DNA of 64,000 bases from assembly GCA_964607485.1 (NCBI GenBank), contig CAZSKP010000001.1, positions 96,001 to 160,000 of the forward strand, written 5' to 3'. Both the position numbers and the translations under genes were made by a program. This stretch comes from an uncultured bacterium (GTDB taxonomy: Bacteria > Abyssobacteria > SURF-5). A model generated the notes under the pieces. That model had not been told where the DNA came from and made no database searches. It saw only the letters and a program-made list of their open reading frames with translations. Below are positions 1 through 64,000 of the stretch, one piece after another (the first letter of the stretch is position 1; the number at the start of each line of letters is the position of its first letter).

Positions 1-101
1 GGGGCACCTCGGGATTCTTCGAGGGGTCGTATTTCGCGGAAATGGGGACGACTCGCGCACCCGCGACATCAGGAGTGTCGGCTCCGCTCGTCTTCGCTCT
101 A

Positions 102-2072
102 TTAGAAGTGCAGGGTTACGGAATCAATCTCAATGGACGTTTCCGGCTGGTCGCTCAATCGTAATCCTAATTTGAGAATCGGTTCGAGCATCGACCATCC
201 GTTGATATAGAGAGGTATGGTGTATGTGTGAAACATTCCGTCGTTCTTCACTGAGAACGTTATACATTTCCGTCCGTCATATGTCGGATCGTTTGCCGTT
301 ATCCACAATAGCTGACCCTGAAGGGTCTCTTTCCGGCGGTTGATTGCCCGGTAGACGACTTGAACGCACTTGACATTCTCACCCAGGTAGGGGCTGCTGA
401 GCATCGAAAAAGAGCCCGATGTGATATATGTAAGCTCCTTGCTCTGTCTGTTACGTACGAGCGCCAACTCATGCACCGGTGTCCACTGATAGAAATCCAG
501 GCGTCTCGAGAAATCCCAATGCACTGAGTGATCGGAACGTGGCACACGAGATACCGGGAAAATCTGCTGGAATCTCCTCTTTGCTTTATCCCATTTAAAG
601 AGATAGTGCTTCGTCTGTCCCGACTCACAGACGGTGGTCTCGGGAGATTTCACAAATGGGCGAGTCCATCGATACGCGACTTTGTATTGACATCCCCTCT
701 TCTCTCCGAGCAGCGAGAAACAATCGGGAAGCCCGATAGGGAAACAGATGATTCCATGGTCAAATTCCGGGATATCGAAGAAATAGACTCTGCTACGTCC
801 TTCTATGAGTGGCTCGACATCCTCCTTAAAGCTTTCTTGTATCCTCTTGGAGGTCTGCCAGGCATGCGACCAGTCGCGACCCGTGGCCATGGTGTTCGCC
901 GAATACAGGGCTATCAGCAGGCAGGCCAATACCGCCGCAGGTTTTTTCAACCGAGTTGACTCCATCGGGACGGCAAACATCTGGCCAAGAATAATTGCAA
1001 AGCCTACCGAGGGCAGGTAAAAGAACCGACCGCCGATATTTGCCAGGCTGACCGTTGGAAAAGACGTTACAACCACCCAAGCCACTCCAAAGAGGACGGT
1101 GGTTCTGGTTTTCTTGTCGCCCAGCATACACAAAACCAGAATTATGGAAATTAGGGCAACCGCAAACACAACGAGCCACTGCGCTTTTTCGAAACTCATG
1201 AAGGGAACTGCGAACTTCTCGATTACAAACCAATAATCTAGAAGCACTTTGGGATGAAGAAACTTGCCGACAGGCACGCGTGACAATCCGTAAAGCGGCA
1301 GCACCCGATTCCTGAACACGAGATACACGAAGAACAGTGCGAAATAGGGCCCGCTCAACAACAGCGCGTTCGAAAAGAGCTTTCGGTTGACTTTCTTGTC
1401 AAAGAGCCGAACGAATGAAAAGACGAAGATGACCGCAGGCAGCACAATAACATTTTCCTTGGACAATATGGCACACATCGCAGCGGCAAGCGATCCGACA
1501 TAGTAGAGATATCGTTTCCGCTCGAGAAAGAGAATTAAGAAGATCAACGAGAGCAAGAAAAAAAAGGTGCACAGGGTATCAAAGAAGTAAAGGATACCCA
1601 TTACAGCTTCGATATGGCCCGTAAAGACCGAAAAGACGCCCGCACCGACGAGAGCGACAGCATTCTTCTGAAACATCTTTCTTATGAGAATGTAAACGAG
1701 CACTGCATTGGCTACATGAATGCTCAAAGTGAATAAATGGTAGTAGAAAGGGGCGAGCGCAAAAAGCTTATAGAGGGGCAACAAAATAAGATACGGAAGG
1801 GGACGGAAATAAGCGGTGCCTGACCTCGCTAGATTAATCAGACCCTTCCAGGAAAAAGCGAGATGTTCAAACTCCCAGAAGAAGGTGAAATCGTCGGCCA
1901 GGAATTGCCCATTGACTTTGGCTGAAAAGACAATGAAGTTGAGGGCGATGAGGAGAAGTATTGATGAGTTGCGTCGTAGCAAGTCTTTAATGTCGCATCC
2001 CATGGAAGAGTGTTGAACCGGCACAGGTACTCCTGGGTCTCTCGCAAGAACCAGTATAACAGAAAGCGACAC
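102..2072 (-). CDS. Multi-pass membrane glycosyltransferase (GT-C, ArnT/PMT-like) with soluble C-terminal domain
   Basis: Many hydrophobic segments; GT-C-like motifs FLADDF, YFRPL, LSKENV, RFFYLP. True start may be later (e.g. MGCDIK). Lower GC than neighbours. Confidence 0.75.
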   Translation of the reverse strand: MSLSVILVLARDPGVPVPVQHSSMGCDIKDLLRRNSSILLLIALNFIVFSAKVNGQFLADDFTFFWEFEHLAFSWKGLINLARSGTAYFRPLPYLILLPLYKLFALAPFYYHLFTLSIHVANAVLVYILIRKMFQKNAVALVGAGVFSVFTGHIEAVMGILYFFDTLCTFFFLLSLIFLILFLERKRYLYYVGSLAAAMCAILSKENVIVLPAVIFVFSFVRLFDKKVNRKLFSNALLLSGPYFALFFVYLVFRNRVLPLYGLSRVPVGKFLHPKVLLDYWFVIEKFAVPFMSFEKAQWLVVFAVALISIILVLCMLGDKKTRTTVLFGVAWVVVTSFPTVSLANIGGRFFYLPSVGFAIILGQMFAVPMESTRLKKPAAVLACLLIALYSANTMATGRDWSHAWQTSKRIQESFKEDVEPLIEGRSRVYFFDIPEFDHGIICFPIGLPDCFSLLGEKRGCQYKVAYRWTRPFVKSPETTVCESGQTKHYLFKWDKAKRRFQQIFPVSRVPRSDHSVHWDFSRRLDFYQWTPVHELALVRNRQSKELTYITSGSFSMLSSPYLGENVKCVQVVYRAINRRKETLQGQLLWITANDPTYDGRKCITFSVKNDGMFHTYTIPLYINGWSMLEPILKLGLRLSDQPETSIEIDSVTLHF

Positions 2073-2243
2073 GATTTTTGCAAGAGCGGCCGAGAAATCG
2101 AGGTGGAGATTTGAGCAGCCTATAGCGGTCAGGCATTACCCGAGCGGGTGGAGGCGGGCCGTGCGCAGTAGCCGGCACAGACGGAAATTATGCAGAGGCC
2201 GTCGAGGAGAAATTCCCGGCGGCCTTCGGCGTGTTGTCCTTCG

Positions 2244-2774
2244 TTACTCGACGAGCACAATCCCGAAATACTGGCCGGGACAATCGTAGTCCTTCACCAC
2301 CTCGATGGTGTACCCGTTGTTGCGGACCGTCTGGTAAACGTCGATGCCGGAGCCTTCCATCGAGGGCCTGAGCTGTTGCGGGAAGCGGCATCCCGCCTTG
2401 AGCGCGCAGGCGTCGCATTGGTGGCACGGGCCTTCTCCCATCGACCACGCCTTGTAATAACCCGACAGGAACACCTCGCGCTCCAGGGGAACGATGACGG
2501 AGTTCACCTTCAAGAGTTCGCCTTTTACGAGGATCGCCGTCTTGTAGCAGTCGAGTATCGCCCGTGTCTGCTCCGGCGTGGGCGAGTAGGGCGGGCACGA
2601 GAGCCTCCTGCCGTAGCCCGCGCAGCCGAACTGGCACCGCATTCGTACCCATGGAGCCGTGACGACGGTATCGGCCGAGACGACCTTCGCTTCCTTCGCC
2701 CCCAGCTCGAGCGCACGCGTGCAGAAACGAGCCATGCCGGATTTTGCAGACACGTCCTTCTTCCGCTTTGCCAT
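2244..2774 (-). CDS. DUF2284-like Cys-rich metal-binding protein
   Basis: WVRMRCQFGC, SCPP, GPCHQCDAC, CRFP..RPSMEGSGIDV motifs; start taken at MAKRKK. Confidence 0.8.
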   Translation of the reverse strand: MAKRKKDVSAKSGMARFCTRALELGAKEAKVVSADTVVTAPWVRMRCQFGCAGYGRRLSCPPYSPTPEQTRAILDCYKTAILVKGELLKVNSVIVPLEREVFLSGYYKAWSMGEGPCHQCDACALKAGCRFPQQLRPSMEGSGIDVYQTVRNNGYTIEVVKDYDCPGQYFGIVLVE

Positions 2775-2957
2775 TTGAAGTTTCCTTTCCCGAGAAAAGC
2801 GTTCCGGAGAGATGTCAGGCAAATTCTAGTTTACCATGAACCGGAGGGGCGGTCAAATTGCTTCCTTGAAGAATGAAGATGCGCCGACAGCTTTGTCAAG
2901 GGTGAGAGATTTTCGTCTCGTAGATCGCCAGCGGAAGGGAGAAAAGGCGGGCCCCTG

Positions 2958-3113
2958 TCACATTACGTAATTGCCACGGGTCATCGCGAAGTACATGAAG
3001 ATGACGAGCAGAATCAAGCCTATGGTGAGAAAGATCAGGAACCTCACCGTATTGGCGGCCGGCGGGGGGTTGTCGCCCTTGCTCTTCTTTTTTTTGCGCT
3101 TGCGCTTTGCCAT
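2958..3113 (-). CDS. 51-aa small single-pass membrane protein (absent from ORF track)
   Basis: Manual translation MAKRKRKKKKSKGDNPPPAANTVRFLIFLTIGLILLVIFMYFAMTRGNYVM*: basic N-terminus plus one TM helix; co-oriented with neighbours. Confidence 0.6.
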   Translation of the reverse strand: MAKRKRKKKKSKGDNPPPAANTVRFLIFLTIGLILLVIFMYFAMTRGNYVM

Positions 3114-3160
3114 CTATCGATGATGTGCTCCCGGGAGATTACGTTGCCGGTCGCGGTTGC

Positions 3161-3346
3161 TCACTTCTTGCCAAGCTCCATGTAATATTCCAGGCACCGC
3201 CTGCAGCCGCCGTCCGACTGCTTCCAGTCCGGATGCTCTTTCGAAATTCTGTCGAGCACATATTTTTCCGTCTCGAAGTGGGCGTGAAAGTGCTCTCTCG
3301 ATATTTCCGAACCGCACAGGGGGCAGATAACCTTCTTCATGAACAT
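3161..3346 (-). CDS. Small putative zinc-binding protein
   Basis: CPLC..HxxH..CRRC; strong RBS GAAGGAGG upstream. Confidence 0.7.
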   Translation of the reverse strand: MFMKKVICPLCGSEISREHFHAHFETEKYVLDRISKEHPDWKQSDGGCRRCLEYYMELGKK

Positions 3347-3564
3347 ATATCCCTCCTTCGCGAGGATGGATTTCCCATGCCTTGGCGCGGCGAATCCCTT
3401 CGATGCTGCCGCTTGTCATTATTATATCGAAACGGCGTCGCAGAGGCAAGTTGCCAGGCTGGACTTGTTTTTTCGCGGCTGGTATGGTATTTTTATTATG
3501 TGGGTTGTCGTAGAGAGCGCCGATGACGAGTCCGGCTCTTTTCGCTGCGGTCTGGTGATTCAGA

Positions 3565-3930
3565 ATGCCCGAGCCTGCAACCAAGAGGAATTCTCACAGG
3601 AGTACGGAAAGGTACCAGTGCCCGCCGTTCTTTTCGGCTCGCATCACCAGCGGCGGAAAGGTCGAGGAGCGCGCCACGGTGGAGAATCTCAGTCTGCGCG
3701 GGTTGAACGCCAGGACATCGTGCAGCTTCGGGCGAGGCAGCGTCGCCGAGGTCGAGTTAGCGAGCAAGTATGTCGCGCCCGTCAAGGTTCGAGCGCGTGT
3801 GAAGTGGGTGACGCCGCCGGAGTGCGAGGGAGCTTCGCATGTCGTCGGCTTTTCAATACTCAGAGTCCGCATCGCCGACTGGTTCAGGTTCATGAGGCTT
3901 ATTGCCCAAGTCAAGAAGGAAGTGTGGTAG
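3565..3930 (+). CDS. PilZ domain protein
   Basis: RxxxR (RSTER), NxSxxG (NLSLRG), ARVKW..GFSI. Confidence 0.75.
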   Translation: MPEPATKRNSHRSTERYQCPPFFSARITSGGKVEERATVENLSLRGLNARTSCSFGRGSVAEVELASKYVAPVKVRARVKWVTPPECEGASHVVGFSILRVRIADWFRFMRLIAQVKKEVW

Positions 3931-4329
3931 ATGTTCACATCAGAGGTTCCACTGAAATCGCCCCGCGATTATGACGGTCCCGAGAGGCGGGTGGCTCCGA
4001 GGATTGAGGTAAATTACCCGATCCGAGTTCGGTTCGCCCTGCCCACGGGCGAACAACTCGAGAGATACTCTCAGATCAGGAACGTCTCATCCGCAGGCCT
4101 TCTCTTTACGTGTATGGATTCGCTTGAACCGGGCACCGAGGTGGACGTATCCATCGGGATTCCGTTCGTGCACGCCGCTTCGCTACCCATGGCGCAGCTC
4201 AACGGCGAGGCGCTGGTGCTACGTTCCGGTTCGCCCGGCCCGGACGAAGAATATGCGGTCGGCAGGGAGGTCGCCCTGAAATTCCTCAAGCCGCCGACCC
4301 TCTCGACCGAACTCTCAATGTTCGACTGA
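3931..4329 (+). CDS. PilZ domain protein
   Basis: ERRVAPR and NVSSAG motifs; VALKF near C-terminus. Confidence 0.8.
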   Translation: MFTSEVPLKSPRDYDGPERRVAPRIEVNYPIRVRFALPTGEQLERYSQIRNVSSAGLLFTCMDSLEPGTEVDVSIGIPFVHAASLPMAQLNGEALVLRSGSPGPDEEYAVGREVALKFLKPPTLSTELSMFD

Positions 4330-4450
4330 CGCCGCCCTTACCCCTTCAGCGTTGTTTGACCCCACCATTCGGAAGCGGCGTTTCCTATCCGGCGCATCAT
4401 TCAGCGCGGGGCGGTGGGACGCCACACGCATCCTGTGGCACTTCCCTGTA

Positions 4451-4852
4451 CTATATGATTTCGCTCGTCGGCTGAGGCAAATTCCCGATGTAACCGCTCC
4501 TGCGAAACCCAAGCGCCTCGTGCATCTTGACTGAGACTTCGTTGTCCTCCTCGGTCGAACTGAACAGCTTTCCGTTCATCGAATGCCGGGCGACCTTCTC
4601 GATCAACCTTCGTGCGATTCCACGCCGCCTGAAATCCGGGTGCACGAGCAGCAGCGATATGTAGAGGCAACCGATGAAGTTCGTCTCGAACGTAATCAGG
4701 CCCACGACGCGGCTGCCATCGGCGGCCACATACATCCGGCGATGCCCGATTCGTTGCCGCAGGAATCGTCTCCGTTTGTCGCTGCCGACGACTATCCGGT
4801 GTAGCTCCGCACACTGCTCGTGATCGTCTTCCGTCGCGATTCGCAGTTCCAT
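4451..4852 (-). CDS. GNAT family acetyltransferase (possibly slightly truncated)
   Basis: VHPDFRRRGIA acetyl-CoA motif; N..S..HEALGF. Confidence 0.85.
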   Translation of the reverse strand: MELRIATEDDHEQCAELHRIVVGSDKRRRFLRQRIGHRRMYVAADGSRVVGLITFETNFIGCLYISLLLVHPDFRRRGIARRLIEKVARHSMNGKLFSSTEEDNEVSVKMHEALGFRRSGYIGNLPQPTSEII

Positions 4853-4864
4853 AGGGGGGCTCCT

Positions 4865-5692
4865 TCAGGAGGAGGGAAGTCTGAGATGGTGTTCCTTGAT
4901 ATACTTGAGCGTTGTCGGCAGTTGGTCCGGTGTCATCTCGAGGGTCATCAGCGCGCGCACTTTCTTCTCGCGGAGCAGCCGGTAGGCTCGTCGGTAGTCC
5001 ACGTTTCCCTCGCCGAAGGCAAGGTGCAGGTCGTTCTCCGCATCGTTGTCGTTGATGTGAACCTTGACGACGTATTTCCCCAGCACGTCAACCCATTCTT
5101 CGAGCGGCACGGCCGAGTAGACGTTTACGTGGCCGATGTCGAGGCAGATCTGCATGTTGGGTGAATCGACCGTCTCGATCACCCTTCGCAGCAGATAGGG
5201 CGCGTTCAAAAACATGTTTTCAATCGCGATGACGATGCCCAGCCTTCTCGCGTGATTGACGACGGGCTTCCAAATTTTCATGCTCGTCTTGAGCCAGATT
5301 TCGCGGTAGTCTTTCGGAACCAGCGGGTTGAGCCCGAGGTGGAACACGACTATCTTGGCCTTCAGCAGTGCGCTGATGTTGAGCGCGCGCATGAAGTTGA
5401 ACTTCGTGTAATCGCGAATTATCGTGTCCTGGCTTCCCGGGTTGAGGTCGAACAGCGGGCCGTGGACGCTCACGCCGACGCCCTCGGCTTCGAGCCGCTC
5501 GCCCATCGTCTTCACTTCGGCGCGGGGGAAGTTGCGAATCCAGCCGGTGTCGTACATCATCACCTCGACATCCAGATTGTTCGCTTTCAGGAATTCGAGA
5601 TTTTCTTCGAGCGCTTCAAAGGGGATGGTGACGGCGTAGCGAGCATTGTTGATTCGGTTTCCGCTATCGTGTCTTTTTCGGCCTGAAGGCAT
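4865..5692 (-). CDS. Sugar phosphate isomerase/epimerase (AP endonuclease 2 / xylose isomerase-like TIM barrel)
   Basis: HGP..DLNPG, IENM, CLDIGH, HINDN..DLH, TLE. Confidence 0.85.
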   Translation of the reverse strand: MPSGRKRHDSGNRINNARYAVTIPFEALEENLEFLKANNLDVEVMMYDTGWIRNFPRAEVKTMGERLEAEGVGVSVHGPLFDLNPGSQDTIIRDYTKFNFMRALNISALLKAKIVVFHLGLNPLVPKDYREIWLKTSMKIWKPVVNHARRLGIVIAIENMFLNAPYLLRRVIETVDSPNMQICLDIGHVNVYSAVPLEEWVDVLGKYVVKVHINDNDAENDLHLAFGEGNVDYRRAYRLLREKKVRALMTLEMTPDQLPTTLKYIKEHHLRLPSS

Positions 5693-6044
5693 CCTTAATC
5701 ACCTCAACACGAGGGCGTTTCTTTTCGTCTTCCATTGTCACGGCGACGACGTCGAAGCGGCATTCGCCATCCTCGATGCGGTTCTTCTGCATGTACCATC
5801 GGGCGGCGTTGCAGAGCCGCTTCCGTTTGCGGGCGAGGATGGTTTCCTGCGGCAGTCCAAACTCGACCGAGCTTCGCGTTCTGACTTCCACGAAAACCAG
5901 GCACTTGCCGTCGCGGGCGACGATATCGATCTCGCCCGCCGGCGTGCGAAAGTTTCGCTCCACAATCTTGTAGCGCGATTTCTTCAGCGCCCGGACCGCG
6001 TGGTCTTCTCCTTCCGCGCCTCGTTCGATGTGTATTGCCGTCAA
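5664..6044 (-). CDS. yraN: YraN family (UPF0102) putative endonuclease
   Basis: GAEGE, ERNFR..GEIDIVA, FVEVRTR, RFDVV. Confidence 0.92.
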   Translation of the reverse strand: MTAIHIERGAEGEDHAVRALKKSRYKIVERNFRTPAGEIDIVARDGKCLVFVEVRTRSSVEFGLPQETILARKRKRLCNAARWYMQKNRIEDGECRFDVVAVTMEDEKKRPRVEVIKDAFRPKKTR

Positions 6045-6048
6045 CGCA

Positions 6049-6762
6049 TCATTCCTTTTGGAGAAGGAATATTCGGATTTCGCCGAAGATCTGCGTCTGC
6101 CGTGCGGCCAGCTCCTTGAGCCGTATCAGTTCCAGCAGGGCGAGGAAGGTGGAAATCAGGATGGCCTTCGTCTTCACGCCTCCCTCGAATATTTCGTCGA
6201 GCAGCATGTTTTGTTTTTCGCGGAGTCGAGTCCTGATCTCCTCCATCTTCTCCTCTATGCTTACCTCTTCGAGCGTGATCTCGCTGAACGATTCCTCGGC
6301 TGCGTATTCCAGCACGCGCTTGAAAGCCTGCAGGAGCTCGAACAGAGACACATCAATCAACGGTTCGCCCGTCTCGCCGTCGGTCTCCTCCCTGAAGCTC
6401 CGTTGAAAGAACTTGCTCTCCGAAACGGCTTTTTCCTCGAGATGGCCGGCAAACTCCTTGTACTTCTTGTATTCGAGAATCTGTTCGATGAGCTCGAACC
6501 TCGGGTCTTCCTCCTGCTCCTCTTCGACGGTCTGGGTCGGCAGCAGCATGCGCGATTTTATCTCCATCAAGGTGGCCGCCATCAGGAGGAACTCGCTGGC
6601 GATCTCCAGGTCGAGCTCCCTCATCAATTTCAGATATTCTATGTATTGGTCCGTGATGGTGGAGATGGGGATGTCGTAGATATCGACTTCGTTCATCTTG
6701 ATAAGATGGAGGAGCAGGTCGAGCGGTCCCTCGAAGTTGCTGAGTTTGAGTTTGTAGGTCAT
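6049..6762 (-). CDS. scpA: Segregation and condensation protein A
   Basis: FEGPLDLLLHLI, FLLMAATL..IKSRMLLP, FLALLEL; ATGA overlap with trpS stop. Confidence 0.95.
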   Translation of the reverse strand: MTYKLKLSNFEGPLDLLLHLIKMNEVDIYDIPISTITDQYIEYLKLMRELDLEIASEFLLMAATLMEIKSRMLLPTQTVEEEQEEDPRFELIEQILEYKKYKEFAGHLEEKAVSESKFFQRSFREETDGETGEPLIDVSLFELLQAFKRVLEYAAEESFSEITLEEVSIEEKMEEIRTRLREKQNMLLDEIFEGGVKTKAILISTFLALLELIRLKELAARQTQIFGEIRIFLLQKE

Positions 6763-7745
6763 ATCAGCATCGCCTTTCGGACATCCTTCATTGTGGCCTT
6801 CGCGGCGGTCCTCGCCCGTTCGGCGCCCTCGGTGAGAATCTCTCTGACGCGTTCGGGGTCGGATGCCAGCTCGGAGCGGACGGCCCTGAACGGCCGCATG
6901 TATTCGTTCAGATATTCGGCCAGCGCACGCTTGTCCTCCACGCAGCCGACCTCGGCCGTGCGGCATTCGCGGTTCACGCGTTCCACCCATTCCGCCGGCG
7001 CGAAAATCTTCTGCAGGTCGAAAACCGGGCAGATGTCCGGATTGCCGGGGTCGGTCCTAAGCTTGCGGGCGGGGTCGGTGAGCATCTTCATCACCTTTTC
7101 GGTGGTTTCTTCCTCGGAGTCCGAGAGCAGGATGGCGTTGCCGTACCTCTTACTCATCTTTTTGCCGTCGATACCCCGCACGAGCGGCGTCTCGGTCAGA
7201 AGCGACTGGGGTTCGGGAAAAACGTTGCCGTAAAGATGGCGAAACCTTCGGGAGAGTTCGCGAGTGAATTCGAGGTGGGGGACCTGGTCCTGTCCGACGG
7301 GAACGGCGTCCGCCTTGTAAATGAGAATGTCTGCGGCCTGGAGCAGCGGATAGCCGAGGAATCCGTGTGTCGAAATATCGCGGCCCTTGTATTCCTCCAG
7401 CGCCTCCTTGTAAGTGGGCACACGCTCGAGCCAGCCGAGCGGCGTTATCATCGAAAACAGCAGGTAGAGTTCGGCGTGCTCCTTCACGTGAGATTGAACG
7501 AAGATGACGCTCTTTTCCGGGTCAAGCCCGGCCGCGAGCCAATCGACCACCATCTCGATGATGTCCGATTGGATGGCCCCGGAATTTTCGTATTCAGTCG
7601 TCAGGGCATGCCAGTCGGCGACCATGTAAAACGTTTCGTTGCCTTCGTCCTGCAGGCGTTTCCAGTTGCTGAGAGCCCCGAGAAGATGACCGATGTGGAG
7701 CTTCCCGCTGGGGCGCATTCCGCTCAGTATCCTCATTTTCTCCAT
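6759..7745 (-). CDS. trpS: Tryptophan--tRNA ligase
   Basis: SGMRPSGKLHIGH, YPLLQAADIL, VPVGQDQ, KMSKR; real start MEKMRIL. Confidence 0.97.
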   Translation of the reverse strand: MEKMRILSGMRPSGKLHIGHLLGALSNWKRLQDEGNETFYMVADWHALTTEYENSGAIQSDIIEMVVDWLAAGLDPEKSVIFVQSHVKEHAELYLLFSMITPLGWLERVPTYKEALEEYKGRDISTHGFLGYPLLQAADILIYKADAVPVGQDQVPHLEFTRELSRRFRHLYGNVFPEPQSLLTETPLVRGIDGKKMSKRYGNAILLSDSEEETTEKVMKMLTDPARKLRTDPGNPDICPVFDLQKIFAPAEWVERVNRECRTAEVGCVEDKRALAEYLNEYMRPFRAVRSELASDPERVREILTEGAERARTAAKATMKDVRKAMLI

Positions 7746-7768
7746 CTGCTTCTCCGTTGCATTCCTCC

Positions 7769-9145
7769 TTACCCGACTTCGTTGTAGTGTCGCTCTCTGA
7801 ATGCCACGCCCAGCTCCTCGCATGCGAGTTTCCTGCACGCCTCGAGCTCGCCGGGGTCCGTATCGAGCGCTGTCACGCTGACTTCCAGAATGTGCTTCTT
7901 GCATTCCCGTATGAACTCCACGACCGACGCGAACGTCTCCGGCCCGAACCTCGGCCTGCACAGGTCGAAATACTTTTCGGCGCTGGAGCTGTTGAGACTT
8001 ATCGAGACCGAATCGATCAGCCCCTTCAACTCGGGCACGACATTGCGGCCGTGGATGAGGTTGGCCTGCCCGTTCGTGTTGACGCGCACCTTGTAGCCGG
8101 AACGCTTCAGCCGGCTCGCCACCTGCTTTATCACGTCGAGACGCAGGAAAGGCTCGCCCAATCCGCAGAACACCACCTCTTTGAAAGACCGACCCCGTTC
8201 GGCCTTGAGCGCGTCCATGATTTCGTCGGCGCTCGGGTCGCGCTTGAGCGAGAGGTTGTGTCCCTTCACGTAGGGGCTCTTGAACCGCGTGCAGAACGTG
8301 CATTCGTTCGTGCATGCGCCCGTGACGTTTATATAGAGCGAATCCCTTATTGGGTAAACCACGACGTCGCCGTTCTCGGCCATCGGCAAACCAAAGAGCT
8401 GCTTTGCGTTCAGAGAGGTCATGCGGTCGATGTCGTCCACGCTCAGGCCCTTTATCCGCGCCAGTTCCTCGGCGACGAACCGGACAAACGCCGGCTCGTT
8501 CCGCTTTCCCCTCTTCGGCTGTGGCGTGAGATAGGGCGCATCGGTTTCTATGACCATTCTCTCTATCGGCACTTGCTCGACGACCGAGCGCAGGCGGTTT
8601 GCGTTCGGGTACGTGAGCGGCCCCGCGACGGAGATGTGGAATCCCCATTCGAGCGCCTTCGTGGCAAGCTGGGCGTCGCCGGAAAAACAATGCATCACTC
8701 CGCCGACCAGCCTCGGGGCGTGCTTCGACAGTATTTCGGCGGTGGGACCGTGCGCGTCGCGGTCGTGTATGATGACGGGCAGCCCCAGCTCCTCCGCCAC
8801 TGCGAGCTGGGCTTCGAACGCCTTGCGTTGTTTATCCCGCGGTGAGAGATCGCGATAGAAATCGAGGCCGATCTCGCCGATTGCGACCACCTTCGGATGC
8901 TGGGCCAGTCGCCGCAGCTCTTGCACGGCGGAGTCGTCCAGCGATGAGGCGTCGTGCGGATGCACGCCCACGCTGGCCAGGAGCCTGCCGCTCTGCTCGG
9001 ACATCGCGATGGCCCTCTTGCTCGACTCGATGTCGAAGCCGATGACAACGATGTATTCCACACCCGCCTCCTCGGCGTTGTCGAGCACCTTCGGCCAGTC
9101 TTCCCCGAATTCCGGCATCTGCAAATGTGCGTGGCTGTCGATCAC
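7769..9145 (-). CDS. TatD family hydrolase fused to TatD-associated radical SAM domain
   Basis: DSHAH, GEIGLD, HCFSG, ETDAP (TatD), then LYINVTGACTNECTFC (CxxxCxxC) and FCGLGEP; GTG start overlaps metG stop. Confidence 0.92.
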   Translation of the reverse strand: MIDSHAHLQMPEFGEDWPKVLDNAEEAGVEYIVVIGFDIESSKRAIAMSEQSGRLLASVGVHPHDASSLDDSAVQELRRLAQHPKVVAIGEIGLDFYRDLSPRDKQRKAFEAQLAVAEELGLPVIIHDRDAHGPTAEILSKHAPRLVGGVMHCFSGDAQLATKALEWGFHISVAGPLTYPNANRLRSVVEQVPIERMVIETDAPYLTPQPKRGKRNEPAFVRFVAEELARIKGLSVDDIDRMTSLNAKQLFGLPMAENGDVVVYPIRDSLYINVTGACTNECTFCTRFKSPYVKGHNLSLKRDPSADEIMDALKAERGRSFKEVVFCGLGEPFLRLDVIKQVASRLKRSGYKVRVNTNGQANLIHGRNVVPELKGLIDSVSISLNSSSAEKYFDLCRPRFGPETFASVVEFIRECKKHILEVSVTALDTDPGELEACRKLACEELGVAFRERHYNEVG

Positions 9146-10674
9146 TCTTTCACCTTTGGGAAAAGCGGCTCGCCCGGCCTGGTCACCGTTCCAGCCGGAA
9201 GCTGCCCCCACTTCTCGGCCGCCTCGAACGAGATGTTCTCGAAATCGTCGGCCCCGAGCTGCGACCACATTTTCGCCGCAGCAACGGGCATGAACGGAGC
9301 GAGCAGGACGGTTATCGTTTGGAGCGATTCAACGAGGTTGTACAGCACGGTATCCAGTCGCGCTTTCTTCTCCGGCTCCTTGGCGAGGTGCCACGGCGCG
9401 TTTTCCTCGACATATTTGTTGCACCTTCGAACGAACGCCCAGATTTCTTCCAGCGCGGCGCTGAACTGCAACTGGTCCATCTGCGCCTTGACGCGCGCGG
9501 GCAGCGCCTTCGCCATGTCGAGAAGCTCTCCGTCGGCCGCGACTTCATCCTCGGGCCGTGGCAATATGCCTTCGTTGTAACGTTTCAGCATCGCGAGCGT
9601 CCGGCTGAAGAGGTTGCCGAGGTCGTTGGCCAGCTCGTTGTTCATCCTGGTTATCATCGCGGCGAGGGAAAAGTCGGCGTCTTTTCCGAACGTACCCTCA
9701 CGCAGAAGAAAGTAGCGGACGGCGTCGGCGCCGTATTTCTCCGCCAGTCCGATCGGGTCCACAACGTTGCCGAGCGATTTCGACATCTTCTGGCCCTCGA
9801 CCGTCCACCAGCCGTGTCCGAACACGCGCTTGGGCAGGGGCAGTTCGGCGGCCATCAGCATGGCGGGCCAAATGACCGTGTGGAACCACAGAATCTCTTT
9901 TCCTATCAAATGCAGGTCGGCGGGCCAGTACTTTTGGAACCGTTCCTCGCCGCTCCCGTAGCCGAGAGCCGTGATGTAGTTCACCAACGCATCGAACCAC
10001 ACATAGATGACATGGTCCGGGTCGCCGGGGACGGGGACTCCCCATTTCACGGTGGTTCGGCTAACGCTCAGGTCGTTCAACCCCTGATGGATTCGGCTCA
10101 CGATTTCATTACGACGCGTTTCCGGCTCGACGAATCCGGGGTTGTCCTCAATGTACTTGAGAAGCTTATCCTCAAAGGCGGAGAGTTTGAAGAAGTAGCT
10201 CTTTTCTTTCAGACGCTGGACCGCCCGCCCGCAGTCGGGGCAATTCCCATCGACCAATTGCGTCTCTGTCCAGAACGCCTCATCGGGCACGCAATACCAT
10301 CCCTCATAATCACCCAGGTAGATGTAACCCTTCGCCCTGAGAATATCGAAAATTTTCCGGACGCCCGTCTCGTGATACTCGTCGGTCGTCCGGATAAGGT
10401 GGTTGTGGCTTATGTTGAGCTTCTTCCACGCCTCCTTGAAACGTTCCACCACTTCGTCGGCCAGTTCCTTGGGCGTTTTGCCGCGTTCGGCGGCCGACTG
10501 GGCGATCTTGTTTCCGTGCTCATCGGTGCCGGTCAGGAAGAAGACGTCGTATCCCTCCATCCTCTTGAAACGAGCGTACACGTCGGCGGCAATCGTGCAG
10601 TAGGCGTGTCCGATATGCGGGACATCGTTCACGTAGTATATGGGCGTGGTGAGATAGAATTTCTTTTCAGGCAT
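9142..10674 (-). CDS. metG: Methionine--tRNA ligase (short form, no C-terminal tRNA-binding domain)
   Basis: TTPIYYVN..HIGH, GTDEHG, YVWFDAL, KMSKS; ends at LFPKVKE. Confidence 0.97.
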   Translation of the reverse strand: MPEKKFYLTTPIYYVNDVPHIGHAYCTIAADVYARFKRMEGYDVFFLTGTDEHGNKIAQSAAERGKTPKELADEVVERFKEAWKKLNISHNHLIRTTDEYHETGVRKIFDILRAKGYIYLGDYEGWYCVPDEAFWTETQLVDGNCPDCGRAVQRLKEKSYFFKLSAFEDKLLKYIEDNPGFVEPETRRNEIVSRIHQGLNDLSVSRTTVKWGVPVPGDPDHVIYVWFDALVNYITALGYGSGEERFQKYWPADLHLIGKEILWFHTVIWPAMLMAAELPLPKRVFGHGWWTVEGQKMSKSLGNVVDPIGLAEKYGADAVRYFLLREGTFGKDADFSLAAMITRMNNELANDLGNLFSRTLAMLKRYNEGILPRPEDEVAADGELLDMAKALPARVKAQMDQLQFSAALEEIWAFVRRCNKYVEENAPWHLAKEPEKKARLDTVLYNLVESLQTITVLLAPFMPVAAAKMWSQLGADDFENISFEAAEKWGQLPAGTVTRPGEPLFPKVKE

Positions 10675-11413
10675 CGACGGGACCGTTTCCTCTCTCATCA
10701 TTTTCTAAGTTATCATCTGCGGCATCGGCGGCGCTGTCCTCGGCCTTGTCATCTTTCTCTTTTTCCGCTTCGGCGTAGCAGGCGTATTCATACTGGATGC
10801 AGCACATGAGCCGCCCGCATTGTCCCGAGATCTTCGTGGGGTTGAGCGCGAGGCTCTGTTTCTTCGCCATCTTGATCGAAACGGGGGAGAACTCCCTCAG
10901 GAATGTGGCGCAGCAAAGGGGCCTGCCGCAGCAGCCCATCCCGCCGACGATGCGCGCCTCGTCGCGGACGCCTATCTGGCGCAATTCTATGCGCGTGCGA
11001 AACTGGTGGGCGAGGTCCTTGACCAATTCCCTGAAATCGACGCGCGTCTCGGACCGAAAATAAAAGAGGATTTTGCTCTTGTCGAAAGTCGCCTCGACTC
11101 CGACGAGCTTCATGGGAAGCTCTCGTTCCTCGATTTTGTTCTCGCAAATCTTGAAGGCTTCATCCTCGAGCTTAAGCAACTCCGCGTGGCGTTTTTTGTC
11201 CTCCGAGGTCGCCTTGCGGACGGCCTTCATCAGTCCGCACAGACATTTCGGCTCAAAGGTAATGTTGCGCGGTTCGACGACGACCTCGCCCAACTTCAGG
11301 CCGAGGTCGGTCTTGACGATACAGGCGTCGCCGGGTTGCAGTTTCAGTCCCTCGGATTGAAACGTGTGAATCCGGCCCTGTTCCTTGAACTTTATCTTGC
11401 CTACTCCAATCAT
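10667..11413 (-). CDS. ricT: PSP1 / YaaT (RicT) family protein
   Basis: RVDFRELVKDL, RIELRQIGVRDEA, GCCGRPLCC, KISGQCGRLMCC. Confidence 0.93.
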   Translation of the reverse strand: MIGVGKIKFKEQGRIHTFQSEGLKLQPGDACIVKTDLGLKLGEVVVEPRNITFEPKCLCGLMKAVRKATSEDKKRHAELLKLEDEAFKICENKIEERELPMKLVGVEATFDKSKILFYFRSETRVDFRELVKDLAHQFRTRIELRQIGVRDEARIVGGMGCCGRPLCCATFLREFSPVSIKMAKKQSLALNPTKISGQCGRLMCCIQYEYACYAEAEKEKDDKAEDSAADAADDNLENDERGNGPVDA

Positions 11414-11467
11414 TTCAGCACCTCTAAGATGTGGCTTATATCATTAACGGGCTTGCGCCCGATTCTC

Positions 11468-12568
11468 TCACGCGCTGCGCAGCCTCAACAGGAGGTCCAT
11501 GAACACACGGTCCTCCCCGACGTAATGAGAGCAGTACCCCGAGGCTCGTTCGATGTCTTCCATGTTTTGCGCTATCGCCGAGCGGCTCATTTCTTTGGCG
11601 CGGGCGCGGAGCAGGTCGATTCTGTTGCGGTTAATGACGAGTTCTTCGGCGTTTGTTTCCTTCACTACCAATATGTCCCTGTAGAGAGTGAGCAGCAAGC
11701 CTAAACAGTCGTTCAGGAATTCCCTGTAGTATCTGTCAACAAATGACTTACGCAAGTCCTCCGTCGATGACTTCATTGCCGGGGTCAGGTCCTCGCCACC
11801 TGTGGAAATCCTGCTCGCGGCCTGCTCCTGGAGGCTGGCGCGCTCGTCGGCGAACAGCTCCAGCACCCGGTCGTAGGCCTCCAACCTTGCGGGATAGCTT
11901 TCAAGCGATTCGACGATGCTCGTGATGGCGTCGAAGCGCTGCGGGTCGGCGAACTGAAGTCCGCGCGTGACCTGCCCGTCGGCAAGTTCGGCGGCGACGG
12001 CGGCTCGTTCGGTGTCAATATGAAAATCCGACACCAGTATCCGCGCGACCGATTCGGCGCGAAGCCTGCCGAACTTAATCGGCTGGCACCGCGAGGCGAC
12101 GGTCGGAAGCACGCTCTCGGGCCGTTCCGTGACGAGCACGAACACGGTGAACGGAGGCGGCTCCTCGAGCGTCTTGAGGAGTTTGTTTGCGGCGTCGATG
12201 CCGAGGCGGTGCGCTTCGGACAGCACGAACACCTTGTATTTTCCCTTCATCGGCCGCATGTAGGCGAAGGGGAGCAGCTCCTCGATCTGCTTGACGGTGA
12301 TAGTCGAAGACCTCTTGGTCGGCATGACCGTTTGCACGTCGGGATGTTTCCCCTCCGCGATCAGCCGGCATGGGGCGCATGTTCCGCAGGGGTTGTCGTC
12401 CCGCATTTTTTCGCAGTTCAATGCCTTGGCGAAAACGGTCGCCGTGAGCTTCCGGCCGACGCCGGACGGTCCGACAAAGAGATAGGCGTGCGCCACCCGA
12501 TTCTTCTTTATGGCCGACTGGAGCGTGCGCACCGCCGTGGATTGGTCGTATATCTTGTGGAAGCTCAT
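11468..12568 (-). CDS. holB: DNA polymerase III subunit delta'
   Basis: HAYLFVGPSGVG, Zn-binding Cys cluster, HPD, ANKLLKTLEEPP, SRCQ; follows tmk. Confidence 0.95.
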   Translation of the reverse strand: MSFHKIYDQSTAVRTLQSAIKKNRVAHAYLFVGPSGVGRKLTATVFAKALNCEKMRDDNPCGTCAPCRLIAEGKHPDVQTVMPTKRSSTITVKQIEELLPFAYMRPMKGKYKVFVLSEAHRLGIDAANKLLKTLEEPPPFTVFVLVTERPESVLPTVASRCQPIKFGRLRAESVARILVSDFHIDTERAAVAAELADGQVTRGLQFADPQRFDAITSIVESLESYPARLEAYDRVLELFADERASLQEQAASRISTGGEDLTPAMKSSTEDLRKSFVDRYYREFLNDCLGLLLTLYRDILVVKETNAEELVINRNRIDLLRARAKEMSRSAIAQNMEDIERASGYCSHYVGEDRVFMDLLLRLRSA

Positions 12569-13293
12569 GTTGCCTTCACCAGAAAAGGCTCGACGAGCGA
12601 AACGATGGTTCTGTGCACGTCCTCTATCGAGCCGGTCACGGGAATCACCTTGATGCGGTCGGGCTGCTGCTCCGCAAGCTGAAGGTATCCTTTGCGGACA
12701 CGCCGGTGGAACTCTTTGTGTTCGTTCTCCATCCGGTCAACCGTTTCGATACTGTCGCTATTGGCAAATTCTCTCTTCGCGGAAAGCGTGCGGCGGATGC
12801 CGAGGTCTACGTCCATGTCGAGGAGGACTGTAATATCGGGTTTGAGTCCGCCTGTGGCGAGATCATTCACTTGCTGGATTGCTTTTACTGGAATTCCCCG
12901 CCCGTGTCCCTGATAGGCGAGCGTGGCATCGGAGAACCGGTCAGACACCACCCACATCCCGCTGTCAAGCGCGGGCCGGATGACATCTCTCACTAATTGG
13001 GCACGTGCCGCAAGAAAGAGAAGTAGTTCTGTGATCGGGGTGAGCGTTGAATGAGGGAAGAGAGCCAACTGCATGCCAGGGCGATTTATTTCACTGAGAT
13101 AGGTGAGGTCGGAATGGGCGGGAGAGAGTAGTATCTCTCGAATTCTTTCTCCAACTCCCGTTCCGCCGGGTTCCCTTGTCCCAATGACCTGCATGCCTCT
13201 CTTGTACAGATACTCGGCGAGCAGGGCAGCCTGGGTTGTTTTGCCGCTTCCCTCGACGCCTTCTATCGTGATAAATTTCCCGCGTTTATCCAT
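12565..13293 (-). CDS. tmk: Thymidylate kinase
   Basis: IEGVEGSGKTTQ, REPGGT, DRFSDATLAYQG. Confidence 0.96.
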   Translation of the reverse strand: MDKRGKFITIEGVEGSGKTTQAALLAEYLYKRGMQVIGTREPGGTGVGERIREILLSPAHSDLTYLSEINRPGMQLALFPHSTLTPITELLLFLAARAQLVRDVIRPALDSGMWVVSDRFSDATLAYQGHGRGIPVKAIQQVNDLATGGLKPDITVLLDMDVDLGIRRTLSAKREFANSDSIETVDRMENEHKEFHRRVRKGYLQLAEQQPDRIKVIPVTGSIEDVHRTIVSLVEPFLVKAT

Positions 13294-14158
13294 GCTGGTT
13301 TTTTCGATTGAGCACGTCTCTCATCCGCTTTGCCGAGCTGAAGAAGTCGAAGAGCTTTTCGTATTCGCCTTCGCTCAGGTACAGGTCGAACTCCTCCAGG
13401 TCGCTGCGGAGCGTGGCCATTGCTTCCCTGATTTCTTTCGGGTTGTTCATGCAGATGTCGGCCCACATCTCCGGGTCGCTCGAGGCGATGCGGGTGGTGT
13501 CGAGGAATCCCTTGCCGACGAGCCCGGCGCGGTCCTCCGGCAGCGTCCTCAGTCCCGCAACCAGCAGCGCGGCCACTATGTGAGGCAGGTGGCTGGTCTG
13601 AGCCACCACTCGGTCGTGATCCACCGGCGTCATCTCTACGACGTTTCCGCCGACGCGTTTCCACATGTCTCTCACAGTAGCTGCCACGTCCGGGTCGGTC
13701 GCCGGAGTCGGTGTGACAAAGACGGTTGCGCCCTTGAAGAGGTCGGCCGAGGCGTGCTGAACTCCCTTCTTCTCGGATCCGGTGAAGGGATGGCTTCCGA
13801 CAAACCTGGGGCCGGCCCGATACATTCTTTCGACCGCTTCGACAATCGTCCACTTCACGCTGCCGACGTCGGTAATCACGCACTTCTCCTCGAGCGAGCT
13901 CTCCATTTCGGCGATGATTCCCGCGATGGAACCGACGGGGGTCGAGACCACGATGAGGTCGGCCCCGGCCGCGGCTTCGGGAAATTCGTCGACCGCTTCG
14001 TCGATGGCGCCCGCCTTGAGCCCTGCTTCTATCGAGGCCCGGCTGCGTCCCAAACCGACGACCTTTTCACAGAGTCCCCTTGCCTTCAGCGCGAGCCCCA
14101 CGGACCCGCCCAGAAGTCCGACGCCTACTATCGCCACTCTATTGAAAAACAATTTCAC
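13286..14158 (-). CDS. tyrA: Prephenate dehydrogenase
   Basis: GVGLLGGS, TDVGSVK, HPFTGSE, HD..SHLPH, DTTRIA; GTG start inferred. Confidence 0.92.
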   Translation of the reverse strand: MKLFFNRVAIVGVGLLGGSVGLALKARGLCEKVVGLGRSRASIEAGLKAGAIDEAVDEFPEAAAGADLIVVSTPVGSIAGIIAEMESSLEEKCVITDVGSVKWTIVEAVERMYRAGPRFVGSHPFTGSEKKGVQHASADLFKGATVFVTPTPATDPDVAATVRDMWKRVGGNVVEMTPVDHDRVVAQTSHLPHIVAALLVAGLRTLPEDRAGLVGKGFLDTTRIASSDPEMWADICMNNPKEIREAMATLRSDLEEFDLYLSEGEYEKLFDFFSSAKRMRDVLNRKNQHG

Positions 14159-14208
14159 CGTCCCTGAGAATAATGAATTATTATCGCAATCTTCATTCTG
14201 CGTTTTAC

Positions 14209-14238
14209 TGCAGGGGCGGTTCGCGAACCGTCCCTGCA
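14209..14238. repeat. REP-like palindrome TGCAGGGGCGGTTCGCGAACCGTCCCTGCA
   Basis: Near-perfect 30-bp palindrome between hisA and tyrA; resembles GTAG-class REP sequences. Confidence 0.65.
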
Positions 14239-14260
14239 TTGTCCGACGTACTCACTGTCT

Positions 14261-15004
14261 CTATTGCTCGGGTGGACTTTCGATTGTCGCGATATCGATG
14301 GCTCGCCTCAGGCTGAAAGAGCCCTCGTAGAGCGCTTTGCCAATTATCATTCCGATGATGCGGCCGGGCGCGAGCCTGGATATTTCGGCCACGTCGGCCA
14401 GGCTCGATATGCCGCCCGAAGCCACTATGGGAATCGAAACTCCGTCGGCCATCTTCTTGAGCGCGTCTTTGTTCGGCCCGGCGAGCATGCCGTCGCACGA
14501 GATATCGGTATAAATGATGAGTCCTGCGCCCTCTTCGGCGACCCTGTTGCCGAACTGAATCGCATCGACGTCTGTCACGTCGCGCCAGCCCTTGACCGCG
14601 ACCTTGCCGTCGCGCGCGTCAATGCCGACGGCGATCTTCTCGCCGAACTCCTTGCACGCCTCGCCGAGGAAATCGGTGGACTGAAACGCGGCGGTGCCCA
14701 GCACCGCGCGGTCCACGCCTATTTCGAACACCCGGGCAAGAATGTCCAGCGTGCGATTGCCACCGCCGAACTGAATCGGGATGTCCACTGCCGCGCGTAT
14801 CGCCTTGAGCGAGGACAGATTCTGCGGCTCGCCGGCAAAGGCGCCGTCGAGGTCAACCACATGCAGCCACTTGGCTCCCTGTTGCGCCCAATCTCGGGCG
14901 ACCTGCGCAGGGTCGTCGGAGTAGGCCTTCTCCTTTTCGGGCTTTCCTTGCTGGAGGCGAACACAGCGGCCGGCCTTGAGGTCAATCGCTGGGAGGATTA
15001 TCAT
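14261..15004 (-). CDS. hisA: ProFAR isomerase
   Basis: [40 protein letters not shown]. Confidence 0.96.
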
Positions 15005-15362
15005 TCTTATCCAGGTGTGCTTTGGCGACTTCCACCAACTGGCTGAACACCTGACTGTCATTCACGGCAAGCTCGGCCAGCATCTTTCGGTCAACCTCGA
15101 TCGAAGCCTTGTTCAGCCCGTCCATGAACCGGTTATAGGACAGGCCGTTCAATCGCGCCGCTGCGTTGATGCGTGTTATCCAGAGGCGGCGGAACTGCCT
15201 TTTGCGCGTTCTCCGGTCGCGGTACGAGAACCGGAGGCTGCGCATGACGGCCTCGTTTGCGGTGCGGAACATCCTGCTCTTTCCGCCGTAGTAGCCACTC
15301 GCCATCTTCAGAACCTTGCGCCGGCGGCTGCGTGAGGCTGGGCTGTTGCGTGTCCTTGGCAT
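14982..15362 (-). CDS. rplT: 50S ribosomal protein L20
   Basis: [33 protein letters not shown]. Confidence 0.98.
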
Positions 15363-15413
15363 TGTTCAGTTCACTCCTTTTTTAGGTCTCGACCCGAGCG
15401 CGGCTGAATTCTA

Positions 15414-15608
15414 TCAGACCGACAGGAGTCTCTCGATCCGCTTCTGGTCGGCTTTTGCGACTATGCCGGTCTTCCTCAGTTTACGCTTGCGCGAGCTGGT
15501 CTTCTTCGTCAGCAGATGGCCCTTATAGGCCCGGCTGCGCTTGAACTTGCCGGTCGCGGTCTTCTTGAAGCGTTTCGCCGCGCCTCGGTTGCTTTTCATC
15601 TTGGGCAT
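15414..15608 (-). CDS. rpmI: 50S ribosomal protein L35
   Basis: [21 protein letters not shown]. Confidence 0.98.
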
Positions 15609-15684
15609 TTTGTACTCCTTCTTCCGGAGCGTGACAAAAAGACACCCCTACTTTTTTTCAATCCAACAGGTTATCTCCCAGAAG

Positions 15685-16218
15685 TTAGTGCTTGGGCACC
15701 AGCACGAGGGTCATGTTTCGGCCCTCAAGCCTGGGCTGCTGCTCGACGGACGCTATGTCCTGAGTATCCTGAACGAGTCGTTCGAGTATTTTCCTGCCGC
15801 GGTCGGTATGAACCATTTCACGGCCGCGGAACATTATGGTTATTTTGGCCTTGTTGCCCTCGGTCAGGAATTTTTGTACGTGTTTCAGTTTGAACTGATA
15901 GTCATGCTCCTCGGTCTTCGGCCGAAACTTCATCTCCTTCACGACTATCATGTGCTGATGCTTCTTGGCCTCCTTGGCCCGCTTGCTTTGCTCGTACTTG
16001 TATTTGCCGTAGTCCATTATTCGGCAGACGGGAGGCGAAGCCGTGGGAGCCACCTCCACAAGGTCGAGCTCTTGTTCCCGGGCCAGCTTGAGACCTTCCT
16101 CGGCCGACATGATGCCGATCTGCTCTCCATCCGCGCCGATGAGACGTATCGACCTGGCGCGAATCCTTTCGTTCACTCTGGTCTTGTCAACCGTTCGTCT
16201 GGTTCTGTTAAACTTTAT
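15685..16218 (-). CDS. infC: Translation initiation factor IF-3 (ATA start)
   Basis: NERIR, LDLVEVAP..PPVCRIMDYGKYKY, MFRGRE; in-frame ATA just downstream of GGAGGTGG. Confidence 0.95.
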   Translation of the reverse strand: MKFNRTRRTVDKTRVNERIRARSIRLIGADGEQIGIMSAEEGLKLAREQELDLVEVAPTASPPVCRIMDYGKYKYEQSKRAKEAKKHQHMIVVKEMKFRPKTEEHDYQFKLKHVQKFLTEGNKAKITIMFRGREMVHTDRGRKILERLVQDTQDIASVEQQPRLEGRNMTLVLVPKH

Positions 16219-16255
16219 CGCGCACCACCTCCCCGTTCATCAGAACGTGCGATAA

Positions 16256-16380
16256 GGAAAAATAAAAAAAGATGGCAGAATGCCATCTTCTCGCGTGGAT
16301 AACCCACGCGAGCCCGATAACCCCGCGAGCAACCACACTGTGGCGCAACGGGGTGAGAAGCTGTGGCTTCTGCTTCTGAC
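16256..16380 (-). ncRNA. L20 leader (infC-rpmI-rplT attenuator) with intrinsic terminator
   Basis: Minus strand AAGCAGAAGCCACAGCTTCTCACC resembles the Firmicute L20-leader core; followed by hairpins and AAGATGGCA-TTC-TGCCATCTT plus T-run, upstream of infC. Confidence 0.75.
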
Positions 16381-16424
16381 GTCGCTGTGTCTATTCACCG
16401 TATGTGTATCTCTTGCTGGGATGA

Positions 16425-16454
16425 ATAGTAACACAGTCGCGCCTCCTGTGTCAA
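16425..16454 (-). promoter_or_regulatory. Sigma70-type promoter for infC operon
   Basis: TTGACA-N18-TACTAT with TG at the extended -10 position. Confidence 0.65.
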
Positions 16455-16560
16455 GCGGTCGGCGGGGGCAGAAAGGCCGCTCCCTGGCCCAATATGTAGA
16501 GGAAACACGCCATTTGCCCCGAAAAAACACAATATTTTGTATTGTTAAGCTCCAATTTTC

Positions 16561-16590
16561 TTGACAAGCGTTCAAACGGGATGATATACT
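16561..16590 (+). promoter_or_regulatory. Sigma70-type promoter for fliQ operon
   Basis: TTGACA-N18-TATACT with TG extension. Confidence 0.65.
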
Positions 16591-16677
16591 TCAAAAGTAA
16601 CGGTGATAAAGGGTTTTGTCGTGTCATCGGTGTGTTGGGAGCGAGGCGCAAGAATGAAGATATGGTGGTGATGCGGA

Positions 16678-16947
16678 ATGACTCCTCAAACTGTAGTGGA
16701 TATCGGACGTGAAGCCTTGATGATTACGCTGCTCATTGCGGCGCCCCCGCTCTTGGCCGGTCTGGCCGTCGGCTTGATTATCAGCATATTTCAGGCGGTC
16801 ACCCAGATTCAGGAGTTCACGCTCACGTTTATCCCGAAAATACTCGCGGTGTTTGTGGCCACGATGATATTTCTTCCGTGGATGCTTCAGATTTTCCTTG
16901 GATACACCACCAATCTTTTCATACAGATTCCCATGTTGGCCAAATGA
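16678..16947 (+). CDS. fliQ: Flagellar export protein FliQ
   Basis: GLIISIFQAVTQIQEFTLTFIPK. Confidence 0.96.
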   Translation: MTPQTVVDIGREALMITLLIAAPPLLAGLAVGLIISIFQAVTQIQEFTLTFIPKILAVFVATMIFLPWMLQIFLGYTTNLFIQIPMLAK

Positions 16948-16953
16948 GCGGAG

Positions 16954-17760
16954 TTGGCCGGCCAAAGATTTGAGGATTGGGTGGAGAATCCGTTCATATT
17001 CACCGTTTTAAGGTTTGAGGCGTTCCTGCTGATATTCATGCGGGTGGGCGCCATGCTGTTTGTGGCTCCCGTGTTCGGTGGCGGCGTCGTGCCGACGCAG
17101 ACAAAGGTGTTGCTGTCTCTGGTGCTGTCGCTCGTGTTGCTCCCGATGGTGCGAGTCCCGAGCGGGGCGTTGCCTCTCGACGTCGTGCCGCTGGCCTGGC
17201 TGGGGGTGAACGAGCTGCTCGTGGGGCTGGTGATGGGCGCGTCGCTCATTTTCCTCTTTGCGGCGATTCAATATGCGGGACAGATTGTCGATTTCCAGAT
17301 GGGTTTCAGCATCGTGAACCTGATCGATCCCACGCAGGACGTACAGATTCCGGTCATGGGGTTCTTCCATTTCTTAATTGCCACGCTGATTTTTCTGGCC
17401 ATGGACGCGCATCACTGGATCATTCGCGCTCTGACGGACAGCTTCGAGATCGTCCCGCTCATGACAGCGGGCTTCTCGGGTCTGGTGGTAGGCAACGTTG
17501 CGAGGGCGTTCGGCGACCTGTTCGTCGTGGCCATGAGGATTGCCGCGCCGGCCATCGCCGTGCTGATGCTGTACAACGCCGCTCTGGGCATCATCGCCAA
17601 GACGGTGCCCCAGATTAATCTGTTGATAGTCGGCTTTCCGGTGCGCATCGCCATCGGCATGATCGTGGTCGGGCTCTCGATGGCGTTCTTCTACCCGTAT
17701 CTGTCGCACGCTTTCGACCTGATGATTGCGGACGTTTATGCGGTGATAAGGCAATTATGA
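16954..17760 (+). CDS. fliR: Flagellar export protein FliR
   Basis: APVFG, AGQIVDFQMGF, PQINLLIVGFP; start may be GTG 16981. Confidence 0.95.
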   Translation: MAGQRFEDWVENPFIFTVLRFEAFLLIFMRVGAMLFVAPVFGGGVVPTQTKVLLSLVLSLVLLPMVRVPSGALPLDVVPLAWLGVNELLVGLVMGASLIFLFAAIQYAGQIVDFQMGFSIVNLIDPTQDVQIPVMGFFHFLIATLIFLAMDAHHWIIRALTDSFEIVPLMTAGFSGLVVGNVARAFGDLFVVAMRIAAPAIAVLMLYNAALGIIAKTVPQINLLIVGFPVRIAIGMIVVGLSMAFFYPYLSHAFDLMIADVYAVIRQL

Positions 17761-17768
17761 GGTGAGCC

Positions 17769-18872
17769 ATGCCCGAACCGTATGCGGGCGAAAAGACAGA
17801 GCCGGCGACCCCGCGCAGACGTGAGGAAGTGCGGAAGAAAGGGCAGGTCGCAAAGAGCACCGATCTCAACTCGGCGATCGTGCTTCTGGCGGCAACCCTC
17901 GCGCTCTATTTCCTCGTGCCGGCGCTGATGCGAGGGCTCAGCGACGTGACGCGTTCGTATTTGGAAGACGCCGCCACCATGCAGGTAGATATCGATTCGG
18001 TCCAGGCTTTGCTGATAAAGATGGTGTTCCAGGTGAGCGGCTTTTTCGTTCCGTTCATGCTGATAATTCTGGCGGCCGCGCTGCTGTCGAACGTCATGCA
18101 GGTCGGGTTCAACCTGAGCGGTTACCCGATGATACCCCGGATCGAGAAGCTCAGCCCGACGGCGGGGCTGAGGAGAATGTTTTCGGCTCGTTCGTTCGCC
18201 GAGCTGATGAAATCCATCTTCAAAATCGGGGTGGTGGGCGCGATAGCTTTCATCACGATTCGGGGCGAGTTCGACAGGCTGATGTCGCTGATGAACGTGG
18301 ATGTGTGGGGCGCGTGGGCATTCTTCGGAAAAGTATGTTTCACGCTCGGGATGAGGATCGCGATCGCGTTTCTCATGATCGGGCTGGCGGACTACGGCTT
18401 CCAGCGCTACCAGTTCGAGCAGGACATAAAGATGACGAAAGAGGAAGTGCGTCAGGAGCTGAAGGACTTCGAGGGCGACCCGCAGATTCGGGCCCGCATC
18501 AGGCGCGTTCGCAGACAGATGGCGATAAGCCGCATGATGGCCGAGGTTCCCCGCGCGCACGTTGTGGTCACGAATCCGACCTTCCTGGCCGTCGCGCTCA
18601 GGTATGAAATGGAAAAGATGCACGCTCCGGTGGTTGTGGCCAAGGGGGCGCGTTTGATGGCCGAGCGCATCAGGGAGGTCGCGGTTTCCAACGGAGTTCC
18701 CATAGTCGAGAATGCCCCGCTCACGCAGATGCTCTACAAGTCGGTCGAGGTGGGCGGACAAATTCCCGAACAGCTCTACCGGGCTGTTGCCGAGGTGCTC
18801 GCATACGTGTACCAGATAGACAAGCGGGGCCGCGAACGGTGGGCGTCGTTAAGCGGCGCGGCCACCCGATGA
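17769..18872 (+). CDS. flhB: Flagellar export protein FlhB
   Basis: EKTEPATPRR, KMTKEEV..EGDPQI, NPTF, PVVVAKG. Confidence 0.97.
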   Translation: MPEPYAGEKTEPATPRRREEVRKKGQVAKSTDLNSAIVLLAATLALYFLVPALMRGLSDVTRSYLEDAATMQVDIDSVQALLIKMVFQVSGFFVPFMLIILAAALLSNVMQVGFNLSGYPMIPRIEKLSPTAGLRRMFSARSFAELMKSIFKIGVVGAIAFITIRGEFDRLMSLMNVDVWGAWAFFGKVCFTLGMRIAIAFLMIGLADYGFQRYQFEQDIKMTKEEVRQELKDFEGDPQIRARIRRVRRQMAISRMMAEVPRAHVVVTNPTFLAVALRYEMEKMHAPVVVAKGARLMAERIREVAVSNGVPIVENAPLTQMLYKSVEVGGQIPEQLYRAVAEVLAYVYQIDKRGRERWASLSGAATR

Positions 18873-18920
18873 GTCTGAGCGGGGTGCAAAGTCCCGTAAC
18901 GAGGGATTGCGGACGATAGA

Positions 18921-21005
18921 ATGGGTCAGACGGCGATAAGCTCCAGATTCCTGCGGATGTCGCGCAACCAGGACGTGATTGTTGCGGTCATCATCATCGG
19001 CATTCTGTTCATCATGCTGGTGCGGATTCCGCCGTGGACGCTCGACCTGCTGCTGACGCTGAACATTTCGATTTCCGTGCTGATGATTCTCGTGACGATG
19101 TACGTGCAGGAGCCGCTGCAGTTTTCCGTGTTCCCGTCGCTCCTGCTCGTCACCACGCTGTTTCGCCTCGCGCTGAACGTGGCCTCGACGCGGCTCATCC
19201 TCATCGAGGCCTATGCCGGAAAAGTCATCCAGGCCTTCGGCACGTTCGTCGTGGGCGGCAACTACGTCGTAGGCATGATCATCTTCCTCATCATCGTGGT
19301 CATCCAATTCGTCGTGATTACGCGCGGCGCGGGACGCATTTCGGAAGTCGCAGCCAGGTTCACGCTCGACGCGATGCCCGGCAAACAGATGAGCATCGAC
19401 GCCGACCTGAACGCCGGCCTCATCACGGAGGACCAGGCGCGCGCCCGCAGGCGCTCCATCGAGGACGAGGCCGACTTCTACGGCGCGATGGACGGCGCGA
19501 CGAAGTTCATACGGGGCGATGTCATCGCGGGCCTGATAATCACCGGCATCAACATAGTCGGCGGTCTGATAATCGGCGTGCTTCAACTCGGCCTGACCCT
19601 CGGCGAGGCCGCGCGCGTGTACACGACACTGACAGTCGGCGACGGGCTGGTCGCGCAGGTGCCCGCCCTGTTCATCTCGACGTCGGCGGGCATAATCATC
19701 ACCCGAACCGTTTCCGAGGAGAACCTCGGCTCCGACATAACGCGGCAGATGTTCACCTTTCCCCGCGCGGTCGCAATCGCGGCGATGCTGTTAGTCGTAT
19801 TCGGCCTCGTTCCCGGCCTGCCCACGGTTCCGTTCCTGATGGTCGCCGCCGGAGCCGGGTTCGTGTGGTATCAGCTCAACCGGTCGCAAGTGGAGAAGAG
19901 GTTGGCCGGAGAGCGCGAGCGCAAGGCCCGAGAAGAGGCCGCGCCGAAGGCGCCGGAGAACGTTGAAGGCCTCCTGAAGGTGGACGCCATGGAGATAGAG
20001 ATCGGCTACGGGCTCATCCCGCTGGCCGACCCAAAACAGGGCGGCGACCTGCTCGACAGAATTTCCGACATCCGTCGCCGCATGGCTTTGAGGGTAGGAA
20101 TAGTGTTGCCGCCGATTCGCATCCGGGACAACATGGCGCTCAAGCCGAATGAATACACGATAAAGATACGGGGCAACGAGGTCGCCCGCGGCGAGCTTCT
20201 GACCGACCATTACTTGATTATGAATCCCGGAAATGTGATGGAGAAGATTCCCGGAATAGAAACCAAGGAGCCGGCCTTCGGGCTGGATGCCACGTGGATC
20301 ACCGAATCCCAGCGAGCCCGGGCGGAACAGTTGGGGTACACGATCGTTGACCCGCCGTCGGTCCTGGCCACGCACCTGACGGAAATCATACAAGCGCGCG
20401 CCCACGAGCTGTTGGGAAGGCAGGAAGTAAACAACCTGATAGAGAACATAAAGAAGACCTCGCCCGTCGTCGTGGAGGAACTCATTCCCAGCCTTCTTAC
20501 GATGGGAGACATCCAGAAGGTGCTCCGCAATCTGCTCAAGGAGAGGATTGCCATCCGGAATATCGAGACCATATTGGAAACCCTCGCCGACTACGCCCGG
20601 CGCACGAAGGATACGGTCGTGCTGACCGAATACGTGCGGCAGGCTCTCGGGCGGACGATATGCCAAGAGTACATGGACGACAAGGGCCAGATAGTCGCCG
20701 TGACGCTCGACCCACGATTGGAGCAGAAAATTTCAGATTCGTTGAAGGAATCTGAGGGCATTACATACATTGCGCTCGACCCGATGACCGCGCAGAAGAT
20801 CATATCCGCCGCGACGATGGAATCCAAGCGAATGGTAAACGAAGGCCGACAGCCCATCGTGGTGTGCTCGCCCAGGGTACGGCCCTATTTCAAACAAATG
20901 GTTCAAAGCTCTCTTCCGGGTCTGGTCGTGCTCAGCTTCGCCGAAATAGTGCAGGAAGCGAGACTTCACGCCGAAAGGATGGTGAGCGTCGAAGGTGGAC
21001 CTTAA
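18921..21005 (+). CDS. flhA: Flagellar export protein FlhA
   Basis: EVAARFTLDAMPGKQMSIDADL, FYGAMDGA.KF, GDGLVAQVPAL. Confidence 0.98.
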   Translation: MGQTAISSRFLRMSRNQDVIVAVIIIGILFIMLVRIPPWTLDLLLTLNISISVLMILVTMYVQEPLQFSVFPSLLLVTTLFRLALNVASTRLILIEAYAGKVIQAFGTFVVGGNYVVGMIIFLIIVVIQFVVITRGAGRISEVAARFTLDAMPGKQMSIDADLNAGLITEDQARARRRSIEDEADFYGAMDGATKFIRGDVIAGLIITGINIVGGLIIGVLQLGLTLGEAARVYTTLTVGDGLVAQVPALFISTSAGIIITRTVSEENLGSDITRQMFTFPRAVAIAAMLLVVFGLVPGLPTVPFLMVAAGAGFVWYQLNRSQVEKRLAGERERKAREEAAPKAPENVEGLLKVDAMEIEIGYGLIPLADPKQGGDLLDRISDIRRRMALRVGIVLPPIRIRDNMALKPNEYTIKIRGNEVARGELLTDHYLIMNPGNVMEKIPGIETKEPAFGLDATWITESQRARAEQLGYTIVDPPSVLATHLTEIIQARAHELLGRQEVNNLIENIKKTSPVVVEELIPSLLTMGDIQKVLRNLLKERIAIRNIETILETLADYARRTKDTVVLTEYVRQALGRTICQEYMDDKGQIVAVTLDPRLEQKISDSLKESEGITYIALDPMTAQKIISAATMESKRMVNEGRQPIVVCSPRVRPYFKQMVQSSLPGLVVLSFAEIVQEARLHAERMVSVEGGP

Positions 21006-22155
21006 GCGATTTCGCGCAAACACGATGCAGGCGGCCCTGGCGCAGGTGAAGCAGGAGCTTGGCCCCGAGGCCGTCATTCTGAACACCAAGACATTCTACC
21101 AGGGCGGCTTTTTCGGATTGGGCAAGAGAGAAGTCGTCGAGATACTGGCGTCCAAAGAGGTGAACATCGTCGACACGCCCCCGTCGTTCGCCCATCAGAA
21201 GAAGGCCTACGCGCGCCATCACACCTCCGGACGGACCTGGCCCCCACTGTGGCAAGATTCCGGAGCGGACGATGGGAAACCCGACGAAATTCTCAAGGAG
21301 CTCGCCTCGCTGAAATCGCAGGTGGAGCTGCTGACGAGGGAGTGCGTCCGCGACCCCGACTGTCCCCCGGTGCTGAACGAATACTACCAGAACCTGCTGG
21401 GCGCGGGAGTCTCCAGGCTTCTGGCGAAGGAACTGGTCGGCGCCGTGCACACCGCTCTGAGCGAGTCCGACCTCGAAGACCGCGCAAAGGTGGAAAAGAA
21501 GCTCGCGGATGAGATGGGGAAACTCATCAAGCTGAGCGGACCGATAAAATGCGATGGCCGCAAGGTTCGCAAGATCGTCATGACCGGTCCGACGGGCGTC
21601 GGAAAGACGACCACGATAGCCAAGCTCGCCGCCCAGTATTCGATCAAGGAAAGGCGAAAGGTCGGGCTCATCACCGCCGACACGTACCGCATCGCCGCAG
21701 TGGAACAACTGAAGGTGTATGCGGACATCATAGGTGTGACGCTCGATGTCGTGCTCACGCCGAAAGAGCTCCGCGAGGCAGTCGCGCGTCACTCCGACAA
21801 AGAGATCATTTTCATCGACACCGCCGGCCGGAGCCAACAGAACCAGACGAGGCTGGTGGAGCTGAAGAGCTTCGTCGAATCCGCCGAGCCCGATGAGAAC
21901 CATCTCCTGATAAGCGCGACCACAGATAGGGACGAGATGTTCAACGTCATCGATAAGTTCAACATCGTCGAGGTCTCGAGCTTTATCTTCTCGAAAGTGG
22001 ACGAGTGCAGGAGGCCGGGGCTCATCTTCGATGTCCTGTCGAACTCCGACAAACCTGTCTCGTACATCACGACGGGCCAGGATGTTCCCGACGACATAGA
22101 GGTGGCCACGCAGGCGGGGCTTCTCAACCTGCTGTTCAGGAACGGCGAAAAATGA
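20995..22155 (+). CDS. flhF: Flagellar SRP-type GTPase FlhF
   Basis: GPTGVGKTTTIAKLAA, DTYRIAA, DTAG, GQDVPDD. Confidence 0.96.
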   Translation: MDLKRFRANTMQAALAQVKQELGPEAVILNTKTFYQGGFFGLGKREVVEILASKEVNIVDTPPSFAHQKKAYARHHTSGRTWPPLWQDSGADDGKPDEILKELASLKSQVELLTRECVRDPDCPPVLNEYYQNLLGAGVSRLLAKELVGAVHTALSESDLEDRAKVEKKLADEMGKLIKLSGPIKCDGRKVRKIVMTGPTGVGKTTTIAKLAAQYSIKERRKVGLITADTYRIAAVEQLKVYADIIGVTLDVVLTPKELREAVARHSDKEIIFIDTAGRSQQNQTRLVELKSFVESAEPDENHLLISATTDRDEMFNVIDKFNIVEVSSFIFSKVDECRRPGLIFDVLSNSDKPVSYITTGQDVPDDIEVATQAGLLNLLFRNGEK

Positions 22156-23015
22156 GCGACCAGGCACAAAAACTGCGCGAGCTTGCGGCCGCGTTCAAGG
22201 CGCAGCCGCGCATCATCACCGTCACGAGCGGCAAGGGCGGCGTCGGCAAGTCGAACGTGGTGATAAACCTCGCCATCGCCATTTCGCGGATGGGAAAGCG
22301 CGTGCTGGTCATCGACGCCGACCTGGGGCTTGCAAACGTCGATATACTGCTCGGGCTGAAGAACAGGTTCAATCTTCAGTACGTGATAGAAGGCAAGATG
22401 AAGCTCAAGGACATCGTCGTGGTCGGCCCGGCGGGAATAAAGGTGGTTCCCGGCAGCTCGGGCATACCCCGCATCGCCAACATGAGCAGCCGCAAACGCC
22501 AGGAATTCATCGCCTCGTTCAAAGAGCTCGAGGGCGAGGCCGACATGATTCTCATCGACACCTCCGCCGGGATGACGAAGAATGTGATCAACTTCACGCT
22601 GCTGGCCGACGACATAATACTCGTGACCACGCCCGAGCCGTCGGCGGTCACCGATGCCTACGCGATGATAAAGGTGATACACGCCGAGAAGCCCGAGGCC
22701 AAGGTGGGCCTCGTTGTGAACCAGGCGCGCTCCGAGGCGCAGGCGCTGGATGTGGCGACCAAGATCGCACAGGTAGCCCGGCAGTTCCTCAATTTTCACG
22801 TGTACGTGCTCGGGACGATGCCGAGCGACCCGTATGTGCCCAGAGCGGTCATGCAGCGACAGCCCTGGACTGAGCTCTACCCCAGGGCGGCCGCCACGAA
22901 GGCGGTGAGGCAAATCGCCGCCAAATTGCTCAACGGCGAGGACCGGCCCGCAACGGAGAAAAACGGCTTCATCCAGCGGGTGTCGGCCTATTTCAGGGCG
23001 GGCGACCAGGCATAG
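22152..23015 (+). CDS. flhG: MinD-like ATPase FlhG/FleN
   Basis: MSDQAQKLR, SGKGGVGKS, DADLGLAN, TPEPSAVTDAY. Confidence 0.95.
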   Translation: MSDQAQKLRELAAAFKAQPRIITVTSGKGGVGKSNVVINLAIAISRMGKRVLVIDADLGLANVDILLGLKNRFNLQYVIEGKMKLKDIVVVGPAGIKVVPGSSGIPRIANMSSRKRQEFIASFKELEGEADMILIDTSAGMTKNVINFTLLADDIILVTTPEPSAVTDAYAMIKVIHAEKPEAKVGLVVNQARSEAQALDVATKIAQVARQFLNFHVYVLGTMPSDPYVPRAVMQRQPWTELYPRAAATKAVRQIAAKLLNGEDRPATEKNGFIQRVSAYFRAGDQA

Positions 23016-23089
23016 GGCGCGCGCCGGAATGCGGACATGTGGGCGCAGAGCCCGCCGGATGTCTTATCTTGTTCTTATTTATTCCTTGC

Positions 23090-23100
23090 TGTGGTATAAT
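23090..23100 (+). promoter_or_regulatory. Extended -10 promoter upstream of fliM
   Basis: TGTGGTATAAT in the AT-rich flhG-fliM gap. Confidence 0.5.
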
Positions 23101-23153
23101 TACGAAGACATCGGTCGCGGGCTCACGACGGACCCGAGAGGGGGGAGCGCGAC

Positions 23154-24137
23154 GTGGCTGACATACTGAGCCAGGAAGAAGTTGACGCCCTTCTTGCAGC
23201 GGTATCGGAAGGGGAAGCCCAGGTCGAACGCCCCGAAGCGCCGCCGAAGCGGTACGACGTTGCGAAATACGATTTCAAGAGACCCGAGCGGGTGTCGAAG
23301 GAGCAGTTTCGGGGCTTCCAGACGCTGTCGGAACTGTTTTCGCGCGACCTGAGCACGGCGCTCGGAGGGTCGCTGAGGGCAATCGCGCGCGTTTCCGTCG
23401 TCTCAGTTGACCAGATCACGTACGATGAATACGTGATGTCAATATCGAACCCCACCTCTTACAACGTCATCCAGCTTCCGCCGCTCGACGGCAATCTGAT
23501 ACTCGAATTCAGCCCATCGCTCATCTTCCCCATAATAGACCGGCTGCTCGGCGGCAGGGGCGTGGCGATTGCCAGGACGCGCGAGCTGACCGAGATAGAA
23601 CAAAAGCTTGTCGCCAAGATTGTCGAGATTGTCCTGAGAACTCTCGTCCGGGCGTGGCGGCACCTCGAGGAATTTTCATGGAAGCTCGTTGCGCAGGAGA
23701 ACGACCCCCAGATTGTGCAGATAGTGACCGGCAGCGAGATAGTGCTTGCCATCAAGTTCGAGCTGAGCATCGGCGATATCGCCGGAACGATGAGCCTGTG
23801 TCTGCCCGTGCTCGCCATCGAGCCGATACTGGAGAAAGTGGGGGCTGAGTACACCTTCTACGGCGCCAGGCCGGAGTACAAAGGCCCGCAAACCGCCGCG
23901 ATGGTCGAGGAAATAGTCATGCATGCGAACGCGAATGTCGAGGCGTATATGGCAGGCTCCGCCATATCCGTGAGGGACCTCCTGAGGTTGCAGACAGGCG
24001 ATATAGTCAGGCTCGACAACAGCGTTGCAGAGGAAAGCTGCGTTACGGTGAGTGTATCCGGAAAACCGAAGTTCAGGGCCAAACAAGGACGAATAGGCAA
24101 CAAGCAGGCCATTCAGATAGTCGCCAGACTCCATTGA
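23154..24137 (+). CDS. fliM: Flagellar motor switch protein FliM
   Basis: LSQEEVDALL CheY-binding peptide, YDFKRPERVSKEQ, DRLLGG.G, RELTEIE. Confidence 0.97.
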   Translation: MADILSQEEVDALLAAVSEGEAQVERPEAPPKRYDVAKYDFKRPERVSKEQFRGFQTLSELFSRDLSTALGGSLRAIARVSVVSVDQITYDEYVMSISNPTSYNVIQLPPLDGNLILEFSPSLIFPIIDRLLGGRGVAIARTRELTEIEQKLVAKIVEIVLRTLVRAWRHLEEFSWKLVAQENDPQIVQIVTGSEIVLAIKFELSIGDIAGTMSLCLPVLAIEPILEKVGAEYTFYGARPEYKGPQTAAMVEEIVMHANANVEAYMAGSAISVRDLLRLQTGDIVRLDNSVAEESCVTVSVSGKPKFRAKQGRIGNKQAIQIVARLH

Positions 24138-24164
24138 GGCCGAACGAGCCTGGAGGTCAACGAT

Positions 24165-25133
24165 ATGGCAGATAGGCGCAGTGACCAAGAGATGTCGCAA
24201 AGTCAGTCCGACACAGCGTGGAGCCACCAGTTCGCCGACGTGCTCGGGTCGATTCTGACGTCCGCGTCAGTCATGTTCCCCGTCAGCGAAGAGTTCGACA
24301 TCAGGTTCTCCGTCGCGCTCGTGGGAGAGATGGGCAAGGATGAGTTCGCCAACCTGCTCGGAGAGATGCCGGTCATTGCGGACATCGGCATCAGCGAAGA
24401 CCTCGGGGAAAAAGCCGCCATATTGACCGATATACCCACGGCATCGGCGCTCGCCGGCCTCGTCTCCACGGGAGAGCCGAAGCAGATGGACACCCTGAGC
24501 GAAGACGACATCGCCTCGCTCAGCGACGCCTTGAGTCCCATCCTCGAAGCCTTTTCGGCTTCCTGCCGCGACGCGACGGGAAGGCCGTTCGGCTCGATTG
24601 AGAATATCGAGATCTCCGACCCCGTCAGTCAGGAGCGCATGGTCGAGGAACTGCCGGAGTCGCTCTGTCGCGCGACTGCGTCGGTCAGTATAGGCAAAGA
24701 AGTGAGCGGCCGGCTCGCCCTCGTTGTGCCCCTCAACCTGGCACAGACGATGGCTGAGGCCGAGGCTGAGGCGGCCGCCGCCTCGAAGCCCCAAGTTCGC
24801 TCTTACGAGCCCGTCGAAATCGAGCAGGATACGACCGCTCGTCCCGAAGCCCGGGCGACGCGGGAGCCTTCAATGGAAAACATCGACCTCATTCTCGACA
24901 TCCAACTGGAGCTCACCGCAAGGTTGGGACAGGTGGAGATGGCCATAGGCGAGATCATGAAGCTTGCCCCCGGCTCCGTCATCGACATCGACCGGTTTGC
25001 GGACGAGCCCATCGAACTGGTCGTGAACGACCGACCCATTGCGCGAGGCGAGATAGTCGTCGTTCAGGAAAACTTCGGCATAAGGATCACCGAGATAATT
25101 AGTCCGAAGGAGCGAATAAAGAGTCTGAGATAA
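24165..25133 (+). CDS. fliN: FliY/FliN-type switch protein (N-terminal CheC-like region plus C-terminal SpoA domain)
   Basis: C-terminal NIDLILDIQLEL..LG..GEIVVVQENFGIRITEI; ~230-aa N-terminal extension. Confidence 0.85.
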   Translation: MADRRSDQEMSQSQSDTAWSHQFADVLGSILTSASVMFPVSEEFDIRFSVALVGEMGKDEFANLLGEMPVIADIGISEDLGEKAAILTDIPTASALAGLVSTGEPKQMDTLSEDDIASLSDALSPILEAFSASCRDATGRPFGSIENIEISDPVSQERMVEELPESLCRATASVSIGKEVSGRLALVVPLNLAQTMAEAEAEAAAASKPQVRSYEPVEIEQDTTARPEARATREPSMENIDLILDIQLELTARLGQVEMAIGEIMKLAPGSVIDIDRFADEPIELVVNDRPIARGEIVVVQENFGIRITEIISPKERIKSLR

Positions 25134-25254
25134 TCGACGCACGGAAAGGCATGCTCTCGACGTTCGCCCCTGCCAAGTCGCATTCCAAGCGCGCCGTTTT
25201 TTACGCGCGTCGGGATTCTACACCCTCGATTGTGACTCTCATTGGAGAGCTTTT

Positions 25255-26046
25255 TTGAAAAAGGACCAGGTCACGAAAAAAAACCTCGACAGGCTCTGGA
25301 AGGAGTACAAAGAGGAGGGAAGCGCACAGGCGAGGGAAACGATCATCACCGAGTATCTGCGCCTCGTCAAGTTCATCGCCGGCAGAATGGCGATGAATTC
25401 GCCTCCACAAGTGGAGGAAGACGACCTCATCGGCTGGGGCGTGCTGGGACTCTTGGACGCGGTCGAGAAATTCGACCTCGAACAGAAAGTCAATTTTGAA
25501 ACGTACGCCTCCGTGAGGATACGCGGCCACATCATCGACCAGATACGGTCGCTCGACTGGGCTCCGCGTTCATTGAGACAGAAGGCGCGCCAGATGAGCC
25601 GGGCGTCGGCAAGGTTGAAGGACGAACTCGGCCGCGAGCCGACCGAGGCGGAGCTGGCAAGCGAACTGCAAATGACCGATGACGAAGTGTTTCAGTTGAG
25701 GACCGAGATACATGGCGCATATGTGCTCTCGCTCGATACGGCGATATCGGCCGAGGACGAGTCGGGCGAGACGACCCTGGGGCAGGTTACGGGCGACGCG
25801 AGCACTCCCTCGCCCGAGGATTCGATGAACCGAAAAGAAGTGGAACAGCGATTGGCGAAGGCGATCGAACGACTGCCAACCGACGAACGACAGGTGATCA
25901 CGCTGTACTACTATGACGAACTGACGCTCAAGGAAATCGGCGAGGTTCTCGGCCTTTCCGAATCTCGCATATGTCAGATTCACAGGGCGGTCATACGAAA
26001 ACTCGAACGACACCTGAGGGACATTCTTCGAGATGCGGTTTTTTGA
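25255..26046 (+). CDS. fliA: Flagellar sigma factor FliA/WhiG (sigma28)
   Basis: FETYASVRIRGHIIDQIRSLDWAPRSLR, ELTLKEIGEVLGLSESRICQIH; TTG start. Confidence 0.96.
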   Translation: MKKDQVTKKNLDRLWKEYKEEGSAQARETIITEYLRLVKFIAGRMAMNSPPQVEEDDLIGWGVLGLLDAVEKFDLEQKVNFETYASVRIRGHIIDQIRSLDWAPRSLRQKARQMSRASARLKDELGREPTEAELASELQMTDDEVFQLRTEIHGAYVLSLDTAISAEDESGETTLGQVTGDASTPSPEDSMNRKEVEQRLAKAIERLPTDERQVITLYYYDELTLKEIGEVLGLSESRICQIHRAVIRKLERHLRDILRDAVF

Positions 26047-26572
26047 GATATTCTTCTTAGTCATCGGAGCGGGGCTTCTCGCGCTGGCGGCCTGGTTGGG
26101 AAAAAGGCGGGACAAGGAGGAAGACCGCCGTGCGCCGAGGCAGATTGTGTCGGGCCTGTCCGGCGGCAATGCCGTCAAGCTCCAGACCTCGCTCACGGAA
26201 TTGCTCAACGAATTGCACACGCTCAGCCGGGATATGACGGTCGACCTCGAGCAGAAGCTGTCAGAGTTAAAGGAATTGCTTCAATTGGCCGATACGAAGC
26301 TTGAGGAACTTTCGTCGGCCAACAGCAGAGGACGATACATGGGCAATTCACCGGCCAGACAGCGAGCGGACGGAGACAGTCTCCCAAAACCGTCCGAACC
26401 GGAACTCGAAATCACCGTAGAAGACAACGATGCTCCATCCCCGCCCCCCAATCGATATCAGCAGATATATCAGATGGCAGACGAAGGGTTCCGCCTCGAC
26501 GACATCGCCCGGCATGTGCAGATGGGCAAGGGCGAGATTCAGCTTATCTTGAGCCTCCGAAAAAAGGACTGA
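26033..26572 (+). CDS. Membrane-anchored protein with C-terminal HTH-like tail (DUF2802/DUF6115-like)
   Basis: N-terminal TM, coiled coil, IARHVQMGKGEIQLILSL; downstream of fliA. Confidence 0.7.
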   Translation: MRFFEIFFLVIGAGLLALAAWLGKRRDKEEDRRAPRQIVSGLSGGNAVKLQTSLTELLNELHTLSRDMTVDLEQKLSELKELLQLADTKLEELSSANSRGRYMGNSPARQRADGDSLPKPSEPELEITVEDNDAPSPPPNRYQQIYQMADEGFRLDDIARHVQMGKGEIQLILSLRKKD

Positions 26573-26577
26573 ACCTC

Positions 26578-28128
26578 ATGCCCGTCCGTTTCCCCGGCGA
26601 ACTCCCCCTTGAACCGATGACCGATTCCACCGCTCGCGGTCTCTCCGGGCTCAGGCACGGAGAGCTGTTGACCGGAAAAGTGACGCGCGTCGATGCCGAC
26701 GGCAGGGCCGCCGTCAGGTTCGCCGATTTCGAGGTGCAGACCCGTGCGAACAGCCTTCTCCAGGCCGGAACGAGGGTGTTTGCGCACGTGCAAAAGAACC
26801 GCGACGAAACTCTCCTCACACTGCTGCCCAATACGAGAGAAGGCGACATTCTCACCGGCGACCTTGTCTCATCCCGTTCATCCGAGAGCCTCGCCCGATT
26901 CGGCGAATCCGAGCTCAGAGTCCGCCTTCCGTCCTCGGAAGCTGCGTTGCCGGAGGGAGCGTCCGTCCGGGCGCAGGTGCAGGTGTCGGCGGGCAGGCCC
27001 GTCCTTCAGGCGCTGCCGGGAGGAGCCTCGCAGACGGTTGTAAGCGGAACCGTCGTGAGCGTGCGGGAGGATGGAAGCATACTGCTCGACGTCGAAGGAA
27101 CGGCCCTGATTGCAAACGGGGCGGAGGGCTTGAAAGCGGGCGACAGCGTGCAGGCGGCGGTGCGGGAGGCTGACGGCAAGCTGCTCCTGCAGGTCTTGCC
27201 CCAGACACCTTCTTCCGAGCAGGCGGCGCCCGCACTCGGAGGGGAAATCGGGGAACTGCTCGGGAAATTTCTCGCCATGCCGCAGTATGCCCGACTGCTG
27301 GAGGCATTCCTCTCCGGCGAGCTCAAGCTCGACGGCGCCGGCCGCGACCTGCTGTTGCTTCTTCAGCAACTGGCAGGAGGAACCGAGGCCGACAGGGCCG
27401 AATGGGCCTCGACCCTCGCCCGGACGCTCGAGACAATTCTCCTCAATCCGCAAGGGGAAGGTTTCACGGGGCAGGTGGGCGACGCAATCACCAACTCGGG
27501 CATCTTTCTCGAATCGCGCCTCGCGCAGGCGGCGCTTTCGCAGGAGCTTGACCCTGCCATATCGGGCGACCTGAAGCTTGCGCTCCTTCTCGCCGACCAG
27601 AAGCTCTCGCAGATGCTTCAAGCCGCCGGCGCGAAGGGCACAGAGCTGCCTCCCCATCTCGCCGAGATAGCGGCGAAGGTCGGCCAGCTTCTCGACGCGG
27701 TGACAGCGGGGCAGTTCCTGAACGTCCGCATGCTTCCCTCGCAGCAGATATATATCCAACTCCCGTTTTCCGGAGGAGCCGAGCTCGACCGCGTGGAGAT
27801 TCGAATCTCGCCGCGCGAAAAAGGCGGCTCCCGCAAGATCGACCCAAGAAATGTGTTGCTCACGCTGGCCGTCACGACCTCAAAGCTCGGCCGAATAAAG
27901 GCCGCGCTCTCCATAATCGACGGGCAGATAAGCTGCCAGTTCAAGGCCTCCCGCGAATCGGTCGTGGAGCTTCTTACCAGCAACGCCGACGCTCTCAGGA
28001 GCGGCCTTGAAAAGCTGCATTACCGGGTCGCGCACATCGGCTGCACGATGAGCGGCGACGAGCGCGACCTCTCGCTTTTCGACGAGCCGGCCGCATTCCC
28101 TCAGGAAGGACTCGATGTGCGAATATGA
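26578..28128 (+). CDS. FliK-like hook-length control protein
   Basis: SGIFLESRL and C-terminal T3S4-like region (LGRIKA.L..ISCQF); paired with an FlhB-C-like gene. Confidence 0.7.
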   Translation: MPVRFPGELPLEPMTDSTARGLSGLRHGELLTGKVTRVDADGRAAVRFADFEVQTRANSLLQAGTRVFAHVQKNRDETLLTLLPNTREGDILTGDLVSSRSSESLARFGESELRVRLPSSEAALPEGASVRAQVQVSAGRPVLQALPGGASQTVVSGTVVSVREDGSILLDVEGTALIANGAEGLKAGDSVQAAVREADGKLLLQVLPQTPSSEQAAPALGGEIGELLGKFLAMPQYARLLEAFLSGELKLDGAGRDLLLLLQQLAGGTEADRAEWASTLARTLETILLNPQGEGFTGQVGDAITNSGIFLESRLAQAALSQELDPAISGDLKLALLLADQKLSQMLQAAGAKGTELPPHLAEIAAKVGQLLDAVTAGQFLNVRMLPSQQIYIQLPFSGGAELDRVEIRISPREKGGSRKIDPRNVLLTLAVTTSKLGRIKAALSIIDGQISCQFKASRESVVELLTSNADALRSGLEKLHYRVAHIGCTMSGDERDLSLFDEPAAFPQEGLDVRI

Positions 28129-28424
28129 CGCGAGATAACGAGGAAAAACCCGCCGCCGAACTCCCTCAGAGGGCGGTGGCGCTGCGGTATAACCGGGACA
28201 AGGAACAGGCTCCTAGAATCGTTGCGAAAGGGAGCGGATACCTTGCCGAGCGCATAATCGAGGTGGCCCGCGCCCACGGCGTCACCATCTATGAAGACAA
28301 AGAATTGATCGAACTCCTTTCCCGAATAGAGCTTTACCAGGTGATTCCGGTGGAGCTCTACCAGATTATCGCCGAAGTGCTCGCCTTCGTGTATCGCCTC
28401 AACAAAGACGCCCTCAAACTGTAG
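28125..28424 (+). CDS. FlhB C-terminal-like (EscU/YscU/HrcU family, YlqH-like) protein
   Basis: AVALRY..APRIVAKG.G.LAERII, IPVELYQIIAEVLAFVY. Confidence 0.92.
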   Translation: MTRDNEEKPAAELPQRAVALRYNRDKEQAPRIVAKGSGYLAERIIEVARAHGVTIYEDKELIELLSRIELYQVIPVELYQIIAEVLAFVYRLNKDALKL

Positions 28425-28594
28425 CGCCCGCCGGCCCCGCCTCGGTGGAAAACCCCGAAAAGAGGCATCGGCGGTCTTTTTTGAGGCCGGATTCCTGAAA
28501 AAAAGCATTTCCCCAATTCCAGCGGCTTTATTGGTCATGCCATAACATTTTTATTGACAATGAGTTATGATTTAGGCCCCCCAATTGAGGGTCC

Positions 28595-28611
28595 TGGCAA
28601 GGTTCTTGCCA
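28595..28611. promoter_or_regulatory. Sigma54-type -24/-12 element (palindromic)
   Basis: TGGCAAGGTTCTTGCCA fits GG-N10-GC on both strands; AT-rich CATAAC..GTTATG box upstream. Confidence 0.5.
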
Positions 28612-28776
28612 TGTTATATGGATGAAAGTCCGAAAGTTGGCACGAAGTTATGGAGGAGGATGAGGCCGGAGGCGGTCGCCTCCATCGAAAAAGGCGCGTG
28701 GCTCTCAGAAACTCAGTTCACCGCTGATACAAAGTCTTCTTAAGAATCCAGTAAGATATGTGAGGTGAGCGAGACC

Positions 28777-29043
28777 ATGCGAGCCATGATAATCGTGGCC
28801 ATAATCCTCGGCGTGCTGGCCGGCATTTACCTGTACGTGATGGCGCTTTGCTATCTCTGCGACGTGTATGAACAAAAGAAACTGGCCAAACAGGAAGCCG
28901 AAGAGAAGAGACGCAGGGAAGATCTCAAGCGCATCATCGAGGAGACGGAGATGAGGCGCAGGGCGGAAATGGAACGGCGGAAGAAGGTAGCCGAAGAGCG
29001 CAGGCGACGGGGGCCAATAAGGGCCGGGAAGACATTCGCATAG
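28777..29043 (+). CDS. Small membrane-anchored charged helical protein
   Basis: N-terminal TM then E/K/R-rich helix; GAGGTG RBS before ATG 28777. Confidence 0.65.
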   Translation: MRAMIIVAIILGVLAGIYLYVMALCYLCDVYEQKKLAKQEAEEKRRREDLKRIIEETEMRRRAEMERRKKVAEERRRRGPIRAGKTFA

Positions 29044-29272
29044 GTCGATGGCGCGGCATGTAGGACGACCTTGTTGCCTTTGACGCCAAAAAATGATAAG
29101 ATAACAATGGATTATAGCGATAGAATGTTTGACAACCATTATACCGAAGGAGAAAGGCAAGACCGAGGGAATCAAAAGAAAATGATTTTGCGGGCAGCCT
29201 AAAATGGTGTGGGTGGACGGTGGGCGCCGGTCACCGGGGACGGCTGGCGCCTATGCCCGCAAAAGATGGTTT

Positions 29273-29349
29273 TTCGGGAAAGGTATTCCGTACCTCCTAA
29301 AATAACAACAAACGGGAGTCCCGCGTGCCAGTCGGAATCCTTTCCCGAA
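29273..29349 (+). ncRNA. Candidate structured non-coding element, copy 1
   Basis: Closing stem TTCGGGAAAGG/CCTTTCCCGAA, ACCTCCT motif, 19-nt core identical to 46148-46166, followed by a T-run. Confidence 0.55.
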
Positions 29350-29403
29350 TTTTTTGTTTTTTGTCAGGGAGTGGCAAAGGAAGAAGAGAGATAGGGACAA
29401 GCG

Positions 29404-29432
29404 GCGGCCCGAGATGCGGGCCGCTCTTTTTT
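29404..29432 (+). terminator. Intrinsic terminator
   Basis: GCGGCCCG-AGATG-CGGGCCGC followed by TCTTTTTT. Confidence 0.7.
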
Positions 29433-29952
29433 ATTTCAAGCGCGACGTCTCGAGGTAGCGCCGGGGCAGCGTCTGGTAGAGCTCGGTCGCGAACGTCCAC
29501 AGTTGCTCCTGCTCGGGAGTCACGTCGCCCACGATTTTTCCCGGAACCCCCATCACGATCTTCTTGGCCGGCACCTGCATCCTCGGAGGCACGACACAGC
29601 CGCTGCCGATGATGCAGCCGTCTCCGATGTCGGCGAAATCCTGTATGACCGCGTTCATGCCCACGAGCACGTGCTCGTGTAATATGACACCGTGCAGCAC
29701 CGAGCCGTGGCCGACGTGACTGTTCGGGCCCAGTCGCACGGTGAAATCGGGCCGGGCGTGGATGATGCAGTTGTCCTGCACGTTCGAGCCGTCGCCCACC
29801 TCGATGTCGCACCAGTCGGCCCTCAGCCGCGCGCCGGGTCCGATAAAGCAGTTTTTCCCGATCTTCACTCCTCCGATGAGCGTGGCCTCCGGATGAACAA
29901 ACGAACCGTCGCCAACGTCCGGCGTCTTTCCCTCGAATTCGTATATGGGCAT
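29431..29952 (-). CDS. Gamma carbonic anhydrase family protein
   Basis: Hexapeptide repeats, LRAD, SNVQDNCIIH, VGHGSVLHG. Confidence 0.92.
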   Translation of the reverse strand: MPIYEFEGKTPDVGDGSFVHPEATLIGGVKIGKNCFIGPGARLRADWCDIEVGDGSNVQDNCIIHARPDFTVRLGPNSHVGHGSVLHGVILHEHVLVGMNAVIQDFADIGDGCIIGSGCVVPPRMQVPAKKIVMGVPGKIVGDVTPEQEQLWTFATELYQTLPRRYLETSRLK

Positions 29953-29979
29953 GGACTTTTCCTTTCGATGAAAAGGGCG

Positions 29980-30165
29980 CAGGTCTAGAGGGCGTGTTGC
30001 CAAAACCATTAGGGGTCATTGCGAGGGAGGGTCAAAAACCCGACCGAAGCAATCTCGGAGACGTTCTCTCCACATTATCGGGATTGCTTCGTCGCCTTGC
30101 TCCTCGCAATGACGAGTCAGATAACAATGTGAGAAGCCATTTGGGCAACACGCCTTCTAGACCTG
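29980..30165. mobile_element. MITE-like element with terminal inverted repeats and an internal REP/RPE-like palindrome
   Basis: CAGGTCTAGAGGGCGTGTTGCC at left, GGCAACACGCCTTCTAGACCTG at right; inner GTCATTGCGAGG..GAAGCAATC..GATTGCTTC..CCTCGCAATGAC (30015-30113). Confidence 0.7.
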
Positions 30166-30183
30166 ACCCCCTCGCCGCTCGCG

Positions 30184-30891
30184 TTACGTCAGCTTGTACT
30201 CCTCGCCCGGGCTGAGGGTGACGACCTTTACGTCGGGCGCTTTCTCTTTCGCCAGCTTCACGAAGCCGCCCGCGTCGGGCTCCAGTATGGGGAACGTCTG
30301 ATAGTGCATCGGAATGACGGCCTTGGGCTTGAGCAGCGTGAGCGCGTGCGCCGCCTGGTACGGGTCCATCGTGAAACAGCTCCCGACAGGCAAGAGCGCG
30401 AGGTCGAGCTTGTACATCTCGCCCAGCGTCGCCATCGTGCCAAAGATGCCCGTGTCGCCCGCGTGATAAATCCTCTTGCCGTTCTCCAGCGTGACGATGA
30501 AGCCGGACGGGTTGCCCGTCGCCGACGAGTGGAACGCCTGCGTCATCGTCACCTTGATGCCGTCGAGTGTGGCCGTGCCGCCGATGTTCATCCCGAAGCC
30601 GCCGTTGACGACCTGCTCCGGCGGGATGCCCATCTCGCCCTGCAGCTTGGCCATCGTTTCGACGAGCCCGACGAGCGTCGCCTTCGTGCTCTGCGCTATC
30701 TCGACCGCCTGGCCCATGTGGTCGAAATGGTCGTGCGTGATGAGGATGTAGTCGATGTCCTTGACATCCGAGAGCGGCGTGACGCACGAGGGGTTGCCCT
30801 CGAACCATGGATCGATGAGTATCTTCTTTCCGTTCGCGCTCGTTATCTCGAAATTGGCGTGTCCGTGCCACTTCACGATTACGTCGCCCAT
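30184..30891 (-). CDS. MBL-fold metal-dependent hydrolase (UPF0173-like)
   Basis: WHGHA, IDPW, THDHFDH, AFHSS, YHAGDT, PMHY. Confidence 0.92.
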   Translation of the reverse strand: MGDVIVKWHGHANFEITSANGKKILIDPWFEGNPSCVTPLSDVKDIDYILITHDHFDHMGQAVEIAQSTKATLVGLVETMAKLQGEMGIPPEQVVNGGFGMNIGGTATLDGIKVTMTQAFHSSATGNPSGFIVTLENGKRIYHAGDTGIFGTMATLGEMYKLDLALLPVGSCFTMDPYQAAHALTLLKPKAVIPMHYQTFPILEPDAGGFVKLAKEKAPDVKVVTLSPGEEYKLT

Positions 30892-31031
30892 TTCAAACCT
30901 CCTGTGTTTTCAAACCGACGATTGTGCTTGGAACCATCTGAGGAGACAAAGCCGAGGACAGGCGCAATTATAACAGAGCGAGATGGTGAATTCAAAGCAG
31001 GGTTGCAGAACCACAGACTGGACGAGTTAAG

Positions 31032-32183
31032 TATACAACTAGCCTTCTTCCCAAACACTAACAGGATCTGGTAGAGTGCTTGGTTGGAACGAAGCGGAGG
31101 CGTAGCCGTAGCGGAGTTCCAACCGGCGCGTGAGCCAGGGGAAGGAGGAACAGATGACGGTAGCGGAGAAGAAGGTCGTTCGACAGCGGTTGAGCGTGCT
31201 CGAGCTTTCCGAGGCGCTCGGCAACGTCTCGGAGGCGTGCCGCAGGAGGGGAATCTCACGGACGCAGTTCTACGAGTACAAGCGTCGGTTTCAAACCCAC
31301 GGGATCGCGGGCCTGAAGGACCTGCCGCCGATCCACAAGACGCATCCGCAGACCACGCCGCCCGAGGTCGTGGAGCAGATACTTTCCCTCTCGCTTTCCA
31401 ATCCAATGTGGGGCTGTGTGCGCTTGAGCAATCAGCTCAGGCTCGTGGGTATCTCCGTCTCCAGTCCGACGATCCAGAACATTCTGATCAAGCACGAGAT
31501 GGGCTCGCGCTACCAGCGGCTTCTCAAGCTCGAAGAGAGCGCCGTGAAAGAGAAGAGCGAACTCACGCCCGAGCAGGTGAGGGCGATCGAGAAGGCCAAT
31601 CCCTGCTTTAAGGAGCGTCACGTGGAAAGCGCGCGTCCGGGCGAACTGTTGAGCCAGGACACGTTCTTTGTGGGTCAGCTGAAGGGCGTGGGCAAGGTAT
31701 ATCTGCAGGCCGTGGTCGAGACCTTCGGCAGCTATGCGTTCGGCTACCTGCATACGGGCAAGCTTCCCGAGCATGCGGCGGCGGTGCTTCACAACGACGT
31801 GCTCCCGCAGTACGAGCAGTGGGAGATCGAGGTGGGGGCCGTTCTGACTGACAACGGCCGGGAATACTGCGGCACGGAGCATCATCCGTACGAGCTCTAC
31901 CTTGCCCTGAATGACATCGAGCACAGGACGACGAAGGTGAAGCGGCCACAGACAAACGGGTTTGTTGAACGGTTCAACCGGACCGCGCTCGATGAGTTCT
32001 TCCGAAAGGCCTTCCGTGAGAAACTCTATGAGTCAGTGAAATCCTTGCAGAAAGACTTCGACAGGTGGCTGAAACACTACAACGAGGAGCGCTCCCGCCA
32101 GGGCTATCGCAACATGGGCAAGCGGTCTCTGGACACGATCAAGGAATACATCAACTCTGTACGGAAAGAAGGCTAGTCTTACA
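31032..32183 (+). mobile_element. IS481-family insertion sequence
   Basis: Imperfect terminal IRs (TATACAACTAGCCTTCTT vs reverse complement TGTAAGACTAGCCTTCTT); AGTTAAG directly repeated at 31025-31031 and 32184-32190. Confidence 0.88.
31154..32176 (+). CDS. IS481 family DDE transposase
   Basis: HTH NVSEACRRRGISRTQFY; QDT, TDNGREY, PQTNGFVERFN; RBS GGAGG before ATG 31154. Confidence 0.95.
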   Translation: MTVAEKKVVRQRLSVLELSEALGNVSEACRRRGISRTQFYEYKRRFQTHGIAGLKDLPPIHKTHPQTTPPEVVEQILSLSLSNPMWGCVRLSNQLRLVGISVSSPTIQNILIKHEMGSRYQRLLKLEESAVKEKSELTPEQVRAIEKANPCFKERHVESARPGELLSQDTFFVGQLKGVGKVYLQAVVETFGSYAFGYLHTGKLPEHAAAVLHNDVLPQYEQWEIEVGAVLTDNGREYCGTEHHPYELYLALNDIEHRTTKVKRPQTNGFVERFNRTALDEFFRKAFREKLYESVKSLQKDFDRWLKHYNEERSRQGYRNMGKRSLDTIKEYINSVRKEG

Positions 32184-32320
32184 AGTTAAGAAACTGGCCC
32201 GAATAGACTGGAAAGATTGACAATAACGATCTTGCGTGATATATTTTGCAGCAAAGTACATATTTTTGGAGTTCTTATCTTTCCGATAATGTTTGATGGA
32301 TTGCTTTCAGGAGATTGCAT

Positions 32321-32893
32321 ATGTCTTCGATAGATAACGAAAAGACTAACGCTCTTGAAGTAATATTGAAGGAATATGAGACCGTACGTCAAGAAGCCAT
32401 GGATGCAATTGGTAATAGAAATCAAGTTTTATCGTTTGGACTGGCAACTATTGGAATTATCTTCGCCGCGGCTATTAGTTCCAAGGACATCTTAGGGAAT
32501 ATTAGGTTCGTTCAAATCGTTTTTTGTGGAGTGATACCAGTGATCAGCCTCCTTGTCTCTGTGGTCTGGTTTGGCGAGGTCAACCGCATGAACCGTGCCA
32601 GTGTGTATATAAAGACTCAGATTGAACCGAGAATAGATTCGATATTTGAAAAGGGGGAATACAAGAGACTTCTGAATTGGGAAAACTGGCAACGAGAAAC
32701 CAAAACTCAATTAGCATATCCTTATATCGCTGCCACCTTATTGTTTATTCTGATAGCTGGCTCTTCGCCGGTGGCGGGCCTCATGGCAGCTAATGTCGGA
32801 ATTTGTAAGTATCCCCAGTATGTAGTGATTCCATGGTTAATCACTGGCCTCGTAGGTATCGGCATCATGCAACGCGCCCGCAAGTTTGGCTAG
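32321..32893 (+). CDS. Low-GC multi-TM hypothetical protein
   Basis: EYETVRQE helix then about four hydrophobic segments; AGGAG RBS; AT-rich. Confidence 0.7.
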   Translation: MSSIDNEKTNALEVILKEYETVRQEAMDAIGNRNQVLSFGLATIGIIFAAAISSKDILGNIRFVQIVFCGVIPVISLLVSVVWFGEVNRMNRASVYIKTQIEPRIDSIFEKGEYKRLLNWENWQRETKTQLAYPYIAATLLFILIAGSSPVAGLMAANVGICKYPQYVVIPWLITGLVGIGIMQRARKFG

Positions 32894-33151
32894 CATCCAA
32901 CATTCCTCCTTGCGATTTGTCTGAAACTGGAGCAATAGTGGAGTACTGTCTCGCAGATCACGGCGAGGCATCTTTACACATCTTTTCGTCGAAGCTGCCG
33001 TGAATTCCATGTTTCAGCCCCATCTGCCTCAATCTGTGTTCATCCCTAGCCGGTTTCTGAATCTGTGCGACCCTTGCAATCCGTGGTTTCAAGAATGCCG
33101 TATGATTTGTGTAATTCGTGTGATCCGTGGTCTGAGGGAGGCTCTGTCAGA

Positions 33152-33769
33152 CTAGTGTTTGCGGACGATGTCTTTGACTTTCATCAGGCGGGTGAGGTTG
33201 CCGCGTTCGAGTTCGCTCAGCTTGGTGCTGATGTACCGTATGGTTTCCTCGAGGCTGGGAATCAGAATGTGCTCGAGCGCGTTCACGCGGCGGCGGGTAC
33301 GCTCGAGCTCGCCCGCGAGCATCCACACGTGTTTTTCCAACTGGGCCATGAGCACCATGCGCGGGATCAAAAGCGTGAGGATTTTCAGCGACCTGTCCAG
33401 GTCGCCGTCGGTGTCGAGGTATCCGTAGGCAAACTCGCCCGTCACACGGCTGTCGAAGTAGGGCACGCGCAGGTTCATGATGGGGCCGATCCTGCTTGTC
33501 AGCTCGACCTTCTTTTCCGAGAACGTCAACGCCTCTTCCATCTCCGGCTGAAACGAATCGAGCCGCGCCGAAAAGAACGAGCGGAAAGCGACGGCTAATT
33601 CTTCTTCCACAAGCTCGCGCGACTTTCTGGCTTCCTGCACGAGCGCCATGAACTGGCGCATCAACTCCTCCTGCTTATCCTTGAGCAGCTTGTGACCGCG
33701 CCGGGCCAGTTGCAGCCTGCGCCGCAGCTTGAGCAGCTCCATGCGGTTGGGGTTGACTCGGAGGATCAT
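33152..33769 (-). CDS. ntpD: V/A-type ATP synthase subunit D
   Basis: NPNRMELL, RGHKLLKDK, TRRRVNALEH. Confidence 0.96.
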   Translation of the reverse strand: MILRVNPNRMELLKLRRRLQLARRGHKLLKDKQEELMRQFMALVQEARKSRELVEEELAVAFRSFFSARLDSFQPEMEEALTFSEKKVELTSRIGPIMNLRVPYFDSRVTGEFAYGYLDTDGDLDRSLKILTLLIPRMVLMAQLEKHVWMLAGELERTRRRVNALEHILIPSLEETIRYISTKLSELERGNLTRLMKVKDIVRKH

Positions 33770-33777
33770 GCGCGCTT

Positions 33778-35196
33778 CTAACTCTCGGTTTTGCCGCCCT
33801 CGGATTCAGTCGCCTTTGCGGGGACTTCTTCGGGATAGTACTTGTCGATGTATTCCTGGCGGATTCGTTTCAGTTCGGTCTTCGGCAGGAGCGCGAGCAG
33901 CCGCCAGCCGAGCTCGATGGTTTCCTCGATCGTCCGGTTCTCGTCCTGACCCTGCCTGACAAACTTGTCCTCGAACACGTCGGCGAATTTGAAGAACGAC
34001 TTGTCTTCCTCGCTGAGCGCCGCCTCGCCCAGTATCACGGCCAGTTCCTGAACCTCGATGCCGCGGGCATAGGCGGCGAAGAGCTGATTAGACACGTCGG
34101 CGTGGTCCTCGCGCGTCTTCCCCTTGCCGATTCCCTTGTCCCGCAGCCGCGACAGCGAGGGCAGCACGTTGATAGGTGGGTAGATGCCCTTTCGGTGGAG
34201 CGAGCGGTCGAGGATTATCTGGCCCTCAGTGATGTATCCCGTGAGGTCGGGTATGGGATGCGTCTTATCGTCCTCTGGCATCGAGATGACGGGAATCTGC
34301 GTTATCGAGCCGGTGCTCGTCTTCAGTCGGCCTGCGCGTTCGTACACGGTCGAAAGGTCGGTGTAAAGGTAGCCGGGATACCCTCGCCGGCCGGGCACCT
34401 CCTTGCGCGCGGCCGAGATCTCACGCAGGGCTTCGCAGTAGTTGGTCATGTCGGTGAGGATAACGAGCACGTGCATGTTGAGGTCGAAGGCGAGATACTC
34501 GGCGGCGGTGAGCGCCATGCGCGGAGTGGCTATCCGCTCGATGGCCGGGTCGTCGGCGAGGTTGACAAACAGCACCGCGCGGTCTATTGCGCCCGTTCGT
34601 TTGAAGTCGGAGATGAAATAGTCGGCCTCCTCGAACGTGATTCCCATCGCGCCGAACACGACGGCGAACTGTTCGCCGGTGCCCCTGACTGTTGCCTGGC
34701 GCGCTATCTGCGCGGCAAGCTCCGGATGCGGCAGTCCGAATCCGGAAAAAATCGGCAGCTTCTGGCCGCGCACGAGCGTGTTGAGGCCGTCGATGGCCGA
34801 GATGCCTGTCTGTATGAATTCCGAAGGATACGCCCGCGCGTACGGGTTGATGGGGTTGCCGTTGATGTTCAGCCGCTTTTCGGGAATGACGGCGGGGCCG
34901 TCGTCTATCGGCCTGCCCATGCCGTCGAACACGCGGCCGAGCACGTCGGGCGAGACGCCCAGCTCGAGCCCGCGTCCGAGGAAGCGGACCTTGCAGTTGA
35001 CGACGTTCACGCCCGTCGCTCCCTCGAACAATTGGACGAGCGCCGTGTCGCCCGAGACCTCGAGCGTCTTGCCCCGGCGGATTTCGCCCCCGGGCAGCTC
35101 GAGCTCGACGAGCTCATCGTATTTCACGCCGGAGGTCTCGCCGACGAGAACCAGCGGACCGACGATTTCGCGGATTGTGCGGTATTCTTTGACCAT
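33778..35196 (-). CDS. ntpB: V/A-type ATP synthase subunit B
   Basis: [39 protein letters not shown]. Confidence 0.98.
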
Positions 35197-35198
35197 GC

Positions 35199-36977
35199 TC
35201 AGCCCTCTTCCTCGGCCTTCGTGGAAAGCGTTTTCACCTGCTCCTCGGCGCGCGCCCTGAGCTCGTCCAGTTTCCCAAGCTCCTGTTCACTCGTGTAACG
35301 CATGCGGCCGATCTCTTCTCTTGCGGGCAGCTTCCCGACTTCATCTATCGATACGCCCTGCTCCAGCGCCTCGGCCGCCGCGCGATGGAAGTGCATGATG
35401 ATTTTCAGCATTCTGTACTGCTTCGAAAACGAGGCGTAGCTGTCGATTTCGTGGAACGCGTTCTGGTGCAGAAAATCTTCGCGGATGGAGCGTGCAGTCT
35501 CGAGCACGAGCCGGTCGCTGGGCGACAGGGCATCGAGTCCGACGAGGCGTGCGATTTCCTTGAGCTCCGATTCCTTCTGCAGGAGCGCCATCGACTCCAA
35601 TCTCAGCGCGGTCCAGTCGGCCGCCACATCTTTTTCGAAGAACTCGCGCAGGTTGTCGTGATAGAGCGAATAGCTCGTGAGCCAGTTGATGGCCGGGAAG
35701 TGGCGCTCGTAGGCGAGTTTGTCCTCGAGGCTCCAGAACACCTTGACGACCTTGAGCGTGGCTTGGACGACGGGGTCGGAAAGGTCGCCGCCGGGAGGCG
35801 AGACGGCCCCGATGGCGCTGACAGCGCCGACGCGTTTGTCGGAGCCGAGGCACACGACTCTGCCGGCCCGCTCGTAATACTCGGCGATGCGGGTGGGCAG
35901 ATATGCGGGGTAGCCCTCTTCGCCGGGCATTTCTTCGAGCCGGCCCGACATCTCGCGCAGCGCCTCGGCCCAGCGCGAAGTCGAGTCGGCCATGATGGCG
36001 ACGCTGTAGCCCATGTCGCGGAAGTATTCGGCCATCGTGATGCCCGTGTACATCGAGGCCTCGCGAGCTGCGACGGGCATGTTCGAGGTGTTGGCCACAA
36101 GGATGGTGCGTTTCATCAGGGGCTCGCCGGAGCGGGGGTCCTTGAGTTCCGGGAATTCGAGTAGCACGTCGGTCATCTCGTTTCCGCGCTCTCCGCATCC
36201 GACGAAGACGATAATCTCGGCGTCGGCCCACTTGGCAAGCTGATGCTGAACGACGGTCTTCCCGGCTCCGAACGGTCCCGGCACGCAGGCCGTGCCGCCC
36301 TTGCCTATGGGGAACAGGGCGTCGATCACGCGCTGGCCCGTTATGAGCGGCACTATCGGCATGAGCTTTTCCTTGTAGGGCCGGAGCTTGCGCACGGGCC
36401 ATCTCTGCATCAGGGTGAGCTCGTGCGTTTTTTCTCCGTCGCGCAGTTCGGCCACGACGTCGGTGACGGTGAACTGCCCCGATTCGATGCGCGCGACCTC
36501 GCCCTTGATGCCGGGCGGAACCATTATGCGGTGCTCGACGAGAGTCGTCTCCTGGACGGTGCCGATGATGTCGCCTTCGATCACGTTGTCGCCGACCTTG
36601 ACGGTCGGACGGAAATCCCATTTCTTTTCACGGTCCAGGCCGGGGGCATAGATGCCGCGCGTGATCTGGTTGCCGGCGAGGTCCATAATCCTGTCGAGCG
36701 GACGCTGGACGCCGTCATAGATCGCCTCTATCATTCCCGGGCCGAGTTCGACGCTGAGCGGCTGGCCCGTCGTCTCGACCGGCTCGCCCGGGCCGAGCCC
36801 CTGCGTGTCCTCGTACACCTGGATGGACGCCTTGTCGCCGCGGAGCTCGATTATCTCGCCGACGAGATTCTTTTCGCTGACGCGGACGACGTCGTACATC
36901 TTCGCGTTGTACATGCCCTCGGCGACGACGAGCGGGCCCGAAACCTTTATTATCGTCCCCCTTGGTTCCTCGTTCAT
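35199..36977 (-). CDS. ntpA: V/A-type ATP synthase subunit A
   Basis: [29 protein letters not shown]. Confidence 0.98.
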
Positions 36978-37032
36978 TCGGCTGTCTCCAATTTCCGGAC
37001 GGTTCTCGTTATCCTTAAACGGTTATGGATAA

Positions 37033-37341
37033 TCAGATAAATTCTGCGCCCATCGCCTTTCGGACGGAGTGGCGTATCATCCCGGTGGCAATTCCGCGGC
37101 TTCCCTTTACCGACGGTATGATTGCGAATGTAGGTGTCGATTCCTCGGCAAACCCGTCGATTCTCTCCCTCGCCCCTTCATACACGTCTTCGGTCACGAA
37201 AATTATTTTGAATTGCATCTGCGAAACTTCGGCCACGAGCCGGGGGAGGGACGCGTGTTCGTCCGCAAAGAACAAGTCGGCTCCGAACGCTTTGAACGGC
37301 CAGATGGTGTCCCGCTCGCCTATGAAAGCGATGTCAGACAT
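37033..37341 (-). CDS. V/A-type ATP synthase subunit F
   Basis: IAFIGERDT..F.AFG, IIFVTE, KAMGAE; operon position. Confidence 0.9.
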   Translation of the reverse strand: MSDIAFIGERDTIWPFKAFGADLFFADEHASLPRLVAEVSQMQFKIIFVTEDVYEGARERIDGFAEESTPTFAIIPSVKGSRGIATGMIRHSVRKAMGAEFI

Positions 37342-38335
37342 ACAGATACCTCAAACGTTCTTCTATTCCCGCACGCGCCATGCCGATGAGCTTGCACCTG
37401 ATGATTGTGCGAATGAGTTTGGCCTCGGCTTCCTTGCGCAGGAGATAATAAATCAGAGGAGCGATGCTGAAGAGCATCATTCGCATGTTTGAAAACTGGT
37501 GGAGGATGAAGTTGTCGGCGGCGATCTCCATCCGCCAGAACGACTTCTCCTCGGGCCACATCCTGAGCCCCTGGGAGACTATGTGATGTTCGTATTGAGT
37601 CTTTGCCAGATGGTCGAGAAAATGGCCCAACTGGGTGTCGAGATGCCGGAAGAAGAAATCCAGCGTGTAGCTGCCTCCGGGGATGAAGTATCGTTCGAAC
37701 ACTTCCCGCTCTTCCGCCAACTCGTTCACCCGGAAGAAAGTCTTTATGTTCGCCAGGTTGATGTACTCCCGAAAAAGTTTTATGACAATCCTGTTTCGAA
37801 GCTTCAGAGCGTTCTGCAGGAGGTAGGTCCACATCGAGCGGTCGCAGGTGTAGCTGATGGCGTACAGCGCGCCCGTCCTGTCGTGTTCCTCCAGGGCGTT
37901 GAGGGCGGTATCCCGTATGTGTTCGGGGACGAAGCGGTAGGCGCTCTCTCCGACCGCGGCGCTCAGTTTGTCGATGCCGTAGGTTCCGAGGTCCATTATG
38001 GAATCCTCGTACGGAAGGCCGGTCAGCTTGGATTTCAGCATGGCCTTCAGATTATGAAAATCGTAGCGTACGCGGAAGAGGCCGATCAGGGTCTTGTCGG
38101 GGCAGATCTTGCCGAGGAGGTCGTGCGTTTTCTGAAGTTCCCGAATCAAGCCCTTCTCCAGTTGGGCGGGGCCCTCCACACCGGCAAAGCTCTCGGCATA
38201 CGCGGTTTCGCCCAGGATGCGGAGTATTTCATCCGGCTCCGCCGCGAGCATCCTGGCGGCGAACGCCCGGTCGAGCAGCTTGGTGCTGAGCGCGTTTATT
38301 CGGGCGACCGCGTATGTGTAACGATAATCATCCAT
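37334..38335 (-). CDS. ntpC: V/A-type ATP synthase subunit C
   Basis: YAVARI, YDFHNLK..LK, ERLR.LYV. Confidence 0.9.
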   Translation of the reverse strand: MDDYRYTYAVARINALSTKLLDRAFAARMLAAEPDEILRILGETAYAESFAGVEGPAQLEKGLIRELQKTHDLLGKICPDKTLIGLFRVRYDFHNLKAMLKSKLTGLPYEDSIMDLGTYGIDKLSAAVGESAYRFVPEHIRDTALNALEEHDRTGALYAISYTCDRSMWTYLLQNALKLRNRIVIKLFREYINLANIKTFFRVNELAEEREVFERYFIPGGSYTLDFFFRHLDTQLGHFLDHLAKTQYEHHIVSQGLRMWPEEKSFWRMEIAADNFILHQFSNMRMMLFSIAPLIYYLLRKEAEAKLIRTIIRCKLIGMARAGIEERLRYLYV

Positions 38336-38936
38336 CCCGTTCGCCTTTGCCGAACAAGATATTGGCTATCAGCGTCTCCAACCTGTCGCGCTGGGAGGCC
38401 ACGAGGCTTTCCAGCGTGAGGTTGGTTTCCTTGTTGCCTTCCCGCAGGATGAATCCTCCCGAGAACTCTCCGCTCTCATCGCTCAAGCGCAGGCGTCCCT
38501 TCTGCGAGCCGAGCTCGTCGTTGAGGCTCTTGACGAATTCCGGTGTGAACAGGTTTCTGTGCTCCGAGGGAGGAATGATTTCCTCCGAGCCCGATTCCAC
38601 CGCGCTCAGGATGAGGGGTTTCAAGAACGCCCGATGTTCCTCGGGAGGAAGATTTCTGATTTTGTCTTCGGCCTTTGCGAATGCGTCCTCGATGAGTCTC
38701 TTCTTTTCCCTCAGCGCATCTTTTCGCTCGTCGAGTCCGGCCAGTACCCTTACTCGGTCCGCGTGTTCCTTCGCGCGCGCCTTTGCTTTCTGCATCATTT
38801 CGGAGCGGAGCTCATCCGCCTGCTTGCGGGCCTTTTCGCGGATGGCTTCGGCCTCGGAGCGAGCCAGCGACAGGAGCGAGTCGGCCTCCGATTGCGCATC
38901 CTCGCCGATTTTCTTGATGATGTCTTCTAACGCCAT
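38328..38936 (-). CDS. ntpE: V/A-type ATP synthase subunit E
   Basis: N-terminal coiled coil, GGFIL, ILF terminus. Confidence 0.9.
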   Translation of the reverse strand: MALEDIIKKIGEDAQSEADSLLSLARSEAEAIREKARKQADELRSEMMQKAKARAKEHADRVRVLAGLDERKDALREKKRLIEDAFAKAEDKIRNLPPEEHRAFLKPLILSAVESGSEEIIPPSEHRNLFTPEFVKSLNDELGSQKGRLRLSDESGEFSGGFILREGNKETNLTLESLVASQRDRLETLIANILFGKGERDG

Positions 38937-39014
38937 ATGCTAACGCGACCTCTTTTCCACGCTACGCCGTCGATGGAGGCTTCGGCGCGTCTTAGACTGC
39001 GCACGCAACAGGGA

Positions 39015-39512
<498 letters not shown>

Positions 39513-41528
39513 CTACCGATTGGAATCTGACAACGCCTGCCCCATATCCGACCGAACGACCGTGTACTCTCTCACATCGGCGTACGGCATAAAAGGCTCG
39601 CCGCCGCCCGTGAAGAACTTGGAGAAGAACTCAAGGTATTGCAGCCTGAGCGTGTGAACAAACGCCCCCAAGCAGTTTATCGCCAGGTTGAACGCGTGCC
39701 CGAAAACGAGGACCAGTCCCGCGAGCACATACCCTATGCCGTAGGGGATGCCCGTGACCAGACCGGCAATGTCGTTGATGGTTATCGCGAGAAACGTCGT
39801 GGACAGTCCGAGCGCCATCAGCCGCGCGTAGGAAAGCACATCGCCGAAGAAACCCAACGCGTCGCGAGCCGTCTGCAACAGGCCCATCAAGGGAACCAGC
39901 AGCACGTTTCCGACGCGGCGGCCTCGCGCGAGAACGAGCGGAACGACGATAATCAACGCGGATGTTCCTCCGATTGAGAGGAGCGTTTCGTCCACCGCGC
40001 CGCCGAAGAGGTACTTGTAGAGAACGGGGGCGACGCAAATCAGCACGAGTATCCAGAGCCCCTGTTCACCCAGTCCGCTCACTATGTCGCCTTCGCGGAA
40101 ATCCCTCACCATTCTGATGCCGAGCCCGAACAGCACCTGCACCAGGCCGAGCAGGAAAGAGATATAAAGGAAGAGCAGCACTTCTTTGGTTGGGTCGAAC
40201 AGCACGACTTTACTGAATATCGCTGGCAGGCTCTTCAGGTCGATTGCGAATATTCCGCCCGTGAGCACGCCGACAACGATGCTCGAGAATCCTCCCAGAA
40301 TCAAAATCTGCAGCAGCTTTCGGGCTCCCCCGTGAATCTCAAATTTCTTCAACGCCAGATAGCCGCCGATGGCCAGGACCAGCCCGTAGCCGGCCTCTCC
40401 GAGGCAGACGCCGAAGAAGAGGACGAAGAACGGGGCAAAGAGAGGCGTGGGGTCGAACTCGGTGTATTGAGGGCGGCCATAGAGCTCGGTGATGAGCGCG
40501 AACGGTTTTACGGCGGGACGGTTTTCGAGCAGGATGGGAACGCGGTCGTCGGGCGCAGGGTCGGAGCACCTCATTTCGACGACCTCGGTCACTCTGCTGA
40601 GCCGCCGCCTGAGCGTCTCCTCCTGGCTGGCCACGATCCATCCTCTGATGAGGAAGGTGCGCGAGGTGAACAGGAAGTTGTGCTGGACCTGCAGCGCCCG
40701 GAGTTCCTGGGAATAGTGGTCGTTGAGCAGGAGGAACTTGTCCACGGAGGACACCGACTCGTCCGCGACGCGTTCTCGGATCTGTCGATTGCGCTCCTTC
40801 AATTCGTCGGTCTGCTCTTTCAACTGCTTGAGCGCCTCGGCCGGGGTGCCTGTCAGTCCCATGAAGCTCACCGAGCGCCACCCGTGTTTTCTGAGGATGG
40901 ACGCTATGGAGTCCTCGATTTCCTTGGAATAGATGAGGACCATCGACACCGAGGTGCGCGAGCGCTCGACAATTTCGATGTGAAGCAGGGGAGAGGCCTC
41001 GGATAGTTCGTCGGTCATCGGATTGAAAGCGCGGGCGTTGCAGATTCCGAGCGAGGCGCGAGTGGTTCGCGTGTCGTGAATAAGCTCGAGCGGGCACTCC
41101 AGGCGGAGCCAGTGGGAGACGTCCGCCATGAGGTTTTCCTTCTTGTCCATCTGGCTTTCATTCTCATCGAGCTCACTTTCAACTGAAGTGCAGTCTCCGT
41201 AGAACTCCTCCATCTCGAAGTTGGCAATGCAGTCCTCAACCTCCTGGGGCGTGAAGACGGGTTTGCCCTTGAGAAGGGTTTGAGCGAGAGAACGTTTGGG
41301 AGCGAACCGTTCCAGAAACTGCAGGCAGTGCTGAATCTGCGCGAGCTTCTGCTTGACTTCGGAGAGGGAGTTCTCGAGAAAAGAGGGGAGTTCGGTCTGT
41401 GACTCGGGGAACAGTTCCCTTACGTCGGAGATATGTACGGCGCCGAGCCCACGCAGCGTCGCCAGTATCTCCTCGCGACACTCGGCGTGCGCTATGAGCT
41501 CCAGTCTTCTGACCTTGCTTACGGCCAT
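39513..41528 (-). CDS. ntpI: V/A-type ATP synthase subunit I
   Basis: P.Y.EFDPT, DVLSYARLMALGL, HTLRLQYLEFFSKFF. Confidence 0.96.
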   Translation of the reverse strand: MAVSKVRRLELIAHAECREEILATLRGLGAVHISDVRELFPESQTELPSFLENSLSEVKQKLAQIQHCLQFLERFAPKRSLAQTLLKGKPVFTPQEVEDCIANFEMEEFYGDCTSVESELDENESQMDKKENLMADVSHWLRLECPLELIHDTRTTRASLGICNARAFNPMTDELSEASPLLHIEIVERSRTSVSMVLIYSKEIEDSIASILRKHGWRSVSFMGLTGTPAEALKQLKEQTDELKERNRQIRERVADESVSSVDKFLLLNDHYSQELRALQVQHNFLFTSRTFLIRGWIVASQEETLRRRLSRVTEVVEMRCSDPAPDDRVPILLENRPAVKPFALITELYGRPQYTEFDPTPLFAPFFVLFFGVCLGEAGYGLVLAIGGYLALKKFEIHGGARKLLQILILGGFSSIVVGVLTGGIFAIDLKSLPAIFSKVVLFDPTKEVLLFLYISFLLGLVQVLFGLGIRMVRDFREGDIVSGLGEQGLWILVLICVAPVLYKYLFGGAVDETLLSIGGTSALIIVVPLVLARGRRVGNVLLVPLMGLLQTARDALGFFGDVLSYARLMALGLSTTFLAITINDIAGLVTGIPYGIGYVLAGLVLVFGHAFNLAINCLGAFVHTLRLQYLEFFSKFFTGGGEPFMPYADVREYTVVRSDMGQALSDSNR

Positions 41529-41839
41529 TCGGGATTGCCAGCGATGGAATCGATTATCAGCTTGACCGCACGCTCCATGTTATTTTGCGCGGATGCCCGC
41601 AGAGATTCGAGCGCCTTCTGATTCTCTTTTCTTGATTCCAGCGCTTGCCTCTGAGCTTCGGACTCCGCATCGGCTATCATCTGCAATTCGGTCCGACGGC
41701 ACTCTTCCTTTGAGCTTTCCAGGAGGTTTCGTCCCTCCTCGCGGGCCAGGCGGATAAGCTCATCTGCATCCTGCTTCGCCTTTGCAATCAGCCTCTCGCC
41801 GTCGCCTTCGACTTGCCTAATTTCGTCCAGAAGTTCCAT
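41519..41839 (-). CDS. V/A-type ATP synthase subunit G/H (peripheral stalk)
   Basis: ~106-aa charged coiled coil, first gene of operon, ends AVKLII. Confidence 0.75.
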   Translation of the reverse strand: MELLDEIRQVEGDGERLIAKAKQDADELIRLAREEGRNLLESSKEECRRTELQMIADAESEAQRQALESRKENQKALESLRASAQNNMERAVKLIIDSIAGNPEWP

Positions 41840-41901
41840 GTTTTTCGAGGTCTTTCGATGAGGGGGAGACGATGCGAATCGAGCCATTAACCTACCAAAG
41901 A

Positions 41902-41930
41902 ATGGTAACATAGGTGGTGAGGGATGTCAA
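41902..41930 (-). promoter_or_regulatory. Sigma70-type promoter of ATPase operon
   Basis: TTGACA-N17-TACCAT with TG extension. Confidence 0.65.
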
Positions 41931-42274
41931 GGAAAAACACAACTTGTTGGGCTTTGGCGAGGCTGGCACCCGCTATATAGGCCTATCAAGGGGAAAGCTC
42001 TGCGAGACACAGGGGAAAGCGACGGGTCAGGAGCGTGCCTTTTTCCACTCTTCTATTCTTGTGCGGAACTCCGAGTAGCACGCCGGGCAATACGTGTGGG
42101 AGACGAGCTTGGCGGAAAGGTCGGCCCTGCTGGGTTCTTTCCAGCCTTTTGGACCTCGGATCCTATTGCAACTGCAACATTGTACCGTCATTTCTCTCTA
42201 CCCTCCACTTTAGATTATCGGCGTGAACAGGGAGAAACTTTAGCCCGATTGGCGTTGCCCGCTTGTGCAATGGA

Positions 42275-42306
42275 GATTGCTTCGTCGCCCTGCTTCTCGC
42301 AATGTC
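42275..42306. repeat. Partial copy of the REP/RPE-like repeat at 30082-30113
   Basis: GATTGCTTCGTCGCCCTGCTTCTCGCAATGTC vs GATTGCTTCGTCGCCTTGCTCCTCGCAATGAC (3 mismatches in 32). Confidence 0.75.
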
Positions 42307-42414
42307 GAAAGAGAGAAACACAATGACGAAAGAGAGAGACGATGTCGCGTGAGAGCGTGTTCGGGAAACAGCCCAGGAGAGCGGAGAAACCGATTTCTTT
42401 GTCTCACCCACGCA

Positions 42415-42633
42415 TCAGAGCGCGATGGGTTCGCATACGTTGGCGGCCTTGGAGGCGGCGCGTCCGCAGATGTGGCAGACGAACTGCGCGTTCTTGGCCA
42501 GCCTGCCCACTTTGTCCATTTGACGCTTGCTCGTCAGCTCGCAAAGATGGCTCGCGTGACCACCGTGCGTCTTGGCAAGCTTGTGTTCCGGCACCGTCAT
42601 CTTCTTGGCTTTTTTCGCTTTTGCCTTTGCCAT
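42415..42633 (-). CDS. Small basic Cys/His-rich protein
   Basis: HLC..FVCHICGRAA..NVCEP; GAAGGGAG RBS. Confidence 0.75.
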   Translation of the reverse strand: MAKAKAKKAKKMTVPEHKLAKTHGGHASHLCELTSKRQMDKVGRLAKNAQFVCHICGRAASKAANVCEPIAL

Positions 42634-42785
42634 ATCGAATCTCCCTTCACAAATGACCACATAAGAAAAGTCTTAAGAATAGTATTTACGCTTTGCTGAT
42701 GAATGGCAAGGAGGCGGACGCCGAGTTGTCCTATTCCTCAAATCTTTCGGAAGGCGTCCGAGCGGGGGTAAGAGGAAACCGCTAT

Positions 42786-43838
42786 TCAGGAAAGACCTGT
42801 CGCTGACGCAATCTTGGCGAGCTCTTCCTCGAACTGTTGGTGGAGCCGCTTCTTATCCATGTCGGGAAGAAAACTCGCTCTGACTCCGTTAAGGCACAGG
42901 GTCTTGATCTCCGACCAGTCGAGGCCGAGTTCTTCGCCGCACAGCTTGTACTCTTTGGTCAAGGAAGTTCCGAACATGGCGGGGTCGTCGCTGTTCAAGG
43001 TGACCAGCAGTCCGCGTCGGAGGAATTCGGGAAGCGGATGGTCCGCGAGCGAACGGATCGCGCCGGTCTCCACGTTGCTCGTGAGACACATGTCCACGGC
43101 GGTACCTCGGACGCGCAAATGCTCGAGCAGTTGCTCGTCTCCGCGCGCGCCGAGACCGTGGTCGATGCGTTCGGCCCCGAGCGCTTTCACCGCGCCCCAC
43201 ACGCTGGAGGGCCCGGTGACCTCGCCCGCGTGAGCGACCAGGTGGAGTCCCTCTCTTCTGGCCCACGCGAACTGTTCCGCGAATATTTCGGGCGAATAGT
43301 GAATCTCGTCTCCTCCCAATCCCAACGCGATCACGCCGTTCTTCTGGTGACGCGCGGCCTCGCGCGCCGTCTGCCACGCGTGCTCGGTCCCGAACTGACG
43401 GCCGATGTCGAAAATGAATCGCACATCGATGTCGCCGTTCTTGCAGACGCTTCTCGCGCCCGCCGCGATTCCCGGCATGACCTCGTCCATCGAGAGCCCG
43501 TTGAGCCTGTGCGCGGTCGGAGGGATGAGTATTTCCGCATACCTGACATTTTGAGCGCGAAGATTTTCGAGGACATCACAGCACGCCATCTCGAAGTCCT
43601 CGGCGCTCCGCAGGCACGTGCATCGCATGCGGTAGTCGTCGAGAAACCCGATCAGGTGCCCGTAATGAACACGGGTGGGATTTCTGCCTTCGTTCGAACT
43701 ACGAAGCTCCACCCCGTTCTTGTGCGCGAGTTTCTCGAGCGTCTCGGAGGAGATCGAACCTTCCAGATGCACGTGGAGCTCCACCTTCGGCATCCGTTCT
43801 ATCGCCGCTCCGAGGTCTGCCTGCCGAGTTGCCTCCAT
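42786..43838 (-). CDS. add: Adenosine/adenine deaminase
   Basis: PKVELHVHLEG, HAGE, RIDHG, NSDDP. Confidence 0.92.
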   Translation of the reverse strand: MEATRQADLGAAIERMPKVELHVHLEGSISSETLEKLAHKNGVELRSSNEGRNPTRVHYGHLIGFLDDYRMRCTCLRSAEDFEMACCDVLENLRAQNVRYAEILIPPTAHRLNGLSMDEVMPGIAAGARSVCKNGDIDVRFIFDIGRQFGTEHAWQTAREAARHQKNGVIALGLGGDEIHYSPEIFAEQFAWARREGLHLVAHAGEVTGPSSVWGAVKALGAERIDHGLGARGDEQLLEHLRVRGTAVDMCLTSNVETGAIRSLADHPLPEFLRRGLLVTLNSDDPAMFGTSLTKEYKLCGEELGLDWSEIKTLCLNGVRASFLPDMDKKRLHQQFEEELAKIASATGLS

Positions 43839-44022
43839 GCGTCCTCCCTGAGGGTCTCCCTGAATCTATTCATTTATACCATGTTTCCGGTTTGTCCGCA
43901 AACTGCTTGTGCGCTCGTATTGCAAACCGGGGGCCGGTACCAATATAATGAGTGGGCTTTTTGGAGGCAAGCGGACCGGCCGGCCTGCTTGCGATTCTAA
44001 GTGACCTTCCGGGGAGTCGTGG

Positions 44023-45171
44023 ATGCGACGCGTGGATGAAAAGCTCAACGTGCTTATTGTGTTCGGAACGAGGCCGGAGGCCATCAAGCTCGCGCCCGTG
44101 ATACATGAGGCGAAGAAGCGGGCATGGGCGCGGCCGGTGGTGTGCGTCACCGCGCAGCACAGGGAGATGCTCGACCAGATGCTCGGAGTGTTCGGCATCA
44201 GGCCCGACATAGACCTCGGCATAATGACCCGCCGGCAGAGCCTGCACTCGCTCGCGTCCAGAATTCTCACGCGGATGCGCACCGTGCTGAAAGAGCGAAG
44301 CCCGCATCTTGTCGTCGTGCAGGGTGACACGACCACCACCTTCGCCGCGAGCCTGGCGGCCTTCTATGAGAAAATTCCGGTCGCCCACGTGGAGGCGGGA
44401 TTGAGAACGTTCAGGAAGGATGAGCCGTTTCCCGAAGAGGCAAACCGCAGGCTTGCCGATTCGCTCGCCGACTTTCACTTCGCGGCCACCGACGGGAATC
44501 GTCTCAATCTCATCAGGGAAGGGGCGGACCCCGAGCGGATATTCGTCGTGGGAAACACCGTGGTGGACGCGCTGGGGCGCATCCTGCAAGAAAATCGAAA
44601 GAGAAAAACATTTCCCGGCCTGCCACGCATCGCGCCGGGAAAGAAAACGATAGCGGTGACGGCGCATCGCAGGGAAAGCTTCGGCGAGCCTCTGAGGAAT
44701 ATCTGCGAGGCGCTGAGGCGGATTTCCAAGCTGAACGACGACGTGGAAATAATATACCCCGTTCATCTGAACCCGAACGTTCTGCGTCCGGTCCGACGCC
44801 TTCTCGGCGGCGACAAGAACATTCATCTCCTGCCGCCGCTGGATTACGTGTCGTTCGTCGAGCTGCTCCGGCGGTCGTATCTCATACTCACCGATTCGGG
44901 CGGCATTCAAGAGGAGGCGCCCACGCTCAAGAAGCCGGTGGTCGTGATGCGCGAGGTGACCGAACGACCCGAGGGCGTGAGGGCCGGATTTGTGAAAGTC
45001 GCGGGGAGGAGCGTCGATGCCGTGGTGAGTGCGACGCAGGAGCTTCTCGACGACACATCGATTCACTCCCGCCTGCGGCATATTCCCAACCCATACGGAG
45101 ACGGACGCTCCGCGCGGAGAATCCTGAGCATAATCGGCCGACATCGCGCCTCGCTCCTCTCTCGCGGGTGA
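44023..45171 (+). CDS. wecB: UDP-N-acetylglucosamine 2-epimerase (non-hydrolysing)
   Basis: GTRPEAIK, QGDT, HVEAGLR, PFPEEANR, HRRES, TDSGGIQEE. Confidence 0.96.
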   Translation: MRRVDEKLNVLIVFGTRPEAIKLAPVIHEAKKRAWARPVVCVTAQHREMLDQMLGVFGIRPDIDLGIMTRRQSLHSLASRILTRMRTVLKERSPHLVVVQGDTTTTFAASLAAFYEKIPVAHVEAGLRTFRKDEPFPEEANRRLADSLADFHFAATDGNRLNLIREGADPERIFVVGNTVVDALGRILQENRKRKTFPGLPRIAPGKKTIAVTAHRRESFGEPLRNICEALRRISKLNDDVEIIYPVHLNPNVLRPVRRLLGGDKNIHLLPPLDYVSFVELLRRSYLILTDSGGIQEEAPTLKKPVVVMREVTERPEGVRAGFVKVAGRSVDAVVSATQELLDDTSIHSRLRHIPNPYGDGRSARRILSIIGRHRASLLSRG

Positions 45172-45323
45172 ATCGTTCCCCGACCTCTCCTGTTCTAAAT
45201 CAGACATGCCCCTGTGGAAAAGCCTACATCAATTGGGAATCCTCGTCTGTATCTGCAATGTGTGTTCAGCTATAACTTAAATGATAACAACCTCTTATGT
45301 GTGATGCTGCCAGATCAGGAAGA

Positions 45324-45340
45324 TTGGCAACCGTCTTGCT
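45324..45340 (+). promoter_or_regulatory. Sigma54-type promoter
   Basis: TTGGCAACCGTCTTGCT (GG-N10-GC) about 85 bp upstream of 45424. Confidence 0.55.
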
Positions 45341-45423
45341 CATTCAGACCGACGAAGTCTCGGGCAAACCGAGCAGCTGGAATGTGGCACGGTCGAGGTT
45401 GATCTGGGAAAGGAGTAAGACCG

Positions 45424-45987
45424 ATGAAAAGAACCATAGTATGGATGTTGGCCTTGGCGGCGGCATTGCCGTTGCTCTTCGCATCGGCCGGTTGGGCCGA
45501 GGAGGCCCATCACGGTACGAGCGCCGACACACCGAAGCACTGCGATATGGCCTCGTGTCCCCACAAGGGAATAACGGCGAAAATATTCGAAAACTATTTC
45601 GTGATTCGCGCCTCGCTTGCAGCCGATTCCCTCGAAGGTGTGCCGACGAGGGCGAAGGCGATTGCGGAGGCCGTAGAGCCGTTTTCGCAAGAATCCAATA
45701 AATGTATGGGTCGCCGAGAAGAGTCCAACATGCATGCCCTGATGTCGGAGATAGGCGCCGCGGCGAGAACGCTGGCTGAAAAAAACAACATCACCTCCGC
45801 CCGAGAGGAGTTCGGCGAGTTGAGCATGAAGATGTTTGCGTATCAGAAAAGCCACCTGGCGGAATCCGAGAGGGCGCATGTCTTTGCGTGTGACATGGCA
45901 AAGAAGATGTGGCTTCAGCAAACCGAGGAGCCGGGCAATCCGTATTTCGGCCCTGCGATGGCCAGATGCGGGCGCATGATTGAGTGA
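45424..45987 (+). CDS. Secreted DUF3347-like protein
   Basis: Signal peptide; AREEFGELS, CDMAKKMWLQ..NPYFG..MARCG. Confidence 0.8.
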   Translation: MKRTIVWMLALAAALPLLFASAGWAEEAHHGTSADTPKHCDMASCPHKGITAKIFENYFVIRASLAADSLEGVPTRAKAIAEAVEPFSQESNKCMGRREESNMHALMSEIGAAARTLAEKNNITSAREEFGELSMKMFAYQKSHLAESERAHVFACDMAKKMWLQQTEEPGNPYFGPAMARCGRMIE

Positions 45988-46112
45988 GCCTCAGCGTTCC
46001 GAAGGAGGGCCTGCGCCGGCCCGCAAAAAGGTGAAGCCTTAATGTGCGACGCAAATAACCGGGGGGAGGAGAAGATCATCGGAAGGACCTGAAGATTTCG
46101 TTCGAGGTACAT

Positions 46113-46186
46113 TTCGGGAAAGGCATCCACTCCTCCAAAAACAACCCAACGGGAGTCCCGCGTGCCCTTTGGAAGCCTTTCCCGAA
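46113..46186 (+). ncRNA. Candidate structured non-coding element, copy 2
   Basis: Same closing stem and AACGGGAGTCCCGCGTGCC core as copy 1; CTCCTCC motif. Confidence 0.55.
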
Positions 46187-46283
46187 TCCTTATTTGCCAC
46201 GGCCTTCCCACGTTCGAAGCGGCGTAAGGCGCCGATGCAGGCATGGGAGCAACGAACACATCGAAAAGAGAGGATGATTACCG

Positions 46284-46898
46284 ATGGAAGACCTCGCGAG
46301 AGTGCGCTATGACCGTAACGCGCGGTTTTTCGATTTTGTCGATTCGCTTTTTGGGACGATGATGGCCCGACGGAAACACGAGGTCGTCGGGCGTGCAAAA
46401 GGCCGCGTGCTCGAGGTAGGTGTCGGAACCGGAAAAAGCCTGGCCCACTACCCGCAGGGAATAGAACTGGTGGGAATCGACATCAGCCCCAAAATGCTCG
46501 AGAGGGCAAAGGCGCGAGCCGGCGACTTCCCCGGTAGCCTGACCCTGCAGGTCGGAGATGTCCAGAACCTTGACTTTCCGGACGACTCCTTCGACACGGC
46601 GGTGACATCGTGCGTCTTTTGCTCCGTCACCGACCCGGTCCGGGGATTTCGGGAGATCAACCGCGTCCTGCGACCGGGCGGCAGAGGTTTGCACCTCGAA
46701 CATGTGAGGAGCAAAAGGCCCGTCATTGGCAAGTTGATGGATATCCTGAATCCGATTGCAGTCCGCATGACCGGCGCCAATATCAACCGCGACACGGCCG
46801 CAAATATCAGGAAATCGGGCCTCAGGTTGCTGGAGGAAGAAGACCTGTGGTCTGATATTTTGAAACTCTTCGAGGTCACAAAAGGCGAGAAATCCTGA
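46284..46898 (+). CDS. Class I SAM-dependent methyltransferase
   Basis: VLEVGVGTG, GIDISPKML, FCSV.DP, RVLRPGG..LEH. Confidence 0.92.
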   Translation: MEDLARVRYDRNARFFDFVDSLFGTMMARRKHEVVGRAKGRVLEVGVGTGKSLAHYPQGIELVGIDISPKMLERAKARAGDFPGSLTLQVGDVQNLDFPDDSFDTAVTSCVFCSVTDPVRGFREINRVLRPGGRGLHLEHVRSKRPVIGKLMDILNPIAVRMTGANINRDTAANIRKSGLRLLEEEDLWSDILKLFEVTKGEKS

Positions 46899-47098
46899 GG
46901 AAGGCGGCTCCAGCCCACAACCCCGGCATTCCCCTCCCTGACTTCATTGTGCATGTTTCCGCCCCACTGAAGTGTAAAGAAGCAATACATGTGCCTCACT
47001 ATGCGTGCATCAAAATAGAGACGCGGCCGTGGCGGCCCGTACGCCGCGAGCGTCGCATCCAATTGATATAATAGGCTTTACGTAGGTTTGTGGGCTAA

Positions 47099-47114
47099 TG
47101 GCACAAAAAGTGCT
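47099..47114 (+). promoter_or_regulatory. Sigma54-type promoter
   Basis: TGGCACAAAAAGTGCT (GG-N10-GC) upstream of the response regulator. Confidence 0.55.
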
Positions 47115-47203
47115 CTTCTCGACATCGAGGCACAGGTATTTTTCTTAATATATGCTGTCGAATTCATAATACTCTTATCCGAAATCATTAAGGAGAGAAA
47201 ACA

Positions 47204-48142
47204 ATGAGTCGAAACATAGCAATCGTAGAAGATGATCACGATCTGGGCACCATACTGCGCAGCCGGCTTCACGGGGCCGGCTACCAGTGTGTCCTCATCC
47301 GCGACAGCGAGAAGGCCTTTCCCGTGATCAAGGAGAAAAAGCCCGATCTCGCGATCCTTGACGTCATGATGCCGAAGGTGAGCGGCTACGACCTCTGCCG
47401 TCAGATCAGACGCGACCCGCTGATCTTCAACACTCCCGTGCTCATGCTCTCCGCCCTCGGAAGCGAGCCGGAGATTCTGCATGCGCTGGAGCAGGGGGCC
47501 GACGACTATCTCGTCAAACCGTTCGATGTCGGCGTCCTGTTTTCCAAGGTCAAAACGCTTCTGGAAAAACATAGGCGTATCATGCAGACAAGCCCGCTCA
47601 CCGGGTTCCACGGCGGCGAGTACATCAAGAGGCTCATCACGAACAAACTGTTTCGGGACGAGCTTGTGGCCGCGTGTTACTTCACGCTGATGCATTTCGC
47701 GCCGTACGTCAAGGCTTATGGCGGCAACAAGCGCGATCGGGCGGTAACGCTGCTGGCCGACATCCTGAAGAAAGTCACTCAGGATACGGGAGTGTACGAG
47801 TGCGCGATCTCGCACATGGGCGGCCCCGACTTCATGGTGCTTCTGTCGGTCAAGGACTTCGAGAGATACTGCAACGAGGTCGTCTTGCGTTTTCGGAATC
47901 GGAGAAGCGCACTTTACGGCGGAGTGGACCTCGACCGCGGCGCGATAGAACTCCCGGCCGAGGGCGGCGGAGTGGCCGACTACCCCCTCATGGCCGTCGC
48001 CGTCGGAGTGGTCACCAACGAGCGCGCTAAGTTCAGAGACAGCGCTCAAATGGTGAAGGTCGCGGGCGAGGTAAATCGTCGCGCTCAGCGACAGCAAAGC
48101 AACGGCCACATCGATATCATGAGGGAAGCGATATTGCTCTAA
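47204..48142 (+). CDS. Response regulator (REC) with degenerate GGDEF-like output domain
   Basis: VEDD, LDVMMP, GADDYLVKPF; SPLTGF..HMGGPDF. Confidence 0.85.
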   Translation: MSRNIAIVEDDHDLGTILRSRLHGAGYQCVLIRDSEKAFPVIKEKKPDLAILDVMMPKVSGYDLCRQIRRDPLIFNTPVLMLSALGSEPEILHALEQGADDYLVKPFDVGVLFSKVKTLLEKHRRIMQTSPLTGFHGGEYIKRLITNKLFRDELVAACYFTLMHFAPYVKAYGGNKRDRAVTLLADILKKVTQDTGVYECAISHMGGPDFMVLLSVKDFERYCNEVVLRFRNRRSALYGGVDLDRGAIELPAEGGGVADYPLMAVAVGVVTNERAKFRDSAQMVKVAGEVNRRAQRQQSNGHIDIMREAILL

Positions 48143-48251
48143 GTTGCCCCGCGTGCGGGCGGAACGATTAGCCGATCGTCCACCCACAACGTTGTTCAAG
48201 AGCCGCTCGCCGCGCGTGGGCGACATCGAGATGTCTTCTGCATACGCATGC

Positions 48252-48276
48252 AAGCCATCCCCCGCGGGATGGCTTT
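48252..48276 (+). terminator. Possible terminator hairpin
   Basis: AAGCCATCCC-CGC-GGGATGGCTTT; short T-run. Confidence 0.4.
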
Positions 48277-48400
48277 CGTGCTTCCACAGGGCTGTTTGGG
48301 CAATTACATATCTAACAATCTTCCTAATCACAGTTTGACTTCCATATTGCTTTCGTCCTACTCTAGATGGGCGAACCGTTCGTATATGGAAAGGGAGCCC

Positions 48401-49005
48401 ATGACCTCCTCCGGCAAGGAATCTGAAGAAACACTTGTCCGAGCGGCAAGTGAAGGAAGTGTGGATAGAGTCAAGGCGCTGTTGGAGACAGCCAGCGATG
48501 TGGATGCGAGAGACGATTATATAACCAAACCGCGCTTTTTGTGGCGGCGAATCGAGGTCACGCCGAAATAGTGAAGATTCTGCTGAATAGCGGCGCAGAT
48601 GTAAATGCAAAAGACGTCTATGGCCAGACGCCCTTGTTCATGGCAGCGCTGCAGGGATGGTCGGAGATATTCAATATTCTGCTGACGAGCGGCGCCGATT
48701 TCAACGCTAAGACTAACGATGGCATGACAGCACTCATTCCCGCCGCAGGGCAAGGCAAGTATGATATCGTGAGAGCGCTCATAGATAGAGGAGCGGATCC
48801 AAATGTGCGCACAAGGACGGGAACAACGGCCCTCCTATCTGCGTGCACGCGGGGACACACTGAGGTCGTGCGGTTGCTGCTGGAGCGGGGCGTCGATATG
48901 AACGTGCGAGAGAAATTCTTCGGACTGACCGCCTTGCGGGTCGCAAGGAATAAGGATCACAAGGAGATTGTCACGCTGCTCGAGGAGGCCGGCGCCGAGG
49001 AATAG
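48401..49005 (+). pseudogene. Ankyrin repeat protein with frameshift at ~48518-48523
   Basis: First ankyrin repeat (LVRAASEG..DVDARDDY) and later repeats (NQTALFVAANRGH..) lie in different frames across TATATA. Confidence 0.75.
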
Positions 49006-49159
49006 AAGATACAAGTCACAAGTCGAGAATCAGCGAGTGTTATCTTAAGCCCTCGATTCGCTCCCTGAAACTATCAACAGCTTTGCTGGCAACATGACCC
49101 GACGCTAGGGCTGTCTGCGGGGCAGGCTACATGCCCAACGGGGAAGAGGACCTCCAAAG

Positions 49160-51043
49160 ATGAAAAGAACAAGCAGACTGGTCGTTTCTCTTGGAATACT
49201 GGCTGTCTCGCTCTGTATGCTTATCACGGCCAGTCAGTCATCTTTCGGAAGCGAGGGCGAGGGAAGCCGGAAGCGGAGCTTCTTGAAGGCGGACCTGCAT
49301 TGGAAGTTCTATGACCTTCTCGATAAATTCGACAAACACTTCAAGCTGCCTCTTAAGAAAATCAAGAACGGGATGCCGGACAGGTACGATAAGGTGGAGA
49401 TCGAGAAGAATGTTCGAATCCCGATGCGTGACGGCGTCGAGCTTTGTGCCAACGTTTACAGGCCGAAAACCGGCGGGAAATTTCCGGTCATTCTGACGAG
49501 GCTGCCTTACGGCAAGGACGAGTATTATTGCTCCATGCCTGCCGTGGGAAAATTCTGGGCCAAAAAAGGATATGTTTTCGTCGCTCAGGACGTTCGGGGA
49601 AAATTTTGCTCCGAAGGCGAGTTCGAGCCTCTCATCAATGAGGTTGAAGACGGATACGACACGCTCGATTGGATTTCAAAGCAGCCGTGGTGCGATGGCA
49701 ACATCGGGATGGAAGGAGAGTCGTATTTCGGCTACACAACCTGGGCCGCCGCGGTGAGCGGTCACCCAAGCCTGAAATGCATCTCGCCGATGGACACCGC
49801 GATGAATTTCCATGAGGTGATATTCCAAAATGGCGCGCTCGCACTCCAGACGGCGGGGCTGTATCCAATCCTAATGCATGGAAAAACGTACCAGAATGTG
49901 TTGCGTCTCGACCGAATGCATCTCCCCCTCATAACGATGGACGATGCTGCCGGCATCCCCACCCCAAGTTACGACACGCTCCTCAAGCATCCGTTTCGGG
50001 ATGAGGTCACCGAACAGTACAATCTGCGCAACAGACGAGAGCGCGTAGAGATTCCGATGCTTGTCGTGGCGGGCTGGTACGATGTGTTTCTCAAGACGAC
50101 CATTGATGACTGGTTCGTGCAAAGGCAGCGGAACATGCATACTGAAGCGAAAGGAAAACAATGGATACTCATATGTCCCTTCGACCACGAGTCAACGCCG
50201 GCGGGGACAAATCGGATAGGCAGGCTGGACATTGGCAATAAGAGCGCCACGACGATCTGGGAGATGAGACAGGAGTTCTATGACAAGTATCTGAAAGGAA
50301 TCGATAACGGCTTCGAAAAGAAACCACCGGTTCGGATTTTCGTCATCGGTGACAACGACTGGCGATATGAAAGCGAGTGGCCTCTGGCCCGGACGCAATA
50401 CGCGGATTACTACCTTCACAGCAATGGGAGCGCGAACACGTTGGGCGGAGACGGTGCCCTGAATCCGAGCGAGTCCATCGATGAGCCGTTTGACTCGTAT
50501 GTGTACGACCCTAAGGACCCTGTAAGAATCCACTATAATATTGATGTCTGGTCACTGGCTGCACAGATGAAGGATAGGCATCCTGTAGAGAAGAGAAAAG
50601 ACGTTCTCGTTTACACCAGCGTGCCTCTGGAGAAAGATACGGAGATCACCGGTCCGATTACGGTCACGCTTTTTGCCGCGTCATCGGCTGTGGACACGGA
50701 TTTTACCGCTGCCCTGATCGATGTTTTCCCGAATGGATATCTGCACTTGCTCCAGGAAGGTATACAGCGGGCGAGCTACCGCGAATCCGACAGAGAGCCG
50801 ACCTTTCTCCAGCCCGAAAAGATCTATCGGTACAACATCGATCTCTGGGCGACAAGTTATGTTCTGAAAGCCGGCCACAAGGTGCGCGTCGAAATATCAA
50901 GCAGCAACTTCGACCGATTCGACCGCAATCTGAACACGGGCGCCGAATTCGGCATGACTTCGGAAACGGTTAAAGCAACCCAGAATATCTACCACAGCGA
51001 GGAATACCCGTCGCACATAACTTTGCCGGTTATTCCGAGATGA
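49160..51043 (+). CDS. CocE/NonD family serine hydrolase, likely exported
   Basis: MRDGVEL, TRLPYGK, QDVRG, GESYFG nucleophile, GWYD, ISSSNF; signal-like N-terminus. Confidence 0.93.
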   Translation: MKRTSRLVVSLGILAVSLCMLITASQSSFGSEGEGSRKRSFLKADLHWKFYDLLDKFDKHFKLPLKKIKNGMPDRYDKVEIEKNVRIPMRDGVELCANVYRPKTGGKFPVILTRLPYGKDEYYCSMPAVGKFWAKKGYVFVAQDVRGKFCSEGEFEPLINEVEDGYDTLDWISKQPWCDGNIGMEGESYFGYTTWAAAVSGHPSLKCISPMDTAMNFHEVIFQNGALALQTAGLYPILMHGKTYQNVLRLDRMHLPLITMDDAAGIPTPSYDTLLKHPFRDEVTEQYNLRNRRERVEIPMLVVAGWYDVFLKTTIDDWFVQRQRNMHTEAKGKQWILICPFDHESTPAGTNRIGRLDIGNKSATTIWEMRQEFYDKYLKGIDNGFEKKPPVRIFVIGDNDWRYESEWPLARTQYADYYLHSNGSANTLGGDGALNPSESIDEPFDSYVYDPKDPVRIHYNIDVWSLAAQMKDRHPVEKRKDVLVYTSVPLEKDTEITGPITVTLFAASSAVDTDFTAALIDVFPNGYLHLLQEGIQRASYRESDREPTFLQPEKIYRYNIDLWATSYVLKAGHKVRVEISSSNFDRFDRNLNTGAEFGMTSETVKATQNIYHSEEYPSHITLPVIPR

Positions 51044-51115
51044 CCAGCTCTGCGCACGCTCGACGGCTGTCGTTCTTCAGCGACCGCTCCACCAAACCGA
51101 AAAAGGGTCGGGCAT

Positions 51116-51145
51116 TTGATAATTCTCACCCGGATGATATATACT
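51116..51145 (+). promoter_or_regulatory. Possible sigma70 promoter of the oxidoreductase operon
   Basis: TTGATA-N18-TATACT. Confidence 0.4.
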
Positions 51146-51356
51146 GCGTTGGTAAGGTGACGCAGGATAAGAAGCGCAGCGCAAGGTGTCACGAGGAACG
51201 CGCATTCGAAGATGCGCAAGAGCGCACCAGGATGTAATCAACCCTGATTGGATTGCCCTGATGCCTTCCTGCCCGGTCGAAGTGAGGTCTCGTCCCTATT
51301 CCTGAATGGTCCCGGTTCAAAATCAGTAGATTGCCGTTAGTGGAACCAGGAAGCTT

Positions 51357-52994
51357 ATGAAAGAGAAACACGTCCGGCGAGAAGAACTGGTTGTCGCTCC
51401 ATGCAGCGAGGCATGCCCGGCCGGAATTGACGTGCCCAGATACATTCGAGCCATCAAGGAAGGAAAGTTCGACGAGGCTCTGGCCGTCATTCGAGAGCGG
51501 ATTCCGTTTCCTTCGATTTGCGGCTACGCATGCTACAGTCCATGCGAGGCCATGTGCGGCAATCGCCAGTTCGGCGAGCCGATTGCCATTCGCGGGTTGA
51601 AGAGGGCCGCCGCGGAACGAGGAGGCGACCTCTGGCGGAAGAGCCTTGCGATAGCACCCGATACCGGCAAGTGTGTGGCGGTAGTCGGGTCGGGCCCGAG
51701 CGGCCTGACCGCAGCCTACTATCTGGCGACGCTCGGCCACAAGGTGACCGTGATGGAAGCGCTTGAAGAGCCGGGCGGAATGATGCGCGTCGGCATTCCG
51801 GCGTATAGATTGCCCCGGGAAGCCTTGGACAGGGAGATCGGCTACCTGAGGGGAATCGGCGTTGAGATAAAGACGCGCATGCGAGTGGAAGCGGCCGACC
51901 GATTGTTTGAGCAGGGTTTCGACGCCGTCTATCTCGCCTGTGGCGCGCATCGGGGAACCACGCTCGGCATTCCCGGAGAAGATTCGCCGGGGGTAATTGA
52001 CGGCATCTCGTTCCTCAGAGAGGTCAACGAGGGGAAGACGGTCGCCGTTGGAAAGCGCGTGGCCGTTATCGGCGGCGGAAATACGGCCGTGGACGCCGCC
52101 CGCTGCGCGATTCGCCTGGGCGCCGGAGAGACGACCCTCATATACCGCAGGTCACGCGTCGAAATGACCGCATACGAAGAAGAGCTTGGCAGCGCGGTCT
52201 TCGAAGGGGTGACTCTGCATTTTCTCGCGACCCCGGTTCGTATCTCGCGCAAGGATACGGGACTGGAAGTAACGCTGACCCGCATGGAGCTGGGAAAACC
52301 CGATGCGAGCGGCCGGCGTAGCCCCGTCCCGATAAAGGACAGCGAATTCATCATGGAATTCGACACGGTGATCGTCGCCATCGGGCAGACGCCCGACATT
52401 CCGAAAAGCATGGGCGTCGCTCTGAATGAGAAGAATACCGTCGCGGCAGACGCTGAAACATTGGAGACGAACCGGCGAGGCGTGTTCGCGGGCGGAGACA
52501 TGGTTACCGGCCCGGCCTCCATCATCGAGGCTATCGCATGCGGGAGGAAGGCGGCGGCGTCCATAGACAAGTTTCTTGGCGGAACAGGACTGATAGACCA
52601 GGACCTCGCACCCGCCGAGGACGAAGTGGTGGTGATGGAATACGAGGCGCAGGACCAATCACGCATGTCTGTCCCTTGCGCGCCCCTCACAGACCGAGCG
52701 GTCGGCTTCCAGCCGGTCGAGGCCGGGTTGACCGAAGAGATGGCCGTCAGAGAGGCGGGGAGATGCAGGAGCTGCGACGCACGGCAATTTGACATAGCGG
52801 TTCACGCGGAGGGATGCAAGGAGTGCGGCTACTGCGTGGAAGTATGCGGTCTGGATGTGTTTGAGTTCGAGCAGAAGTTCAACAAGCGCGGATACAGACC
52901 CATCCTCGCCAAACATCGGGAAAGGTGCGTGGGATGCATGCTGTGCTTCTTCGCATGCCCTGATTTCTCAATCGATATTGCCGAAAAGAAATAA
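51357..52994 (+). CDS. GltD/NfnB-like FAD/NAD(P)H Fe-S oxidoreductase fused to a 2[4Fe-4S] ferredoxin
   Basis: APC..ACP, CG.AC..PCE..C, GSGPSG, GIPAYRLP, GGGNTAVD, YRR; C-terminal CKECGYCVEVC and CVGCMLCFFACP. Confidence 0.9.
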   Translation: MKEKHVRREELVVAPCSEACPAGIDVPRYIRAIKEGKFDEALAVIRERIPFPSICGYACYSPCEAMCGNRQFGEPIAIRGLKRAAAERGGDLWRKSLAIAPDTGKCVAVVGSGPSGLTAAYYLATLGHKVTVMEALEEPGGMMRVGIPAYRLPREALDREIGYLRGIGVEIKTRMRVEAADRLFEQGFDAVYLACGAHRGTTLGIPGEDSPGVIDGISFLREVNEGKTVAVGKRVAVIGGGNTAVDAARCAIRLGAGETTLIYRRSRVEMTAYEEELGSAVFEGVTLHFLATPVRISRKDTGLEVTLTRMELGKPDASGRRSPVPIKDSEFIMEFDTVIVAIGQTPDIPKSMGVALNEKNTVAADAETLETNRRGVFAGGDMVTGPASIIEAIACGRKAAASIDKFLGGTGLIDQDLAPAEDEVVVMEYEAQDQSRMSVPCAPLTDRAVGFQPVEAGLTEEMAVREAGRCRSCDARQFDIAVHAEGCKECGYCVEVCGLDVFEFEQKFNKRGYRPILAKHRERCVGCMLCFFACPDFSIDIAEKK

Positions 52995-53030
52995 GCTCGA
53001 AAGAATTCGTATGAAAAGCGGACAGCATTC

Positions 53031-54203
53031 ATGAAACGTTATTTGGAGACGGGAAATTTCGCCGTGGCGCAGGCAGCCATCATGGCAGGCTGCGGAGCGT
53101 TCTGCGGCTACCCCATTACCCCCGCAACCGAGATAGCCGAGTCCATGTCGAAGCTCCTGCCGCGGTCGGGCGGATATTACGTTCAGGCGGAGGACGAGAC
53201 GGCCGCAATGCATCTGGCAATCGGCGCATCCCTCGGCGGGATGAAAGCCATGACTGCTACTTCCGGGCCCGGCTTCATTCTGTACGCCGACCCCTACGGC
53301 TGGGCCATCGGGTGCGAAATACCGCTCGTCGTACTGAACGCTCAGAGGGTGGGGCCGGTGAGCGGCATCACCGGCGCTCCCGGACAGGGCGAATTCTACC
53401 TGAGCCGCTATGTCACGCAGGGCGGCAACTTCGAGACGATAGTGCTCGCGCCAAGCACCGCTCAGGAAGCGTTCTCGCTGACGGTGGAGGCTTTCTATCT
53501 TTCCGAACGGTTCCGCACTCCCGTGACCATTCTGGCCGACCAGTTGATAACGGACGGCTGGGAGGACATCAGCATTCCCGAGACGGACAAGGAAAAGCAG
53601 GCGATGGGACTCAGGTTCGCCGAAAGAAAAGTGAACCCGGGACCTGTGTTCTATCCTCCCACGGACGAGATAGACATTCCTCCTGTTGTCCTGGGCAAGC
53701 ACACCGGCGCGCTCTGTTCCGACTGGACTCCGACCGAGGAAGGCTACGACATCGAGACCGTCGAGGCGCAGCACAAGCACGCGTACCGACTGATCTACAA
53801 GATACGCAATCACAAGGATATCATCACGCGGTATGAAACGCTTTTCCTCGACGACGACCCGGAGCTCATTGTCGTGTCTTACGGAACGCCCTCGAGGGTC
53901 GTGAAGACGGCCGTCAAGCAGGCGAGGGAAAAAGGCCGGAAGATCGGCATGATCAGGCCCATCACCCTGTGGCCGTTCCCCGACGAGCTGTTTAAGGCGA
54001 AGGCCGCGTATCTTTCGGTCGAACTGAATTATGACGGTCAGATGGTCCGAGAAGTGCAGAGAGCGACTCCGCACGACAGCAAAGTTCATTTCTTCGGCAA
54101 ATGCGGCGAGCTGCCCACGGTGGCCGAGCTGCACGACGTCTTCGACAAGCTTTTGGACGGCCGGCCGCTTCAGCGTCGGGAGTGGGAAACGGAGGCATGG
54201 TAA
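53031..54203 (+). CDS. 2-oxoacid:ferredoxin oxidoreductase alpha subunit
   Basis: GYPITPATE, QAEDE, TATSGPG, RPITLWPFP, ELNYDGQM. Confidence 0.93.
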   Translation: MKRYLETGNFAVAQAAIMAGCGAFCGYPITPATEIAESMSKLLPRSGGYYVQAEDETAAMHLAIGASLGGMKAMTATSGPGFILYADPYGWAIGCEIPLVVLNAQRVGPVSGITGAPGQGEFYLSRYVTQGGNFETIVLAPSTAQEAFSLTVEAFYLSERFRTPVTILADQLITDGWEDISIPETDKEKQAMGLRFAERKVNPGPVFYPPTDEIDIPPVVLGKHTGALCSDWTPTEEGYDIETVEAQHKHAYRLIYKIRNHKDIITRYETLFLDDDPELIVVSYGTPSRVVKTAVKQAREKGRKIGMIRPITLWPFPDELFKAKAAYLSVELNYDGQMVREVQRATPHDSKVHFFGKCGELPTVAELHDVFDKLLDGRPLQRREWETEAW

Positions 54204-55037
54204 GTGGACTACCTAGCGAGAAAACATCTGCGGTCGAGGAAAATACCGAGCACGGCGTGCTCGGGTTGCGGCCTCGGCCAGTGTCATAAGGCGCTGGTCA
54301 AGGCGATCGACGACCTTGGATACACTCGCAACGATATCGTCTGGGGGACATCCATCGGCTGCGCGGGCAGGCAGACGTTCGGCACATGGAGTGGCGACAG
54401 CTTTGCCGGAACTCACGGCCGCGTGTATGCGATCGCGCGAGGGCTCAGGCTTGCGCTGGCTCCGGAGAAGAAGATCGTCCTGTCCGTCGGCGACGGAGAC
54501 GCGTTCGGAATAGGCTTCAATCATCTTCTTCACGCGGCGAGAACGAACGCGCAGATGACCGTCATGGTATGCGATAATCTGGGCTACCAGTCCACCGGCG
54601 GGCAGTATGGCTGGACGACGCCGCAGGGAATCGTCACGGACAGCAGTCCCTACGGCATGTTCGAGCCGAACTGGGTCCAGCCGGAAAGGGACGTGCTGAT
54701 GATCGTGAAAGAGGCGGGCGCGACTTTCCTGGCGAGGCACGTGAGCATGGACGGGGCCGCCCTGGTGGAAACGCTCAGGAAGGCGATTCTGAATAACGGC
54801 TTTTCGCTGGTGCATGTCGTCTATCCGTGTACGACAAACTTCGGCAAGAATGCGCTGGGCTCGAGAAACGCCGTCGAGATATTTAAATGGATAAAGAGCC
54901 ACGCCGCTCCCCTGGGCAAGGAGAACGAGAACACCTTCTGGCGAACCGGCATATATTTTGATGCGAGCAATTCTAGGCCCGAATTTTCGCAGATGATGCG
55001 GGAAAAAGTCGCGGAGGTCCGCAAGAGAACGTCATGA
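54204..55037 (+). CDS. 2-oxoacid:ferredoxin oxidoreductase beta subunit (TPP-binding)
   Basis: CSGCG, IGC, THGR, GDGD..N, TGGQ. Confidence 0.92.
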   Translation: MDYLARKHLRSRKIPSTACSGCGLGQCHKALVKAIDDLGYTRNDIVWGTSIGCAGRQTFGTWSGDSFAGTHGRVYAIARGLRLALAPEKKIVLSVGDGDAFGIGFNHLLHAARTNAQMTVMVCDNLGYQSTGGQYGWTTPQGIVTDSSPYGMFEPNWVQPERDVLMIVKEAGATFLARHVSMDGAALVETLRKAILNNGFSLVHVVYPCTTNFGKNALGSRNAVEIFKWIKSHAAPLGKENENTFWRTGIYFDASNSRPEFSQMMREKVAEVRKRTS

Positions 55038-55567
55038 AGGAACGAACCGAGATACTCGCGAGCGGATTCGGCGGCCAGGGAGTCGTCAGGCTCGGCCAGA
55101 TCATCGGAGAGGCGGGCGTGAGGCAAGGCCTGCATGTCGCCATGCTCAAAAGCCACGGGACCGAGATGCGCGGAGGATATGTGAGAAGCCAGGTGGTGCT
55201 GTCCAGGGACGTCATCGACAGCCCCATCTGCGAATCGCCCGACTGCTTCATCGCTTTGTCAGGCGCGGCCTACAACCAGTTCAAGCATCTCATGCCGGCC
55301 GATGGCATCATCTTGTATGACCCCGCCTTTCTGGATGAGACGGACGCGGAGCTCAAGTGTCCGCAAAAGGCGATCCCGGCAAACGAACTGTCCGCAAACA
55401 ATTTCGGCAACCCGCTTTTTGCGAATTCCATCGTTCTCGGAGCCGTCGCCAGGCTCGTGGACGTATTGGACAAAGAGGTACTGCTGCAAAGCCTTCTGCA
55501 CGTCATGCCGAAGTTCCACCAACAGAACGCGGAGGCGTTTCAAATCGGATACGACTATGAACGCTGA
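55034..55567 (+). CDS. 2-oxoacid:ferredoxin oxidoreductase gamma subunit
   Basis: SGFGGQGV, EMRGG, ANSIVLGA. Confidence 0.92.
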   Translation: MKERTEILASGFGGQGVVRLGQIIGEAGVRQGLHVAMLKSHGTEMRGGYVRSQVVLSRDVIDSPICESPDCFIALSGAAYNQFKHLMPADGIILYDPAFLDETDAELKCPQKAIPANELSANNFGNPLFANSIVLGAVARLVDVLDKEVLLQSLLHVMPKFHQQNAEAFQIGYDYER

Positions 55568-55618
55568 CCGGCCGGGCGCCGCCGCAGCTTCACGTATCGA
55601 GTAAACGGTTCCATTCAC

Positions 55619-57133
55619 ATGCGCACTATCAGACACATCATCGATGAAAGAGCAGACCTTCATCCCGATAAGGTCTATCTGCTCGCGCCCGAGGCGGGCC
55701 TGACGCTCACCTATGGCCGGTTGAGGGACGACTCGCTCGCGCTTGGCAGGTATTTGATGAAGCTGGGGCTCAGGAAGGGCGACAAGCTTTCGTATATGAT
55801 GGGCAACGGGTATCAGACCGCGAAAATCTTCCTCGGCGCCATGTATTCGGGATTCACGATAGCGCCTCTCAATCTCATGACGCAGTCGTCTCAGCTCGAG
55901 TATGTGCTCGCTCACTCCGACACGCGGCTCGTGTTCTTCACGAAGGAGCAAGAGGAAAAGCTGGGGAACGCCGCGGGCCGCGTGGATCGCCGCATAGAAC
56001 TTCTCAAGATCGACAACGATGCCGAAAACATCCTCCCCGCCAGGGAAGACCTCTCGGGCTTTGTTCTTCCGGAAGTGACCGAAGAAGATGATGCACTCCT
56101 GCTGTACACCTCCGGCACCACCGGCAAGCCGAAGGGCGTGGTCCTCTCTCACAAGAACATGGTCGCGGGAGGCCAATACACGGCCATGGCCCACGAACTC
56201 GGTCCGGACGACAGGGCCCTATGTTCGCTGCCCGTCTATCACATCAACGGCGCCGTGGTGACTGTGGTCGCGCCGCTGGTGAGCGGAGGAAGCGTGGTCA
56301 TGCCTCACAGGTTCAGCGTTTCAAGTTTCTGGCGGCTGCTCTCGGATTATCGCTGCACATGGTTCAGCGTGGTGCCCACCATCATTTCCTACCTTCAGAG
56401 CGCGACACAGCCTCAGGGAGCGGATCTCAACCTCGAGCAGGTGCGTTTCGGCCGTTCGGCCTCGTCGGCCCTGCCACCCGTTCTTCACAGGGCGTTCGAG
56501 GAGAAATTCAAGATTCCGCTCATTGAAACGATGGGGCTTACCGAAACGGCCGCGCCTGTGTTCTCCAACGCCCTCGACCCATCGGGAAGAAAGTACGGCT
56601 CGCCGGGGTGTCCGGTCGGGAACGAGGCGAAAATCGTTGACGAAAACGGCAGTGAGGCGCCTCGCGGCACTCATGGGGAGATCATGGTCCGGGGAGATAA
56701 TGTGATGAAGGGGTATTATAAGGCTCCGGACCTTACCGCAAAGAATATCGAGCCGGATGGATGGCTGCATACGGGCGATGTCGGATACATGGACAAGAAC
56801 GGCTTTGTCTTCGTTACGGGCCGGATCAAAGAGCTCATCATAAAGGGCGGGGAAAACATCGCGCCCAGAGAAATCGACGAAGCGCTTTATAGCCATCCCG
56901 CGGTATTGGATTGCGCCGCAGTCGGCATTCCCGACGGACACTACGGCGAGGAAATCATGTGCTGCGTGGTGCTGAAACCTGACTGCCGGGCAACGGAAGA
57001 GGAATTGCGAAGCCACTGCCTGCAGGCTCTGGGCGAATTCAAGACCCCGAAGGTCATAAAATTCCTCGAAAGCCTTCCCAAGGGACCATCGGGAAAGATT
57101 CAGCGCATAAAACTCCGCGAACTCGCTCAGTAA
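55619..57133 (+). CDS. AMP-forming acyl-CoA ligase (SauT / oxalate--CoA ligase-like)
   Basis: YTSGTTGKPKG, GLTE, TGD, GRIKELIIKGGENI, SGKIQR; RSASSALP. Confidence 0.9.
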   Translation: MRTIRHIIDERADLHPDKVYLLAPEAGLTLTYGRLRDDSLALGRYLMKLGLRKGDKLSYMMGNGYQTAKIFLGAMYSGFTIAPLNLMTQSSQLEYVLAHSDTRLVFFTKEQEEKLGNAAGRVDRRIELLKIDNDAENILPAREDLSGFVLPEVTEEDDALLLYTSGTTGKPKGVVLSHKNMVAGGQYTAMAHELGPDDRALCSLPVYHINGAVVTVVAPLVSGGSVVMPHRFSVSSFWRLLSDYRCTWFSVVPTIISYLQSATQPQGADLNLEQVRFGRSASSALPPVLHRAFEEKFKIPLIETMGLTETAAPVFSNALDPSGRKYGSPGCPVGNEAKIVDENGSEAPRGTHGEIMVRGDNVMKGYYKAPDLTAKNIEPDGWLHTGDVGYMDKNGFVFVTGRIKELIIKGGENIAPREIDEALYSHPAVLDCAAVGIPDGHYGEEIMCCVVLKPDCRATEEELRSHCLQALGEFKTPKVIKFLESLPKGPSGKIQRIKLRELAQ

Positions 57134-57274
57134 ATTCTCCGGTCAAGCAATACCCTCGGCCACCGGTCATTGCCGCGCGGGCAAGCTCTCACCGGGAGAC
57201 AAAGCTCACTGAGAATCTTCCCCTCTTCCTTGTCTCTGAGCTCTCCGTGACCTCTGTGGCCAAACCTCCGCGCT

Positions 57275-57649
57275 TTACACCCTCCCGCCTTCCTGCGTCA
57301 GCTCTATCATCACGTTGTCGGGGCCGGCCACGAACGCGATCTTCACGCCTTCTCCCAGGCTCATCGGTTCCAGCATAAACTCCGCGCCCCTTTTCTTGAG
57401 TTCGGCGGCTGCCGCGTCGAGGTCGGCCACCCTGAACCCGAGGTGGTCGACCGACGTGCCCGCAGGCGGCCCGCTCGGCGGCTTGTCGTTGATAAGCAGG
57501 TGTGTCCCATCGAAGTCCACGACGATCATGTGCGTTCCGGCGACCTCTAACTCCCCGAATTTCTTGCCGCCGAATGTCGCGATGTAAAAGTCCGCCGCCG
57601 CGTTGACATCGGCGGAATTCAGGTGGACGTGGTCGAACTCGAATTTCAT
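57275..57649 (-). CDS. VOC (glyoxalase) family protein
   Basis: DHVHL, DHLGFRV.D, GPDNVMIEL; AAGGAGG RBS. Confidence 0.9.
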   Translation of the reverse strand: MKFEFDHVHLNSADVNAAADFYIATFGGKKFGELEVAGTHMIVVDFDGTHLLINDKPPSGPPAGTSVDHLGFRVADLDAAAAELKKRGAEFMLEPMSLGEGVKIAFVAGPDNVMIELTQEGGRV

Positions 57650-57905
57650 GCGTGTTCCTCCTTGGAGCTGCCTGTGCCTGAAGAAAGGTTGTTGGCGGGC
57701 CGCATTGTAACAGATGCGGGGCGAGCGAGTCAATTTTTCCTGTTTTTTCGGGCAAATATCGGAAATCTGTGCCGTGTGGGGCTATGTGGGGAATCGCATG
57801 CCTTTCCGGAGCCACGAGATTCCCGCCGTCGGACAGCCTGAGAATTTGCCATAAGTTGTTGAGTCATAGTATGTAAGGAAATGTGAGGATTGTGTGAGAA
57901 AGTTC

Positions 57906-57970
57906 TTGACAGTCGAGGGGCCCTGTGGTACAATGTGGGTTCAAGAGATAGGTCAGTGGGGAAATATGGG
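57906..57970 (+). promoter_or_regulatory. dcw promoter with MraZ-binding repeats
   Basis: TTGACA-N17-TACAAT (57906-57934); GTGG-type boxes about 10 bp apart at 57925, 57935, 57956, 57966, and a pair at 57776/57786. Confidence 0.75.
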
Positions 57971-57981
57971 GACTCCCTCAA

Positions 57982-58422
57982 TTGCTACTATTCTCCGGAA
58001 CCTACAAATACTCCCTTGACGAAAAAAATCGCCTGATCATTCCCGTCAAATTTCGGGAGATCCTCAGTGCCGAAGGCGTCGATAAACTGTACCTCGTCAA
58101 GGGAGATTCTCACCTCTACGTCTTCCCGCTTCCGGTTTTCGTCGAACTCTCCGAAAAACTCAAATCCTGGGACTTCACCAAAGAAGCCAATCAAGACTAT
58201 GTTCGACTGCTCTTCTCCGACGCGTTCGACGTCGTGCTCGACAAGCAAGGCAGGGTCATACTGCGCAAAGAGATGTGTGACGAAGTCGGCATCGACCGTG
58301 AGGCTATCATCGTCGGCGTCCTGAACCGAATGGAAATATGGTCGCCTGAGCGGTGGAAAGAATTCCGAGGAAAGTCCACCCTCCGGGGATTCTCTGCGAA
58401 TCTTGATGCACATTCGCAGTAA
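57982..58422 (+). CDS. mraZ: Transcriptional repressor MraZ
   Basis: LDEKNRLIIP.KFR, DKQGRV, VGVLNRMEIW. Confidence 0.95.
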   Translation: MLLFSGTYKYSLDEKNRLIIPVKFREILSAEGVDKLYLVKGDSHLYVFPLPVFVELSEKLKSWDFTKEANQDYVRLLFSDAFDVVLDKQGRVILRKEMCDEVGIDREAIIVGVLNRMEIWSPERWKEFRGKSTLRGFSANLDAHSQ

Positions 58423-58467
58423 TAATAGCAGAACTTGGGGCGAACAGTCAAAGGAGGACAAGCCAAA

Positions 58468-58842
58468 GTGGGAGTCGAATTCGAGAAAGTGGATCGCGAA
58501 CACGTATCGGTGCTGAAAATCTCGGGCAACCTCGACACCTCCACCTCCAAGCTCCTCAAGAAAGCCCTCACGGAACTCATCAGAGAGGAGCACTACAACA
58601 TCGTGGTGGACATGAAGAAGGTGGTGCAGATCAACTACATGGGGGTCGGCACGCTCCTCGAGCGACTGAGGCAGTTGCGAAGGCTCAGCGGCGACCTGAA
58701 GCTCGCGGGCCTGAACAGGGTCACCCGCAAGGCCCTCAGCATGGTTGGCGCGTCGAAGGTTTTCGAGACTTACGACACCGAAGATGACGCGGTAGCGAGT
58801 TTCGCGGTCAGGGAGGAAGACGCGAAGGCCGTTGGCGTCTGA
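58468..58842 (+). CDS. STAS domain (anti-sigma factor antagonist-like) protein
   Basis: LKISGNLD, IVVDMKKV.QINYMGVG.L, GDLKLAGL, FETYDTEDDAVASF; AAGGAGG RBS. Confidence 0.88.
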   Translation: MGVEFEKVDREHVSVLKISGNLDTSTSKLLKKALTELIREEHYNIVVDMKKVVQINYMGVGTLLERLRQLRRLSGDLKLAGLNRVTRKALSMVGASKVFETYDTEDDAVASFAVREEDAKAVGV

Positions 58843-59809
58843 ACGGAATAATGCGGCAAGCGGTCCGGCCCATGCGACGGTTCTGCGAGAGGCGGCAGTT
58901 GACCTGCTCGCGTGTTCGCCGGGTAACGTGGTTGTGGACGGCACGGTCGGCGGCGGGGGGCACGCCGAGCTGATTCTCGAACGAATCGGCCCGACCGGCC
59001 GCCTGATCGGAATTGATTGGGACCGCAGGGCCATCGAGCTTGCGCGCGAGCGATTGGGCGCCGCGCCCAATGTTACGCTGGTTCGCGAAAATTTTCGGAG
59101 CCTGGCGGAGATATTGGAGCGCATGGGTTTGGCCGGGATGGACTCCCTGCTATTGGATTTGGGCCTCTCCTCATTTCAACTCGAAGAAGCAAACCGGGGT
59201 TTCAGCTTCAGGGCAGAAGGCCCTCTGGACATGCGGATGAGCGAGCGGATGCAGGCCACGGCGGCCGACATAATCAACACTTATTCCGAGCGAGAAATCG
59301 CAGACCTCCTGAGGAGATTCGGAGAGGAGCCGAATGCTCGGAGGATTGCGAAGGCAGTCGTCGGGCAGCGCGCAAAGGGCGCCATCCGCACGACGAGCGA
59401 GTTGGCCGATATCGTTCGGAGATGCGCGCCGCAGCGACCTCACCGCGCCAAGATAGACCCCGCCACAAGGACGTTTCAGGCGCTTCGCATCGAGGTCAAT
59501 TCGGAGCTCGACAATCTCCAAAACGTCCTGGACGACGGCATCTCATTGCTCAGGCCGAAGGGTCGCATATGCGTGATATCGTTTCATTCGCTCGAGGACA
59601 GGATAGTCAAGCAGACGTTTGCCCGGGCCGCTCGGGGGTGTGTCTGCCCGCCCGAGCTGCCGCAGTGCGTGTGCGGACGGAAACCCGTGTTGAGGATATT
59701 GACGCCGAAACCCGTCAGACCGTCGAAAGAGGAAGTTGGGGCGAATCCTCGTTCCCGCAGCGCCAAGCTGAGGGCCGGCGAGAAGGTTGCGGGGGAGACA
59801 TCGCATTGA
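58832..59809 (+). CDS. rsmH: 16S rRNA m4C1402 methyltransferase
   Basis: DGTVGGGGH, DLGLSSFQL, PLDMRM, FQALRIEVN, FHSLEDRIVK, NPRSRSAKLR. Confidence 0.97.
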   Translation: MASERNNAASGPAHATVLREAAVDLLACSPGNVVVDGTVGGGGHAELILERIGPTGRLIGIDWDRRAIELARERLGAAPNVTLVRENFRSLAEILERMGLAGMDSLLLDLGLSSFQLEEANRGFSFRAEGPLDMRMSERMQATAADIINTYSEREIADLLRRFGEEPNARRIAKAVVGQRAKGAIRTTSELADIVRRCAPQRPHRAKIDPATRTFQALRIEVNSELDNLQNVLDDGISLLRPKGRICVISFHSLEDRIVKQTFARAARGCVCPPELPQCVCGRKPVLRILTPKPVRPSKEEVGANPRSRSAKLRAGEKVAGETSH

Positions 59810-60312
59810 AGAGCACACAGAAAAAGAAAAAGCCGGACAAGAAAAAGAAAAGACGTCCGAAAAGCATCGCCAAGCGGAATCTGAAACATTCGCTCCGCTT
59901 TCTTCCCGCGGGTATTCTGCTTATGGTAACCGCCTTCATATATACGTGGCAGCATACCCGCCTGACCATCATCGTGCTTCCCATCGAAGACTTGAGGGCC
60001 AAGAAAAGAGACCTCATCAAACAGAACGATTCCATCCGCCTCCGCATCGAACAATTACAAGCTCCCGCACGCATCGAATCGATTGCACGCAACAAGCTGG
60101 GGATGGTCTCGCCGCAAAAATGGCAGGTGGTGGCTCTGGACGAGCCGACTCAACCGCCGGAAGCGGCCCCCGAGACAAACCAGCTGGCCGACCGCAGACC
60201 CCCGTCCGCTACAAAATCGGCCGGACTGTTTGGATTCCTGAAGAAACACGGAAGTCTTGGCAACACCTCGCAACAACACAAACCGCCGGAGACAACAGAG
60301 AAATCCGGTTGA
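59806..60312 (+). CDS. ftsl: Cell division protein FtsL
   Basis: Basic N-terminus, one TM, coiled coil, RIESIARNKLGM; between rsmH and ftsI; TTG start inferred. Confidence 0.8.
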   Translation: MKSTQKKKKPDKKKKRRPKSIAKRNLKHSLRFLPAGILLMVTAFIYTWQHTRLTIIVLPIEDLRAKKRDLIKQNDSIRLRIEQLQAPARIESIARNKLGMVSPQKWQVVALDEPTQPPEAAPETNQLADRRPPSATKSAGLFGFLKKHGSLGNTSQQHKPPETTEKSG

Positions 60313-60354
60313 AGCAGGTTCTGTGTTTCATCCCGTTGGTTCGTAAGCTTAGCC

Positions 60355-62396
60355 TTGGAAAGCCTGAAGATGCGAGGAGACCTGGCATTCAAGTCTCCCG
60401 GCTCGGTTCTGGCCGGAGAAAAACTGGAGAGTCCCGGCAGATTCCGGGCCAAGCTGTGTCTGTGCCTGTTGCTCGCCGGATTCACGGCGGTGGGAATAAA
60501 GCTTGTGGACATCCAGGTCTTCCAATACGACTTCTGGGTCCGATACGTTGACGACCAGAGGAAGACCGCCATCATCATCTATCCCCAGCGGGGAACGATT
60601 TATGACCGCAACAAGAGGCCCCTGGCGACCTCGGTGGTGCAAGAGGTTCTCTGCGTGGTTCCGTCACGCGTCACCGACGTTGCGAAGCTTGCCGCCGCCC
60701 TGTCTCCGTATGCAAAGATGCCCGCCGGAAAAATTATCGAGAAGATTCGGAACACCCAGTTGTATCTGATATATCTGCGTCGGGGACTCGACGTGGAGAC
60801 CGTGGAAAAAATCAAAGCGATGAAGCTCGACGGCGTCGAGTTCCGCAGCGAAAGCTCGCGTCACTATCCCAAAGGTGTTCTTGCCAGCAACGTGATGGGT
60901 TTTGCAAATCTGGACAACAAAGGGTTGGAAGGACTCGAGTACAAATTCGACGCCCGACTTGCCGGAGAGGCTGGAAAGCAGATTGTAATCAAAGACAATT
61001 CGAGAAGAGAAATCGTGTCGCTTGCCCGAACGGTAAAGGAAGCGCGCGACGGCGACCATATCGTCTTGACAATCGACGAAATTATTCAGTATATTACCGA
61101 GAAGGCGCTTGACGGGATTGTGGAGTCGTTTTCACCCGATAGCGTCTCGGCGGTTGTGATAGACCCGAGAACGGGCGAAGTGCTGGCCATGGCGTGCAGG
61201 CCGACCTTCGTTCCCAATAAGCCGTCCACCTACAAGGCTGAAAGGCTCCGAAACCGCGTCGTAACGGATGTATTTGAGCCGGGCTCCTCGTTCAAACCGA
61301 TAGCGGCCGCTGCTGCGCTCGAGGGCAACGTGATCACTCCGGAAGATCGCGTGTACTGCGAGCTTGGCTTACTGCGATATCACGGCCATACCTTCCACGA
61401 CGTCCATCCCTTCGCCGAGATATCGTTCGCCGATGTGATAGCGCAGTCGAGCAACATCGGCATGATCAAGGTTGTAAGCCTGCTCGAGCCGCAGTACCTT
61501 TACAGCTACATCAGTGGTTTCGGATTCGGAAAGCTCACCGGAATCGACCTCCCCGGAGAATCTGCTGGAATCGTCCATCCGCCGTCGAAGTGGTCAGGCC
61601 TTTCAATGGGGTCGATCCCCATCGGCCAGGAAATAAGCGTGACATGTTTGCAGCTTGCGGTCGCCTTTTCCGCCATCGCAAACGACGGGGTCCTGATGAG
61701 ACCGTATCTGGTCTCGGAAGTCTTGAGTCCTAAATTGGAAACTCTCGAAAAGAACCGTCCCCAATCCGTTCGACCGGTGATAAAGCCAAAGACCGCAAAG
61801 AGTCTGAAGAAAATGTTGGAGCGCGTGGTAACTTCCGGCACCGGCGAGGAGGCGAGGCTCGCCGGGTACGATTGCGCGGGGAAGACGGGAACCGCGCAAA
61901 AGCCCGACCTCTTGAACGGGGGCTATTACGATCACAAATATGTCTCCGTATTCGCAGGATTTGTCTCGGCTGAGGACACTGTGGCCTGCATAGTCGTCGT
62001 CGCGGACTCGCCCAAGGGAAAGAAATATTACGGGGGACAAGTGGCTGCCCCCGCGTTCAAGGAAATCGCGCAGGGAATACTGAATCATCTCGAGATTCCC
62101 CCCGTGAAGCCCGAGGAGCAGCTTTCTCCCGAGCCCGACAAGCCGTTGATTGCCCACACTCCGGCAACCAAGGAAGCCTACACGCGACCCCTCGTTCTCA
62201 ACGACGTGGACGGCGTTCCCATAATGCCGGATGTCAGAGGGATGACGATGAGGGCGGTACTGGACTTATTGTCCGAATATTCCTCCCGCTTCGAGTTCGA
62301 GGGCTCGGGCGTTGCATTCCGTCAGGAGCCGGCTCCGAAGGAAAAGATATTGAGCGGGCACAAGTACCAGATCGCCTTCAAGAGAAGAGATGTCCG

Positions 62397-62400
<4 letters not shown>
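60355..62400 (+). CDS. ftsI: Class B PBP FtsI with C-terminal PASTA domain
   Basis: RGTIYDRN, EPGSSFK, SSN, GKTGTAQ, MPDVRGM; start uncertain. Confidence 0.93.
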
Positions 62401-63887
<1,487 letters not shown>

Positions 63888-63890
63888 ACG

Positions 63891-64000
63891 ATGGAGAGAA
63901 TGACAGTCGGTGAATTGGCCGCTCTGTGCGGGGGCAAGCTGCTGAGGGGCGACCCGAAGTGGGAAGTGCCCGGCATCTCCACCGACAGCCGGACCATTCA
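63891..64000 (+). CDS. murF: MurF, N-terminal fragment (runs off window)
   Basis: MERMTVGELAALCGG..GISTDSRTI directly after murE. Confidence 0.8.
   Translation, partial: MERMTVGELAALCGGKLLRGDPKWEVPGISTDSRTI

Follow-up and report, generated by a model that had tools for sequence, protein, structure and literature searches.

A lineage-restricted structured RNA family with intrinsic-terminator anatomy and two recurring genomic contexts

The 6C and cuckoo RNAs are multicopy, structured, C-rich small RNAs (sRNAs) whose C-rich motifs could pair with G-rich ribosome-binding sites. The decoy sRNAs EutX and Rli55, which act with ANTAR regulators, share a protein-binding module with competing leaders, and comparative genomics has yielded orphan structured non-coding RNAs such as the raiA-type motifs. 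The HMP-PP (thiS motif) aptamer is embedded in a terminator and was found through the abnormally conserved tip of an otherwise classic terminator (PMC6478431).

A first-pass annotation of the DNA analysed here, a stretch of 64,000 nucleotides that we refer to as the window, had singled out two ~75-nt stretches as candidates for a new sRNA family. We find that both are copies of a previously uncatalogued, lineage-restricted structured RNA family on the + strand, whose core probably works as a regulated stop signal. The annotation's interpretation is thereby partly supported: the element is structured, non-coding, low-copy and covarying, but the unit of copy 1 is larger than described, the CCUCC motif is not displayed in a hairpin loop, and for copy 2 a cis role fits better than a trans-acting one.

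Anatomy and distribution of the core element

As delimited from sequence, folding and alignments, copy 1 occupies positions 29273..29349 and copy 2 positions 46113..46186 of the + strand, where the annotation had placed them. The two share an 11-bp closing stem and an identical 19-nt core (29311-29329 and 46148-46166, also confirmed in genome coordinates), and together form the longest direct repeat found in a repeat search of the window (51 nt, 82% identity). The 5' strand of the closing stem, TTCGGGAAAGG (29273-29283 in copy 1, 46113-46123 in copy 2), is complemented by CCTTTCCCGAA (29339-29349 and 46176-46186, respectively). With at most one mismatch this 11-mer occurs nine times compared with 1.95 expected, and nine or more occurrences were seen in none of 100 shuffles.

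In copy 1, helix P1 (29273-29283 with 29339-29349) is followed on the + strand by a bulged U (29284), helix P2 (29285-29290 with 29333-29338), a CUCCU motif (29294-29298), an A-rich loop (29299-29313), GGGAG (29314-29318) and a conserved single strand, UCCCGCGUGCCAGU (29319-29332), while a U tract, TTTTTTGTTTTTT (29350..29362), lies directly 3' of the closing stem. Copy 2, on the same strand, comprises P1 (46113-46124 with 46175-46186), P2 (46126-46129 with 46170-46173), a C/U tract (46130-46136), GGGAG (46151-46155) and the conserved single strand (46156-46169), and is followed by an interrupted U-rich tail, TCCTTATTTGC (46187..46197). The first description also holds for the CCUCC motif and the A/C-rich linker, as well as for the T-run and the convergent gene beside copy 1.

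The element is a genuine structured non-coding RNA outside all Rfam families, with no Rfam match even at E<=10. Covariance-model searches returned 20 copies in all. Twelve of these (model R1, E<=4e-8) are distributed over nine of the ten genomes of the host's taxonomic family, at one or two per genome, and R1 found a further eight on seven of 15 metagenome contigs, these 15 being the ones returned by a pattern scan. None turned up in 141 genomes from outside the family, and viral contigs and plasmids gave no match to the element. The taxonomic range is very narrow, comprising a single family of uncultured bacteria in a phylum for which 11 species genomes are available. The 4.7-Mb genome itself carries only two copies, both in the window, and the claim of low copy number therefore holds.

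The contexts of the two copies, which had been called unrelated, do differ, but they are not arbitrary: copies fall into two recurring context classes, type A (12 copies, among them copy 1) and type B (eight copies, among them copy 2). Orthologues of copy 1 from six further genomes, representing five other genera, show 89-94% identity, and type A is syntenic across genera in all seven family genomes with an assembled locus. One metagenome contig carries two complete copies in tandem, 333 nt apart, before the same gene.

A covarying stem with a conserved tip

Both copies fold much more stably on the + strand than their shuffles do (copy 1, -30.0 kcal/mol, z -4.5; copy 2, -29.5 kcal/mol, z -4.0), and the - strand reaches still lower energies (-37.0 and -34.9), so that folding energy does not give the strand. 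We assign the RNA to the + strand because U tracts lie 3' of the stem, because type A has a promoter-like site, and because G-U pairs, which would be A-C mismatches if reversed, are frequent (pair 47-82, in hairpin Pb of the 5' domain described below, is G-U in 12/15 sequences, and pair 56-73 is U-G in 8/15). Across the 20 copies, 90.4% of cells are paired compared with 26-69% in slid controls. Homologues covary, with both sides changed at eight of 22 pairs versus 3.7 in shuffles, a count reached in none of 500 shuffles, although such tests overstate independence since all sequences come from one family and its close metagenome relatives. Changes on both sides affect seven of the 17 pairs of the long stem. 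Between the window copies, the compensatory change noted in the first-pass annotation, A-U to C-G, is real (alignment pair 20-75) and is joined by a second, G-C to A-U, at alignment pair 25-70; paralogues have almost the same P1 sequence.

A U-rich tract lies 3' of the stem in all 20 copies. Type A tails (12/12) have seven U in their first eight bases and a longest run of 6-7, and type B tails (8/8) are interrupted, with 4-7 U in the first eight bases and a longest run of 2-5. As the long stem covaries and a U-rich tract always comes next, the core is, by its sequence, an intrinsic-terminator hairpin, a 17-bp stem with a U-rich tract directly after it, at which transcription would be predicted to end. 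For the terminator base, no competing alternative fold could be demonstrated.

The stem is capped by an apical domain of ~42 nt that contains the C/U tract, an A-rich stretch, the invariant GGGAG and an invariant single strand of 11-14 nt (UCCCGCGUGCC...). The stretch GAGUCCCGCGUGC is invariant in 11 copies from genomes while the stems vary, and judging from these alignments the conservation of the tip exceeds what termination would need. The C/U motif can indeed pair with the internal GGGAG, as proposed earlier: two compensatory variants were seen, and the CUCCU:GGGAG helix forms five of five pairs in 15 of 18 distinct sequences. The CCUCC tract, kept in 12/12 type A and 5/8 type B copies, is not in an exposed hairpin loop but at the base of this inner helix. 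A rival local hairpin, CGGG/CCCG, is kept about equally well (91% of cells paired); the two pairings are mutually exclusive, and the minimum-energy folds of the window copies differ in their choice. In copy 1 the tract reads ACCUCCU, the sequence generally given for the 16S rRNA 3' end. Sites complementary to the conserved single strand are no more frequent in the genome than those of the reversed control (19 versus 39, at most two mismatches allowed).

Two genomic contexts

The ~75-nt unit stands as an autonomous core, but in copy 1 it forms the 3' third of a conserved RNA of ~250 nt with a promoter-like site and a second domain. Type A loci begin with a conserved promoter-like site and a leader of variable sequence, after which come the covarying 5' domain of 80 nt, the core element and U6-7, and ~170 nt are nearly invariant across genera, paired regions and G-rich strand included. 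The promoter-like site of copy 1 (29074..29102, + strand), read by eye from the alignment, comprises a putative -35 TTGCCT (29074-29079), a 17-nt spacer, TG (29094-29095) and a putative -10 TAAGAT (29097-29102), with a predicted start near 29109. By eye, the pattern TTGnnT-17 nt-TAnAAT with upstream TG is found at the same place in six of seven aligned type A orthologues, the exception being L005; a promoter scan picks an overlapping site instead (TTGACG 29080 .. AACAAT 29108). The sequence of the leader (29109..29185, + strand) is not conserved among orthologues. In this genome a 31-codon ORF can be read by eye in it (ATG 29107 to TAA 29200-29202), which in the alignment is missing from orthologues such as L006 and L009.

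Alignments and pair counts define the 5' domain (29186..29264, + strand) as an outer helix Pa (29186-29196 with 29254-29264; 88% paired), an invariant G-rich strand (29207-29221) and a hairpin Pb (29222-29231 with 29243-29252; 96% paired, with four of ten pairs changed on both sides). All eight matches to a model of this domain (R3) lie directly upstream of the core, and it was never found without the core. Upstream of copy 1, on the + strand, a gene resembling the FlhB C-terminal domain (28125-28424) is followed by a small Lys/Glu/Arg-rich ORF with a membrane anchor (28765-29043); an FlhB-like gene occupies the upstream side in six of the 11 type A loci that were scanned. Copy 1 has no gene downstream on its own strand. 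Its convergent neighbour, a hexapeptide-repeat (gamma-carbonic-anhydrase/PaaY-like) gene (29431..30009, - strand), recurs in seven of the 11 loci, where there is no gene to attenuate, and in two type A loci the element is followed, at a distance of 180-240 nt, by a co-directional FGE-sulfatase gene. Between copy 1 and the convergent gene lies a second terminator-like hairpin with a T-run (29403..29435, + strand) that may belong to either transcript; its sequence is not conserved, and orthologues have other hairpins there.

Type B copies are exemplified by copy 2, which lies inside a DUF3347-(YHS)-methyltransferase operon. The DUF3347 gene (45424..45987, + strand) is upstream, and a class I SAM-dependent methyltransferase gene (46284..46898, + strand; Methyltransf_11, E 3.6e-24, with no NCBIfam model over its cut-off) starts 97 nt after the copy. 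By eye, GCGGGC in the last codons of the DUF3347 gene (45968-45973) could pair with GCCCGC at 46019-46024. A DUF3347 gene precedes the element in five of seven type B loci, and a co-directional gene comes next in all seven (methyltransferase, YHS plus methyltransferase, cytochrome c, or GAF-HD), with a SAM-dependent methyltransferase gene after five of the eight type B copies. These genes do not form a single functional set, so that they point to no particular ligand. Only ~32 nt (G007) or ~40 nt (G006), measured by eye, separate the stem from the next start codon, a gap too short to hold a separate promoter. G006 also has the same DUF3347-small ORF-methyltransferase genes abutting one another without the RNA, which therefore lies within one transcription unit. 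Half of the type B copies (4/8) consist of the core without the 5' domain. The DUF3347 orthologues of four family genomes (five loci) and 22 weaker DUF3347 matches that we scanned are without the element, and the operon thus does not need it. The earlier suggestion of a structured 3'-UTR element, here of terminator type, comes close to the look of copy 2; the trans-acting role also proposed for it fits less well than cis attenuation, given its operon position before co-directional genes.

Interpretation and comparison with known systems

Our leading reading, which we put forward tentatively, is that the core is a factor-responsive terminator that would serve as a cis attenuator in type B and, in type A, would cap a stand-alone sRNA. 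The apical domain would sense a factor acting in trans, be it a protein or a small ligand, whose binding would shift the balance between the closed and open terminator stem. In type B loci, where the module is preceded by the DUF3347 gene and followed by a gene for a YHS-domain protein, a methyltransferase or another product, the weakened U tract would allow leaky, regulated attenuation of the genes downstream. In type A loci the module, with its full-strength U tract and covarying 5' domain, would end a separately transcribed RNA of ~250 nt that may bind the same factor as a decoy or partner. This shared factor is an assumption, because the best-conserved class, type A, has no gene to attenuate in seven of 11 loci; among the neighbours of the copies we found no candidate RNA-binding regulator.

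The first-pass annotation had proposed trans-acting, base-pairing sRNAs, a reading that we consider possible but unlikely. Type A would then be an sRNA gene of its own and type B a 3'-UTR-derived RNA sharing the terminator of the DUF3347 mRNA. Either the conserved single strand or the C/U tract (CCUCC, in type A ACCUCCU) would serve as the seed; the anti-Shine-Dalgarno-like seed would be masked by the CUCCU:GGGAG helix and released by the CGGG/CCCG hairpin. Such a switch is consistent with the good upkeep of both exclusive pairings and the different choices of the two window copies, with the retention of CCUCC, with the promoter-like site, strong terminator and usual lack of a co-directional gene at type A loci, and with the five of seven type B loci that directly follow the DUF3347 stop codon. 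Base-pairing sRNAs, however, usually conserve little besides seed and terminator, and the near-invariance of ~170 nt of type A across genera argues against one here, as do the failure to find Hfq in a genome that is 97.5% complete, the non-enrichment of single-strand complements and the type B tails, which are weak terminators 32-100 nt before co-directional genes. A CCUCC seed would moreover match almost every ribosome-binding site and yield no testable target set. We regard as improbable the boldest special case of the factor-responsive terminator, a small-molecule riboswitch in which a terminator-embedded aptamer would bind a metabolite or ion and control how often transcription reads through into the genes for methyltransferase, YHS protein or cytochrome, type A being an 'orphan' riboswitch-like sRNA. 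The architecture agrees with that described for the HMP-PP riboswitches, in which a classic terminator has an abnormally conserved tip (PMC6478431), and covarying stems with invariant junction nucleotides, the tandem copies, the recurrent SAM-dependent methyltransferase and neighbours with metal-associated domains (DUF3347, YHS) are in line with it. Yet gene association is loose, the orthologous operon of several relatives lacks the element, type A precedes no gene despite being best conserved, a competing 'ON' fold was not found, and 20 copies from one family are too few for a ligand-pocket pattern.

A constitutive terminator or 3'-end stability hairpin without sensing, which would have spread by a few duplications in the lineage and be conserved either through the youth of the copies or through protection of the 3' end by the tip, would explain the terminator anatomy of 20/20 copies, their sporadic presence at the DUF3347 site and the near-identity of P1 among paralogues, but seems to us quite improbable. 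Paralogue stems have diverged by compensatory changes while the tip stayed, and type A is kept at 89-94% identity at a syntenic site across genera, which argues for purifying selection on the tip and not for youth; U tracts weakened specifically before co-directional genes would also be unexpected. A mobile, REP/MITE-like repeat is very improbable, and we rejected it. Terminal inverted repeats of 11 bp are present and sites do differ between genomes (the DUF3347 site, a ParA/GAF-HD site in G006 and another site in G004), but there are one or two copies per genome in nine genomes, type A is syntenic wherever its locus is assembled (7/7), no target duplications are seen by eye in the flanks, viral contigs and plasmids are without matches, and the 'inverted repeats' show the covariation of an RNA helix, G-U pairs included.

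Among described systems, the raiA-type motifs resemble type A in that ~170 nt form an intricate covarying structure with a promoter-like site, a terminator and no obvious regulated gene; the present element differs in its lack of homology to any Rfam family and its very narrow taxonomic range. With the 6C and cuckoo RNAs, as their features are generally known, it shares a multicopy, structured nature, a conserved C-rich motif and hosts that may be without Hfq. Unlike them it has no Rfam match, its C/U tract is at the base of the inner helix and pairable with GGGAG instead of in a hairpin loop, and one of its two classes lies inside an operon. EutX and Rli55 offer an analogy only, that of one module found both at operon terminators and in a separately transcribed small RNA; the module here is not a two-hexaloop ANTAR site and has no candidate partner protein. 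The HMP-PP riboswitch shows no sequence or covariance-model similarity to the present element. Compared with that riboswitch (PMC6478431), the tip is much larger here (~42 nt with a helix of its own), the gene association is loose and not exclusive, no competing ON fold was found, and half of the copies would be stand-alone RNAs. The two nonetheless have in common a strong stem with a U run behind it, a tip conserved beyond the needs of termination, tandem arrangement with another terminator-type element, and a position directly before genes (PMC6478431).

Anatomy of the core element

The two ~75-nt copies reported in the first-pass annotation are present at 29273-29349 (copy 1) and 46113-46186 (copy 2), and their sequence was accurately described there. 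Each is closed by a stem (29273-29283 with 29339-29349; 46113-46123 with 46176-46186), and they share an identical 19-mer (29311-29329 and 46148-46166). Together they form the longest direct repeat in the window (51 nt, 82% identity), and the stem 11-mer occurs nine times with one mismatch or fewer, against 1.95 expected. The exact 19-mer is found at two sites only in the 4.7-Mb assembly; the next-best site has three mismatches and is not above a reversed-pattern control (5 hits). The compensatory change proposed between the copies is real and is one of two double changes (A-U to C-G; G-C to A-U) through which the stem extension stays paired. Folds of the + strand stand out from those of shuffled sequences (z of -4.5 and -4.0 for the two copies), but folding energy leaves the strand undecided because the - strand folds at least equally well. 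An unrelated two-copy direct repeat with an internal inverted repeat lies 12 kb apart at 30077-30124 and 42270-42317 (48 nt, 81% identity). The 3' strand of the closing stem, CCTTTCCCGAA, also occurs exactly at 28316-28326, in an FlhB-like ORF 950 nt upstream of copy 1; this match, probably due to chance, was rejected as an antiterminator strand since it is not conserved in orthologues.

Covariation among homologues bears out a structured RNA. When 20 copies were aligned to the model, 90.4% of cells were paired across a 17-bp stem (11-bp P1, a bulge and 6-bp P2) taken together with an inner helix. Both sides have changed in 8 of the 22 pairs, against 3.7 in shuffles, a level reached by none of 500 shuffles in a test that overstates significance because the 20 sequences are related. 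For the long stem alone, both sides have changed in 7 of 17 pairs. Sliding the 3' partner by 1-3 columns reduces pairing to 26-69%, and it is these controls, together with the number of distinct pair types, that make the stem secure. A U-rich tract lies directly 3' of the stem, with 4-7 U within the first 8 bases, in 20 of 20 copies, an arrangement that, judged from sequence, has the anatomy of an intrinsic terminator; the first reading had not recognised the core as one. The tails cleanly divide copies of type A, in which the core follows a promoter-like site, a leader and a 5' domain, from those of type B, in which it lies inside an operon: in all 12 type A tails 7 of the first 8 bases are U, with runs of 6-7, whereas all 8 type B tails are interrupted, with a longest run of 2-5. 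We assign the RNA to the + strand because the U-rich tract is 3' of the stem in every copy, because G-U pairs are common (12 of 15 at one pair of the 5'-domain hairpin Pb and 8 of 15 at another) and would be A-C mismatches on the opposite strand, and because a sigma-70-like site lies upstream of type A.

The stem encloses an apical domain of ~42 nt. In order, this consists of a junction of 1-3 nt after P2, the C/U tract (in type A, CCUCCU), 11-18 nt that are rich in A but variable in sequence, an invariant GGGAG and the 14-nt strand UCCCGCGUGCCAGU. A run of thirteen bases over GGGAG and the conserved strand, GAGUCCCGCGUGC, is invariant in the 11 genome copies and retained in 17 of all 20, while the stems vary. 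On this alignment the tip is more constrained than the stems, apparently far beyond what termination needs. The C/U tract can pair with GGGAG at five of five positions (helix P3) in 15 of 18 distinct sequences, as counted by script; the register differs between copies, and the covariance model that includes P3 (R2) left the variant copies out of register. Two variants have changed on both sides, with CUCCA facing UGGAG on two contigs and AUCCC facing GGGAU on one. Per-sequence shuffles are not significant for P3 (57-627 of 1000) because a C/U-rich tract pairs readily with GGGAG. A rival 4-bp hairpin, CGGG/CCCG, competes for these G's; 91% of its cells pair, one double change is seen, and it is broken by precisely the G-to-U change that is compensated in P3. 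The two pairings are mutually exclusive, and ViennaRNA chooses differently for the two window copies. We conclude that the anti-Shine-Dalgarno (anti-SD)-like tract does not lie in a loop that is always exposed, and that the tip may switch between two conformations. No upstream copies of the stem strands were found within the loci, and the exclusive pairings sit inside the tip.

Two further proposals for the tip were rejected. A small ORF at 29325-29612, opening at an invariant GUG after GGGAG, keeps neither frame nor peptide from one paralogue to another, and the GUG is missing in one copy (by eye). Pairing of the conserved single strand with the 5' domain was set aside because the RNAduplex partners differ among sequences, and because two contigs have near-identical 5' domains yet different single strands.

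Type A and type B loci

Copy 1 had been taken as a ~75-nt unit, and is instead part of a larger two-domain RNA in which that unit is the core. Twelve copies are of type A, seven in genomes of the GTDB family that holds the source genome and five on metagenome contigs. Upstream of copy 1, a predicted sigma-70-like promoter (TTGCCT, 17 nt, TG-n-TAAGAT; 29074-29102, + strand) overlaps a site returned by a consensus promoter scan and has readable counterparts in 6 of 7 aligned type A orthologues. It is followed by a leader of ~77 nt without sequence conservation and an 80-nt 5' domain delimited from type A alignments (29186-29264, + strand), then by a short A-rich linker, the core and a U run. In the 5' domain the outer helix Pa is 88% paired and the hairpin Pb 96%, with both sides changed in 4 of the 10 Pb pairs, and there is an invariant G-rich strand (29207-29221). 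RNAalifold pairs part of this strand (GUGGaCG) with 29254-29260, in competition with Pa for its 3' strand, a possible alternative fold. A 31-codon ORF (29107-29202) opens near the predicted type A start and ends within the 5' domain; orthologues lack it, and it was rejected as a conserved feature. Matches to the 5'-domain model (R3) adjoin a core in 8 of 8 cases, and 4 type B copies have a recognisable 5' domain while 4 do not; as the 5' domain never occurs by itself, the 75-nt unit is considered the autonomous core.

Eleven type A loci were scanned for neighbours, genome G009 being left out. Six have an FlhB-C-terminal-like gene upstream, and in 7 the downstream neighbour is a convergent hexapeptide-repeat gene. 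Of the remaining four, two stop within ~150 nt of the element, and the other two are followed at 180-240 nt by a co-directional FGE-sulfatase gene. In the three family genomes that gave no type A match (G001 contig 214, G002 contig 42 and G004 contig 91), the contig ends 204-770 nt past the FlhB-like gene, before or at the RNA's place, so that type A is present in 7 of 7 family genomes with an assembled site; assembly of this locus seems difficult. In the sister family, the FlhB-like gene and 1.5 kb downstream gave no match to either model. Type A was rejected as 6S RNA or SRP RNA, which were found on contig 21 (95.9 bits) and contig 6 (70 bits), respectively.

Type B comprises 8 copies at 7 loci, all between co-directional genes; among them is copy 2, whose position within an operon the first-pass annotation overlooked when it described both contexts as intergenic and unrelated. 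A DUF3347 gene lies upstream at five loci (the window, genomes G001 and G007, and two contigs). Downstream of the element there is a class I SAM methyltransferase gene in the window, G001 and G004, a YHS-domain ORF and then a methyltransferase gene in G007, a cytochrome c gene on one contig, and a GAF-HD gene in G006, where a ParA-like gene is upstream. A metagenome contig carries tandem copies, with a methyltransferase gene after the second (by eye, from N-terminal codons). By copy, the downstream neighbours are a methyltransferase gene (5), cytochrome c (1), GAF-HD (1) and the second tandem copy (1). The next start codon follows the stem by ~32 nt in G007 and ~40 nt in G006 (by eye), and these genes would therefore hardly have their own promoter. 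Elsewhere in G006, the DUF3347, small ORF and methyltransferase genes abut without the RNA, and it is absent from the DUF3347 orthologues of G003, G009, G004 and a second G001 contig; since relatives lack it at this locus, it appears to be an optional insert within one transcription unit.

Several features of these loci were noted in passing. The G006 cluster (contig 94) runs methyltransferase (Methyltransf_25 type), DUF3347, 113-aa ORF and methyltransferase (Methyltransf_11 type), abutting and without RNA, and in G003 and G009 a receiver-domain gene lies between DUF3347 and methyltransferase. On the tandem contig (L185), complete two-domain copies at 947-1043 and 1280-1375, 333 nt apart, lie between a DUF3347 gene and a likely methyltransferase gene, and the first has a divergent single strand, UCCUCUCGCGCC. 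The DUF3347 protein of the window (45424-45987) and its orthologues (L162, L167, L185, L187) share a conserved C-terminal two-cysteine stretch, approximately F-x-C-D-M-A-K-K ... N-P-Y-Y-G ... C-G (by eye), and match the LIC13259/LIC11441 family of Leptospira weakly. The outer helix of the 5' domain in G001 seems to be made by the final codons of the DUF3347 gene (by eye). The window methyltransferase matched no NCBIfam model above cut-off. We take the DUF3347 and YHS neighbours to hint loosely at metal handling.

Distribution within a small lineage

The whole window gave no match to Rfam 15 at gathering score, and scans at E ≤ 10 that covered the two 3-kb loci, the stretch 29090-29370 and the tandem metagenome locus yielded noise, the best scores being 14.6-18.1 bits against gathering scores of 47-111; the first-pass annotation, too, had recognised no known family. 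Text searches of the literature with DUF3347 and with the invariant core returned nothing that bears on the element: among the matches to the 13-mer, searched in four spellings, the one listed was a human-genetics paper, and the DUF3347 match concerns an unrelated subject according to its title and the start of its abstract.

When copy 1 was compared with 41 genomes by BLAST, near-full-length matches (89-94% identity) were found in six other genomes from five other genera of the same family, and nothing convincing outside it. A core covariance model built from stem plus sequence (R1) identified 12 copies at E ≤ 4e-8 in 9 of 10 family genomes, with 1-2 per genome; the single family genome without a match is 77% complete. 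The phylum comprises only 11 species genomes, and its sole member outside the family had no R1 match. In a 151-genome sample, the 9 genomes with R1 matches all belong to the family, and none of 141 outside it matched. Among metagenome contigs, a scan that required the exact 13-mer core returned 15 loci, of which 7 contain real copies (8 in total). A looser pattern applied to GTDB contigs returned at least 118 stretches; among the matches listed, three are real by R1 and look like copies of family genomes already found, two of them having the same bit score as the G007 copies. Divergent copies after other DUF3347 genes were sought with filters off in 27 loci, and none was found. An R1 match on G008 contig 24 (23 bits) is unlike the element by eye, and R1 matches in G002 and G004 (E of 0.1-0.4) and a short BLAST match on G007 contig 165 were treated as chance. 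Outside the phylum the element is best described as not found in those searched, namely the 141-genome sample and the exact-core metagenome scan, rather than as absent. Collectively, the covariation and these searches indicate a new, uncatalogued structured RNA family limited to a small uncultured lineage, whose general kind, a terminator-based regulatory or small RNA by predicted function, is already known.

Candidate functions and comparison with known RNAs

We tentatively propose, as a plausible reading that falls somewhat short of probable, that the tip is recognised by a trans-acting factor, which would push the terminator towards closing or away from it. Copies of type B, with their weakened U tracts before co-directional genes, would be regulated attenuators, and type A would be a free RNA with the same site, acting as decoy or partner. 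A direct small-molecule aptamer, as a sub-case, is improbable. Equally improbable is its most elaborate form, in which the apical domain would be a new terminator-built aptamer or riboswitch class for a metal, a metalloid ion or a methyl-cycle metabolite that gates a DUF3347-YHS-methyltransferase detoxification operon, with type A as a riboswitch-derived small RNA carrying the same signal in trans.

The first-pass annotation had proposed a trans-acting RNA that exposes or hides an anti-SD sequence, conceptually like the C-rich 6C or cuckoo RNAs, or else a structured 3'-UTR element. Its new structured family stands, being without an Rfam match and covarying, and its hide-or-expose tip possibly does; a tract shown in an exposed hairpin loop is not supported, as the tract can pair with GGGAG. 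The 6C/cuckoo type carries C-rich motifs in the hairpin loops of an independently transcribed small RNA. The present tract, unlike those motifs, begins 1-3 nt after P2 and can pair 5/5 with GGGAG in 15 of 18 distinct sequences, the loop is A-rich, and type B copies are intra-operonic. An anti-SD small RNA would fit both the look of type A as an independent gene and a two-state tip, but against it stand ~170 nt of near-invariant sequence, a genome in which sites that could pair with the conserved strand are not in excess, the placement of type B inside operons and the failure to find Hfq in the genome searched (CsrA is present), and we regard it as unlikely. A plain terminator or stability hairpin would leave both the selection on the tip and the class-specific U tracts unexplained, and is very doubtful. 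A mobile repeat of REP/MITE type, which the annotation had named as a possible refutation, is hardly credible: in place of many dispersed, non-syntenic copies there are two in the source genome and 1-2 in 8 other genomes, type A is syntenic, covariation is of RNA type, and no target-site duplications were seen in flanks examined by eye. No copy was found on viral contigs (exact-pattern scan), and no plasmid matched (blastn, 176-nt type A stretch).

If the factor-responsive terminator reading is true, one module would serve both to attenuate within operons and to end a free small RNA. It would open a way into gene control in an uncultured phylum represented by just 11 species-level genomes, and it bears on a DUF3347/YHS/methyltransferase operon. 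The covariance models and the alignment of 20 sequences already suffice to found a new RNA family, whatever its mechanism. Elements that hold regulatory information in a terminator tip are routinely discarded as just terminators.

The architecture resembles that of the HMP-PP riboswitch, which its report describes as a "classic terminator" spotted through an abnormally conserved loop (PMC6478431). The present element, unlike that riboswitch, has no single functional set of downstream genes, and its 12 type A copies mostly precede a convergent gene. Like it, the element has a hairpin tip conserved far beyond the needs of termination. In the HMP-PP class a second consensus fold disrupts the terminator base; here two exclusive pairings exist within the tip, and no fold competing with P1 was established. 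Should the factor-responsive reading be right, this would be a second, unrelated case of regulatory information held in the tip of an intrinsic terminator.
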